A DNA stretch of 64,000 bases from Epithemia pelagica (lineage: Eukaryota > Protista > Bacillariophyta). The position numbers were made by a program, and so were the translations under genes. Numbering within the stretch: position 1 is the stretch's first letter; each line of letters starts with the position of its first letter. The stretch is from the NCBI GenBank assembly GCA_946965045.2, contig OX337228.1:124001-188000 (forward strand), given 5' to 3'. Positions 1-64,000 of this stretch are shown here, one piece after another. A model generated the notes under the pieces. It did not search any database. It was given only the letters and a program-made list of their open reading frames with translations, and was not told the DNA's origin.

Positions 1-147
1 CTTGTCCGGAACCATGACTCCAAGAGTTTGCGTTTTTCGGAGGCTTGCCAGCCCATCCACGGAGGATGATCTTTCTCGTCCATCCAGCACGACAAGGTTG
101 TTGTCAACCAGAGTTGCTCGGTAATTGAAAATAGTTGAAAAGGTCAT
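1..147 (-). CDS. possible 5' part of a CDS running off the left edge (MTFSTIFNYRATLVDNN...)
   Basis: ATG at 147 followed by 49 open codons to position 1; divergent from the 301..744 ORF. No recognisable motif. Confidence 0.3.
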   Translation of the reverse strand, partial: MTFSTIFNYRATLVDNNLVVLDGRERSSSVDGLASLRKTQTLGVMVPDK

Positions 148-300
148 TGCGAACAAACTTTTTTCCGCCGCGCGGCGTGGTTCGACGAGGTTCCTCACGC
201 GGCAGTGCGTCGCTTCGCATTTCCAGTCTCGACCTGTGTCACACAGTCCATCACTTGACACACATACTACCATCCCACAGCAGTCCACCACCATCACACC

Positions 301-744
301 ATGGGCTGCGCTCCCTCCAAACTCCCTCCCGAAGGACACCAGCTCCTCGCCCACGACACACACGTGACAATCAAAGAACCAGTGTGGGTCCGCTTGACCT
401 TTCGCCACCTCCGCACCCCCCACAAGCGTGCCAACTACTTGTTCCTGCGGACCAAGGGGTCGCTGGCCATTTCCAATCAACGCATCCTGGGCTACATTCG
501 GAACAAACGCGGACGAATGGAACGACAAGTGAATGTGGCCTTGGATGACACGGCCACCAGCACCCGAAGCATACAGTTTGCCGTCAATGAAAAAGGCCAG
601 TTTGTCGTGCACGCGGATTTGGCCGTGACCCAGCCAGGCGGAAGATACGCGGGGACCATGGAATTGGTCTATTGCCTCCCCGAGTCGGCGAGTACGACCG
701 TTCTCAGCCTTCTGCCCCCCGTACTCCTCCGTAGTCCTCGGTAG
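301..744 (+). CDS. small hypothetical protein with predicted N-myristoylation/palmitoylation (MGCAPS), beta-rich
   Basis: 147-aa ATG ORF; N-terminus MGCxxS fits the dual-acylation consensus; alternating hydrophobic pattern typical of beta-strands. Confidence 0.65.
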   Translation: MGCAPSKLPPEGHQLLAHDTHVTIKEPVWVRLTFRHLRTPHKRANYLFLRTKGSLAISNQRILGYIRNKRGRMERQVNVALDDTATSTRSIQFAVNEKGQFVVHADLAVTQPGGRYAGTMELVYCLPESASTTVLSLLPPVLLRSPR

Positions 745-1314
745 TCCTTATACCGACCTACCGGGAAGTATGTGCTAAAAACCCACCAGTTTATCTTCTT
801 TTAGAAAACCAGCAACATATCTATCATTTGTTTGTATAAGATCCGAGAACCTTAGGTTATCTTATGACTACTAGTAGAAATCTATAGCCATTTCCCGTCG
901 CTACCATTCATTAGTTTTGCCGTCTTTTCTTCGACCAAAAATTCTTTATCGTTTCGACTTCCCACCGACACAACATTCCATATAGTCGCTGTGAATATAT
1001 ACGTCTATTAACCGCTAGGTACTCCTCAATACCCGGGGTAATCCATGTTTTCCAGGATTTCTATGAATTAGTCTCGACTCGCGCGCGCGCCATTTCCATG
1101 CTCGGTCCACCTCGGGAGTTCATTAATGCCGCTCACTCATTTTTCCCTCGAAATATTGTAATATTACATTGTCTCTCGATTCTCCATGGCGCAATCGCAG
1201 TCTGGTTCGTTTCCATCCTGTAACTGAGAGCAAGACTGTGACCTACACACACAAGACTCTTCTTGCAAGGTTTCTTTGTATTCGCAGACCAAGGAGGAAA
1301 CACCATACCAAGGA

Positions 1315-4300
1315 ATGTCTCGTGTGCCGGCAACATCCCTGGAGGCCCCCACTCATCATGCCATGGAGGTGGAGACGTTGGAGTCTAGTTTGGCCGCCCC
1401 CAAGAAGATCCTCACCCAACAAGAACAACAACCACAAGAGTCAAACCCAATCGTTTCGAGCGACGAAGCATCTCCCGTCGCAACGACCAGGGTACGTCCT
1501 GTGAGGGCCGAGGATGATCATGAGCATGAGGAAATGAAGGACCCTGGTCCAGCGAACGACACACACCAAAGAACAACAACAGAAGAGACGCCCACGTCAC
1601 TAAACAATGTGTGGGAAGCACTCGAGTCTCTCGATTCGGAAGGATGCGCTTGCACAGGAGGTTTAGCGACAGAGTTGCCCTTTTTACCAGGACTGGTGGT
1701 GGAAAGAGTCGGACAAGTCCAGGTACCAATGGATCCCGACACGGCCACCAAACTCCAAACAGGGCAACAACTACAACAACCACAACAATCGGTTCGGGAC
1801 AAGTCGGACCGTATGCTTCAAACGGTGGGTGACATTTTGGTTCCCAAAGACCACCAAGACAACTGTAACGTGGGTAATGGCACAATTCAAGTGGATGCCG
1901 ATAAGATCACATTGACGAATCCAGCCTGGTGTGCTGGTTTGAACGAGCTGACAAAAAGGGTATGCACCGATCTGGGTGTCAATCCTGACATGGTACAGTG
2001 TGAATTGGACCAGCTCTGGCTGCGTCAAGCCGGAGACGGTTCGAAACAGTATTGCAATACCGATGGAAGGTTTGCCACGTTGGTGATACAATTACCCAGT
2101 CGCTTTACTGGAGGCTCCTTTGTTGTGACTCACAAGGGCACTACCCAAACAGTTTCCCTGCAACATGCCGATACCTCTCCCTATCAATGTCGCTACGTGG
2201 CATACTACGCGGATTGTGAGCATGAGATTCGACCCATTGAGTCGGGTCATCAACTCGCTCTCGTGTATTCGCTCTGTTTTACCGGCAGCCAAGATTCGAA
2301 ACCGTCCCTGGCCAATGTCCAAGACGGTTCGTTCCGGTCGATCATGGAGAAATTGGACAAGAGTCAATCTCTCTTTGCTCTTCCCATGGATCATCGTTAC
2401 AGTTCGGTTTCATTGGCACAAGAAGGAATCAATGCCCTCCAGGGCAAGGATCGATGGGTAGCGCGGACGATTGCTCGAGTAAAGGGATGGGAACTACTCA
2501 TGGCCAAGATCAAGGGATGGGACATTCAGGAGAAGGACCACACAAAAATTTGCTGGGAAGAACTTTTCCACCAAGATGGAAAAAAGGCGAACGCGCATCA
2601 ATCCTGGCTCGACAAGGAACTCAACGTTGATTCGATCCAAAAGGGAGGCAATATATTGGCAGACGAACAGGGTGCCAAGGAAATGTGGAAGCTCGTAGAT
2701 TCGACCTACCACAAACAGTATCGTTCGTGTATTTTGATCGCCTTTTCTACGGCTACAGTCTTTGAGAGAGTCTGCCGTTCTGATTTCTCCAAAGCCTGTG
2801 AGGAAGTTCAAAAGAATCCGGCCCGTCTGGACAATGCCTTGGAGTTCATGACGAAATCCATACCAATTGTTCAATCTAAGGATTTTGTCATCCTCCACTC
2901 GTTCATTCAAGGCAAGAGCTTGTTTTGGTCGTCACTGAAGGCCATGATGCAGGGTCTGTCCAAATGCAAACAAGTTCCATCGTCGAATGTGATTTCTATT
3001 CTTGCCTTATTGATACAAGAACATGGATGGAACGACGAGAAGATGACTCCTATCCGTCTCTTTCTGGAGCAGCTTGCTTATATTGACAGCGAAGCGGGTT
3101 GCATGGAACTCTTGACCTTGATGGAGCATTTTTTGACAATCAAGAAAGTGCTACAGGACGACAAGGCTATCATGGACACTTTGGTGGAAAAGACGATTGA
3201 TAATTTTGCCAAGGGCACTGGAACCACGGATTCAAGCTTGCGCTATAGTGACATTGCTCCCAGGAACAGAGGCGAGATTTACAAGCGAATTGAAACACTT
3301 TCACAATCCCATGGATACGCAAACATTTCATCTGCTGCCAAGGCATGCTTGGACAGGATCCAAAAGATGAACAAAAGGGAGAAGCTGCTTCCGGCTTTGG
3401 AGGATCAGATTGCAGCTGTAGAATCCATTTATAACAAGATCCCTGCCGCGAAACTTGATACCTGTCTGGAAGTTTCGATCCTGGATACCTTTGCCCACTT
3501 GCTCAAGGACTACGGTGGTTACAGAATCAGTTTCTCAAAGGAGTTTCCCACCATTCACGCGTTTCTTAAGAGCACTCTTCTTACTGGGGATCTTTCAACG
3601 CTATTTTGGATGAGATGCGGTCGAAAATGAAACTCCCATCAACTCGCTTTTCTTCCATCTTGGCTTCCGTGATACAGGAACATGGATGGGACGACGAAAA
3701 AGCTGCTCCAGTCCGGCTCTATTTGGAACAGCTTCCTGACAAGGGAAAAAATAGCGATTGTTTTCAATTTATGGTGTTGATGAAGGACCTTTTTGCACTC
3801 AAGAAACCTTTGGAACAGACGGCACCAATTGACTCCCTGATACAAAAGGCCATCCGAAATTTCGACGAAGCAGAGGGAAAAGACGATCTAATGCTCCCCA
3901 TCACATCTACATTTAAAACAAGCCGTAAAAGTGATTTATGAAATGCTTGAAAAGCTTGGAAAGTCGCACGGATGGGATGGTGTATCATGTATTGCCAAGG
4001 CAATCTTTTTCCGAATCCAAAGATTGAATAAGGAGGAGGCATCCTGCTGGAGAGGCCGAGAGGAGAGACACTTGGTTGAGACTTTGGTCGAACAGATTGA
4101 AGCGTTGAAATCGTTTCACGCAAATATTCCGCCTGTTGATTGCGGTAAACTTTTGGAAGAATCGATTTTGGATGCATTTGCCGACGTGGTGGAAAACTAT
4201 AGTGCTGACAAAATCACTTCCTCGGACCACTTTCTAACCCTGCACTCTTTTTTCAAGGACAACTCCAAGTATGGGATTTTATTCAAGAAGATTCTAGAAG

Positions 4301-5610
4301 GGATGTTGTCTGAATCGAAACTCCCACCCGCGCCCCTTATATCCATCTTAGCATCCATGATCAAGGACTCTGGATGGAACGATGAGAAGGTGGCTCCGTT
4401 CCGTCTGCTTCTTGAACGGCTTGGTGAAACGGGGAAGAAAGTAAATTGCATTGACCTCTTGACCTTGATCGAGGTTTTTCTATCAATCAGGAAAGCTTTT
4501 GAGGACAAGTCTCGAATCGATTCCCTGATAGAAAAGGCTCTCCGTACTTTCGATACGGCAACAGGAGAATGTATTCCGTCGTATGACTCCGATGACTCAT
4601 ACGACTCCGACGATTACGAGTCCGAGGATTCATTCTGTCCATACGCATATCGACAAAAGAAGTCCAAGGCGTACTCCAACGAAGATGCAAGAGAGATTTA
4701 CGATCATCTTGAAAGGCTTGCGGAATCACAAACATGGGAGAGTATATCATGTGCTGTCAAGTCGTGCTTTGCCCGAATTCGAAATGTCAAGAAAAGAATG
4801 AATTTGAAATGTTTGGTCAAGCAGATTCGAGCGCTGGAATCAATTGCTAAGATCGTCCCCAGCATGGAGGTGGACAGTCTACGAGAACCCGTTCTCAAGG
4901 AGTTTGTGAGCTTTCTCACCGGTAAGAATGGTTGGTGGAAAGACTCGGAGCTTGAACGTATGCTAAAGAATCTCGCCATTTACGGAACTCCCGAAATGTT
5001 TCGAGATGTGGAAAGCTGGGCATCCGCGGACACCTCCTCAAGTCTTGCGAAAGTGGACTCTGTATTCCAAAAGCTCACTTCTACCAGTATCAACGCTAGG
5101 TACATGAAGGCCAAAGACAAATGTATCGCTCATGTACATAAATGTGTTCGCAACCAAAAAGTTGATGAGCTTATATGTGAAGAGGAGCGTCTGATCCGGG
5201 AGACTTCAGACGGTCCTCCAGAGTTTTCTTGGAGCAGACCATTTGCCGAAACAGGACATAAAGGGTTGGATGCTTTTCTTCAAAGCGATCGACCCGGTTC
5301 TTATGAAATTCGCGTGGGAGGGGGAAAAGACAACGCCAAGAGTGTTGTGCGAAATGGCACAATCATATCCCACGGTGATGCCGAAGACATTCAAGTGGAA
5401 ATCAAGGCTAGTAACAAGACGGGGAAGAATGCGTCCGTGATTGTGACCAAAATTGAGGAGACAGATCGCACCGAAATGGAGAACTCCTACCAAGATAATA
5501 TTCGAGAGCTTGCCGAAGTGCGTGCCAAACTGGAACAATTGGGCCATCGGAAACGTCCAACGGGACAAAAAGAGCGTCCGAAGAAACGCGCCAAAGTAGG
5601 AAGAAAGTGA
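1315..5610 (+). pseudogene. 2OG-Fe(II) dioxygenase-like/helical-repeat paralog 1, frameshifted and catalytically degenerate
   Basis: ORF pieces 1276-3630, 3606-3941 and 3931-5610 align collinearly with paralogs 2 and 3. 1-bp deletion at ~3572 (aag ag- cac vs aag aat cac) and 1-bp insertion in the A4 run at 3927-3930. HRD is replaced (KQYCNTDG). Three GWxDxK units and C-terminal KKRAK. Confidence 0.85.
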
Positions 5611-5978
5611 TCTTGAGTGATAACTGATACATAAAGTCTGATATTCGACGACATGGTTAGCCTCTTTCGGAGCTCTTCAGTGACCTCTGTTGTCTTTCGA
5701 TCCGAGATATTTTTGTTGTGAGTCAATGTGCTGTTGTAACGTCAAGAGATGTCCCCCCGCGTGCGCGCCATTTGCGCTACCTCCACGCGCAAAATCCACG
5801 CCAACAATCCGACTCGGGATTGGAATCGGATGCGTGTTTTCCCTCTTGACCATGGCGAACTCACTGTCTGTTTCCTCTCAATCCTTTTCCTCAACACTGT
5901 GGCCTTCCCTTTGTTGAGTAGCAAGTTCAAGGTTTCACATCTGTGAAGGGGTTGATTTCAAAACAGTAAGAAGACACC

Positions 5979-8900
5979 ATGTCGTCCCCTGTTGTACCAT
6001 TGGCGGCAAATGACAGCGCCCCCAAACCAATGGATACGAGTATGGACGTAGAGAATTCGGCAGCCAGGATCCTCCAAGAAGAAGATTCCAACCCAATCAT
6101 ATCGAGCGATGCGGTATCTCCGGTCACTGTGGCACAGGTGCATCCTGTAATGGCAGAGGATGATGAGAAAATGGCGGAGGACCATGAACAAGCGGTCGAC
6201 CATGAAACACGTGATGAGACGACCACGCCATCGTCCCTCAATGATGTGTATCAGGCTCTGGGTTCCCTCGACTCGGAAGGATGCGCTTGCACAGGAGGTT
6301 TAGCTACAGAGTTGCCATCCATGCCCGGGTTGGTTGTAGAGGGAGTGGGAAAAGTCAAGCTACCGATTGATCCAGAAATTGCTTCCAAACTCCAATCCGT
6401 ATCCAGTGGCCTATGCTATCAAGAAGTGGGTGACATTTTGGTTCCAGTCGAGGCTACTGACGCTGACATGACTCAAATCGATGCCAAAAAAGTAACCGTT
6501 ACGAATCCTACCTGGTCGACAGGAATTAGAGCCCTGACGAAAAGGGTTTGTACTGCTCTCGGGGTCGACCCGGATCTAGTGCGAATGGAGCTATCCAATC
6601 TCTTGTTGAATCAAGAGAGCGACTGTTCGAAAAAGCATCGAGATTTGAAAAAGATGGATGGAAAGTTTGCATCCCTGATGGTACAACTACCAAGCCACTT
6701 TACGGGAGGGTCCTTTGGAGTGACTTACAATGGCAACACCAAGACGTTTTCCATGCAAGATCCGGAAACATGTCCATTTAGCTGCCAATTTGTGGCACAT
6801 TATGCCGATTGTGAGCATGCGATTTTGCCCATTGAGTCGGGCCATCAGCTCGTGCTTGTTTATTCTCTCTGTTATATTGGTAGCGAATCTTCCAAACCGT
6901 CCCTGACCAATGTCAAAGAAGGTTCATTGGGGTCGGTGATGCAGAAATTGGACCAGGGTCAATCTCTTTTCGCCATCCCCATTGATCACCAGTATGAATC
7001 TATGGCACTGGCACAACATGGAGTCGATGCTCTAAAGGGCAAGGATCGATGTCTGGCTCGGACGATTGTTCGAGCAGAGGGGTGGGACATTGTGATTGTT
7101 AAGGCCGATGGATTGGACATGAATTCCAACTTTCCTGGGATGATTTTCTTTAGAGAACTATTTGACCCAAATGGAAGAGATGCAAAATCTCATCAAAAAT
7201 GGCTAGAAAAGGAACTTAGCTTTTGGTTGCTGAAGAAGGGAGGCAGCGTGTTGGCCAATGAGGATGAAGCCAAGGCTATGTGTGAAGTCGAAGACTCGAC
7301 GGATCCGACCCACTATTCATATCGTACGTGCATTTTGATCGCCTTTTCCACACATGCGGTCTTTGAGCAAGTTTGTCGCTCCGATTTCTCCAAGGCAGTG
7401 GAAGAAGTTCAAAAGAATCCAAACCTTTTTGACCGTGTATTGGAGTTCATGAAAACGTCAAAGCCAATCCTGTACTCCAAGAATTTTCTCATCCTCTACT
7501 CTTTGATGGAAGGAAAGAGCATGTTTTGGTCATCATTGGATGCAATGATGGAGGGACTGTCAAAAAATAAACGAGAAGTACCATCCTTCCAAGTAATTTC
7601 CATCCTTGCCACCTTGATAAAGGAAAATGGGTGGAACGACGAGAAGATAGCTCCTATACGTTTTTATCTCGAAGAGGTTACAGAACCTTCAAGAATGAAT
7701 GATTGCATGGACCTCTTGACATTGATAGAGCACTTTCTCACCATCAAGAAAGTGGTACATAATGAGAAGACAGTACTGGAAACGTTGATCGAACAGACAG
7801 TTCACAATTTTGACAAGAGATCAAGATATTCGGTTGATGGTTCAATCTCTCCTTCACGTAGAGGCGAGATTTACAAGCGTCTTGAATCACTGGCCCTATG
7901 CCATGGATACGCAAGCATTTCATCTGCTGCCAAGGCATGCTTTGTTCGAATCCGTGAGGTCGACAACATGAAGACGTGGAACTACCTACCTTGGGCGATT
8001 GAAACGGAGACGCTGCTGCCGACTTTGGTCGAGCAAATGGAAGCTGTAGAATCCATGCATACCAATGTCGCTGGCGCTAAACTGGATACCAGTCTAGAGG
8101 AATCGATACTCGATGCCTTTTCCGGTATGGTGAAGCACGACTTATTTTGCCGAATCAGTTTTTCAAAGGAGCTTCCTACCATTCACGCTTTTCTGAAGAA
8201 TCACTCCTCCTATTGGTCAACCTTCAACGCTATGTTGCAAGAAAGCAAGTGGAAATGGAAACTCCCATGCTCGTCGTTCACTTCCATACTAGCTTCCGTT
8301 ATACAGGAACATGGATGGGACGACGAAAAGATGGGTTCAGTCCGGCTTGTTTTGGAACAGCTTCCTGACATCGCACAAAAATGCGATTGCATTGAATTCT
8401 TGGAGTTGATTGAGCGACTGCTGTTATTAAAGACAACTCTGGGAGATAAGGCACCGATTGATTCCCTGATAGAACGGACCATCGAAAATTTTGACATGGA
8501 CGATTTTGACATGGACGATGCTGAGGAGGGAAGAGGTGGAGCGTCAAGTAAAACCAGAAAGGCCATTTATAGTTTGATTGAAAGGCGAGTCAAGGTACAT
8601 GGATGGGAGCGTCTAGCTGCTGCTGTCGACTCCTGCGTTGTCAGAACCCACAAACTTGTTCCTTGCGATGAGGATGCGTGGCTTGAGATCTTTCTGGAGC
8701 AGATTGATTGGGTGAAATCACTTCGTGCCAATAAACGTCTCGAGACATCCATTGTGGATTCGTTGGAGGGAGTTGTCCACAGAGAGATTTTGGATTCGTT
8801 GGAGGGAGTGACGTGGAACTACAGTCAGACGAAACTTACTTCCTCAGATCGCTTCACCACCCTTCACTCATATTTCAAGCACGACATCACTTACTGGAAT

Positions 8901-10136
8901 TTTTTCGAGGAAATTCTCGAAAGGTTGGATAATGAATCCAAACCACCGCCTTGTAATCTCACATCGATCTTAGCATCCACCATACAGGAACGCGGGTGGC
9001 TCGATTACAAGGTGGCTCCGATCCGTCAATTTCTGGAACAACTTGCTGAAAAAGGAAGCAACGTCAATTGTATTGATTTCTTGACCTTTCTCGGGGTCTT
9101 GTTCTCGCTCAGGAAATTGCTGGAGCTCCGGGCGCCAATTCAGTCTCTGATTGGAGATATGATCTGTAATTTCGAATGGCAAACAGAACAAGGACAATTG
9201 CCCCGAATGTACTTCACGAATGAAAATCCAAAACAGATTTACAAGCGGCTTGAAACGCTGGGGGGATCTGACGCTCGCGATATATCACGTGTCATAAATG
9301 CATGCTTTGTCCGAATTCGTAAAATCAACGAAAGGAAAACCATTTTTGAGCATATGAACGACCAGATTAAAGCGATTGAGTCAATTGCTACTCATGTTGC
9401 GGACATAGAGACAGACTATCTTCGAGAACCTATATTCAGAGGGTTTGTGAGTTCTCTCACGAGCGGTGGTTTTGGGGAGGCCTCCGAAATTCAAAGAATG
9501 TTAGAGAAACTGGTCATGCACGGCACCGCTGAGATGTTTGGAGATGTGAAAACCTGGGCAAGCACAGCCTCGTCCTCAAGGCTAAGGGTACTCGACTCGG
9601 CATTCCAAAAGCTGTCGTCTACGAGTCACAACGTGTCGAATGCAGATGTCATTGAAGAGTGTATAACGTATGTGCGTACTCGGGCCCGCCAACAGAAAGT
9701 TACTAAGTTGAAAAATCAAGAGAGACAGCTGATTTCTTTGACTGAAGATGGCCCTCCAGTGTTTTCTTGGAGAATACCTAGCGCGAACACAGGCAACGAT
9801 AGTTTGGACGCTTTTCTCCAAAGCTCTCGACCAGGTCCTTTAACAATATGTGTGGGAGGAGGAATAGGCCATGCCAGGAGTGTGGCACGTAATGGCTCAA
9901 TCATGTCCCAAGACTATGCCGACGAGATTGGTGTGTATCTATTTGAAAGTCAGGAGAGAGGCAACCGCGCATCTGTAATGGTGTTCAAAACAAAGAGACT
10001 GCACGATACCCAGCTTGCGAGATACGAGTCGAATGTTGAAAAGCTTGCCAACGTGTGCGCTCAACTGGAAAGACTGGGTCGTCGTCCCCGTGAGCGAGCG
10101 GAAGAAGAGCCTCCCACGAAACGTTCTAAAGTATAG
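5979..10136 (+). CDS. 2OG-Fe(II) dioxygenase-like/helical-repeat paralog 2 (1385 aa), partly degenerate active site
   Basis: KKHRD...QLPSHFTGG...HYADCEH...SGHQLVLVYSL: HxD and distal H are kept, the 2OG-binding Arg is Gln. Three helical units; FSW...DAFL...VGGG...A(S)V C-terminal domain; PPTKRSK NLS. Confidence 0.9.
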   Translation: MSSPVVPLAANDSAPKPMDTSMDVENSAARILQEEDSNPIISSDAVSPVTVAQVHPVMAEDDEKMAEDHEQAVDHETRDETTTPSSLNDVYQALGSLDSEGCACTGGLATELPSMPGLVVEGVGKVKLPIDPEIASKLQSVSSGLCYQEVGDILVPVEATDADMTQIDAKKVTVTNPTWSTGIRALTKRVCTALGVDPDLVRMELSNLLLNQESDCSKKHRDLKKMDGKFASLMVQLPSHFTGGSFGVTYNGNTKTFSMQDPETCPFSCQFVAHYADCEHAILPIESGHQLVLVYSLCYIGSESSKPSLTNVKEGSLGSVMQKLDQGQSLFAIPIDHQYESMALAQHGVDALKGKDRCLARTIVRAEGWDIVIVKADGLDMNSNFPGMIFFRELFDPNGRDAKSHQKWLEKELSFWLLKKGGSVLANEDEAKAMCEVEDSTDPTHYSYRTCILIAFSTHAVFEQVCRSDFSKAVEEVQKNPNLFDRVLEFMKTSKPILYSKNFLILYSLMEGKSMFWSSLDAMMEGLSKNKREVPSFQVISILATLIKENGWNDEKIAPIRFYLEEVTEPSRMNDCMDLLTLIEHFLTIKKVVHNEKTVLETLIEQTVHNFDKRSRYSVDGSISPSRRGEIYKRLESLALCHGYASISSAAKACFVRIREVDNMKTWNYLPWAIETETLLPTLVEQMEAVESMHTNVAGAKLDTSLEESILDAFSGMVKHDLFCRISFSKELPTIHAFLKNHSSYWSTFNAMLQESKWKWKLPCSSFTSILASVIQEHGWDDEKMGSVRLVLEQLPDIAQKCDCIEFLELIERLLLLKTTLGDKAPIDSLIERTIENFDMDDFDMDDAEEGRGGASSKTRKAIYSLIERRVKVHGWERLAAAVDSCVVRTHKLVPCDEDAWLEIFLEQIDWVKSLRANKRLETSIVDSLEGVVHREILDSLEGVTWNYSQTKLTSSDRFTTLHSYFKHDITYWNFFEEILERLDNESKPPPCNLTSILASTIQERGWLDYKVAPIRQFLEQLAEKGSNVNCIDFLTFLGVLFSLRKLLELRAPIQSLIGDMICNFEWQTEQGQLPRMYFTNENPKQIYKRLETLGGSDARDISRVINACFVRIRKINERKTIFEHMNDQIKAIESIATHVADIETDYLREPIFRGFVSSLTSGGFGEASEIQRMLEKLVMHGTAEMFGDVKTWASTASSSRLRVLDSAFQKLSSTSHNVSNADVIEECITYVRTRARQQKVTKLKNQERQLISLTEDGPPVFSWRIPSANTGNDSLDAFLQSSRPGPLTICVGGGIGHARSVARNGSIMSQDYADEIGVYLFESQERGNRASVMVFKTKRLHDTQLARYESNVEKLANVCAQLERLGRRPRERAEEEPPTKRSKV

Positions 10137-10950
10137 GATATATGACAGAAGCGATTGTGATTGATGAATGATCTCGATGTGGCACATTGGGAGCTATGGC
10201 AGAAGCAATTGCGCTTGATAAATGATAGATAGTGTTATGTTCCATGACATGCCTCACGGTATTCGGACGAGTTACTAATCCATGACTTTAGCTCCTTGAG
10301 CGTGAGATTTTCTCGAAGGATGCAATCCCACTTTCACGTTCAGCTTGTGGGGCGCATTCCTGTCCTTTTGACCTCGGACTTGTGTTGGTAAACTGCCTCT
10401 ATCGTGTTTTGTTTGCCGACTTGACATTTGATTTGTTGGAGGTGAGGGGATGGAGGAGGGGGACGACTACCATTTTGTCAGGCATGTCCCGGTGTGATAC
10501 GACACATACTGCTACTCCTACTCCTAGTGGGTAGTATTAGGGAGAGCACATAGCTCGAATTCCTGCCCAATGCGTCCGGCTTTTAATTTTTGAACAATTT
10601 TTCCGAAAAATTCGAAAATCGTTTTCTTTTCTTCTCTAGACTAAGGAGATGGGCAGTCGCACTTTTACAGCTTTCTCCCGACTTAGGCGGGACTCATCCT
10701 GCTTGGAGTCGCGTTGCGTGAGCGCGCCAAGTTTAAGCCGATCACACCCGTCGGCCGTCGGGCCACCTCGGGGACGGATTGCCACACATCTCTTCGTCGA
10801 ACACCTTGTTTGCAAATTTCAACAACAAGACCTTTCGGCGTTTCGCTGTCTTCTCTTGATTGTGACCTTCTCTACTCTGTTCAGCAATTTCAAGAATTGT
10901 CTCTTCGCTTATTGAGAGGGAATCGAAAGAGCTAAGAACAAGACGACGAC

Positions 10951-13900
10951 ATGTCGAATGTACAGGCATCTGTGGTCCCATTGGCGGCAGATGACACTGG
11001 TCAACAGGCAATTGATACGAGTATGGAAATCGAACCGTCCAAGAATTCGGCACTCAAGATCATCCAAGAAGAAGAGTCGAACCCAATCGTCTCGAGCGAT
11101 GAGGCTTCTCCTGTTGCTGTAGCGCGGGTACGCCCTACTTCTAGGATTGAGAATGATGAGGAAATGGACCAAGCAGACGACAAACAAGAAACAGAAGAAA
11201 AAACGACGACAACCTCTCTCATTGATGTGTACCAAGCATTGGATTCTCTCGACTCGGAAGGATGCGCTTGGACAGGAGGCTTGGCCACAGAGCTGCCCTC
11301 CATGCCAGGGTTGATTGTAGAAGGAGTGGGAGAAGTCAAGTTACCGCTGGATCAAGACACTGCCACCAAACTCAAAACAACGTCCAGTAACATGCTCTTT
11401 CAAGCGGCGGGTGACATTTTGGAAGCTACTGACGCTGACGTGGCTCAAATCGATGCCGATAAGGTTACTTTGACCAATCCAGCCTGGTTTGCTGGCTTGA
11501 AAGCCCTCACGAAAAAGGTTTGTGCGGCTCTCGGAGTCGATCCGGAGCTAGTACGAACTGAGCTATCCAGCCTTTTGTTGAATCTAGAAGGAGACTGTTC
11601 CAGAAAGCATCGAGACTTGAAGAAGGCAGATGGAAAGTTTGCATCCTTGATGATCCAACTACCAAGTCGCTTCACGGGAGGGTCCTTTGCAGTGACTCAT
11701 GACGGTAACACAAAGACATTTACCATGCATGATCCTGAAACATGTCCATTTAGCTGTCGTTATGTAGCACATTATGCCGATTGTGAGCATGAGATTTTGC
11801 CCATTGAGTCGGGTCATCAACTCGCCCTGGTCTATTCTCTCTGTTATACGGATGACGATTGTTCCAAACCGTCGCTTGCCAATGTGCACGAAGGTTCGTT
11901 AGTATCAGTAATTGCGAAGTTGGACCGGAATCAATCTCTCTTTGCCATTCCCATTGATAAAGGATATGAGTCTTTGGCATTGGCGCGTCATGGAGTGAAT
12001 GTCCTCAAGGGAAAGGATCGATCTCTGGCTCGGACGATTGGTCGCGTCGAGGGGTGGCAACTCTTGATTGCTAAGGTGGAAGGAAGCGGCTCACATCGGA
12101 GAGACGTTGGAAACATTTCCTGCAAAGAATTGTTTCACCAAGATGGAAGCGATGCGCAAGCGCATCAAACCTGGCTCGACAACGATCTCTGTTTGGATTC
12201 GATAACGAAGGGAGGCAGTTTATTAGCTGTTGGGGACAGAGCGAAGTACGTGTGGAATCTCCAAGACTCGAGAGATCGGTATAGCTACATCAACAGGTAT
12301 TCAACGTCCATTTTGATTGCATTTTCCGAGAACTCAGTCTTTGAGAGAATTTGCCGTTCGGATTTCTCGAAAGCTCTGGAGGAACTTTCCAGAACTCCCA
12401 TCCATATGGACCGTGCCTTGAAGTTCATGGCGGAGTCAACACCGATCCTTAACTCAGCAGATTTTGTCACCCTCCACTCCTTGCTGAAAGAGAAGGACTC
12501 ATTTTGGTCGTCGTTGAATGCGATGATGCAGGGACTGTCTAATAAGAGTAGACGGGGCATGTCTACAAACAGACGTGAAGTCTCCAAAGGTGAACGTGAA
12601 GTGCCTTCCTCCACTGTGATTTCAATTCTGACCTCATTGATAAAAGAACATGGATGGGACGATGAAAAAATAACTCCTATCCGTCTCTTTCTGGAGCAGC
12701 TTGCTGATATTGACAGGCAAACCGATTGCATGGAATTCTTGTCCGTGATGGAGCACTTTCTTACAATCAAGAAAGTGCTACAGAATAAGGATATCATGGA
12801 CACTTTGGTGGAAAAGACGATTGATAATTTTGCCAAGGGCACTGGAACCACGGATTCAAGCTTGCGCTATAGTGACATTGCTCCCAGGAACAGAGGCGAA
12901 ATTTACAAGCGCCTTGAATCAATGTCCCAAACACATGGATACGAGAGCATATCATCTGCTGTCCAGGCATGCTTTGTACGAATCCAAACAATGAACAAGT
13001 CTGAGACGGAGAGGCTGCTTCCGACGTTAGTAGAGCAGATTGCAGCTGTAGAATCCATACATACCAATGTCCCGGACGCGAAACTGGATACCACTCTTCA
13101 TGAGTCCATACTGGATACGTTTGCTAGCTTCATCAAGAACGATTATGGTTCCCGAGGAATCAGTTCCTCACAGGAGTTTCCGACGATTCACTCTTTTCTG
13201 AAGAATCACGCCTCATATTGGCCATCCTTCAACGTTATTTTGAAGCGCATGCACAAAACACTCCCTGGCTCTTCCTTGACTTCTATCTTAGCTTCTGTGA
13301 TAAAGGAACACGGATGGGACGACGAAAAGATGGCTCCAGTTCGGGACTTTCTTGAAACGCTTCCTGACAGGGCAGAAGCATGTAATTGCTTTGTCTTCTT
13401 GAATTTGTTGGAGCCACTGCTCGTGTTGAAGAGAACTTTGGGAGATAAGGCACCGATTGATTCCCTGATAGAACGGACCATTAAAAATTTTGACATGGAG
13501 GAGGGAAGAGGTCGAGTGTCAAGTAAAACCAGAAAGGAGATTTATAGTTTGCTTGAAAAGCGAGTCAAGGAGCATGGATGGGAGATTCTAGCTGCTGCTG
13601 TCGACTCCTGCGTTGTCAGAACCCACAAACTTGTTCCTTGCGATGAGGAGGCGTGGCTCGAGATCTATATCGAACAGATTGATTGGGTGAAATCGCTTCG
13701 TGCCAACAAACGTCTCGAGACATCCATTGTGGATTCGTTTGAGGGAGTGGTGGAAGAAAACATTGTCGGTTCGTTTGAGGGAGTGGCTTCGAACTACTGT
13801 GCTCATATACTTACTTCCTCAGCTCGTTTTACTTCCCTTCATTCTTATTGCAAGAACAATTCCAGTTACTGGAGTTCATTCGAGATGATTCTGGAAGACT

Positions 13901-15183
13901 TTGTTTCTGAATCAAAACCCGTGCCTTCTAACTTCATTTCGATCTTAGTATCCACCATACAGAAAAGTGGGTGGCTCGACGACAAGGTGGCTCCGATCCG
14001 TCAGTTTCTGGAACAGCTCGCTAATAAGGGAAGCAAAGTGAATTGTATTGATTTCTTGACGTCGATTGAGCCCCTGGTCTCAATCAGGGAAGCGCTGGAG
14101 GACAAGTCTGCAATTGACTCTCTAATCGAAAAGGCGATACGTAGTTTCGAAACGAAAACAGAAAGAGAATCGCTTCGAGAATACTACACAAACGAAGATC
14201 CAGAGGATATTTACAGGCGTATTGAAACTCTGACGGAAGAAAGCAAATGGGAGAGTCTATCATCCACTGTCAAGTCATGTTTTTCCCGAATTCGTAAAGT
14301 GAACACAAGGAAATCGTTTCTTGAGCGTTTGGTCGATCAGATTGAAGCGATTGAGTCATTTTCTACAAACATCCCTGTCGTATTAGACAAGGACGATCTT
14401 CGAGAACCTATACTCACAGAGTTTGTGAGTTCTCTCACGAGCGGTCGCTTGTGGGATGCCTCCACCTCTGATATTGAAAGTATGTTAGAGAAACTCGTCA
14501 TGTACGGCACAACTGAGATGTTTGACGATGTGGAAACCTGGGCAAGCACAGCCTCATCCTCATGGCTGTCGCTTCTCGACTCTGTATTCCAAAACCAGCC
14601 GTCTATCAGTTACAACGTGTCGAACCGAGAGGCCGTAGAAGAATGTATCACTTATGTACATACACGGGCCCACGAACAGCAAGTTGCCGATTTGAAAGAG
14701 AAAGAGAGTGAGTTGGTTCGTTTGACTCAAGAGCGTCCTTCTCCCGTAACAACCTGGAGGATACCAGAGGCAGACACTGGCGACGATGATTTAGACGAGT
14801 ACCTACACAGCGATCGATCAGATTCGTATGAGATTCACGTGGGGGGAGGGAAAGACCACGCCAGGAAGCTTATAGGGAATGGGGAAATCATGTCGCTCCG
14901 CCACGCTGCCGAAATTGGTGTTAAGATCGAGACAAGTCGCAAGATTGGGCAGAGGGCATCCGTGATTGTGAAAAAAGCAAAGAAGCAAGAGCAGCGATAT
15001 CAATTGGAGATCTACAAATACAATCTTCGAAAACTCGTTTCCGTGCGTAACGAACTGGAAGACTTGGGCCATCGTCCTCGTCCTCGTCCACCGGCAGACG
15101 ACGACGAGCCTCCCTCGAAACGAGCCAAATTTGGAGATATACCAGAAGTGATTGTGGTTAAAGTTCGTCGTCAAGATGAATAA
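10951..15183 (+). CDS. 2OG-Fe(II) dioxygenase-like/helical-repeat paralog 3 (1410 aa), partly degenerate active site
   Basis: RKHRD...HYADCEH...SGHQLALVYSL (Arg->Gln); three helical units; PPSKRAK NLS followed by EVIVVKV. Confidence 0.9.
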   Translation: MSNVQASVVPLAADDTGQQAIDTSMEIEPSKNSALKIIQEEESNPIVSSDEASPVAVARVRPTSRIENDEEMDQADDKQETEEKTTTTSLIDVYQALDSLDSEGCAWTGGLATELPSMPGLIVEGVGEVKLPLDQDTATKLKTTSSNMLFQAAGDILEATDADVAQIDADKVTLTNPAWFAGLKALTKKVCAALGVDPELVRTELSSLLLNLEGDCSRKHRDLKKADGKFASLMIQLPSRFTGGSFAVTHDGNTKTFTMHDPETCPFSCRYVAHYADCEHEILPIESGHQLALVYSLCYTDDDCSKPSLANVHEGSLVSVIAKLDRNQSLFAIPIDKGYESLALARHGVNVLKGKDRSLARTIGRVEGWQLLIAKVEGSGSHRRDVGNISCKELFHQDGSDAQAHQTWLDNDLCLDSITKGGSLLAVGDRAKYVWNLQDSRDRYSYINRYSTSILIAFSENSVFERICRSDFSKALEELSRTPIHMDRALKFMAESTPILNSADFVTLHSLLKEKDSFWSSLNAMMQGLSNKSRRGMSTNRREVSKGEREVPSSTVISILTSLIKEHGWDDEKITPIRLFLEQLADIDRQTDCMEFLSVMEHFLTIKKVLQNKDIMDTLVEKTIDNFAKGTGTTDSSLRYSDIAPRNRGEIYKRLESMSQTHGYESISSAVQACFVRIQTMNKSETERLLPTLVEQIAAVESIHTNVPDAKLDTTLHESILDTFASFIKNDYGSRGISSSQEFPTIHSFLKNHASYWPSFNVILKRMHKTLPGSSLTSILASVIKEHGWDDEKMAPVRDFLETLPDRAEACNCFVFLNLLEPLLVLKRTLGDKAPIDSLIERTIKNFDMEEGRGRVSSKTRKEIYSLLEKRVKEHGWEILAAAVDSCVVRTHKLVPCDEEAWLEIYIEQIDWVKSLRANKRLETSIVDSFEGVVEENIVGSFEGVASNYCAHILTSSARFTSLHSYCKNNSSYWSSFEMILEDFVSESKPVPSNFISILVSTIQKSGWLDDKVAPIRQFLEQLANKGSKVNCIDFLTSIEPLVSIREALEDKSAIDSLIEKAIRSFETKTERESLREYYTNEDPEDIYRRIETLTEESKWESLSSTVKSCFSRIRKVNTRKSFLERLVDQIEAIESFSTNIPVVLDKDDLREPILTEFVSSLTSGRLWDASTSDIESMLEKLVMYGTTEMFDDVETWASTASSSWLSLLDSVFQNQPSISYNVSNREAVEECITYVHTRAHEQQVADLKEKESELVRLTQERPSPVTTWRIPEADTGDDDLDEYLHSDRSDSYEIHVGGGKDHARKLIGNGEIMSLRHAAEIGVKIETSRKIGQRASVIVKKAKKQEQRYQLEIYKYNLRKLVSVRNELEDLGHRPRPRPPADDDEPPSKRAKFGDIPEVIVVKVRRQDE

Positions 15184-15634
15184 TTACATATATTTGAGAA
15201 CGTTTCATGGCTGGTTTTTATTGACTTTATGAGATTGGTTTTCCTTCTATGTACGGGTTTGAAGAGAAGGAGCGTCTCTCGGCTCCCCGTTGGAAGTTGG
15301 CTTCTGCTCTGCATGTGAACAAGAAATGCGATCTTGAAAAGCAGTAGAGTTCATGTCTTTGGAGTGGCATGTTCCTTCCCTCTGTCTCGGAACCGGAGGA
15401 TTGGACTATGTGTCGGTCCAAATTTTATGACCATGTTTACCTTTGTGGCGCCAACAGATATCGCCTCGCTTGCGCGCGCAAAATCTCAACAATCGAGCCG
15501 ATTGGCCACGCTAGCTCGGCTTCATTTTTAGTGCGCCACTCGTCTCACTTGTGATCGCTTGGAATGTGCAAATTTCCAGGCTTTTCCTTGTTGAACCCCT
15601 GATCAAAGTTTGACTCCTTGTAGAACCCGACACC

Positions 15635-18430
15635 ATGTCTTGCGGTGCTGTCCAGAAATCTATCCTAAACGCAGGCGGTGGAGAATCCAACGACGATTCG
15701 CCAGTCAAAACCGTTGAACCATGCGAGATTCGAAGCAAAACTACGCAAGTCGACACCATTGTGTCGAGCGATGAGGCATCTCCAGAGAAACGAGACCATG
15801 GCTCACCAGAGGCTCCACAAGAAATAACCTCACTCACAGATGTCTATCAAGCTCTCGATTCCCTCGACTCGGAAGGATCAGCGTGTACCGGTGGCATTGC
15901 CACTGAGTTGCCCGCCATGCCAGGGTTGGTTGTAGAAGGAGTTGGTGAGATTTTCCTGCCGTTAAATCAAGAAAATGCTACCAAGCTCAAGGCCGCTGCT
16001 CGACAAGCTCCTCATGGACGGGGAATGGAAACAATCATTGACAAATCGGTCCGTGATACAATGCAAGTGGATGCCGATCAGGTGACCTTGACCAATCCAG
16101 TCTGGTCTGCTGGTATAAAAGGACTGACAAGGAAAGTATGTACGGCTCTTGGCGTTAATCCTGACCTGGTCCGTAGTGAGTTGTACAAACTCTTGCTTTA
16201 TGAGGAAGGTGGCTTTTTCAAAAAGCATCGCGATACAGAAAAGGCCGACGGAATGTTTGCCACGTTGGTGGTGCAACTACCTAGTCGTTTCACTGGAGGA
16301 TCTTTTGTTGTCACCCACAATGGTAGCACAAAGGAATTTTCTATGGAAGATTCGAAAACGTCGCCTTATTGTTGTCACTATGTGGGACATTATGCGGATT
16401 GTGAGCATGAGATTTTGCCGATTGAATCTGGGTATCGAGTCGCTTTGATCTATTCTCTTTGCTACACGGGCAAGGAAGTTTCCAAACCGTCTGTCGCAAA
16501 TGTCCAAGAAGGTTCGTTGGTGTCCGTGATGCAGCGATTGGACAAGAGTCAATCTCTGTTTGCGATTCCCATGGATCATCAGTATACGACGGTTTCGTTG
16601 GCACGTCTGGGAGTGGGCGCTCTCAAGGGCCAGGATCGATCTTTGGCCCGGACCATTGGTCATGTCGAGGGATGGGAATTGATGGTTGTCAAACTGGAAC
16701 GGACGGACTGCGAAGATTTGTGTCCGTTTGATGGATTGGAAGTCATGGCCAATTACCGAGGCGACGTGTGTTTGAAGGAAATATTTTGCCAGGATGGAAG
16801 GGATGGAAAAGAACAGGCAAACTGGCTGAAAGAACAGCTTAACTTTGATTCCGTAAAGCAGGGAGGGAATCTATTGACCGAAAACCGCGATGGAATCTGG
16901 GGAGAGGGAGACGTGGGCGCCGTCCAGTACACGGGAAACGAAGGAACGACTCGTGACACAACCTACAGTGCGTGTGTTTTGATTGCGTATTCCAAGGATG
17001 GAGTCTTTGAGCGGCTTTGTCGTACCAATTTCCCCAAGGCCATGAACATGATTCCAGAAAATCCCAAGCTTCTTGATCGTGCGTTGGAGTACATTCATCA
17101 GTCTAAGCCCAGCATTTCTTCCGATGACTTTCTGGCCATACACCCTTTGATTCAAGGCACTGACTCTTATTGGTCGTCCTTCGATATGCTTCTACAGGGA
17201 TTGAAGTCTCGATCGGAAGTCCCATCTTCCTCCGTCACTTCTCTGTTTTCGTCCATGATCAAGGACCATGGATGGAACAACGAGCAGATGGCTCCGCTCC
17301 GTTTGTTTCTGGAACAGCTTGTCGACCTTGCCAATCGAGCTGACTGTGAACAACTCGTGTCCTTGATCAAGACTTTTTTTGCGGTCAAGGAAGTTTTGCC
17401 CGATAAATCGCACATGGAGTCTCTGATACAAAAGACGCTTGGTACATTTGATGCGGCCACTGGAAACTTTGCCGTCCGTCGTCACATGCGTCGACCAAGA
17501 TTCCCGCCCTACCTGATATACCATCGTTTGGAAGCTCTGGCGAAATTGCATGGATGGAAGAGCGTCGCCTCTCTGGTCACAAGCTGCTTTTCTAGAATCC
17601 GCAAATCCAAACCGTGCCATACCAAGCTGGGTTGCATCTTGGCGGGCCAGATCAACGCCATTGAATCCCTGTCCAAAAATGTTCCTGGCGTTCCGACACA
17701 GTCTCTGCGAGAATCGGTCCGCAAATTCCTTCTGACGGTCATTCGACAAGACGAAGTCTGGCTTTCTCCCGAAATTGGAAAGTTGGTAGAGGACCTGTAC
17801 CGGTACGGGACACCGGCCATGTTCCAACGGGTGGAAGGCTGGGCCTCCAAGGCCGCTCTTTTCAAGGTTTCGATTGTCCATGCCGAATTACAAAAACTAG
17901 AATCGACGACCCACAAGACGCCGTCGAGGTATCCCCAAGCCAAGGATCATTGCGTGGCTCATGTCCATCAACGGTTCCACGACATGAAACGAGACGAGCT
18001 GAAACGTCAAGAACATACTCTGCTGGAACAGACTCGAGTGGGAGAACCCGTCTTTTCGTGGTCCATGCCGCAAGCCAAGACTCGTAGCGATCGTTTAAAC
18101 GCTTTTCTCCACAGTGACCAAGAGGGTCCCTGTGAGATTTGTTTGGCAAAAGGACTCGAGAATGCCAGGAGTTTTTCACGGGATGGTGGACTCATCAGCC
18201 AAGGGTACAGCGCTACCATCAAAGTCACGGACAAGACAGGGGAAAAGGCATCCGTGATTGTAACCAAAACCAAAAAGCTCTATGAGACGCAATTCCAGCG
18301 ATATCACGCCAATCTCAAGGATCTGGCACAAGTTCGGGCCGATCTGGAACAATTGGATGACCGTCCTCGTCCATCGACACGAGAAGAGCCTCCGGCAAAA
18401 CGTGCTAGAGGATCATCCAACGAGCGTTGA
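15635..18430 (+). CDS. 2OG-Fe(II) dioxygenase/helical-repeat paralog 4 (931 aa), intact catalytic motifs
   Basis: QAPHGRGMETIIDKSVRDT, KLLLYEEGGFFKKHRDTEK, HYADCEH, SGYRVALIYSL and YTGNEG all present (2OG-FeII_Oxy_3-like by recollection); one helical unit; PPAKRAR NLS. Confidence 0.92.
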   Translation: MSCGAVQKSILNAGGGESNDDSPVKTVEPCEIRSKTTQVDTIVSSDEASPEKRDHGSPEAPQEITSLTDVYQALDSLDSEGSACTGGIATELPAMPGLVVEGVGEIFLPLNQENATKLKAAARQAPHGRGMETIIDKSVRDTMQVDADQVTLTNPVWSAGIKGLTRKVCTALGVNPDLVRSELYKLLLYEEGGFFKKHRDTEKADGMFATLVVQLPSRFTGGSFVVTHNGSTKEFSMEDSKTSPYCCHYVGHYADCEHEILPIESGYRVALIYSLCYTGKEVSKPSVANVQEGSLVSVMQRLDKSQSLFAIPMDHQYTTVSLARLGVGALKGQDRSLARTIGHVEGWELMVVKLERTDCEDLCPFDGLEVMANYRGDVCLKEIFCQDGRDGKEQANWLKEQLNFDSVKQGGNLLTENRDGIWGEGDVGAVQYTGNEGTTRDTTYSACVLIAYSKDGVFERLCRTNFPKAMNMIPENPKLLDRALEYIHQSKPSISSDDFLAIHPLIQGTDSYWSSFDMLLQGLKSRSEVPSSSVTSLFSSMIKDHGWNNEQMAPLRLFLEQLVDLANRADCEQLVSLIKTFFAVKEVLPDKSHMESLIQKTLGTFDAATGNFAVRRHMRRPRFPPYLIYHRLEALAKLHGWKSVASLVTSCFSRIRKSKPCHTKLGCILAGQINAIESLSKNVPGVPTQSLRESVRKFLLTVIRQDEVWLSPEIGKLVEDLYRYGTPAMFQRVEGWASKAALFKVSIVHAELQKLESTTHKTPSRYPQAKDHCVAHVHQRFHDMKRDELKRQEHTLLEQTRVGEPVFSWSMPQAKTRSDRLNAFLHSDQEGPCEICLAKGLENARSFSRDGGLISQGYSATIKVTDKTGEKASVIVTKTKKLYETQFQRYHANLKDLAQVRADLEQLDDRPRPSTREEPPAKRARGSSNER

Positions 18431-18732
18431 TGATTCAAAGGGCCTAATTAATGAATAGTCTCTTCTGGTCCTTAATCATATTCGTAGTTAGTATGCAATT
18501 CTACTCTCTGTTGCTGAGAATTCAATTGCCTTGGTCGTAGGAACACCAGCATCGGCTTCTTGTTCTTCTTCGTTACTACGACGGTCCAAAATGTAACAAT
18601 CGGAGGTGCGGGGAGCATGCGGGTTTTGTGTGTGCCTCTCGGAATGAGAGGAGCGAAACAGGGTCACCTCGCGCGAGCGGTAGTTGCGCGCAAACACTTC
18701 CGCTCCCGCCGCGACGCGGTCGGTCACGCACT

Positions 18733-18765
18733 TACAAGCTGGCTCACATTTCGTAGTGCATGAGT
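18733..18765 (+). repeat. left TA + terminal inverted repeat (TA CAAGCTGGCTCACATTTCGTAGTGCATGAGT)
   Basis: Reverse complement matches 25695-25727 at 32/33 positions. Confidence 0.9.
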
Positions 18766-18932
18766 ATATTAGTCTACAAGACTGTACTGAGAAAAAACTC
18801 GTACACAAAACTCCACAGTGGAAAATCCGCAGCAACCATGACAATGGGACGGCCCGATGTTTGGGCAAATACGATGGCATTCATGGCCTCAAACACTAGA
18901 ACTGCTGTTACTAATCGACTAAGTAGGTTCTA

Positions 18933-19439
18933 TTAGACATCTGCTGTGAAAAATAGGTTCTGGGTGGGGAACTTCGTCGTCATGTAGCCCAGAGCAGTCT
19001 TGAGCTCATTCATGTGGAAGAGGCTCATATAGATGGTCAGGACCATTGGGTCCATGCTGCTCTTGGTATCAATTGTGCAGCGTATATAGAATTGAATGCG
19101 GCCCTTCTTCTTGCTGGAGTCCGTGGGTGAAAGAACTTCCTTCATCACGGTCTTCACAATGAACCCAACTGGCAGCACGAGCAGCGGGTCAGCGAACTCA
19201 GATCGCGCTTCCCTTTTGTAGAAAGCCAACCGAAGATAGTCGGTGCTTGTCTCGCGTTGGAGGAGAGCATGCCCACGGTCCACAACATTTCTTCCATTTC
19301 GTTCTTCCTTGTCATCAACAATGTCCGACACGAGAACATTCACCCTATCTGCGTAGAAACTTGTCCGAAAGTTGCACCGACTTTTGTCATTTTCAGGGCC
19401 GTCATGGTCCTTGTTGAAATAGAAGTCAATCTCCTCCAT
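18933..19439 (-). CDS. orphan 168-aa protein inside the transposon (weak RanBD/PH-like beta pattern)
   Basis: ATG ORF with globular composition, divergent from the 19680 gene; resemblance to a Ran-binding-domain fold is by eye only. Confidence 0.6.
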   Translation of the reverse strand: MEEIDFYFNKDHDGPENDKSRCNFRTSFYADRVNVLVSDIVDDKEERNGRNVVDRGHALLQRETSTDYLRLAFYKREARSEFADPLLVLPVGFIVKTVMKEVLSPTDSSKKKGRIQFYIRCTIDTKSSMDPMVLTIYMSLFHMNELKTALGYMTTKFPTQNLFFTADV

Positions 19440-19679
19440 GCTTGTCGATTGTGGAAAACTGTTAACTCTACGCCAAGTTGATTGTTAGATTCAAATCACT
19501 TTTGTTTCTTGTTTGCGTATCGTTTCCGGATGCATCCAAAATGTGGGCGCCACACGGGTTGGTCGGATCTTGGGCGCGCACCGCTTTCCGTTGGTCTATC
19601 CGTTGCTCTAAGTAGGTTGATCGAGTTTGGTCTTGTCCGAGCATGCACATTCCCACATGCCATCCAACCAACACACAGC

Positions 19680-20654
19680 ATGGCGAGTTCTGTGAGTGTG
19701 TCTCACAAAAAACAAAGGATGAGCAGCAACAGCAACCATCGCTACCCAAGTCGTACCCGCACGAAAACGGCAATCTTCCTGGAGGACATCCAGGAAGAAG
19801 CTGCTGTTACTCCAGGGAAGCCTTCTCGAGGAGGAAGGGCATCGGCAACGAAGCTCCCTCCGAAGAAGAGCTCCGGAAAGAAGAATGCCAGGAAAAAACG
19901 CCGGACGAAGAAGACAAATCCCGAGGAGCTCCCCCCACCCCAGTCTCCAGAGTTTGTTATTTCCAAGGTGGTTGGGGAGACTCCGGACAACAGCGGGGTT
20001 GACAAGAAGCTGGCAGGAGGAGGAATGAACGACGCTGTGGTATTGGTGCCGGCGGCCAGCAGTGACGCAGAGAAGAGGTTCGAGACTGCGCTCAAGGAAG
20101 CAACGCAGTGGCATCTCATCCTTGGTGATGCCAATGGAGCGACAACACTTATGATTGGTAGAAACTATCAAGGCACGGGTAAGAAAGTCTCCATTGGAGA
20201 GATCGTGGAAACGCTCCGGCAAACCGAGAGCAGCCATAATCCCAGAATTGACAAAACAGTCAACAACAATGGTAAGTTGAACGTGGACTCTTTGCAATTG
20301 AAATGAGCTTGTACTGACCTCGTATTGTTTTCAGGACAGGATGGAATGATGGTAACCAGCACTCCCTTGAAGAAGGAGGACGATTCGATCGCTGAGGCGG
20401 AGACTGTTGCAAAATCCAATGTGGATTGGCAATACATGACGCCAGGTGAAAAGCACGCACACAATCGACGTGAGGCGGAGAAGACTGTGCAGTTCATGCC
20501 TGGAAGTCGTGCATTTGAGCCGCAGCACAAAAGCCCGAGTCTCTTTTGCGAGGATGCTTCGGATGACGACGCAGCAACTTACAATTCACACGTAGATGAT
20601 GGATTTGAAGATACGCAGGAAAATAGTTTTAGTCAGGAGTATTACAAGATCTAG
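19680..20654 (+). CDS. orphan ~303-aa basic/NLS-bearing protein inside the transposon; two exons (19680-20271, 20335-20654)
   Basis: Donor G|GTAAGT at 20272, branch-like TACTGAC at ~20312, acceptor TTTTCAG| at 20334. The 63-nt intron removes the stop at 20306 and joins ORFs 19482-20306 and 20325-20654 in frame. KKNARKKRRTKK cluster. Confidence 0.7.
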
Positions 20655-20725
20655 TTACATATAAGAAACCATATCTAAATATTGAAGAATTGCTGTTGTT
20701 TACCGCTACTGCTGCCTTAGTTCTT

Positions 20726-21829
20726 CTACTCATCTTCGTCGTCATCTGAATCCTCATCGTCCTCGTCATCCAAATCCTCATCATCCTCGTCATCCGAATT
20801 CTCTTGTTCTTCATCATCCAAATCCTCATCATCCAAATCCTCATCTTCGTCGTCATCGTTGCCATCATCATCTTCTTCGTTGTGGTCGCCATCCGAATCT
20901 TCAGAAGTGTTGTCGTGTTCATCCTGGCGTCCTGCCCTCATGCCCGACACCAGATTGTAGCACCAGAAGATTTCTTCATTCTTCTTGATGTTTCGTCTCG
21001 CTGTCGCCTTGAGCTTCGTACTGACTTGGACATTATAACACTTGGCATCCGGGTCGACGGATTCGTTGGTCTTGTACTTCTCGTACTGTGGATCGTTTGC
21101 AAAGTGCAAACCCATCCAAAGGTCTGATGCAGATGGATCCACGAAGGCAAAAGGCCTTGTGCGCAGTTGAATAGCGTAAGCAGAAGGCGGACGGGACTTT
21201 TCCAAGACCTTCCCACAATAATATCCAAGCATTTCGCCTTTTTTGTAGGGCTTTGCTGCAAAAAGCCCAAGACGGGCGTTGTCCAAGGTTGATCGCTTGA
21301 TCACGAACAGATCTTCGTCGAGGTACCGAACAATGCACTCGTACTTTTGTGAATTGTCGTTTAGGTCCACCATCATTGTCCCCTCGATGAGTAGATTGTC
21401 CTTATGTTTCTTGTGCTTTCCAGTCCCTTTCTTCTTGTTGTACTTGCTGGGGGCGTAGTGCTTGACTGCTGTGCCAACAGGTTGGCCCTTGGTGTCGTGG
21501 CCCTTCCGCACCTGTGCACCTTGAATGTTCACGATCCCCTTGATGTGGGAGGAAATGAACCGATACATTTCGATTCTTTCCTCCAAAGTGTCATTACCGA
21601 ACAGTACTTCTAGCTTGGCCATCAGATTTTCTGCCTTCACTGCCCGTGGAGTTCTTGTTGTCGCGATCTTTTTTTTCGCTTGTTCTTTCTGGTTGAGCTC
21701 ATCCATCTTGTATTTTCGATTTTGCTGCTTGCGAGGAAGCTTTGAAGGACGATACATTGCTGCTTTTGCTCCTTTTGTCTTGGAGCGTGTCTGTCGCTGG
21801 GTTGCGGATCGTGTCTGTCGCTTTCCCAT
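20726..21829 (-). CDS. SET-domain protein (putative lysine methyltransferase) with basic N-terminus and acidic C-terminal tail
   Basis: RLGLFAAKPYKKGEMLGYYCG, HFANDP and ARRNIKKNEEIFWCY match SET motifs I-IV; no Cys-rich pre/post-SET; first ATG of the basic region at 21829; D/E-rich last ~50 aa. Confidence 0.88.
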   Translation of the reverse strand: MGKRQTRSATQRQTRSKTKGAKAAMYRPSKLPRKQQNRKYKMDELNQKEQAKKKIATTRTPRAVKAENLMAKLEVLFGNDTLEERIEMYRFISSHIKGIVNIQGAQVRKGHDTKGQPVGTAVKHYAPSKYNKKKGTGKHKKHKDNLLIEGTMMVDLNDNSQKYECIVRYLDEDLFVIKRSTLDNARLGLFAAKPYKKGEMLGYYCGKVLEKSRPPSAYAIQLRTRPFAFVDPSASDLWMGLHFANDPQYEKYKTNESVDPDAKCYNVQVSTKLKATARRNIKKNEEIFWCYNLVSGMRAGRQDEHDNTSEDSDGDHNEEDDDGNDDDEDEDLDDEDLDDEEQENSDDEDDEDLDDEDDEDSDDDEDE

Positions 21830-22191
21830 GGTCGTTGCAAGCTGCTGCACTTTTTGCTGGGCTGCCGAAAAACTCTGGGACCGCTGCACTTTATGAAAGG
21901 GATCTTTGGGGGGTAGAAGGCGCAGAAATGCCCCTTTTCAGCTTCCGAATGAGTGTGGTGTTGAGTGAAAACCGCATTGACAGTAATCAGACTGTCGTTT
22001 GTACAATGTGGATCAGACTACTTGTCACCCTTTCACCAATGAACTTCGCAGACCCTCGGGGGTTCAAAAAAAAAGGATTTCATTTTCTCACAAAATCTGG
22101 GAAGATGAAACAGGGAGAGGTCCTTGTGCATGACAACGTACAAGTATGAAAGCTCTAAGGTACGTAAACACTTTGAATTATAATATTAATT

Positions 22192-25100
22192 TCAGCGTTC
22201 AGCTTCTTGTGCCTCCTTCCAGACTTGCTGGATGAAGGAATGCTCTTGATCCAGCGTACAACGGTGAGTCTTCATACTTACATTCACATACTTCTCAATT
22301 TCTACAAACAGGATGTCATTCGTTGTGCCCTGGTTCTTCTTGTCAAACAACTGATAGGTGAGCATATACCGCCCTGCTTTAGCGGAGAACTTGCGTACCG
22401 TGCTCAATGTCACTTTGCCAATACTCGTTCTCACCACTTCCATGAACTTTGTCTTCGTTGCTTTCTTGCTCTTCGTCAAGCGACGGAAGTATCGCTTTCC
22501 AAGACCCCATGCGTACTCGATCCCTTCACCCGCAAGTTCGCAGTGGTACTTCGGTGTCACAAGGATCTCAAGATTGCGAGAATATCGCTTTGAGAGATCA
22601 ACCGCCAGTTGTTCGAGGGCGGATCTCTCGTTCTTGAAGTCCTCACATGATCCCATCAGGTAAGTCAATGAGTATTTCTTGTATTCTTCCATCATGTCAT
22701 CGCGGACCTGTCCTGAACCATCCAACCATGTCTTACTCACATCCTTGCGGTATTCCTGGAGCTTGGTGGTGTCAATGAAACCACGCTCGCCCAGAACTTG
22801 GAAGAGACCCTTTGGTTGCCCGAGCCAGCCCTGCTCCATGACAACTCGGTCTACCTCGGTTGGTAGCTTCCTTGCTGTCGAAATTGCCTGGAGCTGGTCA
22901 AGGGATTTGGAATGGTAGGCTTGAAGTGCCCTGTCGCCATGTTGAGCTCCTTGTTGAATGTCATTTCGAATGAGCTCACCAATCAATTCTTTCTTGGACA
23001 GCTTGTGTTTCTTTGTTTGATTGGTTGGGTGGTCGAACTTCATTCGTTGTCGTTGCTCCTCCGTCAGAGGAACACCCTTAGAAGCAAATGGGCCAGGGTC
23101 CTCATCTGTGTAGACCATGGACTGCTTGGACCCTGGCTGAAGACGATGAGGGTGTGGATATGGACCAATGGACTCAACAATGGTCTCATGCATCCTGGGT
23201 ACAACTCCACCCCAATCCTTGTTCATCGTTTTCTCGTTGAGCCCATCTTTCTGTTTTCGTCCGTGGCCACTACTGTTGTCAAAAAGAAAAACAAAATCAA
23301 AAGATGGGTACAGGATCATCAAACAATCAACCAAGTCCTCGAACTGGAGGGCCATGTGGTCGTAGTTCCACCAGCCATCATTGTTGGATCCATAGTCAAA
23401 AAACGTGCAAAACGCGCTGGCATCGGTGATCTGCCGGAGCCGCTTGTGCGTGCCACCAAGGACTTGTTTGGCAGAGTCATCGGCCAAGTAGGTCTGTTGC
23501 CTACGGGATTGATTAATTGCATCAATCTTCTCGGGCGTGAGCAGGACAACTTCGCCTGCGTTGTCCAAATAGAAGCCCCATGCCCGACTCACAAATGCGC
23601 TGAGCATGAGTCCATGCCCATCGTCTTTTGGCAAAAGGACTCCACGCCCTTGATGGTCCCCCCAACTCTTCTTTGAGAAAGACCATTGCTTGAAAATGGC
23701 CTCATCTTGGCCAACAAGGACAACAGGACGACGGTCCGATGGGAAACGATGCGACAAATTTCCTCCCAGCAGCTTGTTTTCATCTTTGACATAGGATGAA
23801 AACACCTCGGGAAAACAATCAACGTGATACTCCCGCATTTGTTGATTGGTTGTTGGGTCTTCAAACTCAAAGGCCCAAACGTCCTCCATGAGCTTTTCTG
23901 ACACACCCTCAATCTCCCCGTGTTCCAGTTTGATTGCTTGGGTAGCAGGTATCTGGACCCACCGATGTGCGAGCTTCTCCAGCTCGAAGTAAGTGGAAAT
24001 GAACTGCTTCCGGGCGGCGATATTTTCCGGATCTTCGTGGCGGTCCGTGTAATAGGACTTTTTGGTTTCAGAAAATCGAAAACCAGCATAATTCAGCATC
24101 TTCCATGCTGTACTTACAGAAACACTGGGGAGATTCACTTTTTGGCGGAACTCATCCAAGGTTAGCAGCCCTGTGATGGATGGCTCCCCGTCCTGGCTCT
24201 CCGTGTCTATCTCTTTCTGATACACCACGGGGATCAAAGTATCCCGGATGTACGTGGCGGCCGTCTCGCAGGAAAGGGTCTCCAGACGTTGACTGGCCCA
24301 CTTCTGCAACAACTGGAGTGCTTCTGGGTATTGTCCCAGAAAGTATGGACATGGCTTCTTCCCTATCTGGATGTACCAGTTTGGATGGGGGAAGTTGCCA
24401 TTGACCCGGAATGCAACATTGGCTCGTTGCACAGTCCGCCAATGCTGCAGACAGCGATACGACATTTGACTCTGGTCGGTTGCATATTTGCAACACGACG
24501 TCCATGTGGCACCATCCTCCATTGTTTGGAGAGCTCGTTGATATGCCAGCCTAAGAACCCTCATTCTCATGAGCATTCTTGGGATCTGGGAGTCTTGGGG
24601 TGGCTCATCTTCACCCTTGTTGATGAGAGACAAAAAACAATCAAACCGTTGTTCCGCCAATTCAAGTGACTCAATCCACCGTTCCAGCTTCTTTCTCGTT
24701 GTCTCCCCATTCACTCTCGGACCAAAGATTTTGCTCACAACGGGCCGGTCGAAGAAATCTACGGCAGAAGAGTCACTGGAGGCATTGGAATGCTCATTGT
24801 TGTTGTTGTTTCCATTGTCGTTTCCTGTGCCTGCGGTTGTTGTTGTGGTGGTGGTTTCCAGTGCCTCTTCCAAAATCTGCTCTGGGCTTGGTGGTGATGA
24901 CGCTGCCGTTGTGGCAGTTTCATCATCATCCTTGATTGGTGTTGTGGGTTTCTTGCGTTTGTTCCTCCCTCCAATTCGAATCCGATTGTGACTTATGAAG
25001 TTAAGCCACTCCACATTCGTGTGGTTGAATTGAGGTGGTGGATCGGTCTGACGAGCCGAAACATAGTAGAATATTTGTTTCCCACCTCGACGTCGCACCT

Positions 25101-25347
25101 TGTGGCGGTAGATACCCTTGGGATTCCACTCTTGCGATAGGAAATGGAGTCGCCATTCACTACCTGAGCGCATTAAAGATCGATTCATCATTGTTACGTC
25201 GGATAATTCCGGAATCCACTGCTTCAAGAAGACGGCAATCTCAGCGTCAATAATCCACCGGTTTGTCCAGAGGAAGCGTATTGGATGGCATCTGAAGCCA
25301 AATTCGTCGCATATGGTTGTGTATGGCCCTGTATATGATTGAACCAT
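22192..25347 (-). CDS. DDE transposase, IS630/Tc1/mariner-type with long insertion
   Basis: VSVSTAWKMLNYAGF...KKSYYTDRHED (HTH-like end), LVGQDE (D1), FLFDNSSGH (D2), PKYHCELAGEGIEYAWG (IS630-like P-x-Y-x-x-E-L-x-x-x-x-I-E-x-x-W, catalytic E); ~1050 uninterrupted codons from ATG 25347. Confidence 0.85.
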   Translation of the reverse strand: MVQSYTGPYTTICDEFGFRCHPIRFLWTNRWIIDAEIAVFLKQWIPELSDVTMMNRSLMRSGSEWRLHFLSQEWNPKGIYRHKVRRRGGKQIFYYVSARQTDPPPQFNHTNVEWLNFISHNRIRIGGRNKRKKPTTPIKDDDETATTAASSPPSPEQILEEALETTTTTTTAGTGNDNGNNNNNEHSNASSDSSAVDFFDRPVVSKIFGPRVNGETTRKKLERWIESLELAEQRFDCFLSLINKGEDEPPQDSQIPRMLMRMRVLRLAYQRALQTMEDGATWTSCCKYATDQSQMSYRCLQHWRTVQRANVAFRVNGNFPHPNWYIQIGKKPCPYFLGQYPEALQLLQKWASQRLETLSCETAATYIRDTLIPVVYQKEIDTESQDGEPSITGLLTLDEFRQKVNLPSVSVSTAWKMLNYAGFRFSETKKSYYTDRHEDPENIAARKQFISTYFELEKLAHRWVQIPATQAIKLEHGEIEGVSEKLMEDVWAFEFEDPTTNQQMREYHVDCFPEVFSSYVKDENKLLGGNLSHRFPSDRRPVVLVGQDEAIFKQWSFSKKSWGDHQGRGVLLPKDDGHGLMLSAFVSRAWGFYLDNAGEVVLLTPEKIDAINQSRRQQTYLADDSAKQVLGGTHKRLRQITDASAFCTFFDYGSNNDGWWNYDHMALQFEDLVDCLMILYPSFDFVFLFDNSSGHGRKQKDGLNEKTMNKDWGGVVPRMHETIVESIGPYPHPHRLQPGSKQSMVYTDEDPGPFASKGVPLTEEQRQRMKFDHPTNQTKKHKLSKKELIGELIRNDIQQGAQHGDRALQAYHSKSLDQLQAISTARKLPTEVDRVVMEQGWLGQPKGLFQVLGERGFIDTTKLQEYRKDVSKTWLDGSGQVRDDMMEEYKKYSLTYLMGSCEDFKNERSALEQLAVDLSKRYSRNLEILVTPKYHCELAGEGIEYAWGLGKRYFRRLTKSKKATKTKFMEVVRTSIGKVTLSTVRKFSAKAGRYMLTYQLFDKKNQGTTNDILFVEIEKYVNVSMKTHRCTLDQEHSFIQQVWKEAQEAER

Positions 25348-25694
25348 TTTGTCTGTTCGGGCACAGGCAGAGAGATGGAGGATGAGGGGACTGCCCACGA
25401 TGTTCGACAGTAGCTACTTTCACTGCTCCTGGAGACTGAACCACAGGTCGAAATGCGCGACACCCCTATGATTTTCTACTACTTTTATATCTATCCTATC
25501 GATTAGGTTGGGTGGTGTTTCGCATTTCGACCGGCGAATGGCCATCGTCGCATGAAGCGGTCACTAGTCGTTATTGCATTTTGCATTTTTCAATATGTGC
25601 GTGACAAAATGTGAGGAACACGAAAACCGTAAGTGATCCGAAACGCTGGGGCACTGTGGGCTAAAGTGTAGTATACAATTTCCCGCTATGAAAA

Positions 25695-25727
25695 ACTCAT
25701 GCACTACGAAACGTGAGCCAGCTTGTA
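25695..25727 (-). repeat. right terminal inverted repeat + TA
   Basis: ACTCATGCACTACGAAACGTGAGCCAGCTTG TA, inverted copy of 18733-18765. Confidence 0.9.
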
Positions 25728-26753
25728 GAGCATGCGCAGCCGTTGGAATAGAATAGGAACAAATCGGCAAATCTGTGCTGTTCCATGAAAATGGCTCTGC
25801 AGCGCGGGGAATAAACCTGGAACAAATTTAAATCTGAGTTATTCTTCCTTGTTTTTGGCACAGATACCACGAATCTGTGCCCTGTTTTCTCCAGCAGAAA
25901 GTTGGAGCATACGAGTCTTGGAACATGAGTCACGAGACATGCTGTCCATATGTACAATCTGAATCTACATTATTATGATACCAATGCACGCGCGTCAGCA
26001 ACGTGACAGGATGACGGGCGTGACTTCAAACCGCTACATGCAAGCCAATGTCACGGGCGCGCCAAAACTTCTATTTTTTTGTTCCATTTTTGCTGCATTT
26101 TTGTTTTTTACGGCTGCACAGATTTGATCAAACGTACGAAAAACGACGCAAGACGTCCATTATGGGAATAAGACTGCGTAAGTCACGCACATTTGTTCTA
26201 ATTTTGTTCCAACGGCTGCGCATGCTCTTACTTTTGTTTTGGCCTTTCCCTGTAGTCGCAATGCAAACGACTACAAGAACGATGAACCATAACCATGCAG
26301 TGTAGATTTTAACATTGCAGAAAGCATGACGATTCGTTGTTGCCGTCGTTCTTTGGTTGCTTCTAAGCGCCTTGAACTGCGTGGCCTGTTCGCATGCGCG
26401 CACAATGCCCCGGAACCGGTCGCGCCGGCTCGGTCGGAGAGATTCAATCTCTTCACTCGTTTCCGCATCGATCACGTATTTTGCACATTCCCACGGCGAT
26501 ATGGGTAATCACTTTGGATTGTGGAGCAAACCTATAACCAATGGACAGGTAAGTTAGTCCACAACAGCTCGCGCCAACCGTCAACTCAGTGAAAACGACT
26601 CAACCTCACGGCTCGTTTCCACATCCACCAGGAGTCTGCACCTTCTAATGAGTCTGTTGCACTCATAAATTTCGTCAAGCTACGAACTGCATCTTGAAGA
26701 ACATTTTATGGTCACACTGTTAAAGCGTTGGGATCCGTTGACATCTGAATTCG

Positions 26754-29438
26754 ATGGATATAATGTCGAACAAGAAGCCACCGTCTGTAGTTGCAGTCAA
26801 AAGCGACAATGAGTTCAAACATCCTCTGGAAGATGTGTTTCAAGCTCTGGATTCTTACGACTCAGAAGGATCGACATGTACCGGTGGTATTGCCACTGAT
26901 TTGCCCGCCATGCCAGGGCTTGTGGTACAAGGAGTCGGTGAGATTTTGCTGCCGTTAAATCAAGAAACTGCAACCAAGCTCAAGGCCGCTGCTCGACAAG
27001 CTCCTCATGGACGTGGTATGGAAACCATCATTGACAAATCAGTCCGTGATACTTTGCAAGTGGATGCCGATAAGGTGACCTTGACCAATCCAGCCTGGTC
27101 TGCTGGCATCAAAGAACTGACAAGGAAGGTATCTACAGATCTCGGCGTCAATCCTGACCTGGTCCGTAGTGAATTGTACAAACTCTTGCTCTATGAGGAA
27201 GGAGGCTTTTTCAAAAAGCATCGCGATACGGAAAAGGCCGACGGAATGTTTGCCACTTTGGTGGTGCAACTACCAAGTCGGTTTACGGGAGGCTCTTTCG
27301 TTGTGACTCACAATGGTAACACCAGGACATTTTCGATGCAAGATCCCAAAACGTCGCCTTATTGTTGTCACTATGTGGCACATTATGCGGATTGTGAGCA
27401 TGAGATCTTGCCCATTGAGTCGGGCCATCGCGTCGCTTTGATTTATTCTCTTTGCTACACGGGCAACAAAGTTTCCAGACCGTCTGTCGCAAATATTAAA
27501 GAAGGTCCGTTAGAGTCCGCCATGCAGCGATTGGACGCCGAGACGGATGAGGCTCTTTTTGCGATTCCCATGGATCATCAATATACCACGGCTTCGTTGG
27601 CACGTCTGGGAGTGGGCGCTCTCAAGGGCAAGGACCGATCCTTGGCACAGACGATTGGTCGAGTAGAGGGATGGGAATTGTTGGTTGCAAAAGCCGAAAA
27701 GACGGCGCACGAAGAGCTTCTCTATAATCCTGTTACAGGATTTGATGTGGACGAGATATCAGATTCGGTAGACTTTAGGTTCGAAGAATTGTTTTAGCGA
27801 GATGGGAAGGATGCGAAAGCACATGGAACCTGGCTCACATCCCATCTAGACCTTTTCAGTTTTAAAGTAGGAGGCATGATGATGGCGGACATGACTGTTT
27901 CTCGGGCAATGTGGGGAAGCGGACACTCATCCTCGGTCGAGTATACTGGAAACGAAGGGGCGACACGGGAGACAACCTATAGCACCTATATTATGGTTGC
28001 CTTTTCGAAGGACGGAGTCTTTGACAATGTGTGTCATTCCGATTTTCCCCATGCGATTCGAATGGTGCGCGGAAACCCCAGCCTTCTGAATCGTGCCTTG
28101 GAGTACATGAAGCGATCCAAGCCAAGCATTTCATCCAAGGACTTTGTTACCTTGTACACTCTGATTCAAGAAACGAGCTCTTTTTGGCCGTCCTTCCATA
28201 TGATTCTAGGGGGTTTGGCGCCTCGACCTGATCATCTTATCCCTCCCGTCAGTTCCATCTTGGCCTCCGTGATAACGAAACATGGATGGGACAATGAGAA
28301 GATTGCGCCTGTCCGCCTTTTTCTGAAAGGAGTTGCTGACACGGCAATCAATGCAGAGAATTGCAAAACACTGTTGCAAGTCGTGGACAAGTTACTTTCC
28401 ATTCAAAAAATGCTCAAAGACAAGGCACCCATGGAGTCCCTGATAAGCGGGACAATCCATGCGTTTGATGCAGCCACAGGAACATCTTCATTGTCTTACT
28501 ATGAGTCCAATGATAAAGGTCGAAAAGAAATCTACAATCATATTGAAACGCTTTCCAAGGTACATGGATGGCAAAGTAGTGTTGCATCGGTTGCCAAAGT
28601 CTGCTTTGCTCGAATCCGTACCACCAAACCAGACGATCCGCCAGATAGGACAAAGCTTTGGAAGGGTCAGATTGCGGTGATTCAATCCATTCCTACCAAT
28701 GTCCCGGGCACCGACACGGACCAACTTTGCGAATCCGTTTTGGACGAGTTTGTCGCGGCCCTGAAAGGTGCAACCGTGTGGAAATCCTCCCATTTTCGCG
28801 TCTTGTGCAAGGCATTGTACCGGTACGGAACTCCCACCCTCTTTCAGCGTGTCCAGCGCTGGGCCTCCTCCACGACGGCCAGTCTATCGAAACTGGAACG
28901 TGTCGACTCGGAATTCCAATCGTTGAGGAACTCGACGAATACGATCCGCTCGAGGCACCCCATGGCCCGAGACGAGTGTATTGCCATGATCCACAAACGG
29001 GTCTGCGCCATGAAAGGGGATGTCCAGCAGCAGACACTTCCGCAAGAGAACAAGGATCCGGTTCGAACGACGACAAGTCATCCTCCAACTGAAGGCAAGC
29101 AAACCTCGAGTGGTTCGTGGAGCATTCCGACTGCTCCCACGGGCCATGCCGGGATCGACGGTTTTTTGGGCAGTGAGGAGTCGGGACCACGTGAGATTTG
29201 CGTGGGAGGTGGCATTGCCAATGCCCGGAATTTGGCACGTCGTTGGGGTGGTTTGTCAGTTTTGTCGTCGTCGGTCAATGAGAAGTTGCACGTTCGCATT
29301 CGAGAAACGTCCAAGACGGGCGCCAAGGCGTCGGTGATTGTGACCAAGACCAGAATGATAACCACCAGCAAACCTTAGGTCCAGCAGCAGCAGCAAGCAG
29401 CTGGTACGGCACGGAATGTCATTGTGATTGAGGAATGA
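26754..29438 (+). pseudogene. 2OG-Fe(II) dioxygenase/helical-repeat paralog 5, intact catalytic motifs but two in-frame TAG codons
   Basis: ORFs 26754-27797 and 27876-29378 are in the same frame, joined by TAG at 27795-27797 where paralogs read ELFHQDG. A second TAG at 29376-29378 is followed in frame by VQQQQQAAGTARNVIVIEE* (to 29438). Confidence 0.8.
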
Positions 29439-30253
29439 GTCCAAATTGTCGACTTTTTGTGTTTTTAAGAATTGAAATATAGTAATTTGCTTGTGAATGG
29501 TTGACCTTCTGGGAGTGTCGCCAGTGATTGACCCTTTTCTTGGCCTGGTGGCTGGCGGCCAAGGTCTTGTACTACCTATATACGCAGTGTGGATGCTTTC
29601 TTGTCGTACTAATGTCGTTCGGCATGTAGCCATGTTTGTGAGAGTTCAATCTGCACCACTGCAACCGCTCATTTGGAGTCTCTTGTTTCTTGCATAACAT
29701 CAATACGTCCCAAGGCATTTCGAGGTGGTTTGGGTGTTGGGTGACCAAGGGCGAGGAGGGGGGGGCTTTGGTTGTCGAACCCACCAAAAAAGGTGACAAT
29801 CACGCAAACTGCAGGATCCAGATGCATCGTCATGCGTGCTGCCAGCAAAGTCTGAATGGGCTGGCGCGGCTCGAGTGATCGGTCGACGGAGTGCGTCGCG
29901 GATAGATTGCATGACACAGGACACACACGCACCTCTCATTTTTCTCAGTTCGTATCTTTTTGTCCATTGATCTGCTGGACGTTGTCGAGCCGTGTGTTGT
30001 CGATTGCCGTCTTGTTCCTTCTACAGACCGAATATTCGCATTGTCTCATCTCCCATAGATTGCTTGGAAAAATAGCGGTCCTTGCTGTCGTGTTTGTCCA
30101 TTGGCAGAAGAGACGGCTGGACAAAAACACGAGATTGAACAGACCGATACTCTAAAAGAAGAAGACGAAGACGAACGGTGTCATCGGGCTCAGTCCGAAT
30201 TGGTCCAAGTCCAGAAACGGTTGCGTTTGAGAAACAGACAGACACAGCGTACA

Positions 30254-32641
30254 ATGAGTGCATCGCGCTGTCGATCCGTGACGGCATGGTTTGGCGTATG
30301 GCCGTGCTCGTCCTGGCTGGTAGGACTACTGTGGAACGTGGTCTGGGTCGTGGCTTCTTCTGCTGCCAGCAGCCCGTCGGACCATGATTCAGTGTCTTCT
30401 TTCAGATCTCTGGTACGGTCCGTGGAAAATGGACGGTTTGGCCATGGCTTTCGGACCGAATCGGGACGCGGATTTCAGCAAACATATGAGGAACCAACAA
30501 GAGTCGTCGACTCGTCGAATGACAACAACAATTCTCCAGACCATCATGTCTGGTGGAATCGTCCCGAATGGACCTTGGTCCTTGTCTTGGTCGGTGTCAT
30601 TGTCTATGCCCTCGTCTTGTTTGCCGCCTGGCATTGTCTCTGGCCTCGCTACCGCTTTGCCATGGCGCGTCGGATTGCCACCACGGCCGTTTGGAAAGAC
30701 GCCATGAATCACAATTCTCAAAATACTCAAACTCAGTACCACTATCCCACTCCCAAATCAGGCATTTATACGGCCCATTACAAGGAATTGGGCACGGCCA
30801 ATCGACGCTTTCATACCACGACGCATTTGAAATTTCATCCCCTCCCACCCACCATGACCCGGAGATTGTTGCGACGACTCGAACGACACCGGCAACACCA
30901 ACAACAACGATTTCTCCAGGGGATTCCCTACGACCCGACTCCGGCGGCACCACCACCAATCACCGACGACAACAACAACCATGACCCACGACCCGTCGTC
31001 TTGTATTCCATTACCGGCGAAGGTCACGATTCGCAAAATGGCGGCAATTTTACCGTGACCGAAGGCTTGCTGTCTGTCGTGACCGGACAAGCCTATTGGA
31101 TGGAACAAGCACAATTGGCACCGCCCGTCATTGAAGGGTCTGGTCGGAGTGGTCGGTATTGGTACAAACGACCGCCACGACAAGCACGTCTCGCTGCCAT
31201 TTTGAATACGGGCACCTTTGATTTGCATCACGATACCTTTTCGGGTGGATGGAAGGCCCAAAATGCCACCCTGACGCGCGGACAATACATTGGCTTTCGA
31301 TTTCTGTCTACCCAACAAGCCCATGTGGGAGAAGCAGGCCAAGACGGCCAAGAAGGATTGCCCGTGGTGGACGAGGAAGCTGCTCTCTCGTTGCACAACG
31401 CCACGGCGACGACGAATCGAGAGGAGCCTGTGTCAGCCCCCGGAATGACGGCTGTGACCATGGAACCACAAACCGTCCATACGGCGGCTACTACTACTAC
31501 TACTACGAAAGCAACCATTGTGGAACTGACACCACTGAGCGCAACGACAACAACAACAACAACAACAGGATTGAAACCGCCACCTCCATCGCAAGACGAG
31601 GTCTTGATGATGAAACCTCCTCCACCACCACCACCCGAGGCCGTTTCGAAAAACCCACAACCACAACCGACACGACAAGCCAAACCACCACCACTTGCAG
31701 TGTCCGAGGCAACGACGACCACGATCACCCATTCGCCGCCCGTGGCCGCCTCTACGGTTGTAGTCACTGTGCCCCATAAAACCAACCAGCACAATGATGA
31801 AGAAGCGTCCGCTCTCACGACATCTACCAACGGTAGTCCGCACAAAAACGACCCACCGCAACCACTGTCTCAACCCAAACCACCACCAGCACAATCAGCA
31901 GCAGCAGTGGAATCGCAAGACCAGGCGTCCAACCGCAAATCACCACCACCAACGACACCACCAGCAGAATCACAACCACCAGCACCACTGGAGCAAGAAC
32001 CAGCGCACGAGCAACTGCCATTGTCCGCTGATATGCAACAACCAGCACAACTCGAACGACAAGAACAACAGGCATCACTGCCCAGTACACCCAACAAGAA
32101 GAAACGAAACAAGAAAAAGAAGAAAAAGAAAACACCCTCGCGTGGAGGAGGAGGAACTACTACAACGGGGGTGGTCGTGGTACCTCCTCCTGTGGCAGCT
32201 CCGCCCCCACCACCGCCATCGGGCCACGAGGAGTCGACACGCATACCTCCCACTCCAGCAACAGCCGCGGTAGCGACAACAAGTGGTTCCCAGGATCGTA
32301 GTACCACCCGAAGCGATGGAACACCCACACTCACAGTCAAGGGCATTGTCAAAGCAGCTGTTACTCCCAGCAGCAGCAATAGCACCAGTGCCATGTCCTA
32401 TGCCGCCATGGTCCGCAAAACGAGTACAACGTCTTCCTCTTTGGATGGAAAACTCCCACCCACAATGGTGGCACGGTCCTCTTCGGCGGATGCCGATGCT
32501 GTCAGTGTCGTATCGGCTGGCAGTGCGGCCACCAGTGGTTCGGCCAACCACAAACCAAAAACGCCCGTCGCAACCTCGTCTTCGCCACCCTTGTCGTTTC
32601 GCAGTACCTACGATAGTTCCAAATACACGGCCTCGTCCTAA
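30254..32641 (+). CDS. single-pass membrane protein: signal peptide, short luminal part, TM helix, cytosolic beta-domain, long P/T/S-rich tail
   Basis: Hydrophobic N-terminus, TM WTLVLVLVGVIVYALVLFAAW, domain SGIYTAHY...ITGEGHD...FTVTEG...TGQAYWME shared with the 40208 gene; ATG chosen at 30254. Confidence 0.8.
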   Translation: MSASRCRSVTAWFGVWPCSSWLVGLLWNVVWVVASSAASSPSDHDSVSSFRSLVRSVENGRFGHGFRTESGRGFQQTYEEPTRVVDSSNDNNNSPDHHVWWNRPEWTLVLVLVGVIVYALVLFAAWHCLWPRYRFAMARRIATTAVWKDAMNHNSQNTQTQYHYPTPKSGIYTAHYKELGTANRRFHTTTHLKFHPLPPTMTRRLLRRLERHRQHQQQRFLQGIPYDPTPAAPPPITDDNNNHDPRPVVLYSITGEGHDSQNGGNFTVTEGLLSVVTGQAYWMEQAQLAPPVIEGSGRSGRYWYKRPPRQARLAAILNTGTFDLHHDTFSGGWKAQNATLTRGQYIGFRFLSTQQAHVGEAGQDGQEGLPVVDEEAALSLHNATATTNREEPVSAPGMTAVTMEPQTVHTAATTTTTTKATIVELTPLSATTTTTTTTGLKPPPPSQDEVLMMKPPPPPPPEAVSKNPQPQPTRQAKPPPLAVSEATTTTITHSPPVAASTVVVTVPHKTNQHNDEEASALTTSTNGSPHKNDPPQPLSQPKPPPAQSAAAVESQDQASNRKSPPPTTPPAESQPPAPLEQEPAHEQLPLSADMQQPAQLERQEQQASLPSTPNKKKRNKKKKKKKTPSRGGGGTTTTGVVVVPPPVAAPPPPPPSGHEESTRIPPTPATAAVATTSGSQDRSTTRSDGTPTLTVKGIVKAAVTPSSSNSTSAMSYAAMVRKTSTTSSSLDGKLPPTMVARSSSADADAVSVVSAGSAATSGSANHKPKTPVATSSSPPLSFRSTYDSSKYTASS

Positions 32642-33878
32642 CAAAACCACAAGAAGAAACCGAGCTTGGCAAAAGTCAATCTACACACACGTCGCTACTA
32701 CCTATCCGCATCCCAAAGAGCGAGACTTCTACAGTCGCGGAGGAGTCTCCGCATGGGAACAACAACAAGAAAAGGGGGAACAACTGAACAAAATCATCTA
32801 CTCGGGTCGGTCGATCGATCGATCGATGCCAAAACGTGGTCCTGGCGCATCCGTTGAACTATAGAGGGCGAGGGACCTTCGTTCCCTGGCCTCACGCATC
32901 CGGTGAACTCAACTATATCTGTAGCTACTAGAGAGCGGGAGAGAGCAGCGTTCCATGGTAACACTTGGCCGTTCTTCACGAGTATGCGAGAAACAATACT
33001 CCTACGAAACGATACTCTCCAAAATGGATAGCAGACAACGCGACAGCTCGGACAACGAGCAATGCAGGTTGGATTCGTCCCCGGCCTGCAATGATAAAGA
33101 ATGTGGGTATTGCCAATACTTGGAACGATTATGATGAACGAAACTAAAGAGAGTATGTTTGTTCTATGACAAATTTAAATATGGTATAGTAGGGGTAGCT
33201 TTTTCTGAATCTCCGACGCCGAGTCCGAGCTTGTGGCTCGACATGCGTGCCACCTAAACATTCTATAGTGGTACACTCTGGGGGGCTAGATTGATTTATT
33301 CGGAACACCATTCGAATTCGATTGCTCCGAATCACTCCGAGTCCGAGCTCCTTTTCGTCTCATTTTTTGGGCACACTCTCTTCTTTGATCGCGGTATTCA
33401 CGTCTCTCTCGTGTTTTGTGAAACTAAACACCCACTGGTCGTCTGTCATTCCAACATGTCGTCGTCGCATGCTCCCGATCATTTCTCCTCCGGGCCTCGA
33501 TGTTTGTCTTCAACGTTCCTGGGGAAACCTCCTCGAATGGTCGTTGCCGTCGTCCTGTCTTCCTTGGTAGTAGTAGTAGTGGTGGTGGTTTGCGTTGTCG
33601 TTCCGAGTGCACTGGCACCACAACAACTGCAACCACAACAACCACAACAACCACAACAACACCGTCTGCTGCGAGCCAGGGGTGGTGGACGAACCAGTCG
33701 AGGAGGAGGAGGAGGAGGTAGTGGTGGTGGTGGTGACACTCCAGATGACGACGACGAGGAGGAGTTGTGGTGGATCACTCCGGTGGGTACGGTTCTCGTG
33801 GCGCTTGCCATTTGCAGTGCCGAGAGGTGGTGTCAAAAAAAAGGGCGTGCCACAGAACAACAAGAAACAGAAGCAGAA

Positions 33879-33956
33879 GAAGAATCAAAGGAGGAAGAAT
33901 CAACGGAGGAAGAATCAACGGAGGAAGAATCAAAGGAGGAGGAAGAATCAACGGAG
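33879..33956 (+). repeat. five copies of a 15-bp unit GAAGAATCAAMGGAG
   Basis: Units at 33879, 33894, 33909, 33924 and (after GAG) 33942. Confidence 0.9.
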
Positions 33957-34223
33957 GAAGAAGAAGCAGACACAACCAACAACAACGAGACAAAAGAATG
34001 CAACCCAACGGACGCACTCGACTCACCACCAACACAATGACAACGACAAAACTACCATTCCGCCTCCCAAGCCGCTCGTCACGCCGTCTTGTTTGAAGGG
34101 GGCGATCCATCAAAGAGGACGATCAAAAAATCCCAAGAACACCACCACACCATCCTTGTCCTTGGAGAATGGCTGGTACAAGGGTACCTCTTACGATGCG
34201 TCTGGGAGACTCCGTACCATTTC

Positions 34224-34427
34224 GACCCGTCTCTATTTCACCAAGAACAAGAACAACAAGACGCGGACCAATAAAACCAACACCACCAACCGTTTCGCAG
34301 TGTGCACTATTGTGGGAACCGGAAAGGATTTCTGGGGATCTTTTGACATTGTCGAAGGATTTGTGTGTCCGAGGACCGGTCGGGCCTATTGGGTGCAAGC
34401 CTCGTCGGAACAACGCGTATTGATAAC
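34224..34427 (+). repeat. ~200-bp diverged direct repeat, copy 1 (copy 2 at 38604-38800)
   Basis: Contains a 58-bp core identical between 34354-34411 and 38727-38784. Confidence 0.85.
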
Positions 34428-34504
34428 TAAAACAGGAATCTTACCCCAATTACACAAAGACTAGCGCTCTTTCCGCAAAACAAGCTGGAGCAAGCTTCCA
34501 CGCT

Positions 34505-36324
34505 TTACTCGTTAGACTCTGCCCTTACGAAAGCATCCCAGTTCTGCTCGAGTGAGTGCTTAAAGTCATTCCACATGGCGGTGAAATTTTTCCTGGTGCC
34601 AGCCACCCACTCAGTCATACGCTGTGGTTCCAAGTCGATCATACACACTCTTGTAATGTTTCCATGAGTATCTCGCACAAGAGCTACGTTTCGCCAAGCC
34701 GGATCACAATGCCAGATTCCCTTGTTGAAAAATCTAGATCGCATGGTGTGTTCCAGCCCTTTCAAAACTTGTCGCAAGTCAACGGTTGTGGACATCTTCT
34801 CCAGATCCGGCATGACTATTGCGTCACCCCCACCCCACTTGCCGTGCGTTGCTCTTGGTAACCAATTGTGGTAGGCCTTGTTCCAGTACTCGGCAGCCTT
34901 TTCCGCCACTTTGTCCGAAGCCAGCTCAACTTCTCCTCCCTGGGCATCAACATGGCTCTGTTTCTTGACAAAAAATTTCAGCACGCATAGATTCAAATTT
35001 CGGCTCATTGCGCGATAAACACGCCCGTGATCCCCGTGACCCAACGGCTCCAAAAGATACAGCTTACCGTTCCTTGAAGACGGCATTCGACCTTTGTACT
35101 GATCCGGTTCGTGCTTGATTCTCTCATATCCCCCCAATGTATCACCCTTTCGTACAACATACAGGAATTCACGACGGTGCGGCGCAACTGTTTCCACCTC
35201 CGATTCCGACATCTTCGCCATAATCCATGTCAACATTTCTAAAGCAGGCCGTCCTGCTGGCACAACTTGCGAGGCGTACAAAACACCACGCTTCGGTGGT
35301 GACGCTGACTCTGGTTCTTTATCCTCCTTCTCCTCTTGATTGCACTCCTCTTCATTGCATGGCTTAGGCGACATAGGAGGGGAATTACGTTCGGGTCGCG
35401 AACGCTTCTGTGGTCTTTCAAAAGATTTCTTGCCAACCTGATCTGTGTCTTGGGGGTCAGATTGGCTTAGTTTGCCATTGCCGGTGATATTTTCATCTTC
35501 CTCCTCCAATTCATACTTGAAAAAGCGCCATTCCTTTAGGTTGAAAGGATGCCGTAGACTTGCTTTAAACCGTAAAGCGTCCGAAGCGGTATCATCTGGG
35601 AAGCAACCTGGGCAACGACTTTCGGGTGTGTCATCGGCTCGGGGTCTGGAGGCGTGTGGCCCGGTCGATGCGGTTGCTTCACCTCCGTTGTCCCGCATAT
35701 TTGTCGGTTTTCGTTGCGGAGAACACCAATGTCAATCGTTAGTCCATTCAAGGACGACTCTGAATCAGGGCGGAGGTCAAATTTGCAGCTTCGAATAATG
35801 TCCTTCATGAGATTTTCAACTTGAACCTGCAAATGTAACTGTCGCGAGAAGTATATGACACCCTGCTCCTTTTCGTCCAAAACGTGATGGTACCGTTCGA
35901 GGGAAACATCAAGTCGACCAGGGACCATATGCACCAACCTATTCGACGGGAAATCCTCCAAGTTACGGTGGACATGCGGCACACCAGAGCTGCCTCCTGG
36001 GTTCCTCTTGTCAAAGGCCAATTTAGAAAACTCAAACGAGGTCGAACTAACCTCAATTCGGTAAGTTGTCCCAACAATTTCTAAGGTACCACCATGAAGA
36101 CGTAGGAGAGTGCCGAACGTCGGGACTACAGCTTCCACTCCATCCGGAGAGGCGGCCTTCAATAAAGGTGGGTACTCTTCGGAGAGACCACCGGTGGTTT
36201 CATGCGCCGCTGATTCGCCCCATTTGACAACCACTTTTCCGCCCATTGTCTTTATCACCTTCACTACTACGTTCTCGGTTGATGACAGAGCTTCTGCGGC
36301 AGTAGCTTTGGCGTTTGCTGACAT
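34505..36324 (-). pseudogene. Crinkler/RHS-type REase + protein-kinase gene with one frameshift
   Basis: IDIGVL...GTTEVKQP (PD-(D/E)xK), then GILST* at 35536-35538. Adding 1 nt gives GILSTYKEWRFF and joins ORF 34505-35698, which has LGHGDHGRVY, CVLKFF, HCDPAWRNV and MIDLE kinase motifs. Confidence 0.75.
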
Positions 36325-36964
36325 GCTTTCGGCATGGTTGGAATAACAGTTGTTGTCGTTGGTTGCTTTTTGCGCTGCTGTGCGCTGTTTTGGTGAGAAG
36401 GCGGCGCGTTAATAGCGCTGTGCTGGGGAGTCGTTAGAGAAGCCGGACGACGGTGGGACGTACAGTACACGTACAAGGGAAGTTGGCTAGAAGCACTCCC
36501 TAGCGGGGGAGGCTACAAGGGTGTATTTGTGTGTAGCTACTAGCTACCCCCATCTCTCTGGTTGGGATCTAGGTAAAATAGTCGGCCGGCATATTTCATT
36601 TCCTCCACCACGATAACAACACGACAATCAAACTTTGTTGTTGCTGGTGACCTCCTACGACCACCCCATCATGATCCGACTATTGTATGCTTCATATTAG
36701 TACCATGGTAGTGTATTGTGAGTGGCACAGTGCATGAGTGTCAGTCTAGGAAAGATAATGTAGTGAGCCCGTACTACGGCACAACACGAGACCATGATGG
36801 CACAAGAACACATGACAGTAGATGTTTTGCTATCAATGCACTACGTAACTACTGCTGTTATGTGTATTGTGTATCCAGAGGTGTCCAATCGAAGCAAGAT
36901 AAGAGCCATATCACCCTTTGAGTTGCCTCGTTCGAAATGGTGAGACGACACTTCGCATGCCCGT

Positions 36965-37064
36965 GTGACAAGGGGAAGGGTTATAGGGATAAGCCCGACC
37001 ACTCGACCAATAGCGCTATTGGTCGAGTGGTCGGGCTTATCCCTATAACCCTTCCCCTTGTCAC
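36965..37064. repeat. perfect 100-bp spacerless palindrome
   Basis: GTGACAAGGGGAAGGGTTATAGGGATAAGCCCGACCACTCGACCAATAGC|GCTATTGG...CCCCTTGTCAC; 50/50 pairs checked; CGT on both flanks. Confidence 0.97.
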
Positions 37065-37632
37065 CGTGCCACGAGGCATGGTGCCTGAGAGTCTGATACA
37101 TAATTGCCTTGACCTTCAGGTTTTGGCCTCGCAGATGCATCCTACACTATTGGTTTGAGGTCTACGATTCATCCGACAGGTTCGAAGTGTCAGAATAGGT
37201 CCACAACAACCAGTGCAACACATGGTCCGTGTTGTTATCGCGATGGCCGGAATGATAGACACAGGTCATTTTTCCACCATAGATGTGGGGGTGGGTCACT
37301 GATATTAAACCCTCAAAACCACCCCTGCTAGGGAGTGGAATTGCCCCAGCAGACAAGCCCCAGCGCCCGGGACTTACTGATGACTGATACATCCTACCCC
37401 CCAGCGGGGGTGAGTGAGTCCCGCAGGCCTCAGTCGGAAAAAGTTTGTGGGGGTGAGTAAGGGAATGCAACACTAGGTGCGACTGACCGGGTCGCCCCTG
37501 CTTGGGGCGCCCAGGTGGAGTATTCGATATTCCCTGTTCAGGTTTCAGGTAGCGCCGAAACGAGCAAGTCCACATGGATCGCTCTGATGGGTAACCTGGG
37601 TTAGTTGACCGACTCATCATAAGCAGACGGCA

Positions 37633-38513
37633 ATGGAACTTGTAAAGGGCGCGGAGCACGGTGACGCTGCAGAAAAGGATTGCACAAGCGTCAACATGGA
37701 CGAGGAAGACAACGACAGCATGGAGTCTGAGGAGGAGGACGAAGAGTTGGGGGATCTCCCCTCGGATATTGCTGAAGAAATTGGAAAAGACGGTCGTTTT
37801 GAAACGGAGCAAGAACTTGAGGATGCGCTTGACAAGGCTGGGGTCGGAGATCTTCCTGTTGTTTTCGTGGACGGAAAGCCACGATTGATCATGCCATCGG
37901 TTCAACACAATGAATTCACAGCATATTATTGTAGAGATTTCACTCTCAATTGGGCAAAAGATCGGTGGGGACTTTCGAGTGCAACGCACAAAGTATTCCT
38001 CTCCAATGGACGGTCTCGTGATCCTGATTTGAGCTTTTGGGGGTTCCCTCGATGTATTCGAGACAAGAAGAAGAATTTATCTCTTGCCGTCGAAGGATCT
38101 GTTCCAGATGTCATCATTCAGTTTTGCTGGAAAAATGCACAAGCGTACGAAGATAACGCCATTGATGATATGATGAACCTATCATTAGAAAAACACCGTG
38201 GCGACGTACCCCACGCCCGTCCATCTCTGGGTTATCTCATCAAAGTACAATTCTCCAAAAGAGAAAGCTGCCAGGGGGAGACAAGATACAAGACATGGCA
38301 GGTCTAGATATTTATCGACTACCTCATGGTACCACAATCGCTGATGCGCGTGATCCCAACAAGTCAAACGCTCAGCACTGGTACTACAAGCCAGATGGGC
38401 CGGAGATTTACATAACCATTACTCCTCAAGATTTGGGTATCACTGGTCTTTGGGCGTGGATTTGCGGCGAATACAAGATCAAAGCGTCAGCGATCTTTAA
38501 AAAAAATGAATGA
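37633..38513 (+). pseudogene. Uma2/DUF820-like restriction-endonuclease-fold gene with one frameshift
   Basis: LIMPSVQH...RDPDLSFW...VPDVIIQFCWK pattern; adding one A to the A4 run at 38257-38260 gives FSKKRKLPGGDKIQDMAGLDIYRLPHG and joins ORFs 37633-38307 and 38295-38513. Confidence 0.65.
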
Positions 38514-38603
38514 GGTTCATCAACATCTCTAATCGAAAAGCCTCGCAACGTCGTCACTGTTGAACTCTCGGGTGTGTAGTCAGGGACCAATGGACCATGA
38601 TAT

Positions 38604-39160
38604 GACTCGTCTCTATTTTACCAAAAGCAAGAACAAGAACAAGACGCGGAGCAATAAAACCAACACCACCAGTGTGAACTATTGTGGGAACCGGAAAGGA
38701 TTTTTTAGGGGTCCGTTGACATTTTTGAAGGATTTGTGTGTCCGAGGACCGGTCGGGCCTATTGGGTGCAAGCCTCGTCGGAACGACGCATCTTGATTAC
38801 GGGAACCTTTGTTGTCATGAACCACGAGAATTCTACAAAGAATTCGAGTTCTGCCGATGGCGGCTGCTCCCTCACACACGCATCGTGGATTTCGAATCAA
38901 TGCTGGTGCCAACAACAAGCGACACCCTTTGTCTTCTACTTTTGTACAAAATGCAGCATCCCTCCATCCGAGGACCAGCACTAGGAGGACGAGACAACGG
39001 TCATCTTTATCACACCACTGCCAATAAGCAGCAGGATCAACCGTACCCCACCCAAAGCTACCACAACAAGCAGCACCCAGAGTTCTACTACACCCTCTTC
39101 ATGGTATTCCCATTTCACCCGCCTCTCCTCTGTAGCATTATCATCTCCCTTTACCGGTAG
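38604..39160 (+). pseudogene. 3' fragment of the split membrane-protein paralog
   Basis: CPRTGRAYWVQASSERRILITGTFVV...SWISNQCW...ATPF aligns with GRAFWVEAAARRRVLTAGTFVV...SWISNQSW...ATPF of the 40208 gene; several frame breaks. Confidence 0.7.
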
Positions 39161-39804
39161 CAACGAAACTAATGATTGTGGTCGCGGCCATGACGATGAC
39201 GACGAGCTCTGCCATCCGGACCACCACCACCTCCTCGTCGTCACAACACATGATATATTCGGCATGGACCGTAGTAGGATTTAGCCTGGAACGGGCTGAC
39301 TGCACAACACTCTACTACTATGCACCAACAATCGCACTATCGTATATGGTCTTGCAACATCCAAACGACACGGTACAAGGTCACCATTCGTTTCGGCAAA
39401 ACGTATTGCTTCGGAAACCCGGGTTCATGAACCAAGAAACAGGAAACAGGTTGGTTGTGATGGTATAATAATAGATTGTAGTGCCTTCTGAGCCGTTTGG
39501 TATCCCGCCGACGTTGTGGTAGTCGTAAAAGGCGCCTGGCATGGAACTCGAGGAATCTACCATTCTCCTATCTCCCCCCAAAAACTACGAGCCCAATTCT
39601 TCCAGTTTGCTCGCGGGTGGATGCTCTCTGGCAGAATTCATCCACAACAGCGCGCATTCGTCCTTTCATCCTCCTCCTTTGCTTCTTCTTCTTCTTGCCA
39701 CTACGGTGGTTGGACTATCAACAGGATCATCATCATCTTCTTCCGTTGTACTACTCCTACATTCGACTAGACATGACAGAAATACCTGGATGGATAGATA
39801 GTAG

Positions 39805-39970
39805 AGGTAGCTTTTTTCTCGGCGGGTGCGTGGGGCTCGACCGAAACACGATTGCCGGAGGGATTCCTGCGAACGTCGCCGAGTGGCTCGATATGCGTGC
39901 TACACAAAGAATCTATAGTGGTACATTCTGGGGGTAGATTCATCCGGAACACCATTCGATTGTTCCGAAT
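39805..39970 (+). promoter_or_regulatory. conserved upstream block shared with 33195-33332
   Basis: Collinear motifs GTGGCTCGA(C/T)ATGCGTGC, TCTATAGTGGTACA(C/T)TCTGGGGG and CGGAACACCATTCGA precede both membrane-protein paralogs. Confidence 0.55.
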
Positions 39971-40207
39971 GCACGATCGATCCAATACAAAATTCTGCGT
40001 GTGTGCAGCACATCGCTCTTTTCTCTGCTGTTTGTTACGCTTCGTTTGTACCACGCATCTCATTTTTTGAGGCAGACAACAGAAACAGCATCACACTCTC
40101 TCCTCGCTCGCTTTCTTCGGGTCGGTTGGTTGATTCCCTTCCCCAGTGGCATTTACTTTGTTCCTCTTGTTTGTGAAACTATACACATTGCGGTCTCGTC
40201 CGTCATC

Positions 40208-41626
40208 ATGTCTGGTTCAGAACAGTTCTCCTCCTCCTCCTGCTGGCCTCAATCTTTTGGTTCAACGGTCCTGGACGCACCACAACCACAACGACAACAG
40301 GCTCGTGGTGCGGGGAAACCTCCTCGACGAATGGTCGTTGCCGTACTGTCCTCCTTACTGCTAATGGTTTGCTTAGTCGTTTCGAGTGCCTCCTCGTTTT
40401 CCTCGTTCGTGTGGCAACCACTCGACCTTACCGTACCACAAGCACAACCACCCGAACACCGTCTGTTGCGAGCCCGTGGTGGCGGTGGAGGCCGCGGCAG
40501 TCGTGGTGGTAAAGGATCAAGTAGTAGTACCAACAACAATGGCAGTGGAAGTTCTACCGGAGCTTTTGTGGGAACGACCAATGCGGGTCGCTTCAACAAT
40601 AACAACAATAATAACGACGACGAGGACGAAAATGACGTGGAGGGATGGGTCGTTTTGATCATTTTTGTGGTAATTGTCGTGGCCGTTTCGATTGGGATTG
40701 TCTGGTGTTGTTATCGACGCCGCAAACAAGAAGCGATGCAACACAAATTTTCGTCGGCCGTCACCGCCACAGCCATTGCCACGCAACAAGCGCAGGCATC
40801 CGCACCAGGATCATCGGACCACCAAAAACCAACCGTGACCACCACACCACTGGCGAAACAACCACGGCATTATCAACAAGCCTACCAAGCGGCCCATCAA
40901 GCCGTTTGGAAAACCAAGGAGGACAAAGATGCCACACCAATGACGACAGCGTGCATCTTGCCCATGAATGGCGTGTACCAGGGCACTTATCGCGATTCCC
41001 AGGGCAACCTTCAAACCGTCACGACGCGGCTCGTGTGTTCCAAACCGGCGCCCTCAACGACAACCACGACGACAAGTGGTGGTGAAGAAGGACAAGAACA
41101 AGAACCCAATCACAACAACACGGTCTGGACACTTTCGGGATCGGGTCAAGATATTTTGGGACCCTTTGAGATTGTCGAGGGATGCGTGTGTTCCACGACG
41201 GGTCGGGCCTTTTGGGTCGAAGCGGCCGCTCGACGACGGGTCTTGACCGCTGGAACCTTTGTCGTCAATGACACTACCACAACCTTGGTGCAATCGAGTT
41301 GGATTTCCAATCAATCTTGGGGACGAACCGCGACACCCTTCCTCTCCTTTGAATTGGTAACGCCCGAGGACAACCGTTCGTCCCAGCACACAACGACCAA
41401 CACTGGTACGACCAACACAATCCGCACAACCACCACCTCACCGCCCCTCTTGGTACCGGCCAATCCCTTGCCCGTCTCGGCCGATCCTGCCCAGACTGCC
41501 ACAACCACAACCGTCGTTCCATCCTCATCCCTGGTCGAACACGAATCCAGTCACCACAGTCATGACCAGGACGACAATGACGAGGACATTGTGGTGGTGG
41601 TGGGAACCCCCGTCGTGCAGGAATAG
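40208..41626 (+). CDS. single-pass membrane protein: signal/anchor, RLL motif, G/S/N-rich luminal part, TM helix, cytosolic beta-domain
   Basis: MVVAVLSSLLLMVCLVV, EHRLLRARGGGG, N-run, TM WVVLIIFVVIVVAVSIGIVWCC followed by YRRRK, then NGVYQGTY...LSGSGQD...FEIVEG...TGRAFWVE. Confidence 0.85.
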   Translation: MSGSEQFSSSSCWPQSFGSTVLDAPQPQRQQARGAGKPPRRMVVAVLSSLLLMVCLVVSSASSFSSFVWQPLDLTVPQAQPPEHRLLRARGGGGGRGSRGGKGSSSSTNNNGSGSSTGAFVGTTNAGRFNNNNNNNDDEDENDVEGWVVLIIFVVIVVAVSIGIVWCCYRRRKQEAMQHKFSSAVTATAIATQQAQASAPGSSDHQKPTVTTTPLAKQPRHYQQAYQAAHQAVWKTKEDKDATPMTTACILPMNGVYQGTYRDSQGNLQTVTTRLVCSKPAPSTTTTTTSGGEEGQEQEPNHNNTVWTLSGSGQDILGPFEIVEGCVCSTTGRAFWVEAAARRRVLTAGTFVVNDTTTTLVQSSWISNQSWGRTATPFLSFELVTPEDNRSSQHTTTNTGTTNTIRTTTTSPPLLVPANPLPVSADPAQTATTTTVVPSSSLVEHESSHHSHDQDDNDEDIVVVVGTPVVQE

Positions 41627-42332
41627 CGGATGCTGCTTCGCAGCATTTCGAATGGAAGCGACATTGCTTTTTTGGTTTGTATGGCATCACAGAGTATTGG
41701 GGTGGGGGGAAAGAGTATGTGGTGGTCTATTGCATTGTTGCAGTCGAACGGATGCTTGTGGTTGACTAGTAGCACACACTCGACACTATCGACTCGTTCT
41801 CCGAAACCAAACTGGCAGGAAACTTGTGATTCCTATACCTCTTTCTTCTATAATATATAGGCTGCCACAGTGCTGTGCTGGAACCATTGGCTATCATTAT
41901 TTCTACTCCTATTACTCTCTAGAGAGCGTAGCGTGTAGAGTCGGAACTCGTATGGGTAGTAGATATGTTTCCCCCCAATCTGCAGCGGGGGGTAGCTATT
42001 TCTGCAGGGGTATACTTTGGGGGGAGGGGATGAATGTCCAGTGAGTACCGCACCGTCAGATTTCCACCGCCGGGCGAGTGTCGCTAAAACAAGATGCCAT
42101 TGACGACACTTTTTTGGTGGGGCAGTTGAATCGCTCGCCGGGTCCTTCTTCTTCGCCAACATACAACAGAGCAGGCGAAATGTTTTGTGATCTGACGGTT
42201 GAATTCCTGCTGGAACGCATCTGCCACTCCTTTGTTGCTTGGATGCGTTGAACCAAAAAACAACAAGAAGGATTCCAAAAGTGTTAACTCCATACTGGAT
42301 TGTCCTATTGTTGAACAGTCATCTTCATCATC

Positions 42333-43385
42333 ATGAGTTCTTTGATCTTGTCTACCGAGACATCTTCGGGGGCTGCGCTAGTGGCCTCCATGGATTCTCT
42401 CGCACCTACAGGCCGAAGTCTCATGCTGGGGTTACGCCTAGCCGTGCTTATTCGACTTCCTCTGTTTGGATTGTTCTTTCTCTTTGATAGGGTCCTTTTA
42501 CCTGGTGGAGTTCCACCCATGGTGACCATCTTTCTGCGTAATCTTTTGTGCAATGGAGAAGTTGCCGAACGCGCGTGCGGTGTGCTAAGTTTAGCACTCG
42601 ACCGTTGCACCGATGGAGACTTTGTGCTGCCGTGTGTTTTAAATGCACTCTTTGGTGGTGATCGAATGCTGTTGACTACGCAAGATGAATCCAATGGATT
42701 GGACAAGAACCAGTGCTACCTTTTCCATCCAAGCAGCAACAAACTGCAACAAAATGCACAAGTTCAAACCGACGTTCAAGCTATTTTTACTCATTTGGAC
42801 GACGGCACCAACATCCCTGTCGTCAAGCTTCAATCCTTCTACTCGTCCTTGTTGTATGGACTCTTGGACGAATCGGATGACGCCCTCAAGGTGCAGGTTG
42901 ACCAAATGGCTCAAAGTGCAGTGGCCACGATTGATACCAACGGAGATGGCCTCATTGACCTGTTGGAAATGGACAGTATTGTTGTTCCTCCAGAAACGGG
43001 AGAATTTATCTTTGATGATCTAGTCGCCTGTACTTCACCAACGACTCCCGACGTTGCTGCTTTGGAAACGGCCTGTGTCTCGGCCGAGAATGTCATTGAT
43101 TTTCTCAATCAGTTTTATGGAGGCACCACTTTGGTCAGTCCCGAATTGGCACAACATATTCGAGATGAGAGTGGTCCCGATGCTTGCTTTACCCGCACCG
43201 AATTTGAAGCCTCCTTTAGCAGCAATACGAATAATAGTCCGGCCACGGAAGCCGCCCTGTCGGGAGCGGGCTTGTCGCGGCAGCAACCCTATTCCTCCAT
43301 GATGATGGAAGGTTCCTTTGTTTGGTCCATGGCATTGGGTGTGGGTACGGCTCTCTACGTGTTTGGCATGTCCTTGCCGTTTTAA
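42333..43385 (+). CDS. putative secreted/GPI-anchored or membrane protein with an EF-hand
   Basis: DTNGDGLIDLLE is a canonical EF-hand loop; hydrophobic N-terminal segment (alternative starts 42390, 42423); paired Cys; hydrophobic C-terminus. Confidence 0.75.
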   Translation: MSSLILSTETSSGAALVASMDSLAPTGRSLMLGLRLAVLIRLPLFGLFFLFDRVLLPGGVPPMVTIFLRNLLCNGEVAERACGVLSLALDRCTDGDFVLPCVLNALFGGDRMLLTTQDESNGLDKNQCYLFHPSSNKLQQNAQVQTDVQAIFTHLDDGTNIPVVKLQSFYSSLLYGLLDESDDALKVQVDQMAQSAVATIDTNGDGLIDLLEMDSIVVPPETGEFIFDDLVACTSPTTPDVAALETACVSAENVIDFLNQFYGGTTLVSPELAQHIRDESGPDACFTRTEFEASFSSNTNNSPATEAALSGAGLSRQQPYSSMMMEGSFVWSMALGVGTALYVFGMSLPF

Positions 43386-43918
43386 ACACAAAAAGAAGGA
43401 CGGCCTTTTTTGGAACACCCACCCCACTGTGTCCCCTTCACAGTTTTATTATGTACGTAGATAATACTGGGACAAGGAGATTTTTTTGTACGTTCGTATA
43501 GTTCCGCATGTTTCAGTGGTGCTCTTTTATAAGATATGTTGAAAGACTCCACAGTTGGTTGAGCCAAGGTACTTTCACGTGCGCATTCGAGATCTGTCGG
43601 ACTCTGTGTTCACTCTTTTATATAAAGATAGTTCCGCATAAGTTTGTGCTGTTCCATAGTGTTGAGGACATTATTGAGAGTCTCTCTTCGCTTCTCTATT
43701 GTGTATGTCAATCTCCAGATATTGTGTGGGTGTTGTATATAGAATCATCATCATCGCATCGCCTCACGTGCTCGCGCCATTTTCCAGTTGCGCCGCCTCG
43801 GACATCTGCGCAATGGGATCGCGATCTTTTTGGGTTGTCGGAACACAAAACCAAGACAATAGTCTCTTTGTTCCATGGAATAAGGTGGGATATTCAGAAA
43901 GACGGAGACCTTTCAATC

Positions 43919-46900
43919 ATGTCGTCGAATGGGCCTTCATCCATGATCGTGGCGGAAGGAGGAGGAGGAGGTGACACGGGGAACAACGACCAGGACGAGT
44001 CTGGAACGAATCATATGGATGTATTAGAGCCATCATCCATCCATCATTCGGAGAACCACCTTGCATCCGAACCATTGCAGCCGCTCCTCCAGCCGGTCGT
44101 GTCGACCGACGAAGCCTCTCCGGCCAAGGTGGATCCGACAACCAACGAGCAACCAGCAGAAAACCAAGAACACGAACAAGACGAGTCAAAAGCAAGAGGT
44201 GCTAACGAAGAAGACCAAGAACAAACGGAGCAAGTCAAAGCATTCCAAGAAAAAGTACACATCCCAGCAAACGAAAAGAAAGAAAGCTTAGCACAACAAG
44301 AGGAAGAAAACACAGCCATGCCAAGAAAAGAAGAAAACAAAGCAGAAGTAAAACAAAACAGCGCAGAAGAAACTGGAAATGAAGAAGAAAAAAAGACGCC
44401 ATTGTCTCTAGAAGATGTCTATCATGCTCTAGATTCTCTCGACTCGGAAGGATCGACTTGCACTGGAGGCGTGGCCACCGAACTGCCGGGTGTTCCCGGA
44501 CTGGTGGTAGAGGGAGTGGGGGACATTTTGGTACCCTTGTTGGATCCCGACCATGTCCACAAGCTCAAAGCCGCGGCCCATCAAGCCCCTCATGGACGTG
44601 GCATGGAAACCATTGTGGACACGTCGGTTCGCAACACGCTTCAAATTGACGCGGACAAGGTGACCTTGACCAATCCAGCCTGGCCCAAGGCCTTGCAAGC
44701 ACTGACGAGCAGGGTCTGCACAGCTCTTGGTGTCCCTTCCGATCTGGTGCGAACCGAATTGTACAAGCTCTTGCTCTATGAACCCGGAGGCTTTTTCAAG
44801 AAACATCGCGATACCGAAAAGGCGGACGGTATGTTTGCCACACTCGTCATTCAACTTCCCAGTCGCTTTACGGGAGGTTCCTTTGTCGTCACCCACAATG
44901 GCAAAACCGAGACCTTTGCCATGCACGACCCCGAAACCTCTCCGTATACTTGCCGCTATGTGGCACACTATGCCGATTGCGAACATGAAATTTTGCCCAT
45001 TGAATCAGGACATCGACTGGCGCTCATTTATTCGCTCTGTTATACGGGCAATCAAGAGTCCAAACCGTCTCTGGCCACGGTGGCCGACGGTGGCTTGGTA
45101 TCGGTCCTGGAGCACTTGGATCCGAGTCAATCGCTGTTTGCCGTGCCCATGGATCATCAGTACACGACGGCCTCCTTGGCGCGACTGGGAGTCGGGGCCC
45201 TCAAGGGCAAGGACCGATCTTTGGCCAAGACGATTGGTCGAGCACAAGGATGGAAACTGGTGGTTGCCATGGTCGAACGGACCACGTACGAAAGTGGTGA
45301 GGGGAACTCCTATGTTGGATTTGAGGTTCATGATACCGATTATGGGGAGGTTTGTTTCAAAGAACTGTTTCACCAAGATGGAAGCAGTGCCAAAGCGCTT
45401 TCACGCTGGCTCAAGCAAGACCTAACGTTTGTCGCCGTGGAGGAGGGAGGCAATATACTGGCCCATGAAGACGATGTACTGGAGGAAATGTGGAGATACC
45501 AAGACTCGACCGAGCCGGAATATACTGGAAATGAGGGAGCGAGTCGTGAGACGACCTACAGCACTTGTATTTTGATTGCCTTTTCCACAGACAGTGTCTT
45601 TGAGAGAGAGTGTAGTTCGGATTTCTCCAGTGCACTCCAAAAGGTTCAAAAGAATCCCCGTCTGCTGGATCGTGCCCTCAAGTTTCTCACAAAGTCCAGT
45701 CACAATCTTTCTTCTAGGGAGTTTGTCATTCTCCACTCTGTGATTCAGGGACAAAGCGCCTTTTGGTCATCGTTCGCTACCATTCTCAAGGCACTATCGA
45801 AAAATCGATCTCAATCACCGTCCTCCCGTGTCATGTCGATTCTTGTCTCAATGATTAAGGAACATGGATGGAACGATGAGAAAATGGCCCCAGTTCGTCT
45901 ATTTATCGAACAGCTTTCTGAAATTGGAAAGCAGACTAGCTGCCTGGGACTCTTGTTGTTGGTGGAGACATTTAGTCTCATAAAAGACTTGATGCAAGAC
46001 AAATCACCAATTGACTGCCACGTTCAGAAAACTATTTCTAACTTCGACAAGGCATCGGGAAGTATGAAACGACGATTTTCTCCATATGAAATTGTCTTTT
46101 CGTCACCGGACGACGACGAGACTTATAAGCGCCTTGAAACTCTATCGAAAGTACATGGATGGAAGAGTCTCTCATCTGCTGCCAAATCTTGTTTTGCCCG
46201 AATCCGTAAAATGAACACGACAAGCAGGTTGCTTAAGACCATGACCGATCAGATTGCGACATTGAACTCTATCTATGCCAATATCCCTTCCGGTGATATC
46301 GATCACAGTCTTGATGACTCAATGTTGGACGCTTTTACGCTCTTGGTCAAGAGCGTCGATGCTTACGACATTACTTCGATGGATAACTTTCTTACCATTC
46401 ACTCGTTTTTCAAGACAAAGGCTGCCTATTGGCCATCCTTCAAGATTCTTGTTGAGAGCCTACAGGTTCTAAAAAGATTTCCATCCAGTACAATCCGTTC
46501 CATCTTCGTCGCCACGATCAAGGAGCACGGGTGGAACGATGAAAAGGTGATTCCTATCCGTATGTTTGTACAACAGCTCCCTGCAATGGGAGAGAAAGTC
46601 GATTGCAATGGCCTCTTGACATCGATAGAACACTTTCGTTTGATTATGAAAGTGTCGGAGGAAAAGGCAACACTGAAGTCGTTGATACGCAAGACGATCA
46701 GTACTTTTGAAGCGAAGACTGAGAAATGTTGTCCGTTGTCCAACTCTTACGGATCTCGTCCATACTATGGTAGCTATCATCGGCGATATGACGAATGCGA
46801 ATCTCAAACAGAAATTTCCAATCGACTTGAAACTCTTTCCAAGGCGTATGGATGGGAGAATCTATCATCTGCTGCCAATGCTTGCTTTGCCCGAATGCGT

Positions 46901-47737
46901 AAAATGAGCCCGACCGGAACGTTGCTGAACACTTTGAAAGAACAGATTGCAGCGACTCACCAGTTTTCGACCAATATCCCGGACGCAGATATCGGAAATC
47001 TTCGAGAATCTATACTCAATGCGTTTCTGGACGCTATCAAACATACGAGCGCGTGGGAGTCTGCCGATATTGGCATCCTACTCAAGGAACTTTGTATGCA
47101 CGGGACTCCGCAAATGTTTCGAACTCTCGAAGCGTGGTCATCCACGGTCCCCTTATCTACCCTCTCGAAAGCTGACTCGGTATTGCAACGTATGACTTCT
47201 GCTACTATCAGATCAAAGCACACGGAAGCCAGAGACAAATGTATTGCTCATGTTCATGAACGTGTCCGCGACTTGAAAATTCAAGAGCTAGAAAAACAAG
47301 AGAACGACCTGCTCCGCCATACTCATAATGGTGGGCCGCCCGTTTTCTCTTGGAGAATGCCACTAGCAAAGTCGGGCTCCGATCGTCTTGACGCGTTTCT
47401 TCGGAGCGACCGAGCGAATGCTTGTGAGATTTCTGTAGGAGGAGGAATCGGTCATGCCCGGAGTCTTGCACGAAGTGGCGATAGCACCTCCAAGGGCTTT
47501 AGCGCTCATATTCGAGAAACCCACAAGACGGGGAAAACTGCATCTGTGATTGTGACCAAAACCAGGAAATTGTACGAGGAACAAGTAAAGCAATACCCAT
47601 CCACTGCCAAAAAGCTTGCCAATGTGCGCGCCAAGCTTGCAAAATTGAACCATCGTCGTGTCCCGCCGGTACGAGAAGAGCCTCCCGCAAAACGTGCCAA
47701 GGGACCAAATGAAAAAGAGGTGATTGTAATTGTCTAA
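43919..47737 (+). CDS. 2OG-Fe(II) dioxygenase/helical-repeat paralog 6 (~1272 aa), intact catalytic motifs
   Basis: QAPHGRGMETIVDTSVRNT, KLLLYEPGGFFKKHRDTEK, CEH, SGHRLALIYSL, YTGNEG; two helical units; PPAKRAK NLS then EVIVIV. ATG 43919 preferred over 43508 by comparison with paralogs. Confidence 0.92.
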   Translation: MSSNGPSSMIVAEGGGGGDTGNNDQDESGTNHMDVLEPSSIHHSENHLASEPLQPLLQPVVSTDEASPAKVDPTTNEQPAENQEHEQDESKARGANEEDQEQTEQVKAFQEKVHIPANEKKESLAQQEEENTAMPRKEENKAEVKQNSAEETGNEEEKKTPLSLEDVYHALDSLDSEGSTCTGGVATELPGVPGLVVEGVGDILVPLLDPDHVHKLKAAAHQAPHGRGMETIVDTSVRNTLQIDADKVTLTNPAWPKALQALTSRVCTALGVPSDLVRTELYKLLLYEPGGFFKKHRDTEKADGMFATLVIQLPSRFTGGSFVVTHNGKTETFAMHDPETSPYTCRYVAHYADCEHEILPIESGHRLALIYSLCYTGNQESKPSLATVADGGLVSVLEHLDPSQSLFAVPMDHQYTTASLARLGVGALKGKDRSLAKTIGRAQGWKLVVAMVERTTYESGEGNSYVGFEVHDTDYGEVCFKELFHQDGSSAKALSRWLKQDLTFVAVEEGGNILAHEDDVLEEMWRYQDSTEPEYTGNEGASRETTYSTCILIAFSTDSVFERECSSDFSSALQKVQKNPRLLDRALKFLTKSSHNLSSREFVILHSVIQGQSAFWSSFATILKALSKNRSQSPSSRVMSILVSMIKEHGWNDEKMAPVRLFIEQLSEIGKQTSCLGLLLLVETFSLIKDLMQDKSPIDCHVQKTISNFDKASGSMKRRFSPYEIVFSSPDDDETYKRLETLSKVHGWKSLSSAAKSCFARIRKMNTTSRLLKTMTDQIATLNSIYANIPSGDIDHSLDDSMLDAFTLLVKSVDAYDITSMDNFLTIHSFFKTKAAYWPSFKILVESLQVLKRFPSSTIRSIFVATIKEHGWNDEKVIPIRMFVQQLPAMGEKVDCNGLLTSIEHFRLIMKVSEEKATLKSLIRKTISTFEAKTEKCCPLSNSYGSRPYYGSYHRRYDECESQTEISNRLETLSKAYGWENLSSAANACFARMRKMSPTGTLLNTLKEQIAATHQFSTNIPDADIGNLRESILNAFLDAIKHTSAWESADIGILLKELCMHGTPQMFRTLEAWSSTVPLSTLSKADSVLQRMTSATIRSKHTEARDKCIAHVHERVRDLKIQELEKQENDLLRHTHNGGPPVFSWRMPLAKSGSDRLDAFLRSDRANACEISVGGGIGHARSLARSGDSTSKGFSAHIRETHKTGKTASVIVTKTRKLYEEQVKQYPSTAKKLANVRAKLAKLNHRRVPPVREEPPAKRAKGPNEKEVIVIV

Positions 47738-47988
47738 TCTGTATGTAAAAGGCAGTATTTGACGACGGATTCGACGACCTATTATATACAATCGTTGATG
47801 TCGATGTGAACCTGTAACCTATCTTGTGACCGAAATGGTTCTCGAAACGGAATCACCGCGCGTGCACGCATGCAGCACACCCAGACTTGACTCGTGATTG
47901 AAAAGGATAAGACGAGTCCTGCTCGTAAATGGGTAGGGGTGCATGTTTTCGCTAGGGAGTATGGAAAAGGAGTTTTCTTTAGCGTTTT

Positions 47989-48228
47989 TGAATAAAAACT
48001 GACGGTCAGACGCAATATACGGCTTGCAACAATCAAACTATCAGAAATTATAATGACTAAACTAGGGGTGCCCTTTGGGGGCAAATCGCTCACGTAGGGG
48101 CCAAATAGCGACCACGGTACCCACTAGCGAACACATAACTAGGGGCCGGGCGATGCCAGGCGGTGCGTAGCGAGGCATGGCGAGGCCCTTCGTAGGTTAC
48201 AAAGGGGGCGCCCGTGATTATTTATTCA
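47989..48228 (-). repeat. 3' LTR (240 bp)
   Basis: TGAATAAAAACT...TTTATTCA; differs from 55160-55399 only at GGGGG/GGGGA. Confidence 0.97.
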
Positions 48229-48240
48229 GTCCCCGCGAAC
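48229..48240 (-). other. putative polypurine tract (GTTCGCGGGGAC)
   Basis: Short G-rich tract directly before the 3' LTR on the element strand. Confidence 0.5.
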
Positions 48241-48349
48241 AAAATCGGGGTGGGCAACTTCGTTTAGTTCGTCATGTCAGCAGAGGCCGGTCCAGTACGT
48301 CGGACTATTCTTCAAAAGGGGCGATCCCATTTTGGATCTAAAAGGGGTG

Positions 48350-51300
48350 CTACCACATGATACGTTGGGCCAGGAATCGCAATCGAGGTCCGGGTAGCAG
48401 TTTGGTTAGGATATCGGCAAGGTTCGTTTCACCTTCTTCCCATGCAATGCGCACAAGTCCAGCAGCTTGCGCTTCACGAGTCCGATGATAAGCAATTGCG
48501 TTGTGCTTTTTCTTTAGGACTGATTCCGGCTGAGTCGAGTTCTTAAACACAGATTCATTGTCGCAAAACACATTCGTCTCTCCATCCAACGGGATACCCA
48601 TCATTCGCAACTTATAACGAAATGCTTCAATCATTTCAATGGCAGTCTTCATCGCCACGAACTCACTGCCAAATGTAGACGTCTCAACAGTGTTTTGTCG
48701 TTTTGAATACCACATGATCGGTGCTCGTTGCAAGAACAGTAGGACTCCTGTTTGAGAGCGCCATGTGACACGACATCCAGCATGATCAGCATCGACAAAG
48801 CAAGTCGTGGTGACAGCGTTTCCACGCGGTGCTGGTGCGTTTGGCGGAATCGGCTCGGCAGCATCAGGATAATACTCAGACCAATCCGGTCGGGTAAAAC
48901 GTGACTCGTCGAAGTCAGGGGTTGTGTCATCGAACACAATGGAGGATTTATCGTACTTCTTCAGATACGCGAAGATGTGCAACGTTTGCTCGAGATGTCC
49001 TTCTCGTGGATTCGCCATAAAACGGGACATATGGGAGACTGCGGTTGTAATGTCGATACGACCGAGTTCAACAATCCAACGGAGAATACCGATCAGTCCC
49101 TGGTAATAGTTTGCACGTCTTGCGTCGAGTTCAGGAGTCGCATCCAATTCCGGGCGATATCCATCGGCGATCGGCGTCGTCACTTTGGACTTCAGCTTTT
49201 CTCCAGATTTCTCCAGTTCCGTTTCGACTTCGGCAAGAGCACGCTTGCAATACTTGTCAGCGGACATGGCCCAACGATCACGGTTCGACGGATCTTGCGT
49301 GTCGGGTATGGTATAACGCCGTATTTCGGATCCCAAGTATTCGTCTGGTGGTTTGATACTGTCGGGCTTGATCGTATAGCGCCTCTGCAGGTCTTGCATC
49401 ACGGTTCTGGGATCATGACTAACAATCAGCAGATCATCAATATAGACCAAAACATACTCGTAATACTGGAACCCATCAGATGGTCGAGTGTTCGCTCGAA
49501 GCCATACATCCGGATCAGCTTGACACATCTTAAATCCCATGTCGCGGAGCGTTGCGGCGATGTGATCACGCCACCTTGCGGCAGAACTTTTGAGACCATA
49601 TAATGCGCGCACTATCAGTGCAGGTTGTCCAACCTTATCTGGTCCAAATTCGAGTCCCGCGGTGGTATAGGTCTTCTCTTTAGTCGGTGCGTTGAGATAT
49701 GCGTTTTGCACGTCCCCGACGAGAACATCAAGACCATTTAGTGCAGCGATAGTAAAAGCAATGCGTACGCTATCGCGTGATACCACACTAGAATAGGTCG
49801 ATTCTTTGGGTGGATCAGTTTTGTGACCTCCGGCCACTAACCGTGCTTTACGTCGCAGGTCTGATTTGATGTCAAAAACCATATGACAGGGAATATGCTT
49901 GTATCCAGAAGGCACTTCGCCATCAGCTGGAAATTCGAAAGCAATGCCAACGTTCTTCATTTCTTTCTCAATAGCCTTACGCCAGAAGTCAGTCCCCGTT
50001 CGGCGGTCAATCGCCAGGGCTTCTTCCACAGAGTGGGGCAACTCAATGCCATACTTGTGCGTTCGCTTCCAATAACGTGACTTTACCTTTTTGATAATGC
50101 GGTCTCGTTTGCGAAGTGCACGTGGGACCCACCATGCGAAAGCAGGCTCTTTTGCGATGCCAGTGGATACTGCGTATTCGGCGGCTTCAATCATATTTCC
50201 ATTCTTGACGTCTTTGAGCGGCAGCCAAACAGTCGATTGATCGGACAGTTCACATTGCAATTCCCAGCCTTTCGTTGTGTGGTGTGATGTGCCGTCAAGG
50301 AACGATGCGTCTGTTCGCTTAACTGCGGTCTCATCACTGCGGTGCCCCACAATGGCTTTCAATGTGTTGAACGCATTACCCTCCGGGTCAACTTGCGAAT
50401 ACAGATTCTCTGCGATCATATTGGTTGCATACGACTCGACCGATCCATCCGGAAACTGTACGTCGTAGTACCGGGTATCAAGGATTGGGTTGGCGTCGCG
50501 CTCACCAATAGGTCGCCCATGAGCATCTTTCGTGCGTCCAATGATTTTCGCTCGAGCGCTTTCACCTCCTCGCGGCAGCATGACTTCAGCGGTGAGATAT
50601 TCGTCTAGTTCCTCCGGCGTGTACGCGTCGGATTCCAGGGCTTCGGCCTCTGGGAACAAAGGCTCTAGAAGTTCACCTTCGTCAAAGAGGTCTGGGGGTG
50701 GATCGCTCCCAGTTGTGCCATCAGATGGCGGCTCTATCATTTGCGTTTGAATAGCGGCATCATAGTCCAACAACTGCTGATGAATCGTCGGATTCTTCAG
50801 GTCGTCTTCCAGAATGGCCCACACATCTTTCCGTGTGACATGATTGCCCTCTTGCGTTAGGATTTCATAGGCCATATCATCGGTGCAATCATCGGCTAAA
50901 CCCAACCATCGGCCAATCAGTCTTTTTTCGAAGGGAAACTGTGCCATGGGCATGCAATAATACACCGGCTGATAGAATTGGAACATGGCTAATGGAGAGA
51001 TGTCTGGCGTTGAGCCAATTACATGCTCGAACGGTGTACGTCCATCTAATTCAGGGATATCGGATGCCGTGAGTTGCCGTACGTGTGAGCACCATTTAAG
51101 AGCATAGCTCCATAAACGTTGTGGTGCGCCGGTCGTCCTCATAATTTTGACAACTCCCTTCTTTAGTTCACGAATGCTCGCTTCGGCGGCGTTCTGCCAT
51201 GGACTATAAGGAACCGTTTTCTCCATCTTTATGCGGTACTCGTTGCATATTTCACGGGACTTCCCTAGGAACAATTCTCGGGCACCATCAGATACCATTG

Positions 51301-52579
51301 TTTGGGGAATCCCTACATTGTGAATCAAAGACATCAATCCTTCAGGATGTTGCTTTTTCGACTTCCAGGGATAAACGTGGTTGAATCCTTTGCCGTCTGT
51401 AAAGATCGAGGCGCCCGTGTCCCCGTTCAGTGAAACTTCCTTGGCAAACATCTCGTCCGAGAACCAACGGCCTTTCACATTGGGGAATTTGAGCCACGGT
51501 GCCTTCTTACGGACCTTACGCTCAGATGGGATTAATACGTTTCGTACTCCAGCCTGCGTCGTCACTTTAAGCGTATTCTTCGCTTTGGGTAAACCAATGC
51601 CCCAACGTTGTGACAGTACGGCTGCGTCAAGCACTCCCTTTCCAGCAGGATCGGCTGGGGAAGACTCGTTAGCAGTCTTGATCATGTACAGCCGACGTTC
51701 ACGTTTGTCCTCTGGGACTACATCAGGCTCCTCCTTCTCTGGATGAACAGTGACCGTCGCTATCAAGCGTTCGTATAGGTCGTCGCCTTGTGCGTCGGCG
51801 TCCAGATCGGGTGATGGATTGGCAAAAGCATGCTGGTACGTTCGCACTGCTTTGATGAGTCGTGGAATGGAGGATGCGGCAATCGAATTCGGATCGCCAT
51901 TGCGAACGACAGTAGCGGCAGCTACACCCAGTTTCTCCTCCGCGTCCGCAAAGGCGGTAGAACGAGGTTGCCATGGGCTATCGGCAGTTAGCACAACTTG
52001 TGGCAAGTGTTCCAGCTCGTCAGAAGTGGGTTTGCGAGTGGCGAAACCACTTATCACACCAGCCATGGTGAGCGGGATAGTGAGATCGGCATCCGGTACG
52101 TGGATACTATGCGTGCTGTGCGGGTCAAACTGTTTAGGTACGTCGTTGACAACGATGCCGTGGGCACGCATCTGGTTCGGACAGAGTAGCGAACTGCCCA
52201 TACGGTCCCCTAAAAACAATGCTTGGTGGATAACAAGCAAGTAAGACTGGTTTTCGCTGTCAGTCCAGACAGTGGCAACAGTCGCAATAGGGACATTGGT
52301 CAGCGGGTTATATTCCTCCGCGAACGGATGCACACTGATATAGCGGTGGGCTGCGGAGAGCATTACGAAGTCTCTTCCCACGGCACAGGTGTCCGCATGT
52401 GAGTCCAACTCACAGGTGAGCTCAATGGTCTCAACATCATATTCGTCGGTGTTCATAGCACATAGACGATGTGCGAAACGTTTAGAATAACTATAATGGG
52501 TGCCTACGTGTGTATTCGATTGAACAATAAGATTCGTTTTATCAATTTTTACTGCTTCGGCAGCGGATACACAGGGCAC
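48350..52579 (-). CDS. pol: pol polyprotein (protease, integrase, reverse transcriptase, RNase H)
   Basis: ELDSHADTC (PR); FSD/VSDGARE/WQNAAEASIRELK (IN); YVLVYIDDLL (RT); FVDADHAG, GSEFVA, FCDNESV, NLADILTK (RH). Confidence 0.97.
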   Translation of the reverse strand: MPCVSAAEAVKIDKTNLIVQSNTHVGTHYSYSKRFAHRLCAMNTDEYDVETIELTCELDSHADTCAVGRDFVMLSAAHRYISVHPFAEEYNPLTNVPIATVATVWTDSENQSYLLVIHQALFLGDRMGSSLLCPNQMRAHGIVVNDVPKQFDPHSTHSIHVPDADLTIPLTMAGVISGFATRKPTSDELEHLPQVVLTADSPWQPRSTAFADAEEKLGVAAATVVRNGDPNSIAASSIPRLIKAVRTYQHAFANPSPDLDADAQGDDLYERLIATVTVHPEKEEPDVVPEDKRERRLYMIKTANESSPADPAGKGVLDAAVLSQRWGIGLPKAKNTLKVTTQAGVRNVLIPSERKVRKKAPWLKFPNVKGRWFSDEMFAKEVSLNGDTGASIFTDGKGFNHVYPWKSKKQHPEGLMSLIHNVGIPQTMVSDGARELFLGKSREICNEYRIKMEKTVPYSPWQNAAEASIRELKKGVVKIMRTTGAPQRLWSYALKWCSHVRQLTASDIPELDGRTPFEHVIGSTPDISPLAMFQFYQPVYYCMPMAQFPFEKRLIGRWLGLADDCTDDMAYEILTQEGNHVTRKDVWAILEDDLKNPTIHQQLLDYDAAIQTQMIEPPSDGTTGSDPPPDLFDEGELLEPLFPEAEALESDAYTPEELDEYLTAEVMLPRGGESARAKIIGRTKDAHGRPIGERDANPILDTRYYDVQFPDGSVESYATNMIAENLYSQVDPEGNAFNTLKAIVGHRSDETAVKRTDASFLDGTSHHTTKGWELQCELSDQSTVWLPLKDVKNGNMIEAAEYAVSTGIAKEPAFAWWVPRALRKRDRIIKKVKSRYWKRTHKYGIELPHSVEEALAIDRRTGTDFWRKAIEKEMKNVGIAFEFPADGEVPSGYKHIPCHMVFDIKSDLRRKARLVAGGHKTDPPKESTYSSVVSRDSVRIAFTIAALNGLDVLVGDVQNAYLNAPTKEKTYTTAGLEFGPDKVGQPALIVRALYGLKSSAARWRDHIAATLRDMGFKMCQADPDVWLRANTRPSDGFQYYEYVLVYIDDLLIVSHDPRTVMQDLQRRYTIKPDSIKPPDEYLGSEIRRYTIPDTQDPSNRDRWAMSADKYCKRALAEVETELEKSGEKLKSKVTTPIADGYRPELDATPELDARRANYYQGLIGILRWIVELGRIDITTAVSHMSRFMANPREGHLEQTLHIFAYLKKYDKSSIVFDDTTPDFDESRFTRPDWSEYYPDAAEPIPPNAPAPRGNAVTTTCFVDADHAGCRVTWRSQTGVLLFLQRAPIMWYSKRQNTVETSTFGSEFVAMKTAIEMIEAFRYKLRMMGIPLDGETNVFCDNESVFKNSTQPESVLKKKHNAIAYHRTREAQAAGLVRIAWEEGETNLADILTKLLPGPRLRFLAQRIMW

Positions 52580-52585
52580 ACTCCA

Positions 52586-54663
52586 TCAGGAGGAATTAGA
52601 CTTGTCGGCAGACTTGTCAGAGACATTCGGGTCACGGACATCGAATTCAAGATCGGCGGAATAACGACCGCATACATTACGCCTTCGCTCTGCGGCAGCC
52701 AATTGTCCATTGGCAAGCATAGTGTATTTCAAAGCTTCGTCGAACACTTCCGTGTGCTCGGCTAAGCGTCTGCACACATGGTACATTTGGCGCTCTTCTC
52801 GTTCATAGCCTGACATTTTGGACCAGCGCCAAGACCAAACTGGACTATTGTGTACAATAGTGTCGATCTCTTCGCGGAAGCTTCCTTTCAGCATACTTTG
52901 GTCATGCTTGGTAAGTGAGCGGACGTTGCAAGGCCCTTCAGCAAACTTGCCTTTGACCGGTAGCGGCAGCTTTACAAAGATGTCGCCGTGTTCCGGGACT
53001 GGTGGGATGGTCATATGACTCATATCAGGACGTCCGTCCTCTTCCCATTGCCACATCGGTGGATAGGTCTCGTATTCCCCCATGGGGCGAGTACGTACGG
53101 ATTTGACGGACGCAGATCCGGGTTCGTTCGGTTGTGCTTTAGCCTTATGCGCGAAACGTCCAAAGCTGTTGCCAGCTGAGGACTTTGTCGGCTGCGAATC
53201 ATCTTCGGATGATTTTGCAGGTGAGGCGGAAGCGCGGAACTTAGAGTGCTTGTCTGGCGACGGTACGTTGTCAACAGAGGAGTCAAGCAAGTTCTCGTCC
53301 ACTTCCATAATGACCGATACGTTGGTCTTAGCCTCAGGCTTATCGTCGTTTTCGTCAATGTCTACTGAGATTGCGTCCTCAGCAGTACTCCCATGCGACG
53401 TTTTCGATCTCTTCGACGATGCGTTGGAAGAGTCGTCTGTGGTGACGGATCCAAGCTTCCGCTTTTCTTTGCGCTCTTTGCGAAGAGCCTGGACTTGTTT
53501 GCGTTCGTCCTCCGTCAGGTCTGCCCATTCGTCGGCATCGTAGTGACCAGCATGAACGCGGTCCTTCTTTTTCTTGCTCTTTTTCTGATTGCGCCCTTTG
53601 CCCTTTCCTTTGCTTGGGGTGGTACCAGCAGCAGCGATCTTGCGAGAGTCGTCCTGCGTTTCGGTTTTGGCGGCACTGTGCACAGTCAAGAAGTATTGCT
53701 GGCACGCTTCAAAGTTCTCCAACTTCTCCTGGTCACCGTTGACGACGGTCTTTGCTTGGACGAGCGTCGGATCGGTGATCCCATTCATGAAATCGGTCAC
53801 TTTTTTCATTTCCGCGACCGTTTCGCCAAGCTCTTCCAGGGTGTTGTGCGCATGTTGGTGACGGTGAATGTAGTCATGGAAGCGGTACTTCCCTCGTCCT
53901 GTAAACTTAGCATTTGCGATCTGCGCATAAGCCTGTTTCTTGCGCAGGATGCTCGCGGCCTGTCCAGTGGCTTGCCGCTTGACGGTTAGGTAGGCCTCAC
54001 GGCCGTCCTTTGATTTTGCATGCGTTTTAGCAAACGTCCATGCCGGACCATCGTAGATAAGAGGGTAGTACAGCTCATACACTCTGCGTCGGTCGGCTTT
54101 GTACTGGTCCCCCTCATGACGAGTGGTCGCGACTAGGTCGTCGTCAATGCAGTCGTAATCGGCGGTTAGTGCGTCGTCCGGTACGTCGGACTCCTCACGC
54201 AGTACGTAGGTGAGCAGCACTCCCGTTGTCGGATTACGGTGCTGACCCAAGTACGTGCGCCACATTCCGTCGTGACGTTCCCAATCGGCAAGGTTCGTTA
54301 GCCTTTTGGGTGGTACTGGGTCATCCTGACCATCAGTGGTGGTGGCATTCGCGAGTTCCGTTACGCGTCTCATCCACTTGGTGATTACGTCACCAGTATA
54401 AGCACCAGCATCAAGGTCCTGACCACGGACAGAACGGTATTCCAACCACATTCGGAAGCCCAGGAACTTTAGGTTGAATTGGTAGGGTAGGGTGACACCG
54501 TCGGGTAGGTTCTTGGCTAGTGTCTTCAGCATGGGCTTTACTTCGTTGATAGGAAACTCCAGGAACTGATCCGTTGTCGTGAACCCTGTTGCGTTAGGTA
54601 CCCAACGGTAGCATTGTCGTAGCCACAGCGGCCCAGTGCAGTACGGAAGGCATTTGCGGCCAT
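52586..54663 (-). CDS. gag: gag, with a probable 1-bp deletion near codon 27 and a long C-terminal extension
   Basis: ATG 54663 reads MAANAFRTALGRCGYDNATVGYLTQQG and needs one extra nt at ~54585 to join FTTTDQFLEF... of the 694-aa ORF; copia-gag-like LTYVLRE, DGREAYL, FMNGITDP and HYDADEWADL motifs. Confidence 0.85.
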
Positions 54664-55144
54664 GGTTCAAGGGTCGGATGAAGGGTAGGAGGGTAGTAGA
54701 AGGTCAAACGGATGGCAAGGGAAGGCTTGTTCTTGTGCAGAAATTTGCAATTGTGATGAGAGGAGCGAATTTCTGTGAGCCAACAATCTGCGAGTGAATC
54801 GGCGAGTAGTCGTCCGGCGATTCCGCGAGCGAGCGAGCTAGCGATCGGCGAATCCGCGAGTCGGCGAACCGGCGATTCCGCGAGCAGGCAGGCACGTGTC
54901 AAAAGCCAGCAGGCCTATATAATTGAGTCGTACGGAGCGCGTGGATGGACGGTCCACGTGTACGAGCACGTGCACGGTACGTTGTGCAGTCGCAAGTCAC
55001 AAATTAGCGAGTGGGTCCCACAGTGACAAAAACAAGTCACAGAGATGACGCAAGCGAGCGAGTGACGAAGCCGCTTAGCGCGAACAACTCCCGAGCGTTG
55101 ATCAGGCGCTTGCCGTCCGGCGAACAGTGGGGAAATAACAGACA

Positions 55145-55159
55145 CTGGGTCTGATAAAC
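55145..55159 (-). other. putative non-canonical primer-binding site (GTTTATCAGACCCAG)
   Basis: Immediately inside the 5' LTR; not TGGTATCAGAGC; loosely resembles the GGTTATGGGCCCAG half-tRNA PBS of Drosophila copia. Confidence 0.45.
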
Positions 55160-55399
55160 TGAATAAAAACTGACGGTCAGACGCAATATACGGCTTGCAA
55201 CAATCAAACTATCAGAAATTATAATGACTAAACTAGGGGTGCCCTTTGGGGACAAATCGCTCACGTAGGGGCCAAATAGCGACCACGGTACCCACTAGCG
55301 AACACATAACTAGGGGCCGGGCGATGCCAGGCGGTGCGTAGCGAGGCATGGCGAGGCCCTTCGTAGGTTACAAAGGGGGCGCCCGTGATTATTTATTCA
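55160..55399 (-). repeat. 5' LTR (240 bp)
   Basis: 239/240 identical to 47989-48228. Confidence 0.97.
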
Positions 55400-55611
55400 T
55401 TTTCCTTAGGGTGTGGGACCTATGGGGACTCTATATTATGTAGGAGTATAGGTAGGAGCACCTGGATCCTACCTATTACTCCTAGTAGGTAGATGATCCC
55501 CAACTGCTGTTTCCACTAATGGAATCCATGATAGTAGTGTTACAAAACTACACTCCTGTCGACGTTATGGTTGTTGGTTAACATCATGTGTGCGTCCATG
55601 TGTCATGTTCA

Positions 55612-58600
55612 TCACCGTGGATCGGGTGCTGTCCCATGCAATCGAATCCAAATCTTGTCAAAAAACACTTTTCTCCATCCCGGTTCCAATCGCGGTGCCT
55701 TGGCCTTTTCTTCCTTGAGAGCGACCAAATGACTTTTGGTTGCCAAGGGACAGGATCGACATTTGAGCAAATGAGCATGAATGTTTTGTGAGGTGGAATT
55801 GGTCGACAGCGATTTGGACGAGACGGGAAAGTATTTTCCCAATCCCGCATGACCATGACAATGCCGGCATTGAAAACCGGGATATCCGACAGGACCCTTG
55901 GATCGGGCCACAAAGCGATCGGCCTCCGTAAAATTGCATGACTCGACCTGTCGCATCAAAAAGTACACATAGGGAGGGACAATGCCGGCATCTTTGGAAT
56001 GGACAATGTAATCACCGCTGCCACCTCCGCCTGTCGTCGTTTCCGAGGGCGGTTGATGTTGGGGTACTCCGGCCTGGGACGACATTGTTGCTGTTGCTTG
56101 TGCAAATGGCTGGGCTGAATCTTGCGCATGAGGATTCAACGGTTCCCTTCCCGAGGTACCAAACACTCCTGCTGTTTGGTTGTCCGCGTTTGCCAGACTA
56201 CTTCCACCCCGCGGCTTGAGATACTTCATGGAGGCATCCAACTCGATCAAATTGGGTTTGCAGGTCCGAGGATCCTGAACAAATCGAATACCATCCAAGG
56301 TATCCACCATTCCTAACGCCTTGGCTGAATCCATCCAATATTGTCGGACACTCAATGAATAGGTGGGTGCTGTCGGACCCGGATCTCCTCCATTCGACTC
56401 GGACTTGGTTTTCGAGTCCTTGCTGGGAGTGCTGGTATCAGATTCGCTGGGTTCTTGAGTTTCGAGGGTCGGTTCTCGTGTTTGATCCGTGTCCGTTGGT
56501 GTCTCTTCATGATCTTGACTCGTTTGTGTGGATTCCTTTAGAATCCTGCCAGTTGTAGTAGTCGTCCCTGTGGATCTCGTCTGTGTGTCTTGTGCCAACC
56601 GTTGGAGCTGAGACGATACAGCACTAGGAATGTGGGGACAATGTGGAGCATGTTCTTCGTGCCATCGTTGGACCGACTCGAGAATACCCGACAAGGATGA
56701 GGGAAAGGCCACAAAGGAGGATGAATCTTTTCTGGTCGTTTCGAGTGCCTTGGTGGTACCTTGGGGTGCGTTCCAAGACTCTTGTGTTTCTTCTTCTTCT
56801 TTTTCTGTTTCTGGTTTGGTCGACGACGTGTCTTGTGGATCCTTGGTTGCGGCAGCTTTTGGAGCCTCTTGTTCTTGTTGTTGCTTCTTGTCATGAGTTT
56901 GACAAAATCGACAGGCAATGCCCACTTGATGCAAGGCAATGCGACTTTTGGGACGAATCGCTTGGACATGACTTTCTTGAGCGGAAAAGGCTTGGACACA
57001 TTCCTTTCGAATCAAGCATTGCAAGGGCGAAAGCCATTCCGAATCCTTTTGGGGAATTCCCAAGGCAATGGATCCCGTATACCATTGATTGGATCCCGGT
57101 GCGGTGGCTGCTGTGGAACGAACCATGGTGGACGAGGACTTGGGGTGCTGGTGCTGGTGGTACTGGTTGCTATTCGTGGTCATTCGTACGGGGGGAGAAC
57201 CACCAAAGGCCAAGGAGGAAGGATCGTGAGCCGGCCCGGCTTCGGCCGGTGCGGAATGCGACAAGAGGGGCAAAAAGGCTCGAGGTGGTGGTGGTGGGGG
57301 TGCCAACCGTCCAATGGAACCTCGCGTCGGACTGGAATGTCCTTTGGCATATACCAACAAGGGTCCTCCTCCTGCCGTTCGTGTCGTTCCCACCGGAGAC
57401 GACGGGGGCCATGGGTGGTGTTGTGAGGACAAGGAGGAGGAAGAGGACGAAGATGATGACGCCGTTCGCAACAAGGGGGGACGCAACTGTGTCATGGTCG
57501 CAGGAGTGGTGCTGGTGATTCCACCGGATGCCGCCAGTGTGGCCAATCGGACACTGCACGTTTCTTCGTGCAAACAGGCTTCTTGGTACGTGGCAAAGGA
57601 TGCGGCATGACAATAATCACAGACCCAGGCATTGGGAGTCGTTGTAGGATTGGCAGTGTTCGTGTTGTTGTTGTCTCCCGTGACAGTGGAAGCCGAGGTC
57701 GTCGTCGTCGTGGCAGTAGTAATAGCTCCGGAAGCCTCCCCCAAAGGCAAGGGTGGTACAGCAGGACGTGCGGGCGGTGGTGGCAAAAAGGTAGCACCTG
57801 GATACGATGACCGAGGAGGCGGAGGCCAGGAATGGACCCGCGTATGAAAGGAAGACGACGAAGGAGCACGGGGATAGGAATGAGGAGACAAGTGAGCATG
57901 CGATGGTGGTGGTGGCAAGATTCGACTGGGAGAACTTGCCGAGGAATTGGTTCGATACAGAATGGGCGGGGATGCATTTGGTGTGGACGAAGGCAGTTGC
58001 AAGCGTTGGACCATTTGCGCATGGGAGTGATGCGGATGATGAGGAGCATGATGATGCAACTGATGAGGAGGATGATGAGTAACATGACGAGGATGATGAT
58101 AGGGATGCAACGGATGGTGCGAACGATGATGAGGAAGAGGCACTCCAGTGACTTCCTTCTTGACATTGGGTGCAAAATGAACTCGACGATGAGGAGTTGT
58201 TGTTGTTGATGTTGCTGTTGCTACAGTCGTTGCCGCCGTGGTGCTGGTTGCGCTGGTGGTACTTTTGGAATCTTCTAGTGTGGACGAATCAGGATGGGAG
58301 GCATCCTGATGACTGGTGGTTTCTCCATAACCGGTTCGTTTTTCGGGTGTCACAGGGGCTGGTAGTCCATCCTCTCCTCCCTCTTGCGATGCCGAGGCAA
58401 TGGATAACTCTTCTTCTTTGGAGGAGGCGGTTCGAACCGCAGGACGCATGGATTGTGGACGGCTGGGACTCAAGGTGGTTGGATCGTGGTGGGTGGAGGT
58501 TGGTCCTCTGGTTGGTCCACCGAACGATTCGGACGTCTGGGTTACGGAGAAGTCGTTGTCCTTCTTGTTGGCAGTAGTCGTCGCCAAGGGTTGGGACGCA

Positions 58601-58923
58601 CAGGCGGCATTGGCCAAGGAAGCCAAGGCAACGGCCGAAGCCAATTCAAATTCATCCACGACATGAGACGAAGACGACGAAGCATTGGAGTAGGGCGAAG
58701 ATGGATTCGTCGTCGGCGTTTTGGGGTGGTCGGATACGTCGTTGAGAGTGGCTTTTGACCGTTTGTGACTGGGAGGTTCCACTGTCGTGGTCTTTTTCTT
58801 TTTGCGCTTCTTTGTGTTGGAGGTAGTAGTCGGACGATCGGAGGTGGTGTTGGTGGTTGATACAATTGTGGATTCTTCCGAATGCAATGCCTCTGGAGGC
58901 TCTTGAGCCATGGTATCTTCCAT
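55612..58923 (-). CDS. large nuclear protein with a CxxC...HxxxC finger and two diatom-type CxxC...H...C domains; putative DNA-binding regulator
   Basis: KKRKKKK NLS; WVCDYC...CLHEETC; WLSPLQCLIRKECV...VGIACRFC...FP...HAPHC; second copy YPGFQCRHC...YFP...HAHLLKC; His/Pro-rich linkers; first ATG at 58923. Confidence 0.85.
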   Translation of the reverse strand: MEDTMAQEPPEALHSEESTIVSTTNTTSDRPTTTSNTKKRKKKKTTTVEPPSHKRSKATLNDVSDHPKTPTTNPSSPYSNASSSSSHVVDEFELASAVALASLANAACASQPLATTTANKKDNDFSVTQTSESFGGPTRGPTSTHHDPTTLSPSRPQSMRPAVRTASSKEEELSIASASQEGGEDGLPAPVTPEKRTGYGETTSHQDASHPDSSTLEDSKSTTSATSTTAATTVATATSTTTTPHRRVHFAPNVKKEVTGVPLPHHRSHHPLHPYHHPRHVTHHPPHQLHHHAPHHPHHSHAQMVQRLQLPSSTPNASPPILYRTNSSASSPSRILPPPPSHAHLSPHSYPRAPSSSSFHTRVHSWPPPPRSSYPGATFLPPPPARPAVPPLPLGEASGAITTATTTTTSASTVTGDNNNTNTANPTTTPNAWVCDYCHAASFATYQEACLHEETCSVRLATLAASGGITSTTPATMTQLRPPLLRTASSSSSSSSSLSSQHHPWPPSSPVGTTRTAGGGPLLVYAKGHSSPTRGSIGRLAPPPPPPRAFLPLLSHSAPAEAGPAHDPSSLAFGGSPPVRMTTNSNQYHQHQHPKSSSTMVRSTAATAPGSNQWYTGSIALGIPQKDSEWLSPLQCLIRKECVQAFSAQESHVQAIRPKSRIALHQVGIACRFCQTHDKKQQQEQEAPKAAATKDPQDTSSTKPETEKEEEETQESWNAPQGTTKALETTRKDSSSFVAFPSSLSGILESVQRWHEEHAPHCPHIPSAVSSQLQRLAQDTQTRSTGTTTTTGRILKESTQTSQDHEETPTDTDQTREPTLETQEPSESDTSTPSKDSKTKSESNGGDPGPTAPTYSLSVRQYWMDSAKALGMVDTLDGIRFVQDPRTCKPNLIELDASMKYLKPRGGSSLANADNQTAGVFGTSGREPLNPHAQDSAQPFAQATATMSSQAGVPQHQPPSETTTGGGGSGDYIVHSKDAGIVPPYVYFLMRQVESCNFTEADRFVARSKGPVGYPGFQCRHCHGHAGLGKYFPVSSKSLSTNSTSQNIHAHLLKCRSCPLATKSHLVALKEEKAKAPRLEPGWRKVFFDKIWIRLHGTAPDPR

Positions 58924-60089
58924 TCTGATATTCTCTCGTGTTTGGATCGCTCTCTCACACTCTCGTTTCAAAGCCCCATCAACAGGAAGAAGAACAACAA
59001 CGGCGATGGATGGCACCGCTCTGCTCCGTCCGCGTTGGTGTTGTTTTTGGGTCCTCTTTGCGTTTTGAAAAACTTGTATTCAACCCCAAGTTTTTGCTTC
59101 CACGACGGTACCTAAAATTTTTCGTGGTCGGTTTGGCGGCGTGCCGGGTCGATACAAGAATGCCCTCTCTCCTTATTTACTACATAGAAGAGCTCTTGGG
59201 GGTGCGCCACCCCGTTGGAATTTTGTACGGTCGTATAAAACGAGAGAGAACTTGGTACAGTACAGCGCATCCGTTCCCTTTCTGAAAAATCTCAGACTCG
59301 CCTCCTTCCGGACGGCCGTTGAATACTGGGATGGAGCACCTCGATGGCTCTCATTCGTATTGTTGGGATTGTGTCTACGGGTCAAAAGAGAGCACATCGT
59401 TGGTCTGTCGTGTGATGAGTGCGTGGGAATCCGAAAAACTTGAGTGTGTCCCCGTGCGCGATGTCTTCCGCCGTACTCGCTGAACCACATAAAACTCTTT
59501 GGCTCAAGCCGTTGCGCGCCTGCGGTCCTTAAATCTCGTAGTCCATCCCTTGTCTTGATCCTGTACCGTAAGAGCAGGACGGCATTCCGAACACGTGTTT
59601 CGCTCCCGTAAGTATCCTTGTGCAGTCTTGGTCCTGGTACCGAAAACGACGGATGGACAGTTCGGACGTCTGGCTGTCTCTCCACAACCGAAGGTCGATC
59701 CCCGCCCGGGAACGGGAAAAGTCGGCAATGAAAAGGCGGCACAGCGATATATTCAAGTCTTGTATATGTGTGCCGTATAGTCATCATTCATCGGTTCCAT
59801 TTACACCAAATAAGGAACCCAACTCTTGTTGTTGTGGTGGGGTGGTGGATGCGTTCTACCAACCATTGTTGATTGACAAACGGATCCTCCTCCTCCTCTT
59901 TTTCCAAGAATTCAGAGACGAAGCAAAGACTCACCAGAAGATAGGCGAGTCTCTCGCCTATACGCTATACGAATCATACTGTAGTAAAATATAATATTCG
60001 AGAGAGAGAGAGCCGCCACTACTCCAAACGCACAGATCAGATCCAACGTCCTTCTTTTGAATTCATTCCCAAGAAAGAACACAACCAAA

Positions 60090-61989
60090 ATGTCGTCGGA
60101 AGAAGCCGATTTGTTGCGGGAAATGGTGGCCGATCGGGATCGTCGCATTGCCTTGGTCAAACAAAAGACGGTCGATTTGAGTGACAAGCAACAACGCTTG
60201 TTGGATGACTTGGATACGGCCACGGAACAGTCGGCCCGGCAACAAATTACCCATCAAACGGCCAAGACGCGACTCTTGCATGCCCATCAAACGGCCGTCG
60301 AACACTTGCAGGCTGTGCAATTGGATTTGCACAAGCAAGGCACGAGTTTGGCCGCCTATGCCAATACCTTGCAACAAGATTTGAGTGGCAGCAGTGATGG
60401 CATTCGACCCGTCGGCGGCGCCGACAATAGTATTGATGCCAATGCCGTCATGCGCATCCAAGCGCAATTGTGCAAGGCCATGCACAGCATGGGCATTTTG
60501 GATCATCAATTGGAATTGACGACGCGACTCACCGAAGAACGGACCAAATTACTACAAACAGTCAAGCAAGAACAATTGGAAAGTCAATCGCAATTGGAAT
60601 TGTCCTTGTTGAATCAAATGATGCAAGCCGATACCGACAAACGACAAGTCGAAAAGGATTGCAAACAACAAGTGTCGAGTTTGAATCGACAAATCAAAAC
60701 ACTCAAACGACAAATTGAAGAAGACGAGGATGAGGAAGACGAAGAAGAAGAGGGCAAGAAGGATGCAACAACAAACAACAACAACGAGGACGAGACGGAA
60801 GGCAATGGCGACGACGAGGACGACGACGAAGATGCGGAAGAACTCAAGGCCAAGCAAGATTTGCAACAGTTGCTGGAACAACGACGAACGCAAGTGGCCG
60901 AATTGGAAAAGCAATTGGATGGACAAGAAGAAACCTTGGCACAATTGCGGAGTCAATTGGGCAGTGAAACGGCACAAGCCCAGGCCCAACCGGAAGCTCG
61001 ACCACCCCCACCCAAACATGCACCCCCACCGGTCCCCTCGACGGATGACGACGAGGACGATGAGAATGCCATGGATACGGACGATGAAGAGGAATTGATA
61101 CAGCAACAACAACAGCAACAACAAGATTTAATGGCGGCACGATTGGCCCAAGTCATGGAAAATGCCAAATTGGAAGATGTCGAAAAAGAAACCACGGCCG
61201 TGTCCGAATTGGATTTGTTGAAAATGGCACAAACGCGATTGTCGGCCGGGGCAGCGAATGCCGCACTGGACGAGGACGACGACGACGAAGAAGATTCGGA
61301 CGAGGAAGATTCGGACGAGGAGGAGGAAGAGTCCGAAGAGGAGGAAGAAGAAGATACGGATGACTATGACAATGACGCGCCACATGGAGAACCATCCGCA
61401 CCATCACCACCGGCCTCACCCATGCCGGTCGATCCTCCCCCACCACCTCCACCGGCCGACGATCCACCAACCCCACCACCAGGCACGGAAGAAAGCACTC
61501 CAACCACCACAACCACAACGGACGACGCAGCAGACGACGACACTGACGACGGAGAAGAAGAAGAAGAAGAACGTGCGTCCCCTTCTCCACCACCGCCTCC
61601 ATCGGCTACGCAGTCGGAAGAAGAAGCAGCAGCAGCAGCAGAACCTCGTGCTTCGCCACCGCCACCCGAGGACGAAGCAGAAGAAGAAGAAGAAGAACCA
61701 CCAAAGGCTGAACCAACCACCACCACGAAGAGTACCGAACCAGAAACCAATGACGATCCAGAACCAACTGACACGGAACAAGACGAACCAAAAGACGACG
61801 GAGCGAAACCAGACAATGTTGCCGCTAATGACGACGACGACGACCAAAATAAGGTGGAACCAAGCGAGGTGGCAGCATTGACCAACGACGACGACGACGA
61901 CGACAACGAGCCACCAGCACAGATGGCGGACCAAGAGAAAGAGCCACAACAACAAGAAGAAGAAGATGACAGTCCCAAGGAAGGTGTAG

Positions 61990-62021
<32 letters not shown>

Positions 62022-62045
62022 GCAGCAACGGATGCGGAATCCTAA
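60090..62045 (+). CDS. coiled-coil protein with acidic, Pro-rich disordered C-terminal half
   Basis: Heptad L/Q/E-rich N-terminal ~300 aa; D/E/P runs afterwards; ATG in aaaATGT context at 60090. Confidence 0.85.
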
Positions 62046-62673
62046 CGGTTCTCGTCTCCGACCAACTGACCACAACCTCAACAACAGGAACAAGGGGAGG
62101 CCTCTCTAGCATTACAGTAAGGTATACATAGGAGAAGAGGGTTTGCTGACTGCAACACAAGGACAAGAATGGAATGTGCCAAACTAGTGAGACATTATAT
62201 TCGTTGGTATATACCTACTATAGAGATTGTGAACTGTCGTTTGACTGGACGAGCATTGTGGCGAGATAGATCAATCGTAACAGCAAGCCTTGGTCTCTCT
62301 GTTCGTCGCAAAGAGGGGTCGTTGCTAAGTCGCATTTATGCCAACGGGGGAGAGCATGAACGCACCCAAAACCAAAGGATGACTTTTGGGGGGCATTCCC
62401 TCGGGGTTCGGTCATTCGTGTCTTTTTTTTGTGGGTGGTGGTTGTGGTGTGTTTGGTTGGATGGAATGATCATACGAGACAAAACCTTTTGGGCACGTCG
62501 ATCCTACTGATTTCAAGGTTCTTTTACTCTCGTTTCAGAGGTTTCTCCCTTCTTTGTGTGGATCTTTGGTCGTTGCTGTTGGACTTGTGTGGTTTGTAGG
62601 AATCCATTCTGTTTGGCCAAGAAGGGTTCTCTCGCACAACACACAACCACACACCCTGCATACTAGAATCATC

Positions 62674-64000
62674 ATGTGGGGAGGCTTGAGTGATTTGGCC
62701 AAAAAGGCGGAAGAAGCAGCAGCCGCGGCGCAACAAGCGGCTGCCGATGCTGCCTCGTCGTCGGCGACCAGCTCCTCGTGGGTACGTCGTTTGTCGTGGT
62801 TGTCTTTTTGTAGTGTTGTGGTGGTTGTGGAATGGAAAGAGCCTGTATTGTTTGTGACATGAGTTTCTCCTGTAATACAGTCTCTCTCATTTTTCTCTCT
62901 CTCATGATTGTCGGTTTATTAATTTGTTTTGGGATTGGATTGGATTTAACTCGAAACAGACGACATCGGGCTTGTTCAATTTGGATGCCATGCAAGCCAC
63001 CACCACAACAACCACAACCGCAAGCAGTGCCACGGAGGCATCCCTTTTCACCGAATCCGCATCTACGATTACACCCAGCAATACCTCCACACCAGCGTCC
63101 TCTCCCTTGTTTTCGTTTTCGCCGCCCTCGTCTTCCACGACGACAACAAGGACCACCAACCATGACAACCCTAATACTTTGGCAGCCACAGTTGTTGTCT
63201 CTCAGGATAATAAGGAACCAGAAGCGACAAAAGCAGCAACCGAAGAAGAAGAAGACGGATGGGCGGATGACTTTGATAAAGGAGTCGTGGACGACGACGA
63301 CGAAGAAGAAGAACAACCACCCATGAAGGACCCAACAATGCATCATGCCTCGGACCCTTCAACTCACGCGTCGTTGCCAAATCCTTCGAACGACAATGGC
63401 AACGATAACAACGACACTACTACCAACGAACAATTGCCAACAGCAGCAGCAACAACAACAACAACAACAACAACGAGTCCTGGTGTGCAGAACGACGAGT
63501 CCTCCTCCCCACCTCCCCGGAACGAATCCCAACTACATCCATCACCAAAGCCATTCGTAGAGGACGCGACCGTCGAGACACCCGCACAACACGAGCCAGT
63601 TCCACAACCAACCATCAGCACCTCCACGATGGAACCATCAGCATCACCATCAGTCGTGGACCGAGAGGCCCAACCACCACAGCCACCAGCAGCTCTGATT
63701 CCGGACGACGAGGATACGCACAATGACACAAAAAAGAAGAATGAGGAGGAGAAGGAAGGTAATATGAACCAGTCCAGTGTCGTGGACTCATGTGATTTGG
63801 ACGAGAATCCCCAAGCAACCATCACCACCAGTCCAGCAGAACCCGGATCCAACGAACCAACAACCGCACAGGAGCAGAACCAGGACATCAACAACGACGA
63901 TGATAATATCGACAAAGCAAAGAATGTGGACGTGGACGTAGACGCCGAGGCAGCTTCCAGGACCGATTCTGTCCCCCCAACAACAAGCGATCCCTACAAT
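62674..64000 (+). CDS. 5' part of a large acidic low-complexity (possibly golgin-like) protein; intron 62782-62959; runs off the right edge
   Basis: MWGGLSDLAKKAEEAA exon ends at TGG|GTACGT; acceptor CAG| at 62959; exon 2 translated by hand is open from 62960 to 64000 (includes EDGWADDFD). It is absent from the ORF track because it has no stop in the window. Confidence 0.75.

Follow-up and report, generated by a model that had tools for sequence, protein, structure and literature searches.

A tandem array of large 2-oxoglutarate (2OG)-Fe(II) oxygenases in the diatom Epithemia pelagica contains two kinds of copies. The reading we find rather probable is a lineage-specific tandem expansion in which the motif-complete copies would be nuclear protein hydroxylases and two motif-depleted copies, p2 and p3, would be non-catalytic binders kept by selection. 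Because two motif-depleted copies are under selection, an enzyme/pseudo-enzyme split is supported, as judged from sequence comparison. The window analyzed is the 64,000-nt stretch from 124,001 to 188,000 on the forward strand of contig OX337228.1 (assembly GCA_946965045.2). In this window, tblastn with p6 and p3 as queries recovered exactly six plus-strand copies spanning 1315-47737 (Table 1), in agreement with the six-paralog array originally described. The array is, however, not limited to six, since a seventh copy (p7; P0003, L003) lies on the minus strand just past position 64000 and an eighth, the independently degenerate P0008, is found on a different contig of the same assembly.

Table 1. 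Oxygenase copies and mobile elements in the 64,000-nt window (positions are those of the window).
Feature	Position	Strand	Type	~210-aa helical modules	Motifs and other features
p1	1315..5610 (1315-3630 plus 3931-5610)	+	degenerate type, broken	at least 3	H.D changed to QYCN 2005-2058; SGHQ 2206-2253
p2	5979..10136	+	degenerate type, 1385 aa	3	HRD 6591-6644; distal His with Arg to Gln 6801-6848; PPTKRSK tail 10110-10130
p3	10951..15183	+	degenerate type, 1410 aa	3	HRD 11563-11616; SGHQ 11773-11820; PPSKRAK 15109-15129; EVIVV tail
p4	15635..18430	+	motif-complete, 931 aa	1	PHGRG..VR 16004-16054; Y..Y..GGFFKKHRD 16181-16234; His..SGYR 16391-16438; YTGNEG 16928-16945; PPAKRAR 18389-18409
DNA transposon, ~7.0 kb	18735..25725	.	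inserted between p4 and p5		33-nt terminal inverted repeats; TA target duplication
p5	26754..29378	+	motif-complete, interrupted in this haplotype		PHGRG..VR 26997-27047; HRD 27174-27227; SGHR 27384-27431; in-frame TAG 27795-27797; YTGNEG 27942-27959; second stop 29376-29378
p6	43919..47737	+	motif-complete, ~1272 aa	2	PHGRG..VR 44582-44632; HRD 44759-44812; SGHR 44969-45016; YTGNEG 45521-45538; PPAKRAK 47681-47701; EVIVIV end
copia-type LTR retrotransposon	47989..55399	-	directly downstream of p6, before the seventh paralog		240-bp LTRs, 99.6% identical

The motifs QAPHGRG..VR, LYKLLLYE.GGFFKKHRD, YADCEH..SG[HY]R and YTGNEG are all present in p4, p5 and p6, whereas p1, p2 and p3 lack the hairpin motif, both Tyr and YTGNEG, and have Gln (SGHQ) in place of the Arg ten residues after the distal His. 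The H.D...H triad is intact in p2 to p6, as well as in the alleles of p2 and p3, while in p1 the H and D have become Y and N. The motif split was thus as first described, with p4 to p6 complete, p2 and p3 retaining HRD and the His with an Arg to Gln change, and p1 without HRD. Of 58 columns with at least 90% conservation across 38 homologs from outside the window, 56-57 were retained in p4, p5, p6 and p7 compared to 37-40 in p1, p2 and p3. The 18-19 columns lost from p2 and p3 include the 2OG-binding Arg, Y123, Y128 and F134, and the YTGNEG turn is deleted. The copies thus separate sharply into a set with complete motifs and a motif-depleted set that is monophyletic, and p4, p6, p7 and the other-haplotype p5 retain all conserved active-site features at the level of sequence.

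Given how far p2 and p3 have diverged, their having kept H.D..H does not differ significantly from chance. The two copies, although at a dS of about 0.66, carry identical replacement residues in the beta-helix core (S123, N128, S134, K141, K146, S149 and Q207) and differ from each other in the region of the former hairpin motif, and their pocket looks remodelled but constrained. In P0008 both Tyr and YTGNEG were lost together, and this therefore suggests that these residues form one functional site. Judged by what was lost together, the PHGRG..VR motif of the hairpin would belong to the same functional unit as the two Tyr and YTGNEG.

Phylogenetic analysis placed all copies of Epithemia pelagica in one clade (support 100/99), within which (p1,(p2,p3)) was monophyletic (support 100/99). 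The maximum-likelihood omega was 0.375 for the p2/p3 clade, where omega=1 was rejected (2dlnL=55, P about 1e-13), and 0.262 for the intact clade. Over the N-module alone, omega was similar in the pairs p2-p3 (0.33), p4-p5 (0.34) and p6-p7 (0.30). Comparison of the two haplotypes gave an allelic omega of 0.25 for p3 (binomial P 1e-7) and, for p2, of 0.57 over the full length (binomial P 5e-4) and 0.27 over the N-module; the values for p4 and p6 were 0.22 and 0.45. Constraint was relaxed between haplotypes in the C-terminal part of p2 (omega 0.72, P 0.047). The open frames of about 1400 codons noted earlier for p2 and p3 were confirmed (1385 and 1410 codons) and are open in both haplotypes. Neutral evolution of the degenerate copies, which the original prediction had named as a refutation, was not what we observed for p2 and p3, as omega was significantly below 1. 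Both copies are under purifying selection, the dead domain included, and they are probably non-catalytic partners rather than junk.

The terms intact enzyme and pseudo-enzyme hold for only some of the copies. p2 and p3 would fit the latter, having lost the motifs and kept selected frames, but p1 is a broken gene. Its first open stretch covers the N-module and the first solenoid module, and from 3571 to 3932 the homologous sequence continues in frame 3 with stops. Compared with the other haplotype, p1 has a -1 shift at 3571 and a +1 shift at 3932. As the allele in the other haplotype has a different lesion (+2 at L001 5895), the lesions are independent, and the allelic omega of 0.32-0.45 at dS 0.20-0.37 indicates that the breakage is recent. 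Likewise, the motifs are complete in p4 to p6, but nonsense codons occur in p5 in this haplotype and, as an in-frame TGA, in p6', the p6 allele of the other haplotype. The second stop in p5 removes the tail, 20 codons before an in-frame ..NVIVIEE end, and the basic tail motif is absent from p5; its allele in the other haplotype is an uninterrupted 890-aa gene call. The nonsense codons in p5 and p6' mean that a single motif-complete copy can be done without as well, a pattern closer to birth-and-death turnover than to a system whose parts are tightly integrated. The frame of p6 is open from 43508 (ORF 43508-47737), and its first 137 codons resemble a 5' leader that is read through. Translation probably begins at the ATG at 43919, and the protein would have about 1272 residues rather than the 1409 assumed before.

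To place the family we modelled p4 residues 62-506 with AF2 (pLDDT 90.4). The best PDB match in Foldseek was PPHD/EF-Tu (4iw3, E 3.5e-9, TM 0.62 on target), followed by PHD2, DdPhyA, OGFOD1 and PiuC, all of them protein prolyl hydroxylases or PiuC/YbiX-type enzymes. The proposed 2OG-Fe(II) oxygenase fold is borne out by this model, and it is predicted to be PHD/P4H-like. The HMM check suggested at the outset was answered only in part, as p6 (25.8 bits) and p4 (21.5 bits) stay below the gathering cut-off of 27 for PF13640 (2OG-FeII_Oxy_3) and p1, p2 and p3 have no match at E<=0.01, but clear homologs of the same family reach 27.5-33.6 bits. In Pfam, no matches to Tet_JBP, 2OG-FeII_Oxy_2 or JmjC were obtained, and TET/JBP, AlkB and JmjC entries are absent from the top 50 PDB matches. 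The hint that the proteins modify DNA, RNA or histones was consequently not upheld.

The proteins begin with an acidic disordered N-terminus, followed by the double-stranded beta-helix catalytic domain and a family-specific alpha/beta domain with the invariant YTGNEG hairpin. Then come one to three alpha-solenoid modules (one or two in the complete copies), which the C-terminal model also displays as alpha-solenoid, a small C-terminal alpha/beta domain and a basic NLS-like tail. At the C-terminus, eukaryotic members of the family share the conserved basic motif PP[AS]K[KR]A[KR], which is often followed by a SUMO-interaction-like end ([DE]V[IV]V[IL]D or VVDLT), and a nuclear location is plausible from these two tail features. 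The family is widespread in bacteria but scattered among eukaryotes, where it occurs in Balamuthia, basidiomycetes, a cnidarian, a green alga and diatoms. The bacterial loci that were kept are mostly from Planctomycetota, and in bacteria the homologs are stand-alone genes in variable regions, beside toxin-antitoxin and transposase genes, with no conserved neighbours that point to a substrate. Our literature search found no papers on this large oxygenase family, which is a large, well-conserved PHD-type branch with neither a solved structure nor a Pfam model of its own.

Among known systems, the PHD/EGLN and PPHD prolyl 4-hydroxylases match best in structure (E 3.5e-9 to 1e-6). The double-stranded beta-helix, H.D...H and the Arg ten residues after the distal His are common to both groups, and homologs of the array family also pass PF13640, but identity in the structural alignments is only 12-19% and no array protein matched any solved structure at the sequence level. 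The array proteins are also 4-7 times longer and, unlike PHD/PPHD, have an invariant PxGxG..T..D..VR hairpin motif, another alpha/beta domain, in which H.Y, KG.D and YTGNEG are invariant, and the solenoid and tail domain. Known substrates of this group are EF-Tu for Pseudomonas PPHD, Skp1 for Dictyostelium PhyA and ribosomal protein uS12 for OGFOD1/Tpa1. Some sources label homologs of the family 'YbiX', and structures of PiuC (PKHD-type, COG3128) match with E about 4e-6. Identity with PiuC/YbiX was nevertheless rejected, as one bacterial homolog scored 20.5 bits against a cut-off of 143 in the NCBIfam equivalog model and none of the window proteins matched that model.

The use of a dead PHD-like domain as regulator or decoy has its clearest precedent in vaccinia C16, whose N-domain has a PHD2-like fold without the conserved cofactor residues and binds and inhibits PHD2 (PMC9674614, PMC4298679). 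When the p4 module was searched against BFVD, poxvirus C4/C10-like proteins were matched with E 8.6e-9 but a TM of only 0.29-0.31 and an rmsd of 12.6 A, and the likeness to C16 is one of functional analogy and not of demonstrated sequence homology. C16 is moreover viral, about 330 aa long, has a Ku-binding C-domain unlike the array proteins, and targets a host enzyme rather than its own paralog. By this analogy the dead copies may serve as readers, decoys or regulators. JARID2 and other inactive JmjC proteins have likewise lost cofactor residues and are conserved as nuclear non-catalytic subunits or regulators. JARID2 comes from another branch of the 2OG-oxygenase superfamily, JmjC, and is not known to stand in tandem with active paralogs, and we found no structural or sequence link between it and the array proteins.

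In our favored explanation, a single ancestor of p1 to p3 lost the 2OG-binding Arg together with both invariant Tyr, the PHGRG..VR motif of the hairpin and YTGNEG, and also gained extra solenoid modules, after which p2 and p3 were retained by purifying selection and p1 became the broken gene seen now. The complete copies are predicted to hydroxylate proteins in the nucleus, with prolyl residues as the most likely targets, a substrate class suggested by the structural neighbours at 12-19% identity. p2 and p3 would be unable to turn over 2OG and would act through binding, their fold and enlarged solenoid holding the substrate, a partner or the active paralogs, possibly as adaptors, competitors or inhibitors.

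It is highly improbable that the motif-depleted copies are functionless, decaying duplicates. The differently frameshifted p1 alleles, the C-terminal allelic omega of p2 and the lack of a degenerate-clade homolog outside this assembly in our searches are in line with decay, but for p2 and p3 the pseudogene reading is largely refuted by the frames that stayed open in both haplotypes despite the dS between them, the rejection of omega=1 and the allelic binomial tests. An alternative that accepts this selection is that p2 and p3 are neofunctionalised and use iron bound by H.D..H with another co-substrate, or none, for a different oxidation; ACC oxidase and isopenicillin N synthase are enzymes of the same fold that work in this way. 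The retained triad, the shared beta-helix-core replacements despite the divergence of the two copies and an N-module omega as low as in the complete copies agree with such a change. We still regard it as unlikely, as about 18-19 of the 58 conserved positions went at once, including the whole hairpin motif and the deleted YTGNEG, the retention of three residues is not significant at this divergence, and the sister copy p1 has further lost the H and D.

Two other explanations concern the family as a whole. The enzymes could modify nucleic acids or histones in the manner of TET/JBP, AlkB or JmjC, with the dead copies reading the modification, and the conserved NLS-like tails and the SIM-like end would suit chromatin-associated proteins; P0008 also adjoins a MYST acetyltransferase gene, a proximity that is probably coincidence. 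This seems distinctly unlikely given the structural neighbours described above, the lack of any nucleic-acid-binding or histone-reader domain by Pfam or by the C-terminal fold search, and the fusion, in one Balamuthia homolog, to a domain of tubulin-tyrosine ligase, which modifies proteins. It could also be a fast-turnover family in a host-parasite or selfish-element arms race, the dead copies being decoys for an antagonist. The patchy phyletic pattern, the structural matches in giant viruses, the lineage-specific expansion, the nonsense and frameshift alleles segregating in p1, p5 and p6', the transposon insertions inside the array and the mobile surroundings of the bacterial copies all point that way. 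However, omega is well below 1 everywhere, with no sign of pervasive positive selection, and a known defence-system partner or signature was not found in searches outside the PADLOC library, which makes such a conflict very unlikely.

Active-looking and dead-looking copies stand side by side in one genome and the dead ones are demonstrably selected, which makes the array a natural experiment for finding the substrate of the family and how a dead dioxygenase domain is reused. Oxygen, iron and central metabolism are classically sensed by PHD-type 2OG oxygenases, and to our knowledge the targets of these enzymes outside animals are mostly unknown. A more specific idea, improbable as it stands, is that the whole family, its bacterial members included, are SUMO-directed nuclear protein hydroxylases in which the YTGNEG domain completes the active site and the dead diatom paralogs, with their enlarged solenoids, gate substrate access. 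Such a split enzyme would be a tunable switch sensing oxygen, iron or 2OG, of relevance to this diatom, for whose ecology iron and carbon/nitrogen status are decisive; for diatom biology the system would matter if nuclear regulation is tied through it to the status of iron or 2OG. If it instead reflects birth-and-death turnover of a dispensable family, it would be a tidy but unremarkable example of how pseudo-enzymes evolve.

No upstream motif common to the array genes was found in our search. Both mobile elements in Table 1 are missing in the other haplotype, and the DNA transposon, although outside the gene family, splits the array.

The window carries most of a lineage-specific tandem family of proteins with a PHD-like oxygenase fold, and the family divides cleanly into motif-complete and motif-depleted members. 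Searching the window by tblastn with p6 and p3 as queries located six large paralogs (p1 to p6) on one strand, the first four arranged head-to-tail and separated by 0.37-0.8 kb. The surrounding sequence is eukaryotic, with long ORFs lacking introns and a GC content of ~50%. The initial 137 codons of the p6 ORF resemble a read-through leader. No k-mer of 8-12 nt was common to the upstream regions of at least four of the six paralogs. The six-member array of the original prediction is right in number for the window, but p1 is frameshifted, p5 has an in-frame TAG, and two further copies were missed. One of these, p7, is motif-complete (1138 or 1145 aa) with an open frame in both haplotypes; its closest relative is p6, with 82-84% DNA identity to the p6 catalytic region. 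The other, P0008 (970 aa), lies on a separate contig of the same assembly. It is flanked by a 452-aa ORF without Pfam match and by a MYST histone acetyltransferase gene, and a Rad52 gene is found ~4 kb upstream.

Coordinates of paralogs, lesions, tails, transposons and other genes. Positions are those of the window unless a stretch is named: L003 lies just past the window, L002 and L006 belong to the other haplotype, and L007 is on ctg1324l.
Feature	Position	Strand	Remark
p1	1315-3630 plus 3931-5610	+	tblastn
p1 frameshifts vs other haplotype	-1 at 3571; +1 at 3932
p2	5979-10136	+	tblastn
p3	10951-15183	+	tblastn
p3 basic motif and tail end	15109-15183
p4	15635-18430	+	tblastn
p5	26754-29378	+	tblastn
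p5 in-frame TAG	27795-27797
p5 terminal stop	29376-29378
p6	ORF 43508-47737; likely start 43919	+	tblastn
p6 basic motif and tail end	47681-47737
p6 allele, in-frame TGA	L006 ~9980		GRAQ*WELVV
p7 (P0003)	L003 2001-5417	-	just beyond position 64000
p7 allele (P0002)	L002 10001-13438	-
P0008, eighth copy	L007 6001-8913
Class II DNA transposon, ~7.0 kb	18735-25725		between p4 and p5
Its terminal inverted repeats, 33 nt	18733-18765 and 25695-25727		97% complementary
Its 274-aa ORF	19482-20306	+
Its SET-domain ORF	20726-21889	-	PF00856, E 5.8e-8
Its 1068-aa ORF	22192-25398	-	no Pfam match
Copia-type LTR retrotransposon, young	47989-55399		240-bp LTRs 99.6% identical
Its RVT_2 polyprotein ORF	48350-52579	-
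Its 694-aa ORF	52586-54670	-
Low-complexity ORFs	30101-32641 and 40001-41626	+	Thr/Pro/Asn-rich
DUF5898 ORF	34505-35698	-	PF19250, E 1.1e-9
Utp14-like gene	60057-62045	+	PF04615, E 1.3e-9

To compare the copies, the six window paralogs were aligned with 23 homologs ranging from diatoms to bacteria, and scores were taken over 58 columns whose conservation reaches 90% or more among 38 homologs not located in the window. The p4, p5, p6 and p7 proteins retain 56-57 of these columns, against 37-40 in p1, p2 and p3. The losses are clustered and comprise (numbered in the p4 module) the PxGxG..T..D..VR hairpin motif at 64-79, which the original prediction called a lid, the residues Y123, Y128, E129 and F134 ahead of H.D, then E141, M146 and T149, as well as R207, ten residues after the distal His, which is changed to Gln; the YTGNEG turn is deleted. 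H137, D139 and H197 are present in p2 and p3, and p1 is without H137 and D139; at the divergence of p2 and p3, their retention of H.D..H is not statistically significant. Alignment and census thus reproduce the split, and the motif description made from the sequence alone was accurate. The replacements in the beta-helix core are identical in p2 and p3 (S123, N128, S134, K141, K146, S149 and Q207) while the two differ in the old hairpin motif region, which fits a pocket that was remodelled and is still used, with the hairpin discarded. P0008 degenerated independently: it reads PHERG, KKRRD (H to R in H.D) and HNAEHEG in place of YTGNEG, and both invariant Tyr are gone while the 2OG-binding Arg is retained. 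In the N-terminal region, the motif [IV]VS[ST]DEASP is exclusive to the Epithemia pelagica copies and occurs in both types.

Since no orthologs of the degenerate clade were found in other organisms outside this assembly, a cross-species estimate of dN/dS (omega) was impossible, and haplotype and paralog comparisons were used in its place. The p5 stop was read through as X, and the two p1 pieces were searched separately throughout.

Selection on paralogs and alleles (N-module, catalytic-fold part; ML, maximum likelihood under GY+F3X4).
Comparison	omega	dS	Test
p2-p3, N-module	0.33	0.66
p4-p5, N-module	0.34	0.51
p6-p7, N-module	0.30	0.37
Degenerate p2/p3 clade, ML	0.375		omega=1 rejected, 2dlnL=55, P 1e-13
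Complete copies, ML	0.262		omega=1 rejected, P about 1e-51
p2 alleles, full length	0.57		P 5e-4
p2 alleles, N-module	0.27
p2 alleles, C-part	0.72		P 0.047
p3 alleles, full length	0.25		binomial P 1e-7
p3 alleles, N-module	0.22
p4 alleles	0.22
p6 alleles	0.45
p7 alleles	0.43

The omega values are well under 1, so p2 and p3 are constrained, the dead catalytic-fold domain included, and this constraint is just slightly relaxed relative to the complete copies. Neutral evolution of the degenerate copies would speak against a system of enzymes and pseudo-enzymes, and omega=1 is rejected for the p2/p3 clade; the division noticed in the original prediction is real, and the idea built on it passes the purifying-selection test. 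We infer that p2 and p3 would be unable to use 2OG and would function by binding. The best documented precedent for a dead PHD-like domain that acts in this way is the N-domain of vaccinia C16, which has a PHD2 fold without the cofactor residues and binds and inhibits PHD2 (PMC9674614, PMC4298679). Poxvirus proteins related to C16 are among the structural matches; because their TM is low, C16 serves here as an analogy, with no claim of membership.

Residues 62-506 of p4 were modelled with AF2 from a 40-sequence alignment (pLDDT 90.4); the model predicts a double-stranded beta-helix over the initial ~230 residues and an extra alpha/beta domain at residues 230-445, within which YTGNEG would form a beta-hairpin turn. 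The top PDB match of the model was Pseudomonas PPHD with EF-Tu (4iw3, E 3.5e-9, target TM 0.62), and further best matches were a Burkholderia 2OG oxygenase, PHD2/EGLN1, Dictyostelium PhyA, OGFOD1 and PiuC. DNA, RNA or histones had been suggested as substrates, and this part is not supported, as TET/JBP, AlkB and JmjC entries were absent from the top 50 PDB matches; the motif-complete copies are probably nuclear protein hydroxylases. Sequence searches gave no useful solved relative, neither with p4 alone nor with the 40-sequence profile (best E 0.8). The sole Pfam family seen was PF13640, sub-threshold in p4 and p6 and above threshold in homologs; a Pfam scan of eight homologs returned this family only, plus a single fusion to a tubulin-tyrosine-ligase (TTL) domain in Balamuthia. 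NCBIfam assigned no family to the window proteins, and literature searches found no publication describing the oxygenase family.

Downstream of the fold lie helical modules of ~210 aa: three each in p2 and p3, no fewer than three in p1, two in p6 and a single one in each of p4, p5 and p7. AF2 modelling of the C-terminal part of p4 (pLDDT 89) predicts an alpha-solenoid, after which come a small alpha/beta domain and a long helix. A fold search with it gave generic ARM/HEAT-like solenoids only and nothing at E<=0.001, so this predicted part appears to be without a specific structural relative; the region is also taxonomically narrow, with 57 representatives among 1.84 billion proteins. The tails of the eukaryotic subfamily, variable in other respects, have the basic motif PP[AS]K[KR]A[KR] in common; of 23 tails examined, 14 then end in [DE]V[IV]V[IL]D or VVDLT. 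We take the basic motif to fit a monopartite NLS and the acidic-hydrophobic end, which resembles a SUMO-interaction motif, to fit such a motif. Both parts are found in p3 and p6, and the basic part alone is retained in p1, p2 and p4. The p5 protein is without the basic tail because its terminal stop precedes the in-frame ..NVIVIEE end by 20 codons.

Individual copies of both types are being lost, and the loss is ongoing. The window is part of ctg1325l (ENA assembly ERZ21939226), and the colinear ctg1332l of the same assembly represents the other haplotype. In frame 3, the 360 nt between the two p1 frameshifts read as homologous coding sequence containing stops, which excludes an intron as the cause of the break, and the p1 lesions differ between haplotypes. 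The p5 and p6 stops are reciprocal: p5 is stopped in the window haplotype only, the other haplotype giving an uninterrupted 890-aa protein call, while p6 is intact in the window and the TGA divides its allele into two gene calls, 431 and 826 aa long. Private lesions are thus found in three array units (p1, p5 and p6), and the frames of p2, p3 and p4 are open in both haplotypes. Allelic dS is about 0.2-0.37 in p1, 0.07 in p2, 0.03-0.04 in p3 and p4, 0.07 in p6 and 0.10 in p7; divergence drops steeply from p1 to p4 (684-18734 vs L001 4703-22748, the corresponding stretch of the other haplotype) and climbs again at p6 and p7. Mosaic ancestry, gene conversion or loss of heterozygosity are possible explanations of this unevenness. 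The ~7.0 kb DNA transposon has a TA target-site duplication and a clean empty site on the other haplotype, from which the copia element is also missing.

In the phylogeny the Epithemia pelagica copies group in a single clade (support 100/99), which marks the expansion as lineage-specific; (p1,(p2,p3)) is monophyletic (support 100/99), which points to one degeneration event, and P0008 has no settled position. The closest named relative of the oxygenase family is from the diatom Chaetoceros tenuissimus. Eukaryotic members are patchy, occurring in diatoms, the green alga Pycnococcus, Balamuthia, basidiomycetes and the cnidarian Clytia. GTDB species genomes contain at least 584 family loci; Planctomycetota account for the majority of the 80 retained, with Saprospiraceae, Chromatiaceae, Verrucomicrobiota and more as other carriers. 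Bacterial members are stand-alone genes of ~780 aa. When every ORF from 82 bacterial loci was clustered, no conserved neighbour emerged (the best occurred in 7 of 82), and guilt-by-association therefore yields no substrate; two single bacterial gene contexts were likewise uninformative. Giant-virus proteins match structurally across both domains (Yasminevirus, E 1.9e-15, 446 columns).

Among the other genes of the window, the Utp14-like ribosome-biogenesis gene has its closest named relative in the diatom Amphiprora (MMETSP1065, 44% identity). The two low-complexity ORFs, each with one predicted membrane span and without a convincing match in a Pfam search, have a conserved block in common (..G.G.D..G.F.V.EG..S..TG.A.W.E..) and look paralogous. 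The allele of the DUF5898 ORF is called as a 605-aa protein in the other haplotype.

Follow-up and report, generated by a model that had tools for sequence, protein, structure and literature searches.

The 64-kb stretch of Epithemia pelagica DNA analyzed here (the window) contains, at 18733-25727, an intact transposon copy with a terminal inverted repeat (TIR) and a TA dinucleotide at each end and four intact genes inside. A basic protein of 303 aa is encoded on the plus strand, whereas the other three genes occupy the minus strand. The features are as follows, in order of position:

18733-18734, no strand: first TA of the target-site duplication, outside the orf168-side TIR
18735-18765, plus strand: TIR of the orf168-side end, beginning CAAGCTGG, complementary at 30 of 31 positions to 25695-25725
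18933-19439, minus strand: orf168, gene for a conserved 168-aa protein with homologs in three other families
19440-19679, no strand: intergenic spacer separating the divergently oriented orf168 and 303-aa genes, a putative bidirectional promoter
19680-20271, plus strand: exon 1 of the gene for the 303-aa basic protein; the ATG at 19680 is also present in the L001 copy
20272-20334, plus strand: predicted 63-nt intron of the 303-aa gene, with a GTAAGT donor, a TACTGAC branch-like site, and a TTTCAG acceptor
20335-20654, plus strand: exon 2 of the 303-aa gene, with conserved motifs and including the stop (TAG, 20652-20654)
20726-21829, minus strand: gene for a SET-domain protein (Pfam SET), 367 aa from the first ATG
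22192-25347, minus strand: transposase gene, 1051 aa from the first ATG, with a DDE core and an AF2 fold match
22516-22518, minus strand: catalytic E961 of the transposase
23278-23280, minus strand: catalytic D707 of the transposase
23704-23706, minus strand: catalytic D565 of the transposase
25695-25725, minus strand: TIR of the transposase-side end, partner of 18735-18765
25726-25727, no strand: second TA of the target-site duplication, outside the transposase-side TIR

The TIRs are 31 nt long and start with CAAGCTG, a terminus common to the four families described below; their pattern occurs at just two places within the 64 kb, with none expected from shuffled sequences. Homology with the L001 and L017 copies of the same assembly breaks off exactly at the orf168-side TIR (18735). 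A TA is seen on either side of 13 of the 13 full-length insertions examined, usually in the context (C/G)TA(G), and a single TA is present in the uninterrupted repeat unit beside the L012 copy, which is a paralogous unit and not an empty allele. An earlier sequence-only reading of the window had given the coordinates, the 31-bp TIR length, the TA flanks, and the protein sizes, all of them correctly, with the 303 aa being exact after splicing.

The predicted intron of the 303-aa gene holds an in-frame TGA; the sequencing runs found were DNA assemblies, and none was RNA-Seq. In the L001 copy it contains 3- and 5-nt indels, with a change of frame across the intron, and in the L002 copy the segment is absent and the gene is one uninterrupted ORF. 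Exon 1 encodes an S/TPxK-like and KKRR-rich stretch, and exon 2 carries the conserved motifs W..MTPGEKHA and DDGFEDTQ..FSQEYY. Direct checks of the opposite-strand orientation covered the L002-type and 9.7-kb families, where the homologs (L002 and L011) have the same relative strand; the gene calls of L016 and L017 agree with this placement. Upstream of the gene, parts of the region at ~19520-19630 are >90% identical to the L001 subfamily and include a 1-nt indel, which points to conservation without coding. The neighboring orf168 has homologs at the same position in the three other families (86%, 63%, and 41% identity) and no match in Pfam, NCBIfam, or PDB. The Atlas alone offers a weak C2-like lead for it (score 0.82).

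Copies, families and selection

Several relatives of the element are found in the same assembly. A sibling, L017, is 98.9% identical and full length to the TIRs. A sister subfamily comprises five copies (L001, L004, and L006-L008; L005 is one and the same locus as L001) that are 99.5-100% identical; the last four match L001 at 99.5-99.9% along 6975 bp, and the host context differs for each. The L001 element is 83% identical to that of the window over its full length and ends exactly at the TIRs. More distant are an 11.5-kb relative, L002, and a sister family of 9.73 kb (L011-L015). Near-identical copies occupy unrelated loci. The earlier description of an autonomous DNA transposon is supported, and the element looks autonomous and has been active recently.

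All four genes are present in all four families (the window, L001, L002, and L011-L015 types) in unchanged order, even though their transposases have diverged down to about 40% identity. Each of the full-length copies examined, like the three other families, has the SET gene and both orphan genes inside its TIRs; for the SET gene, this placement is seen in the window element, L017, L001, L004, L006-L008, L002, and L011-L015. The 25 variants of the transposase cluster and the 15 variants of the SET cluster fall on contigs of the same lengths, and in the phylogeny the SET-bearing families form a single clade (support 96/93). Within this genome, none of the three observations that the sequence-only reading had named as contradicting it was made: SET and orphan genes as single-copy syntenic host genes outside any TIR context, other transposase copies lacking them, or a TIR pair missing from the ends of other copies. 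In Fragilaria, in Nitzschia, and on two environmental contigs, loci of related transposases have no SET or orf168 gene nearby, and profile scans of JGI metagenome contigs recovered no relatives of SET or orf168. Thus, the cargo is so far known from a single genome.

Purifying selection acts on all four genes between the window and L001 subfamilies. The dN/dS values, with bootstrap CIs, are 0.14 for the transposase (0.11-0.18), 0.12 for orf168 (0.07-0.21), 0.24 for the SET gene (0.17-0.34), and 0.34 for the spliced coding sequence of the 303-aa gene (0.24-0.47). The most constrained part of the SET protein is the SET domain itself (0.16), and exon 2 of the 303-aa gene alone gives 0.19. Given this range of 0.12-0.34 between subfamilies, the cargo is a long-standing component that the element has maintained. 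The SET gene, the 303-aa gene, and orf168 are therefore not chance passengers and are very probably maintained by selection for the element.

Transposase and class of the element

The N-terminal part of the transposase is helical and winged-helix-like, and it is followed by an RNase H-like DDE core. The catalytic residues D565, D707, and E961 are invariant among 37 transposase homologs, and the core motifs read GQDE, FDNSSGH, and PKYHCELAGEGIEYAW. Between the first and second aspartates lie 141 residues and between D707 and E961 lie 253, the latter gap being filled by a conserved insert of ~250 aa with invariant W858, K863, G864, Q867, R872, and G873. The AF2 model of the protein (pLDDT 80) is matched by VIA-align to Metnase (Z 14.0), Mos1 (13.7), and Sleeping Beauty (12.3), and the next class after the Tc1/mariner catalytic domains is that of the retroviral integrases (Z 8.4). 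Foldseek searches of AFDB recovered "Tc1-like transposase DDE domain" proteins with E-values of about 1e-22 to 1e-8 (best 3.5e-22), and the Atlas matches are to DDE_3/IS630. On the other hand, the window transposase has no match in Pfam or NCBIfam, and none of the 37 homologs matches the Pfam DDE families (DDE_3, Transposase_1, or DDE_1) at E-values up to 1.

These observations bear on whether the element might instead be placed in a different DDE superfamily that makes 2-bp duplications, such as ISL2EU/PHIS or Mirage/CMC. The absence of a Pfam DDE_3 or Transposase_1 match and the long insertion between the second aspartate and the glutamate would favor such a placement, as hAT or CMC-type enzymes more typically have insertions of this kind. 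However, the four best matches among solved structures are without exception catalytic domains of Tc1/mariner enzymes and rank far above other proteins of the RNase H fold, the AFDB and Atlas neighbors bear Tc1-like, DDE_3, or IS630 labels, and the DE, DNxxxH, and P.(Y/S)..(D/E)L...E..W motifs fit the Tc1/mariner signature. Accordingly, we regard a different superfamily as very improbable; the element is almost certainly of the Tc1/mariner type (IS630/Tc1/mariner), in a very divergent branch. Like Mos1, Sleeping Beauty, and the transposase domain of SETMAR/Metnase, it combines the TA duplication and short TIRs with a DDE RNase H-like core. In contrast to these, its transposase is about three times larger, goes undetected by Pfam, and has a winged-helix-like N-terminus; the spacings of 141 (D1 to D2) and ~253 residues (D2 to E) compare with ~90 and 34 in Tc1/mariner enzymes. 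It also has three additional conserved genes; in classical members, the transposase is the only protein encoded. Classical Tc1/mariner families are defined by a short D-to-E spacing (such as DD34E, DD34D, or DD37E), and with 253 residues at this point the element is assigned to a divergent branch and to no named family. The earlier assignment to the Tc1/mariner type thus stands as regards fold, catalytic motifs, and TA targets, but does not extend to a canonical family.

The SET protein and the role of the cargo

The SET protein consists of a basic N-terminus, a conserved pre-SET region, the SET domain at residues ~170-295, and an acidic tail of ~65 aa. Pfam SET (PF00856) scores 33.5 bits (5.8e-8) on the window protein, above the cut-off of 22.4, and 25-27 bits on the proteins of the 9.7-kb sister family. 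The nearest Atlas clusters are likewise SET (score 0.96), and in PDB the SET profile is matched best by the EZH2 SET domain (E 0.002) and by PRDM PR domains. The AF2 model of this protein, with a pLDDT of 35, is unusable. The sequence search for relatives of the SET protein found them in the E. pelagica genome only. Canonical SET domains carry the motifs GxG, YxG, NH(S/C)xxPN, and ELxF/YDY, the last with the catalytic tyrosine. In the window protein, the motifs read RLGLFA, YYCGK, HFANDP, and EEIFWCY; H242, N245, and D246 (the H-N-D core) and Y291 are invariant across the four families. In all four, the NH motif reads ND, with the asparagine kept and the histidine replaced by aspartate. In the window copy, arginine takes the place of the first motif I glycine, and the sister family reads GAGFGVFA. 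The L002 SET, the single copy of its type examined, is probably defective or mis-modelled because its N-terminal GxG/motif I segment is absent.

The chances that the SET protein is catalytically active are about even. A catalytically dead or non-canonical domain, serving for example as a binding scaffold in the manner of some PR/SET (PRDM) domains, is possible though doubtful: the altered NH(S/C) and motif I positions, the weak PRDM2_PR matches in the sister family, and the distance to the closest PDB sequences speak for it, but the YxG motif, the asparagine of the NH motif, and the tyrosine of EE(I/L)F..Y are retained, the SET domain is under the strongest constraint in the protein, and the Pfam score exceeds the gathering threshold. 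A separate question is whom the cargo serves. DNA transposons do capture host genes, and the confinement of SET relatives to a single genome could be taken to indicate that the SET gene and the two other genes were passively trapped in a Pack-type or composite event and are functionless for the element. Against this stand the identical gene order in four families with transposases ~40% identical, the purifying selection, the fall of SET and orf168 identities in step with that of the transposase, and the lack of any TIR-free syntenic host copy among the cluster members; we consider passive trapping extremely improbable. The three extra proteins might also be transposition cofactors, with roles in the transpososome, nuclear import, or target choice, rather than chromatin anti-silencing tools; the substrate of the SET protein may then be the transposase or a repair factor and not histones. 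Harbinger elements, for instance, have a Myb-like second protein as a transposition cofactor. The constant association of the four genes is consistent with such roles, as are the conservation of orf168 at about the level of the transposase (41-44% versus 42% identity to the 9.7-kb family; dN/dS 0.12 versus 0.14) and the NLS-like KKRRTKK of the 303-aa protein, together with its S/TPxK-type motifs typical of DNA-binding tails. Nevertheless, the related transposases of other diatoms apparently do without these genes nearby, and SET proteins have no known tie to transposition chemistry; we view a cofactor role as a tentative and somewhat unlikely alternative.

The reading that we prefer, with a probability of about 0.75, is that of an intact, recently active, four-gene cut-and-paste element whose cargo, in a general sense, serves the element; this figure does not extend to the anti-silencing mechanism. 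The transposase would bind the TIRs via its N-terminal winged-helix/helical part, excise the element, and insert it at TA, and the three accessory proteins would work on its behalf. The SET protein would most likely act on a chromatin protein located at the element or close by, methylating one of that protein's lysines; the basic 303-aa protein, with its S/TPxK-type motifs, may help tether the SET protein to DNA. Together, the accessory proteins could allow the element to remain expressible or mobile, for instance by countering repressive chromatin. An anti-silencing role specifically is a speculative and rather unlikely proposal, with a functional analogy in the DNA transposons whose VANC or TET/JBP genes can act on epigenetic marks.

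Several known systems share parts of this organization. SETMAR (Metnase) of primates also brings SET and mariner-type transposase functions together, but there a pre-existing SET gene and a domesticated Hsmar1 transposase were joined into a single ORF, yielding an immobile host gene. In contrast, the present element is mobile and multi-copy, and its SET and transposase genes are unfused, separate ORFs with 362 bp between them (21829 to 22192), as the sequence-only reading had noted. The anti-silencing protein VANC of the Arabidopsis VANDAL elements and the fungal TET/JBP dioxygenases resemble the SET protein in being products of DNA transposon genes able to act on epigenetic marks, although theirs is DNA demethylation or hypomethylation and that of the SET protein putative protein-lysine methylation. 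Among these epigenetic modifiers, VANC alone has experimental support. The TET/JBP genes are carried by fungal DNA transposons (PMC12730594). SET cargo itself is already reported from the Harbinger, MuDR, and Helentron elements of oomycetes, and the premise that such cargo has no precedent would be too strong: Kojima and Jurka (Repbase Reports 2014), cited by PMC12730594, report SET genes for Phytophthora HarbingerS and MuDR elements, and proto-Helentron-Pi carries a Clr4-like SET ORF with 50% similarity (PMC4067079). Like the diatom element, these are stramenopile transposons with a separate SET gene as cargo. However, they belong to the PIF/Harbinger, Mutator, and rolling-circle classes; unlike the Clr4-like SET of the proto-Helentron, that of the diatom element has no close relative (best PDB E 0.002), and it is accompanied by two further conserved genes. 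Additional ORFs are also borne by the TBE elements of Oxytricha, which, like the diatom element, have more than one conserved gene, although their accessory genes are unrelated, include no SET gene, and reside in a ciliate host. The TBE elements belong to the Tc1/mariner family (10.1101/2025.03.17.643836).

The bounded element and its copies

The transposon in the window is real, sharply bounded, and biologically interesting. Its two terminal inverted repeats (TIRs) form a pattern that occurs nowhere else in the window (0 occurrences expected from shuffles), a TA lies immediately external to each of them, and four genes are located between them. The sequence-only reading of this stretch as a TIR-bounded, TA-flanked element with four genes is thereby borne out.

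Features of the window element (window positions)
18735-18765: TIR at the orf168-side end, 31 nt, 30/31 complementary to its partner
18933-19439, minus strand: orf168, an ORF of 168 aa
between orf168 and SET, plus strand: 303-aa gene, a predicted spliced gene with its ATG at 19680
20726-21829, minus strand: SET ORF, 367 aa counted from the first ATG
22192-25347, minus strand: transposase ORF, 1051 aa counted from the first ATG
25695-25725: TIR at the transposase-side end, 31 nt, 30/31 complementary to its partner

There is strong support for the mobility of this element as a TIR-bounded cut-and-paste unit whose Tc1/mariner-like DDE enzyme inserts it at TA. All loci compared with it come from the ENA assembly ERZ21939226, in which the window itself lies on ctg1325l. 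Further copies with the same four-gene layout, which the earlier reading had proposed to look for, are indeed present, both close to the window copy and in more distant families. A full-length sibling (L017) is 98.9% identical to it and has all four genes intact. The element at locus L001 is 83% identical over its full length, with the alignment ending exactly at the TIRs; four other loci (L004, L006, L007, and L008) carry 6975-bp elements that are 99.5-99.9% identical to that of L001, each in different host-gene surroundings, while L005 and L001 are one locus. More distant are an 11.5-kb relative (L002) with perfect 30-nt TIRs and a 9.73-kb sister family represented by five copies (L011-L015) that are at least 99.95% identical. 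One copy (L018) is 5'-truncated, and its junction is also seen as a loose end at window position 20642 in independent sequencing runs. By cluster membership, the transposase has 25 variants and SET has 15 at a threshold of at least 90% identity, and the two sets lie on contigs whose lengths coincide.

The element termini all begin TA|CAAGCTG, and TA is present on both sides in 13 of 13 full-length insertions, the flanks being otherwise unrelated; the reconstructed targets show a preference for (C/G)TA(G). The copy at L012 sits in a short tandem repeat whose adjacent uninterrupted unit reads ggggcc-TA-gaa, and the single TA in this unit supports duplication of the TA rather than its being part of the element. 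The empty TA site that the earlier reading had proposed to look for is represented only by this paralogous repeat unit, and no empty allele was found among the loci of ERZ21939226 examined. The exact host protein flanking the window element was found solely on the window's own contig, which offers no empty-site counterpart there. At L006, a 1.57-kb direct duplication (519-2091 and 11321-12877, 95.7% identical) with a spermine-synthase gene lies on either side of the transposon copy; these duplicated flanks do not cover the insertion point and hence provide no empty site.

The window and L001 subfamilies resemble each other in a mosaic fashion: identity is 94-100% over the first ~1 kb (window 24727-25727 against L001 9621-10620), which covers the 5' end and the N-terminus of the transposase, and again in a block at ~22730-23130, in comparison to 62-90% elsewhere. 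In these alignments, the pattern suggests recombination or gene conversion between the two subfamilies. The three TIR differences between them are mirrored at both ends. In the L002 relative, the transposase gene is separated from the 5' end by ~3 kb of additional sequence (7088-9600, element ~357-2800), which includes repeated poly-R/poly-F-coding low-complexity units, and another ~2 kb lies between the transposase and SET genes.

MITE-like units are also seen beside the transposons. One of ~500 bp occupies window 25727-26228, directly next to the TA of the transposase-side end; its 38-nt inverted ends match at 89% and begin GAGCATGCGCAGCC, and it is the sole copy in the window. Another, of ~615 bp, has inverted ends of 64 nt (TAAGGGCTGGGTAAGCCGATCC...) and is found in only two of the first 16 loci examined (L002:18254-18867 and L013:19352-19950), at distances of 2 bp and ~15-17 bp from the orf168-side ends of transposons of two different families. 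This proximity could stem from local hopping or from a preference for TA/CTAG targets in common, or the unit may be a non-autonomous relative.

The transposase family and its predicted fold

The transposase recovered no usable match in Pfam, NCBIfam, or PDB sequence searches, either singly or as a 37-sequence profile, and a word-based search returned 59 matches, of which all the named ones are from diatoms. In the public protein library, the family spans 15,060 representative clusters at E ≤0.001 and 2,034 at E ≤1e-30. This is a very large transposase family that has no Pfam model and goes unrecognized by current domain libraries; therefore, annotation pipelines probably overlook such elements when applied to the genomes of diatoms and other stramenopiles.

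Across 37 aligned homologs, D565 (GQDE), D707 (FDNSSGH), and E961 (PKYHCELAGEGIEYAW) are invariant, a motif pattern that matches the Tc1/mariner signature. When the whole 1068-residue AlphaFold model (pLDDT 80) was compared with PDB using Foldseek, the match to Mos1 reached no better than E 0.19. VIA-align places the Metnase/SETMAR transposase domain first among solved structures (Z 14.0), ahead of two matches to Mos1 (13.7 and 13.4) and one to Sleeping Beauty (12.3), and the next structural class is that of the retroviral integrases (Z 8.4). In Foldseek searches against AFDB clusters, E-values ranged from 3.5e-22 to 1e-8 and most of the matched proteins bear the name "Tc1-like transposase DDE domain," and Atlas searches led to DDE_3/IS630. 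Judged by the predicted model, the core of the transposase is IS630/Tc1/mariner-like, given these matches to Metnase, Mos1, and Sleeping Beauty and those in AFDB and Atlas, and such a core agrees with the TA targets. The original Tc1/mariner-type assignment accordingly holds for fold, motifs, and target sites, but the enzyme falls outside every classical DD34E/DD34D-type family. The first and second catalytic residues have 141 residues between them and the second and third ~253, the latter interval being occupied by a conserved insert. N-terminal to the core, residues 24-140 of the model are winged-helix-like (Z 5-6 against winged-helix domains), and a helical region comes after them. A Tc1/mariner-type core with a ~250-aa insert between catalytic residues two and three broadens the known architecture of this superfamily.

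Accessory genes as part of the element

The interval between orf168 and SET is hard to interpret because long open frames run on both strands, and the coding strand of the middle gene was decided by comparison with two diverged copies. It is the plus strand of the window, opposite to the other three genes, with a dN/dS of 0.19 in the distal block and 0.55 in the proximal block; a reading on the transposase strand was rejected because dN/dS there is 0.79, versus 0.19-0.55 on the opposite strand. From the nucleotide alignment, positions 20272-20334 are predicted to be a 63-nt intron whose donor is GTAAGT and whose acceptor is TTTCAG, with TACTGAC as a branch-like site. The sole in-frame stop of the gene falls inside this intron, and the sister-copy indels within it have lengths that are not multiples of three. 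Predicted splicing from the ATG at 19680 gives exactly 303 aa, in agreement with the spliced protein of ~303 aa first proposed. In L002, the conserved C-terminal part of this protein lies in a single uninterrupted ORF. The basic 303-aa protein contains KKRRTKK and stretches of the S/TPxK type, the latter expanded to KTPxK repeats in the L001 version, and has an acidic conserved C-terminal motif.

The same gene order is retained in the distant relatives, and the identities of the cargo genes drop in parallel with that of the transposase. In L002, the transposase is 53-60% identical to that of the window, SET 38%, the 303-aa gene 41-45% (opposite strand), and orf168 62%; in the 9.73-kb family, the corresponding values are 42%, 34%, 34% (exon 2 homolog, opposite strand), and 44%. 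Between the window and L001 subfamilies (dS 0.38-0.68), the dN/dS of SET, an estimate also called for by the sequence-only reading, is well below 1, and that of the SET domain by itself is 0.16.

dN/dS between the window and L001 subfamilies, with bootstrap 95% CI
Transposase: 0.14 (0.11-0.18)
SET: 0.24 (0.17-0.34)
orf168: 0.12 (0.07-0.21)
303-aa gene: 0.34 (0.24-0.47)

From these comparisons of sequence, the cargo belongs to the element, and maintenance of the three accessory genes by selection on the element lineage is strongly supported; passive capture of host genes between TIRs is effectively excluded as an explanation. The conservation of orf168 equals that of the transposase, while Pfam and PDB searches with it recovered no relatives or domains, and Atlas gave only a weak C2-like lead.

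In the maximum-likelihood tree of transposases, every SET-bearing family falls in a single clade (support 96/93), with three environmental homologs (P0004, P0006, and P0008) branching just outside it. No SET or orf168 was found in the 1.7-1.8 kb of sequence downstream at the P0004 and P0008 loci or in the 10 kb on each side of the Fragilaria crotonensis and Nitzschia inconspicua loci, and degenerate-pattern scans of JGI metagenome contigs with SET and orf168 profiles recovered no relatives. The simplest reading is that the three-gene set was gained once, at the base of the SET-bearing clade. An older origin is possible, as the P0004 and P0008 contigs are short, extending just this 1.7-1.8 kb downstream.

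The SET protein and a possible chromatin module

The Pfam SET score of the SET protein exceeds the threshold, and its Atlas feature neighbors are SET clusters (0.96). A profile of the four families matches the Chaetomium EZH2 SET domain (E 0.002), followed by the PR domains of MECOM/PRDM and by LegAS4; word-based searches with the whole protein and with residues 60-300 matched this genome's own copies alone. The protein combines a basic N-terminus, a ~100-aa conserved region preceding the SET domain, and a ~65-aa acidic tail; an AF2 model from a 6-sequence alignment was unusable (pLDDT 35). Motif I, YxG, the Asn of the NH motif, and the tyrosine of the C-terminal EE(I/L)F..Y are present, while the His of the NH motif is replaced by Asp in every family and the window protein has R in place of the first Gly of motif I. 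Catalytic activity is plausible; a main rival is that SET acts as a non-catalytic module. The SET of L002 is without the segment carrying the GxG motif, and the SET of that copy may therefore be defective.

We infer that the three accessory proteins act on behalf of the element. In the favored scenario, SET would methylate a chromatin protein on the element or in its vicinity, possibly with the 303-aa basic protein as a tether, and this methylation would keep the element expressible or mobile. In its specific form, to which we assign roughly a one-in-four chance, SET, the S/TPxK-type basic protein, and orf168 would constitute a transposon-encoded chromatin module that marks histone lysines at the element or close to it, and the mark would either antagonize H3K9/H3K27-type silencing or guide integration. 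The other main rival is that all three are transposition cofactors. If the chromatin module is real, it would represent a self-contained "writer" anti-silencing system on a Tc1/mariner-like element.

To our knowledge, SET genes borne by transposable elements have been reported just in passing (oomycete Harbinger, MuDR, Helentron) and never tested. Those of the HarbingerS and MuDR families of Phytophthora are attributed to Kojima and Jurka (2014), as cited in PMC12730594, and proto-Helentron-Pi holds a Clr4-like SET ORF (PMC4067079). Thus, SET genes inside stramenopile transposons are already on record, and transposon-borne epigenetic modifiers are known from VANDAL and the fungal TET/JBP transposons (PMC12730594). 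Full-text literature searches, which did not extend to Repbase, turned up neither a description of the present diatom family nor one of a Tc1/mariner-type element carrying SET as cargo. This family is a clean case of an apparently active DNA transposon in which a chromatin-enzyme-like gene is kept under selection, and its intact near-identical copies with defined ends permit direct experiments in a diatom.

In the sister family, the SET-containing protein has 949 aa, in which Pfam detects SET only; were the chromatin module real, this length would reflect its elaboration in the sister family through an extended SET gene. An older 9.7-kb-type copy (L003:14940-18918) has instead a 404-aa SET ORF followed by 636-aa and 501-aa ORFs, as against the single 949-aa ORF of the recent copies, and cargo gene structure thus varies within the family. 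The 636-aa ORF shows a weak Crinkler N-terminal match (E 0.045).
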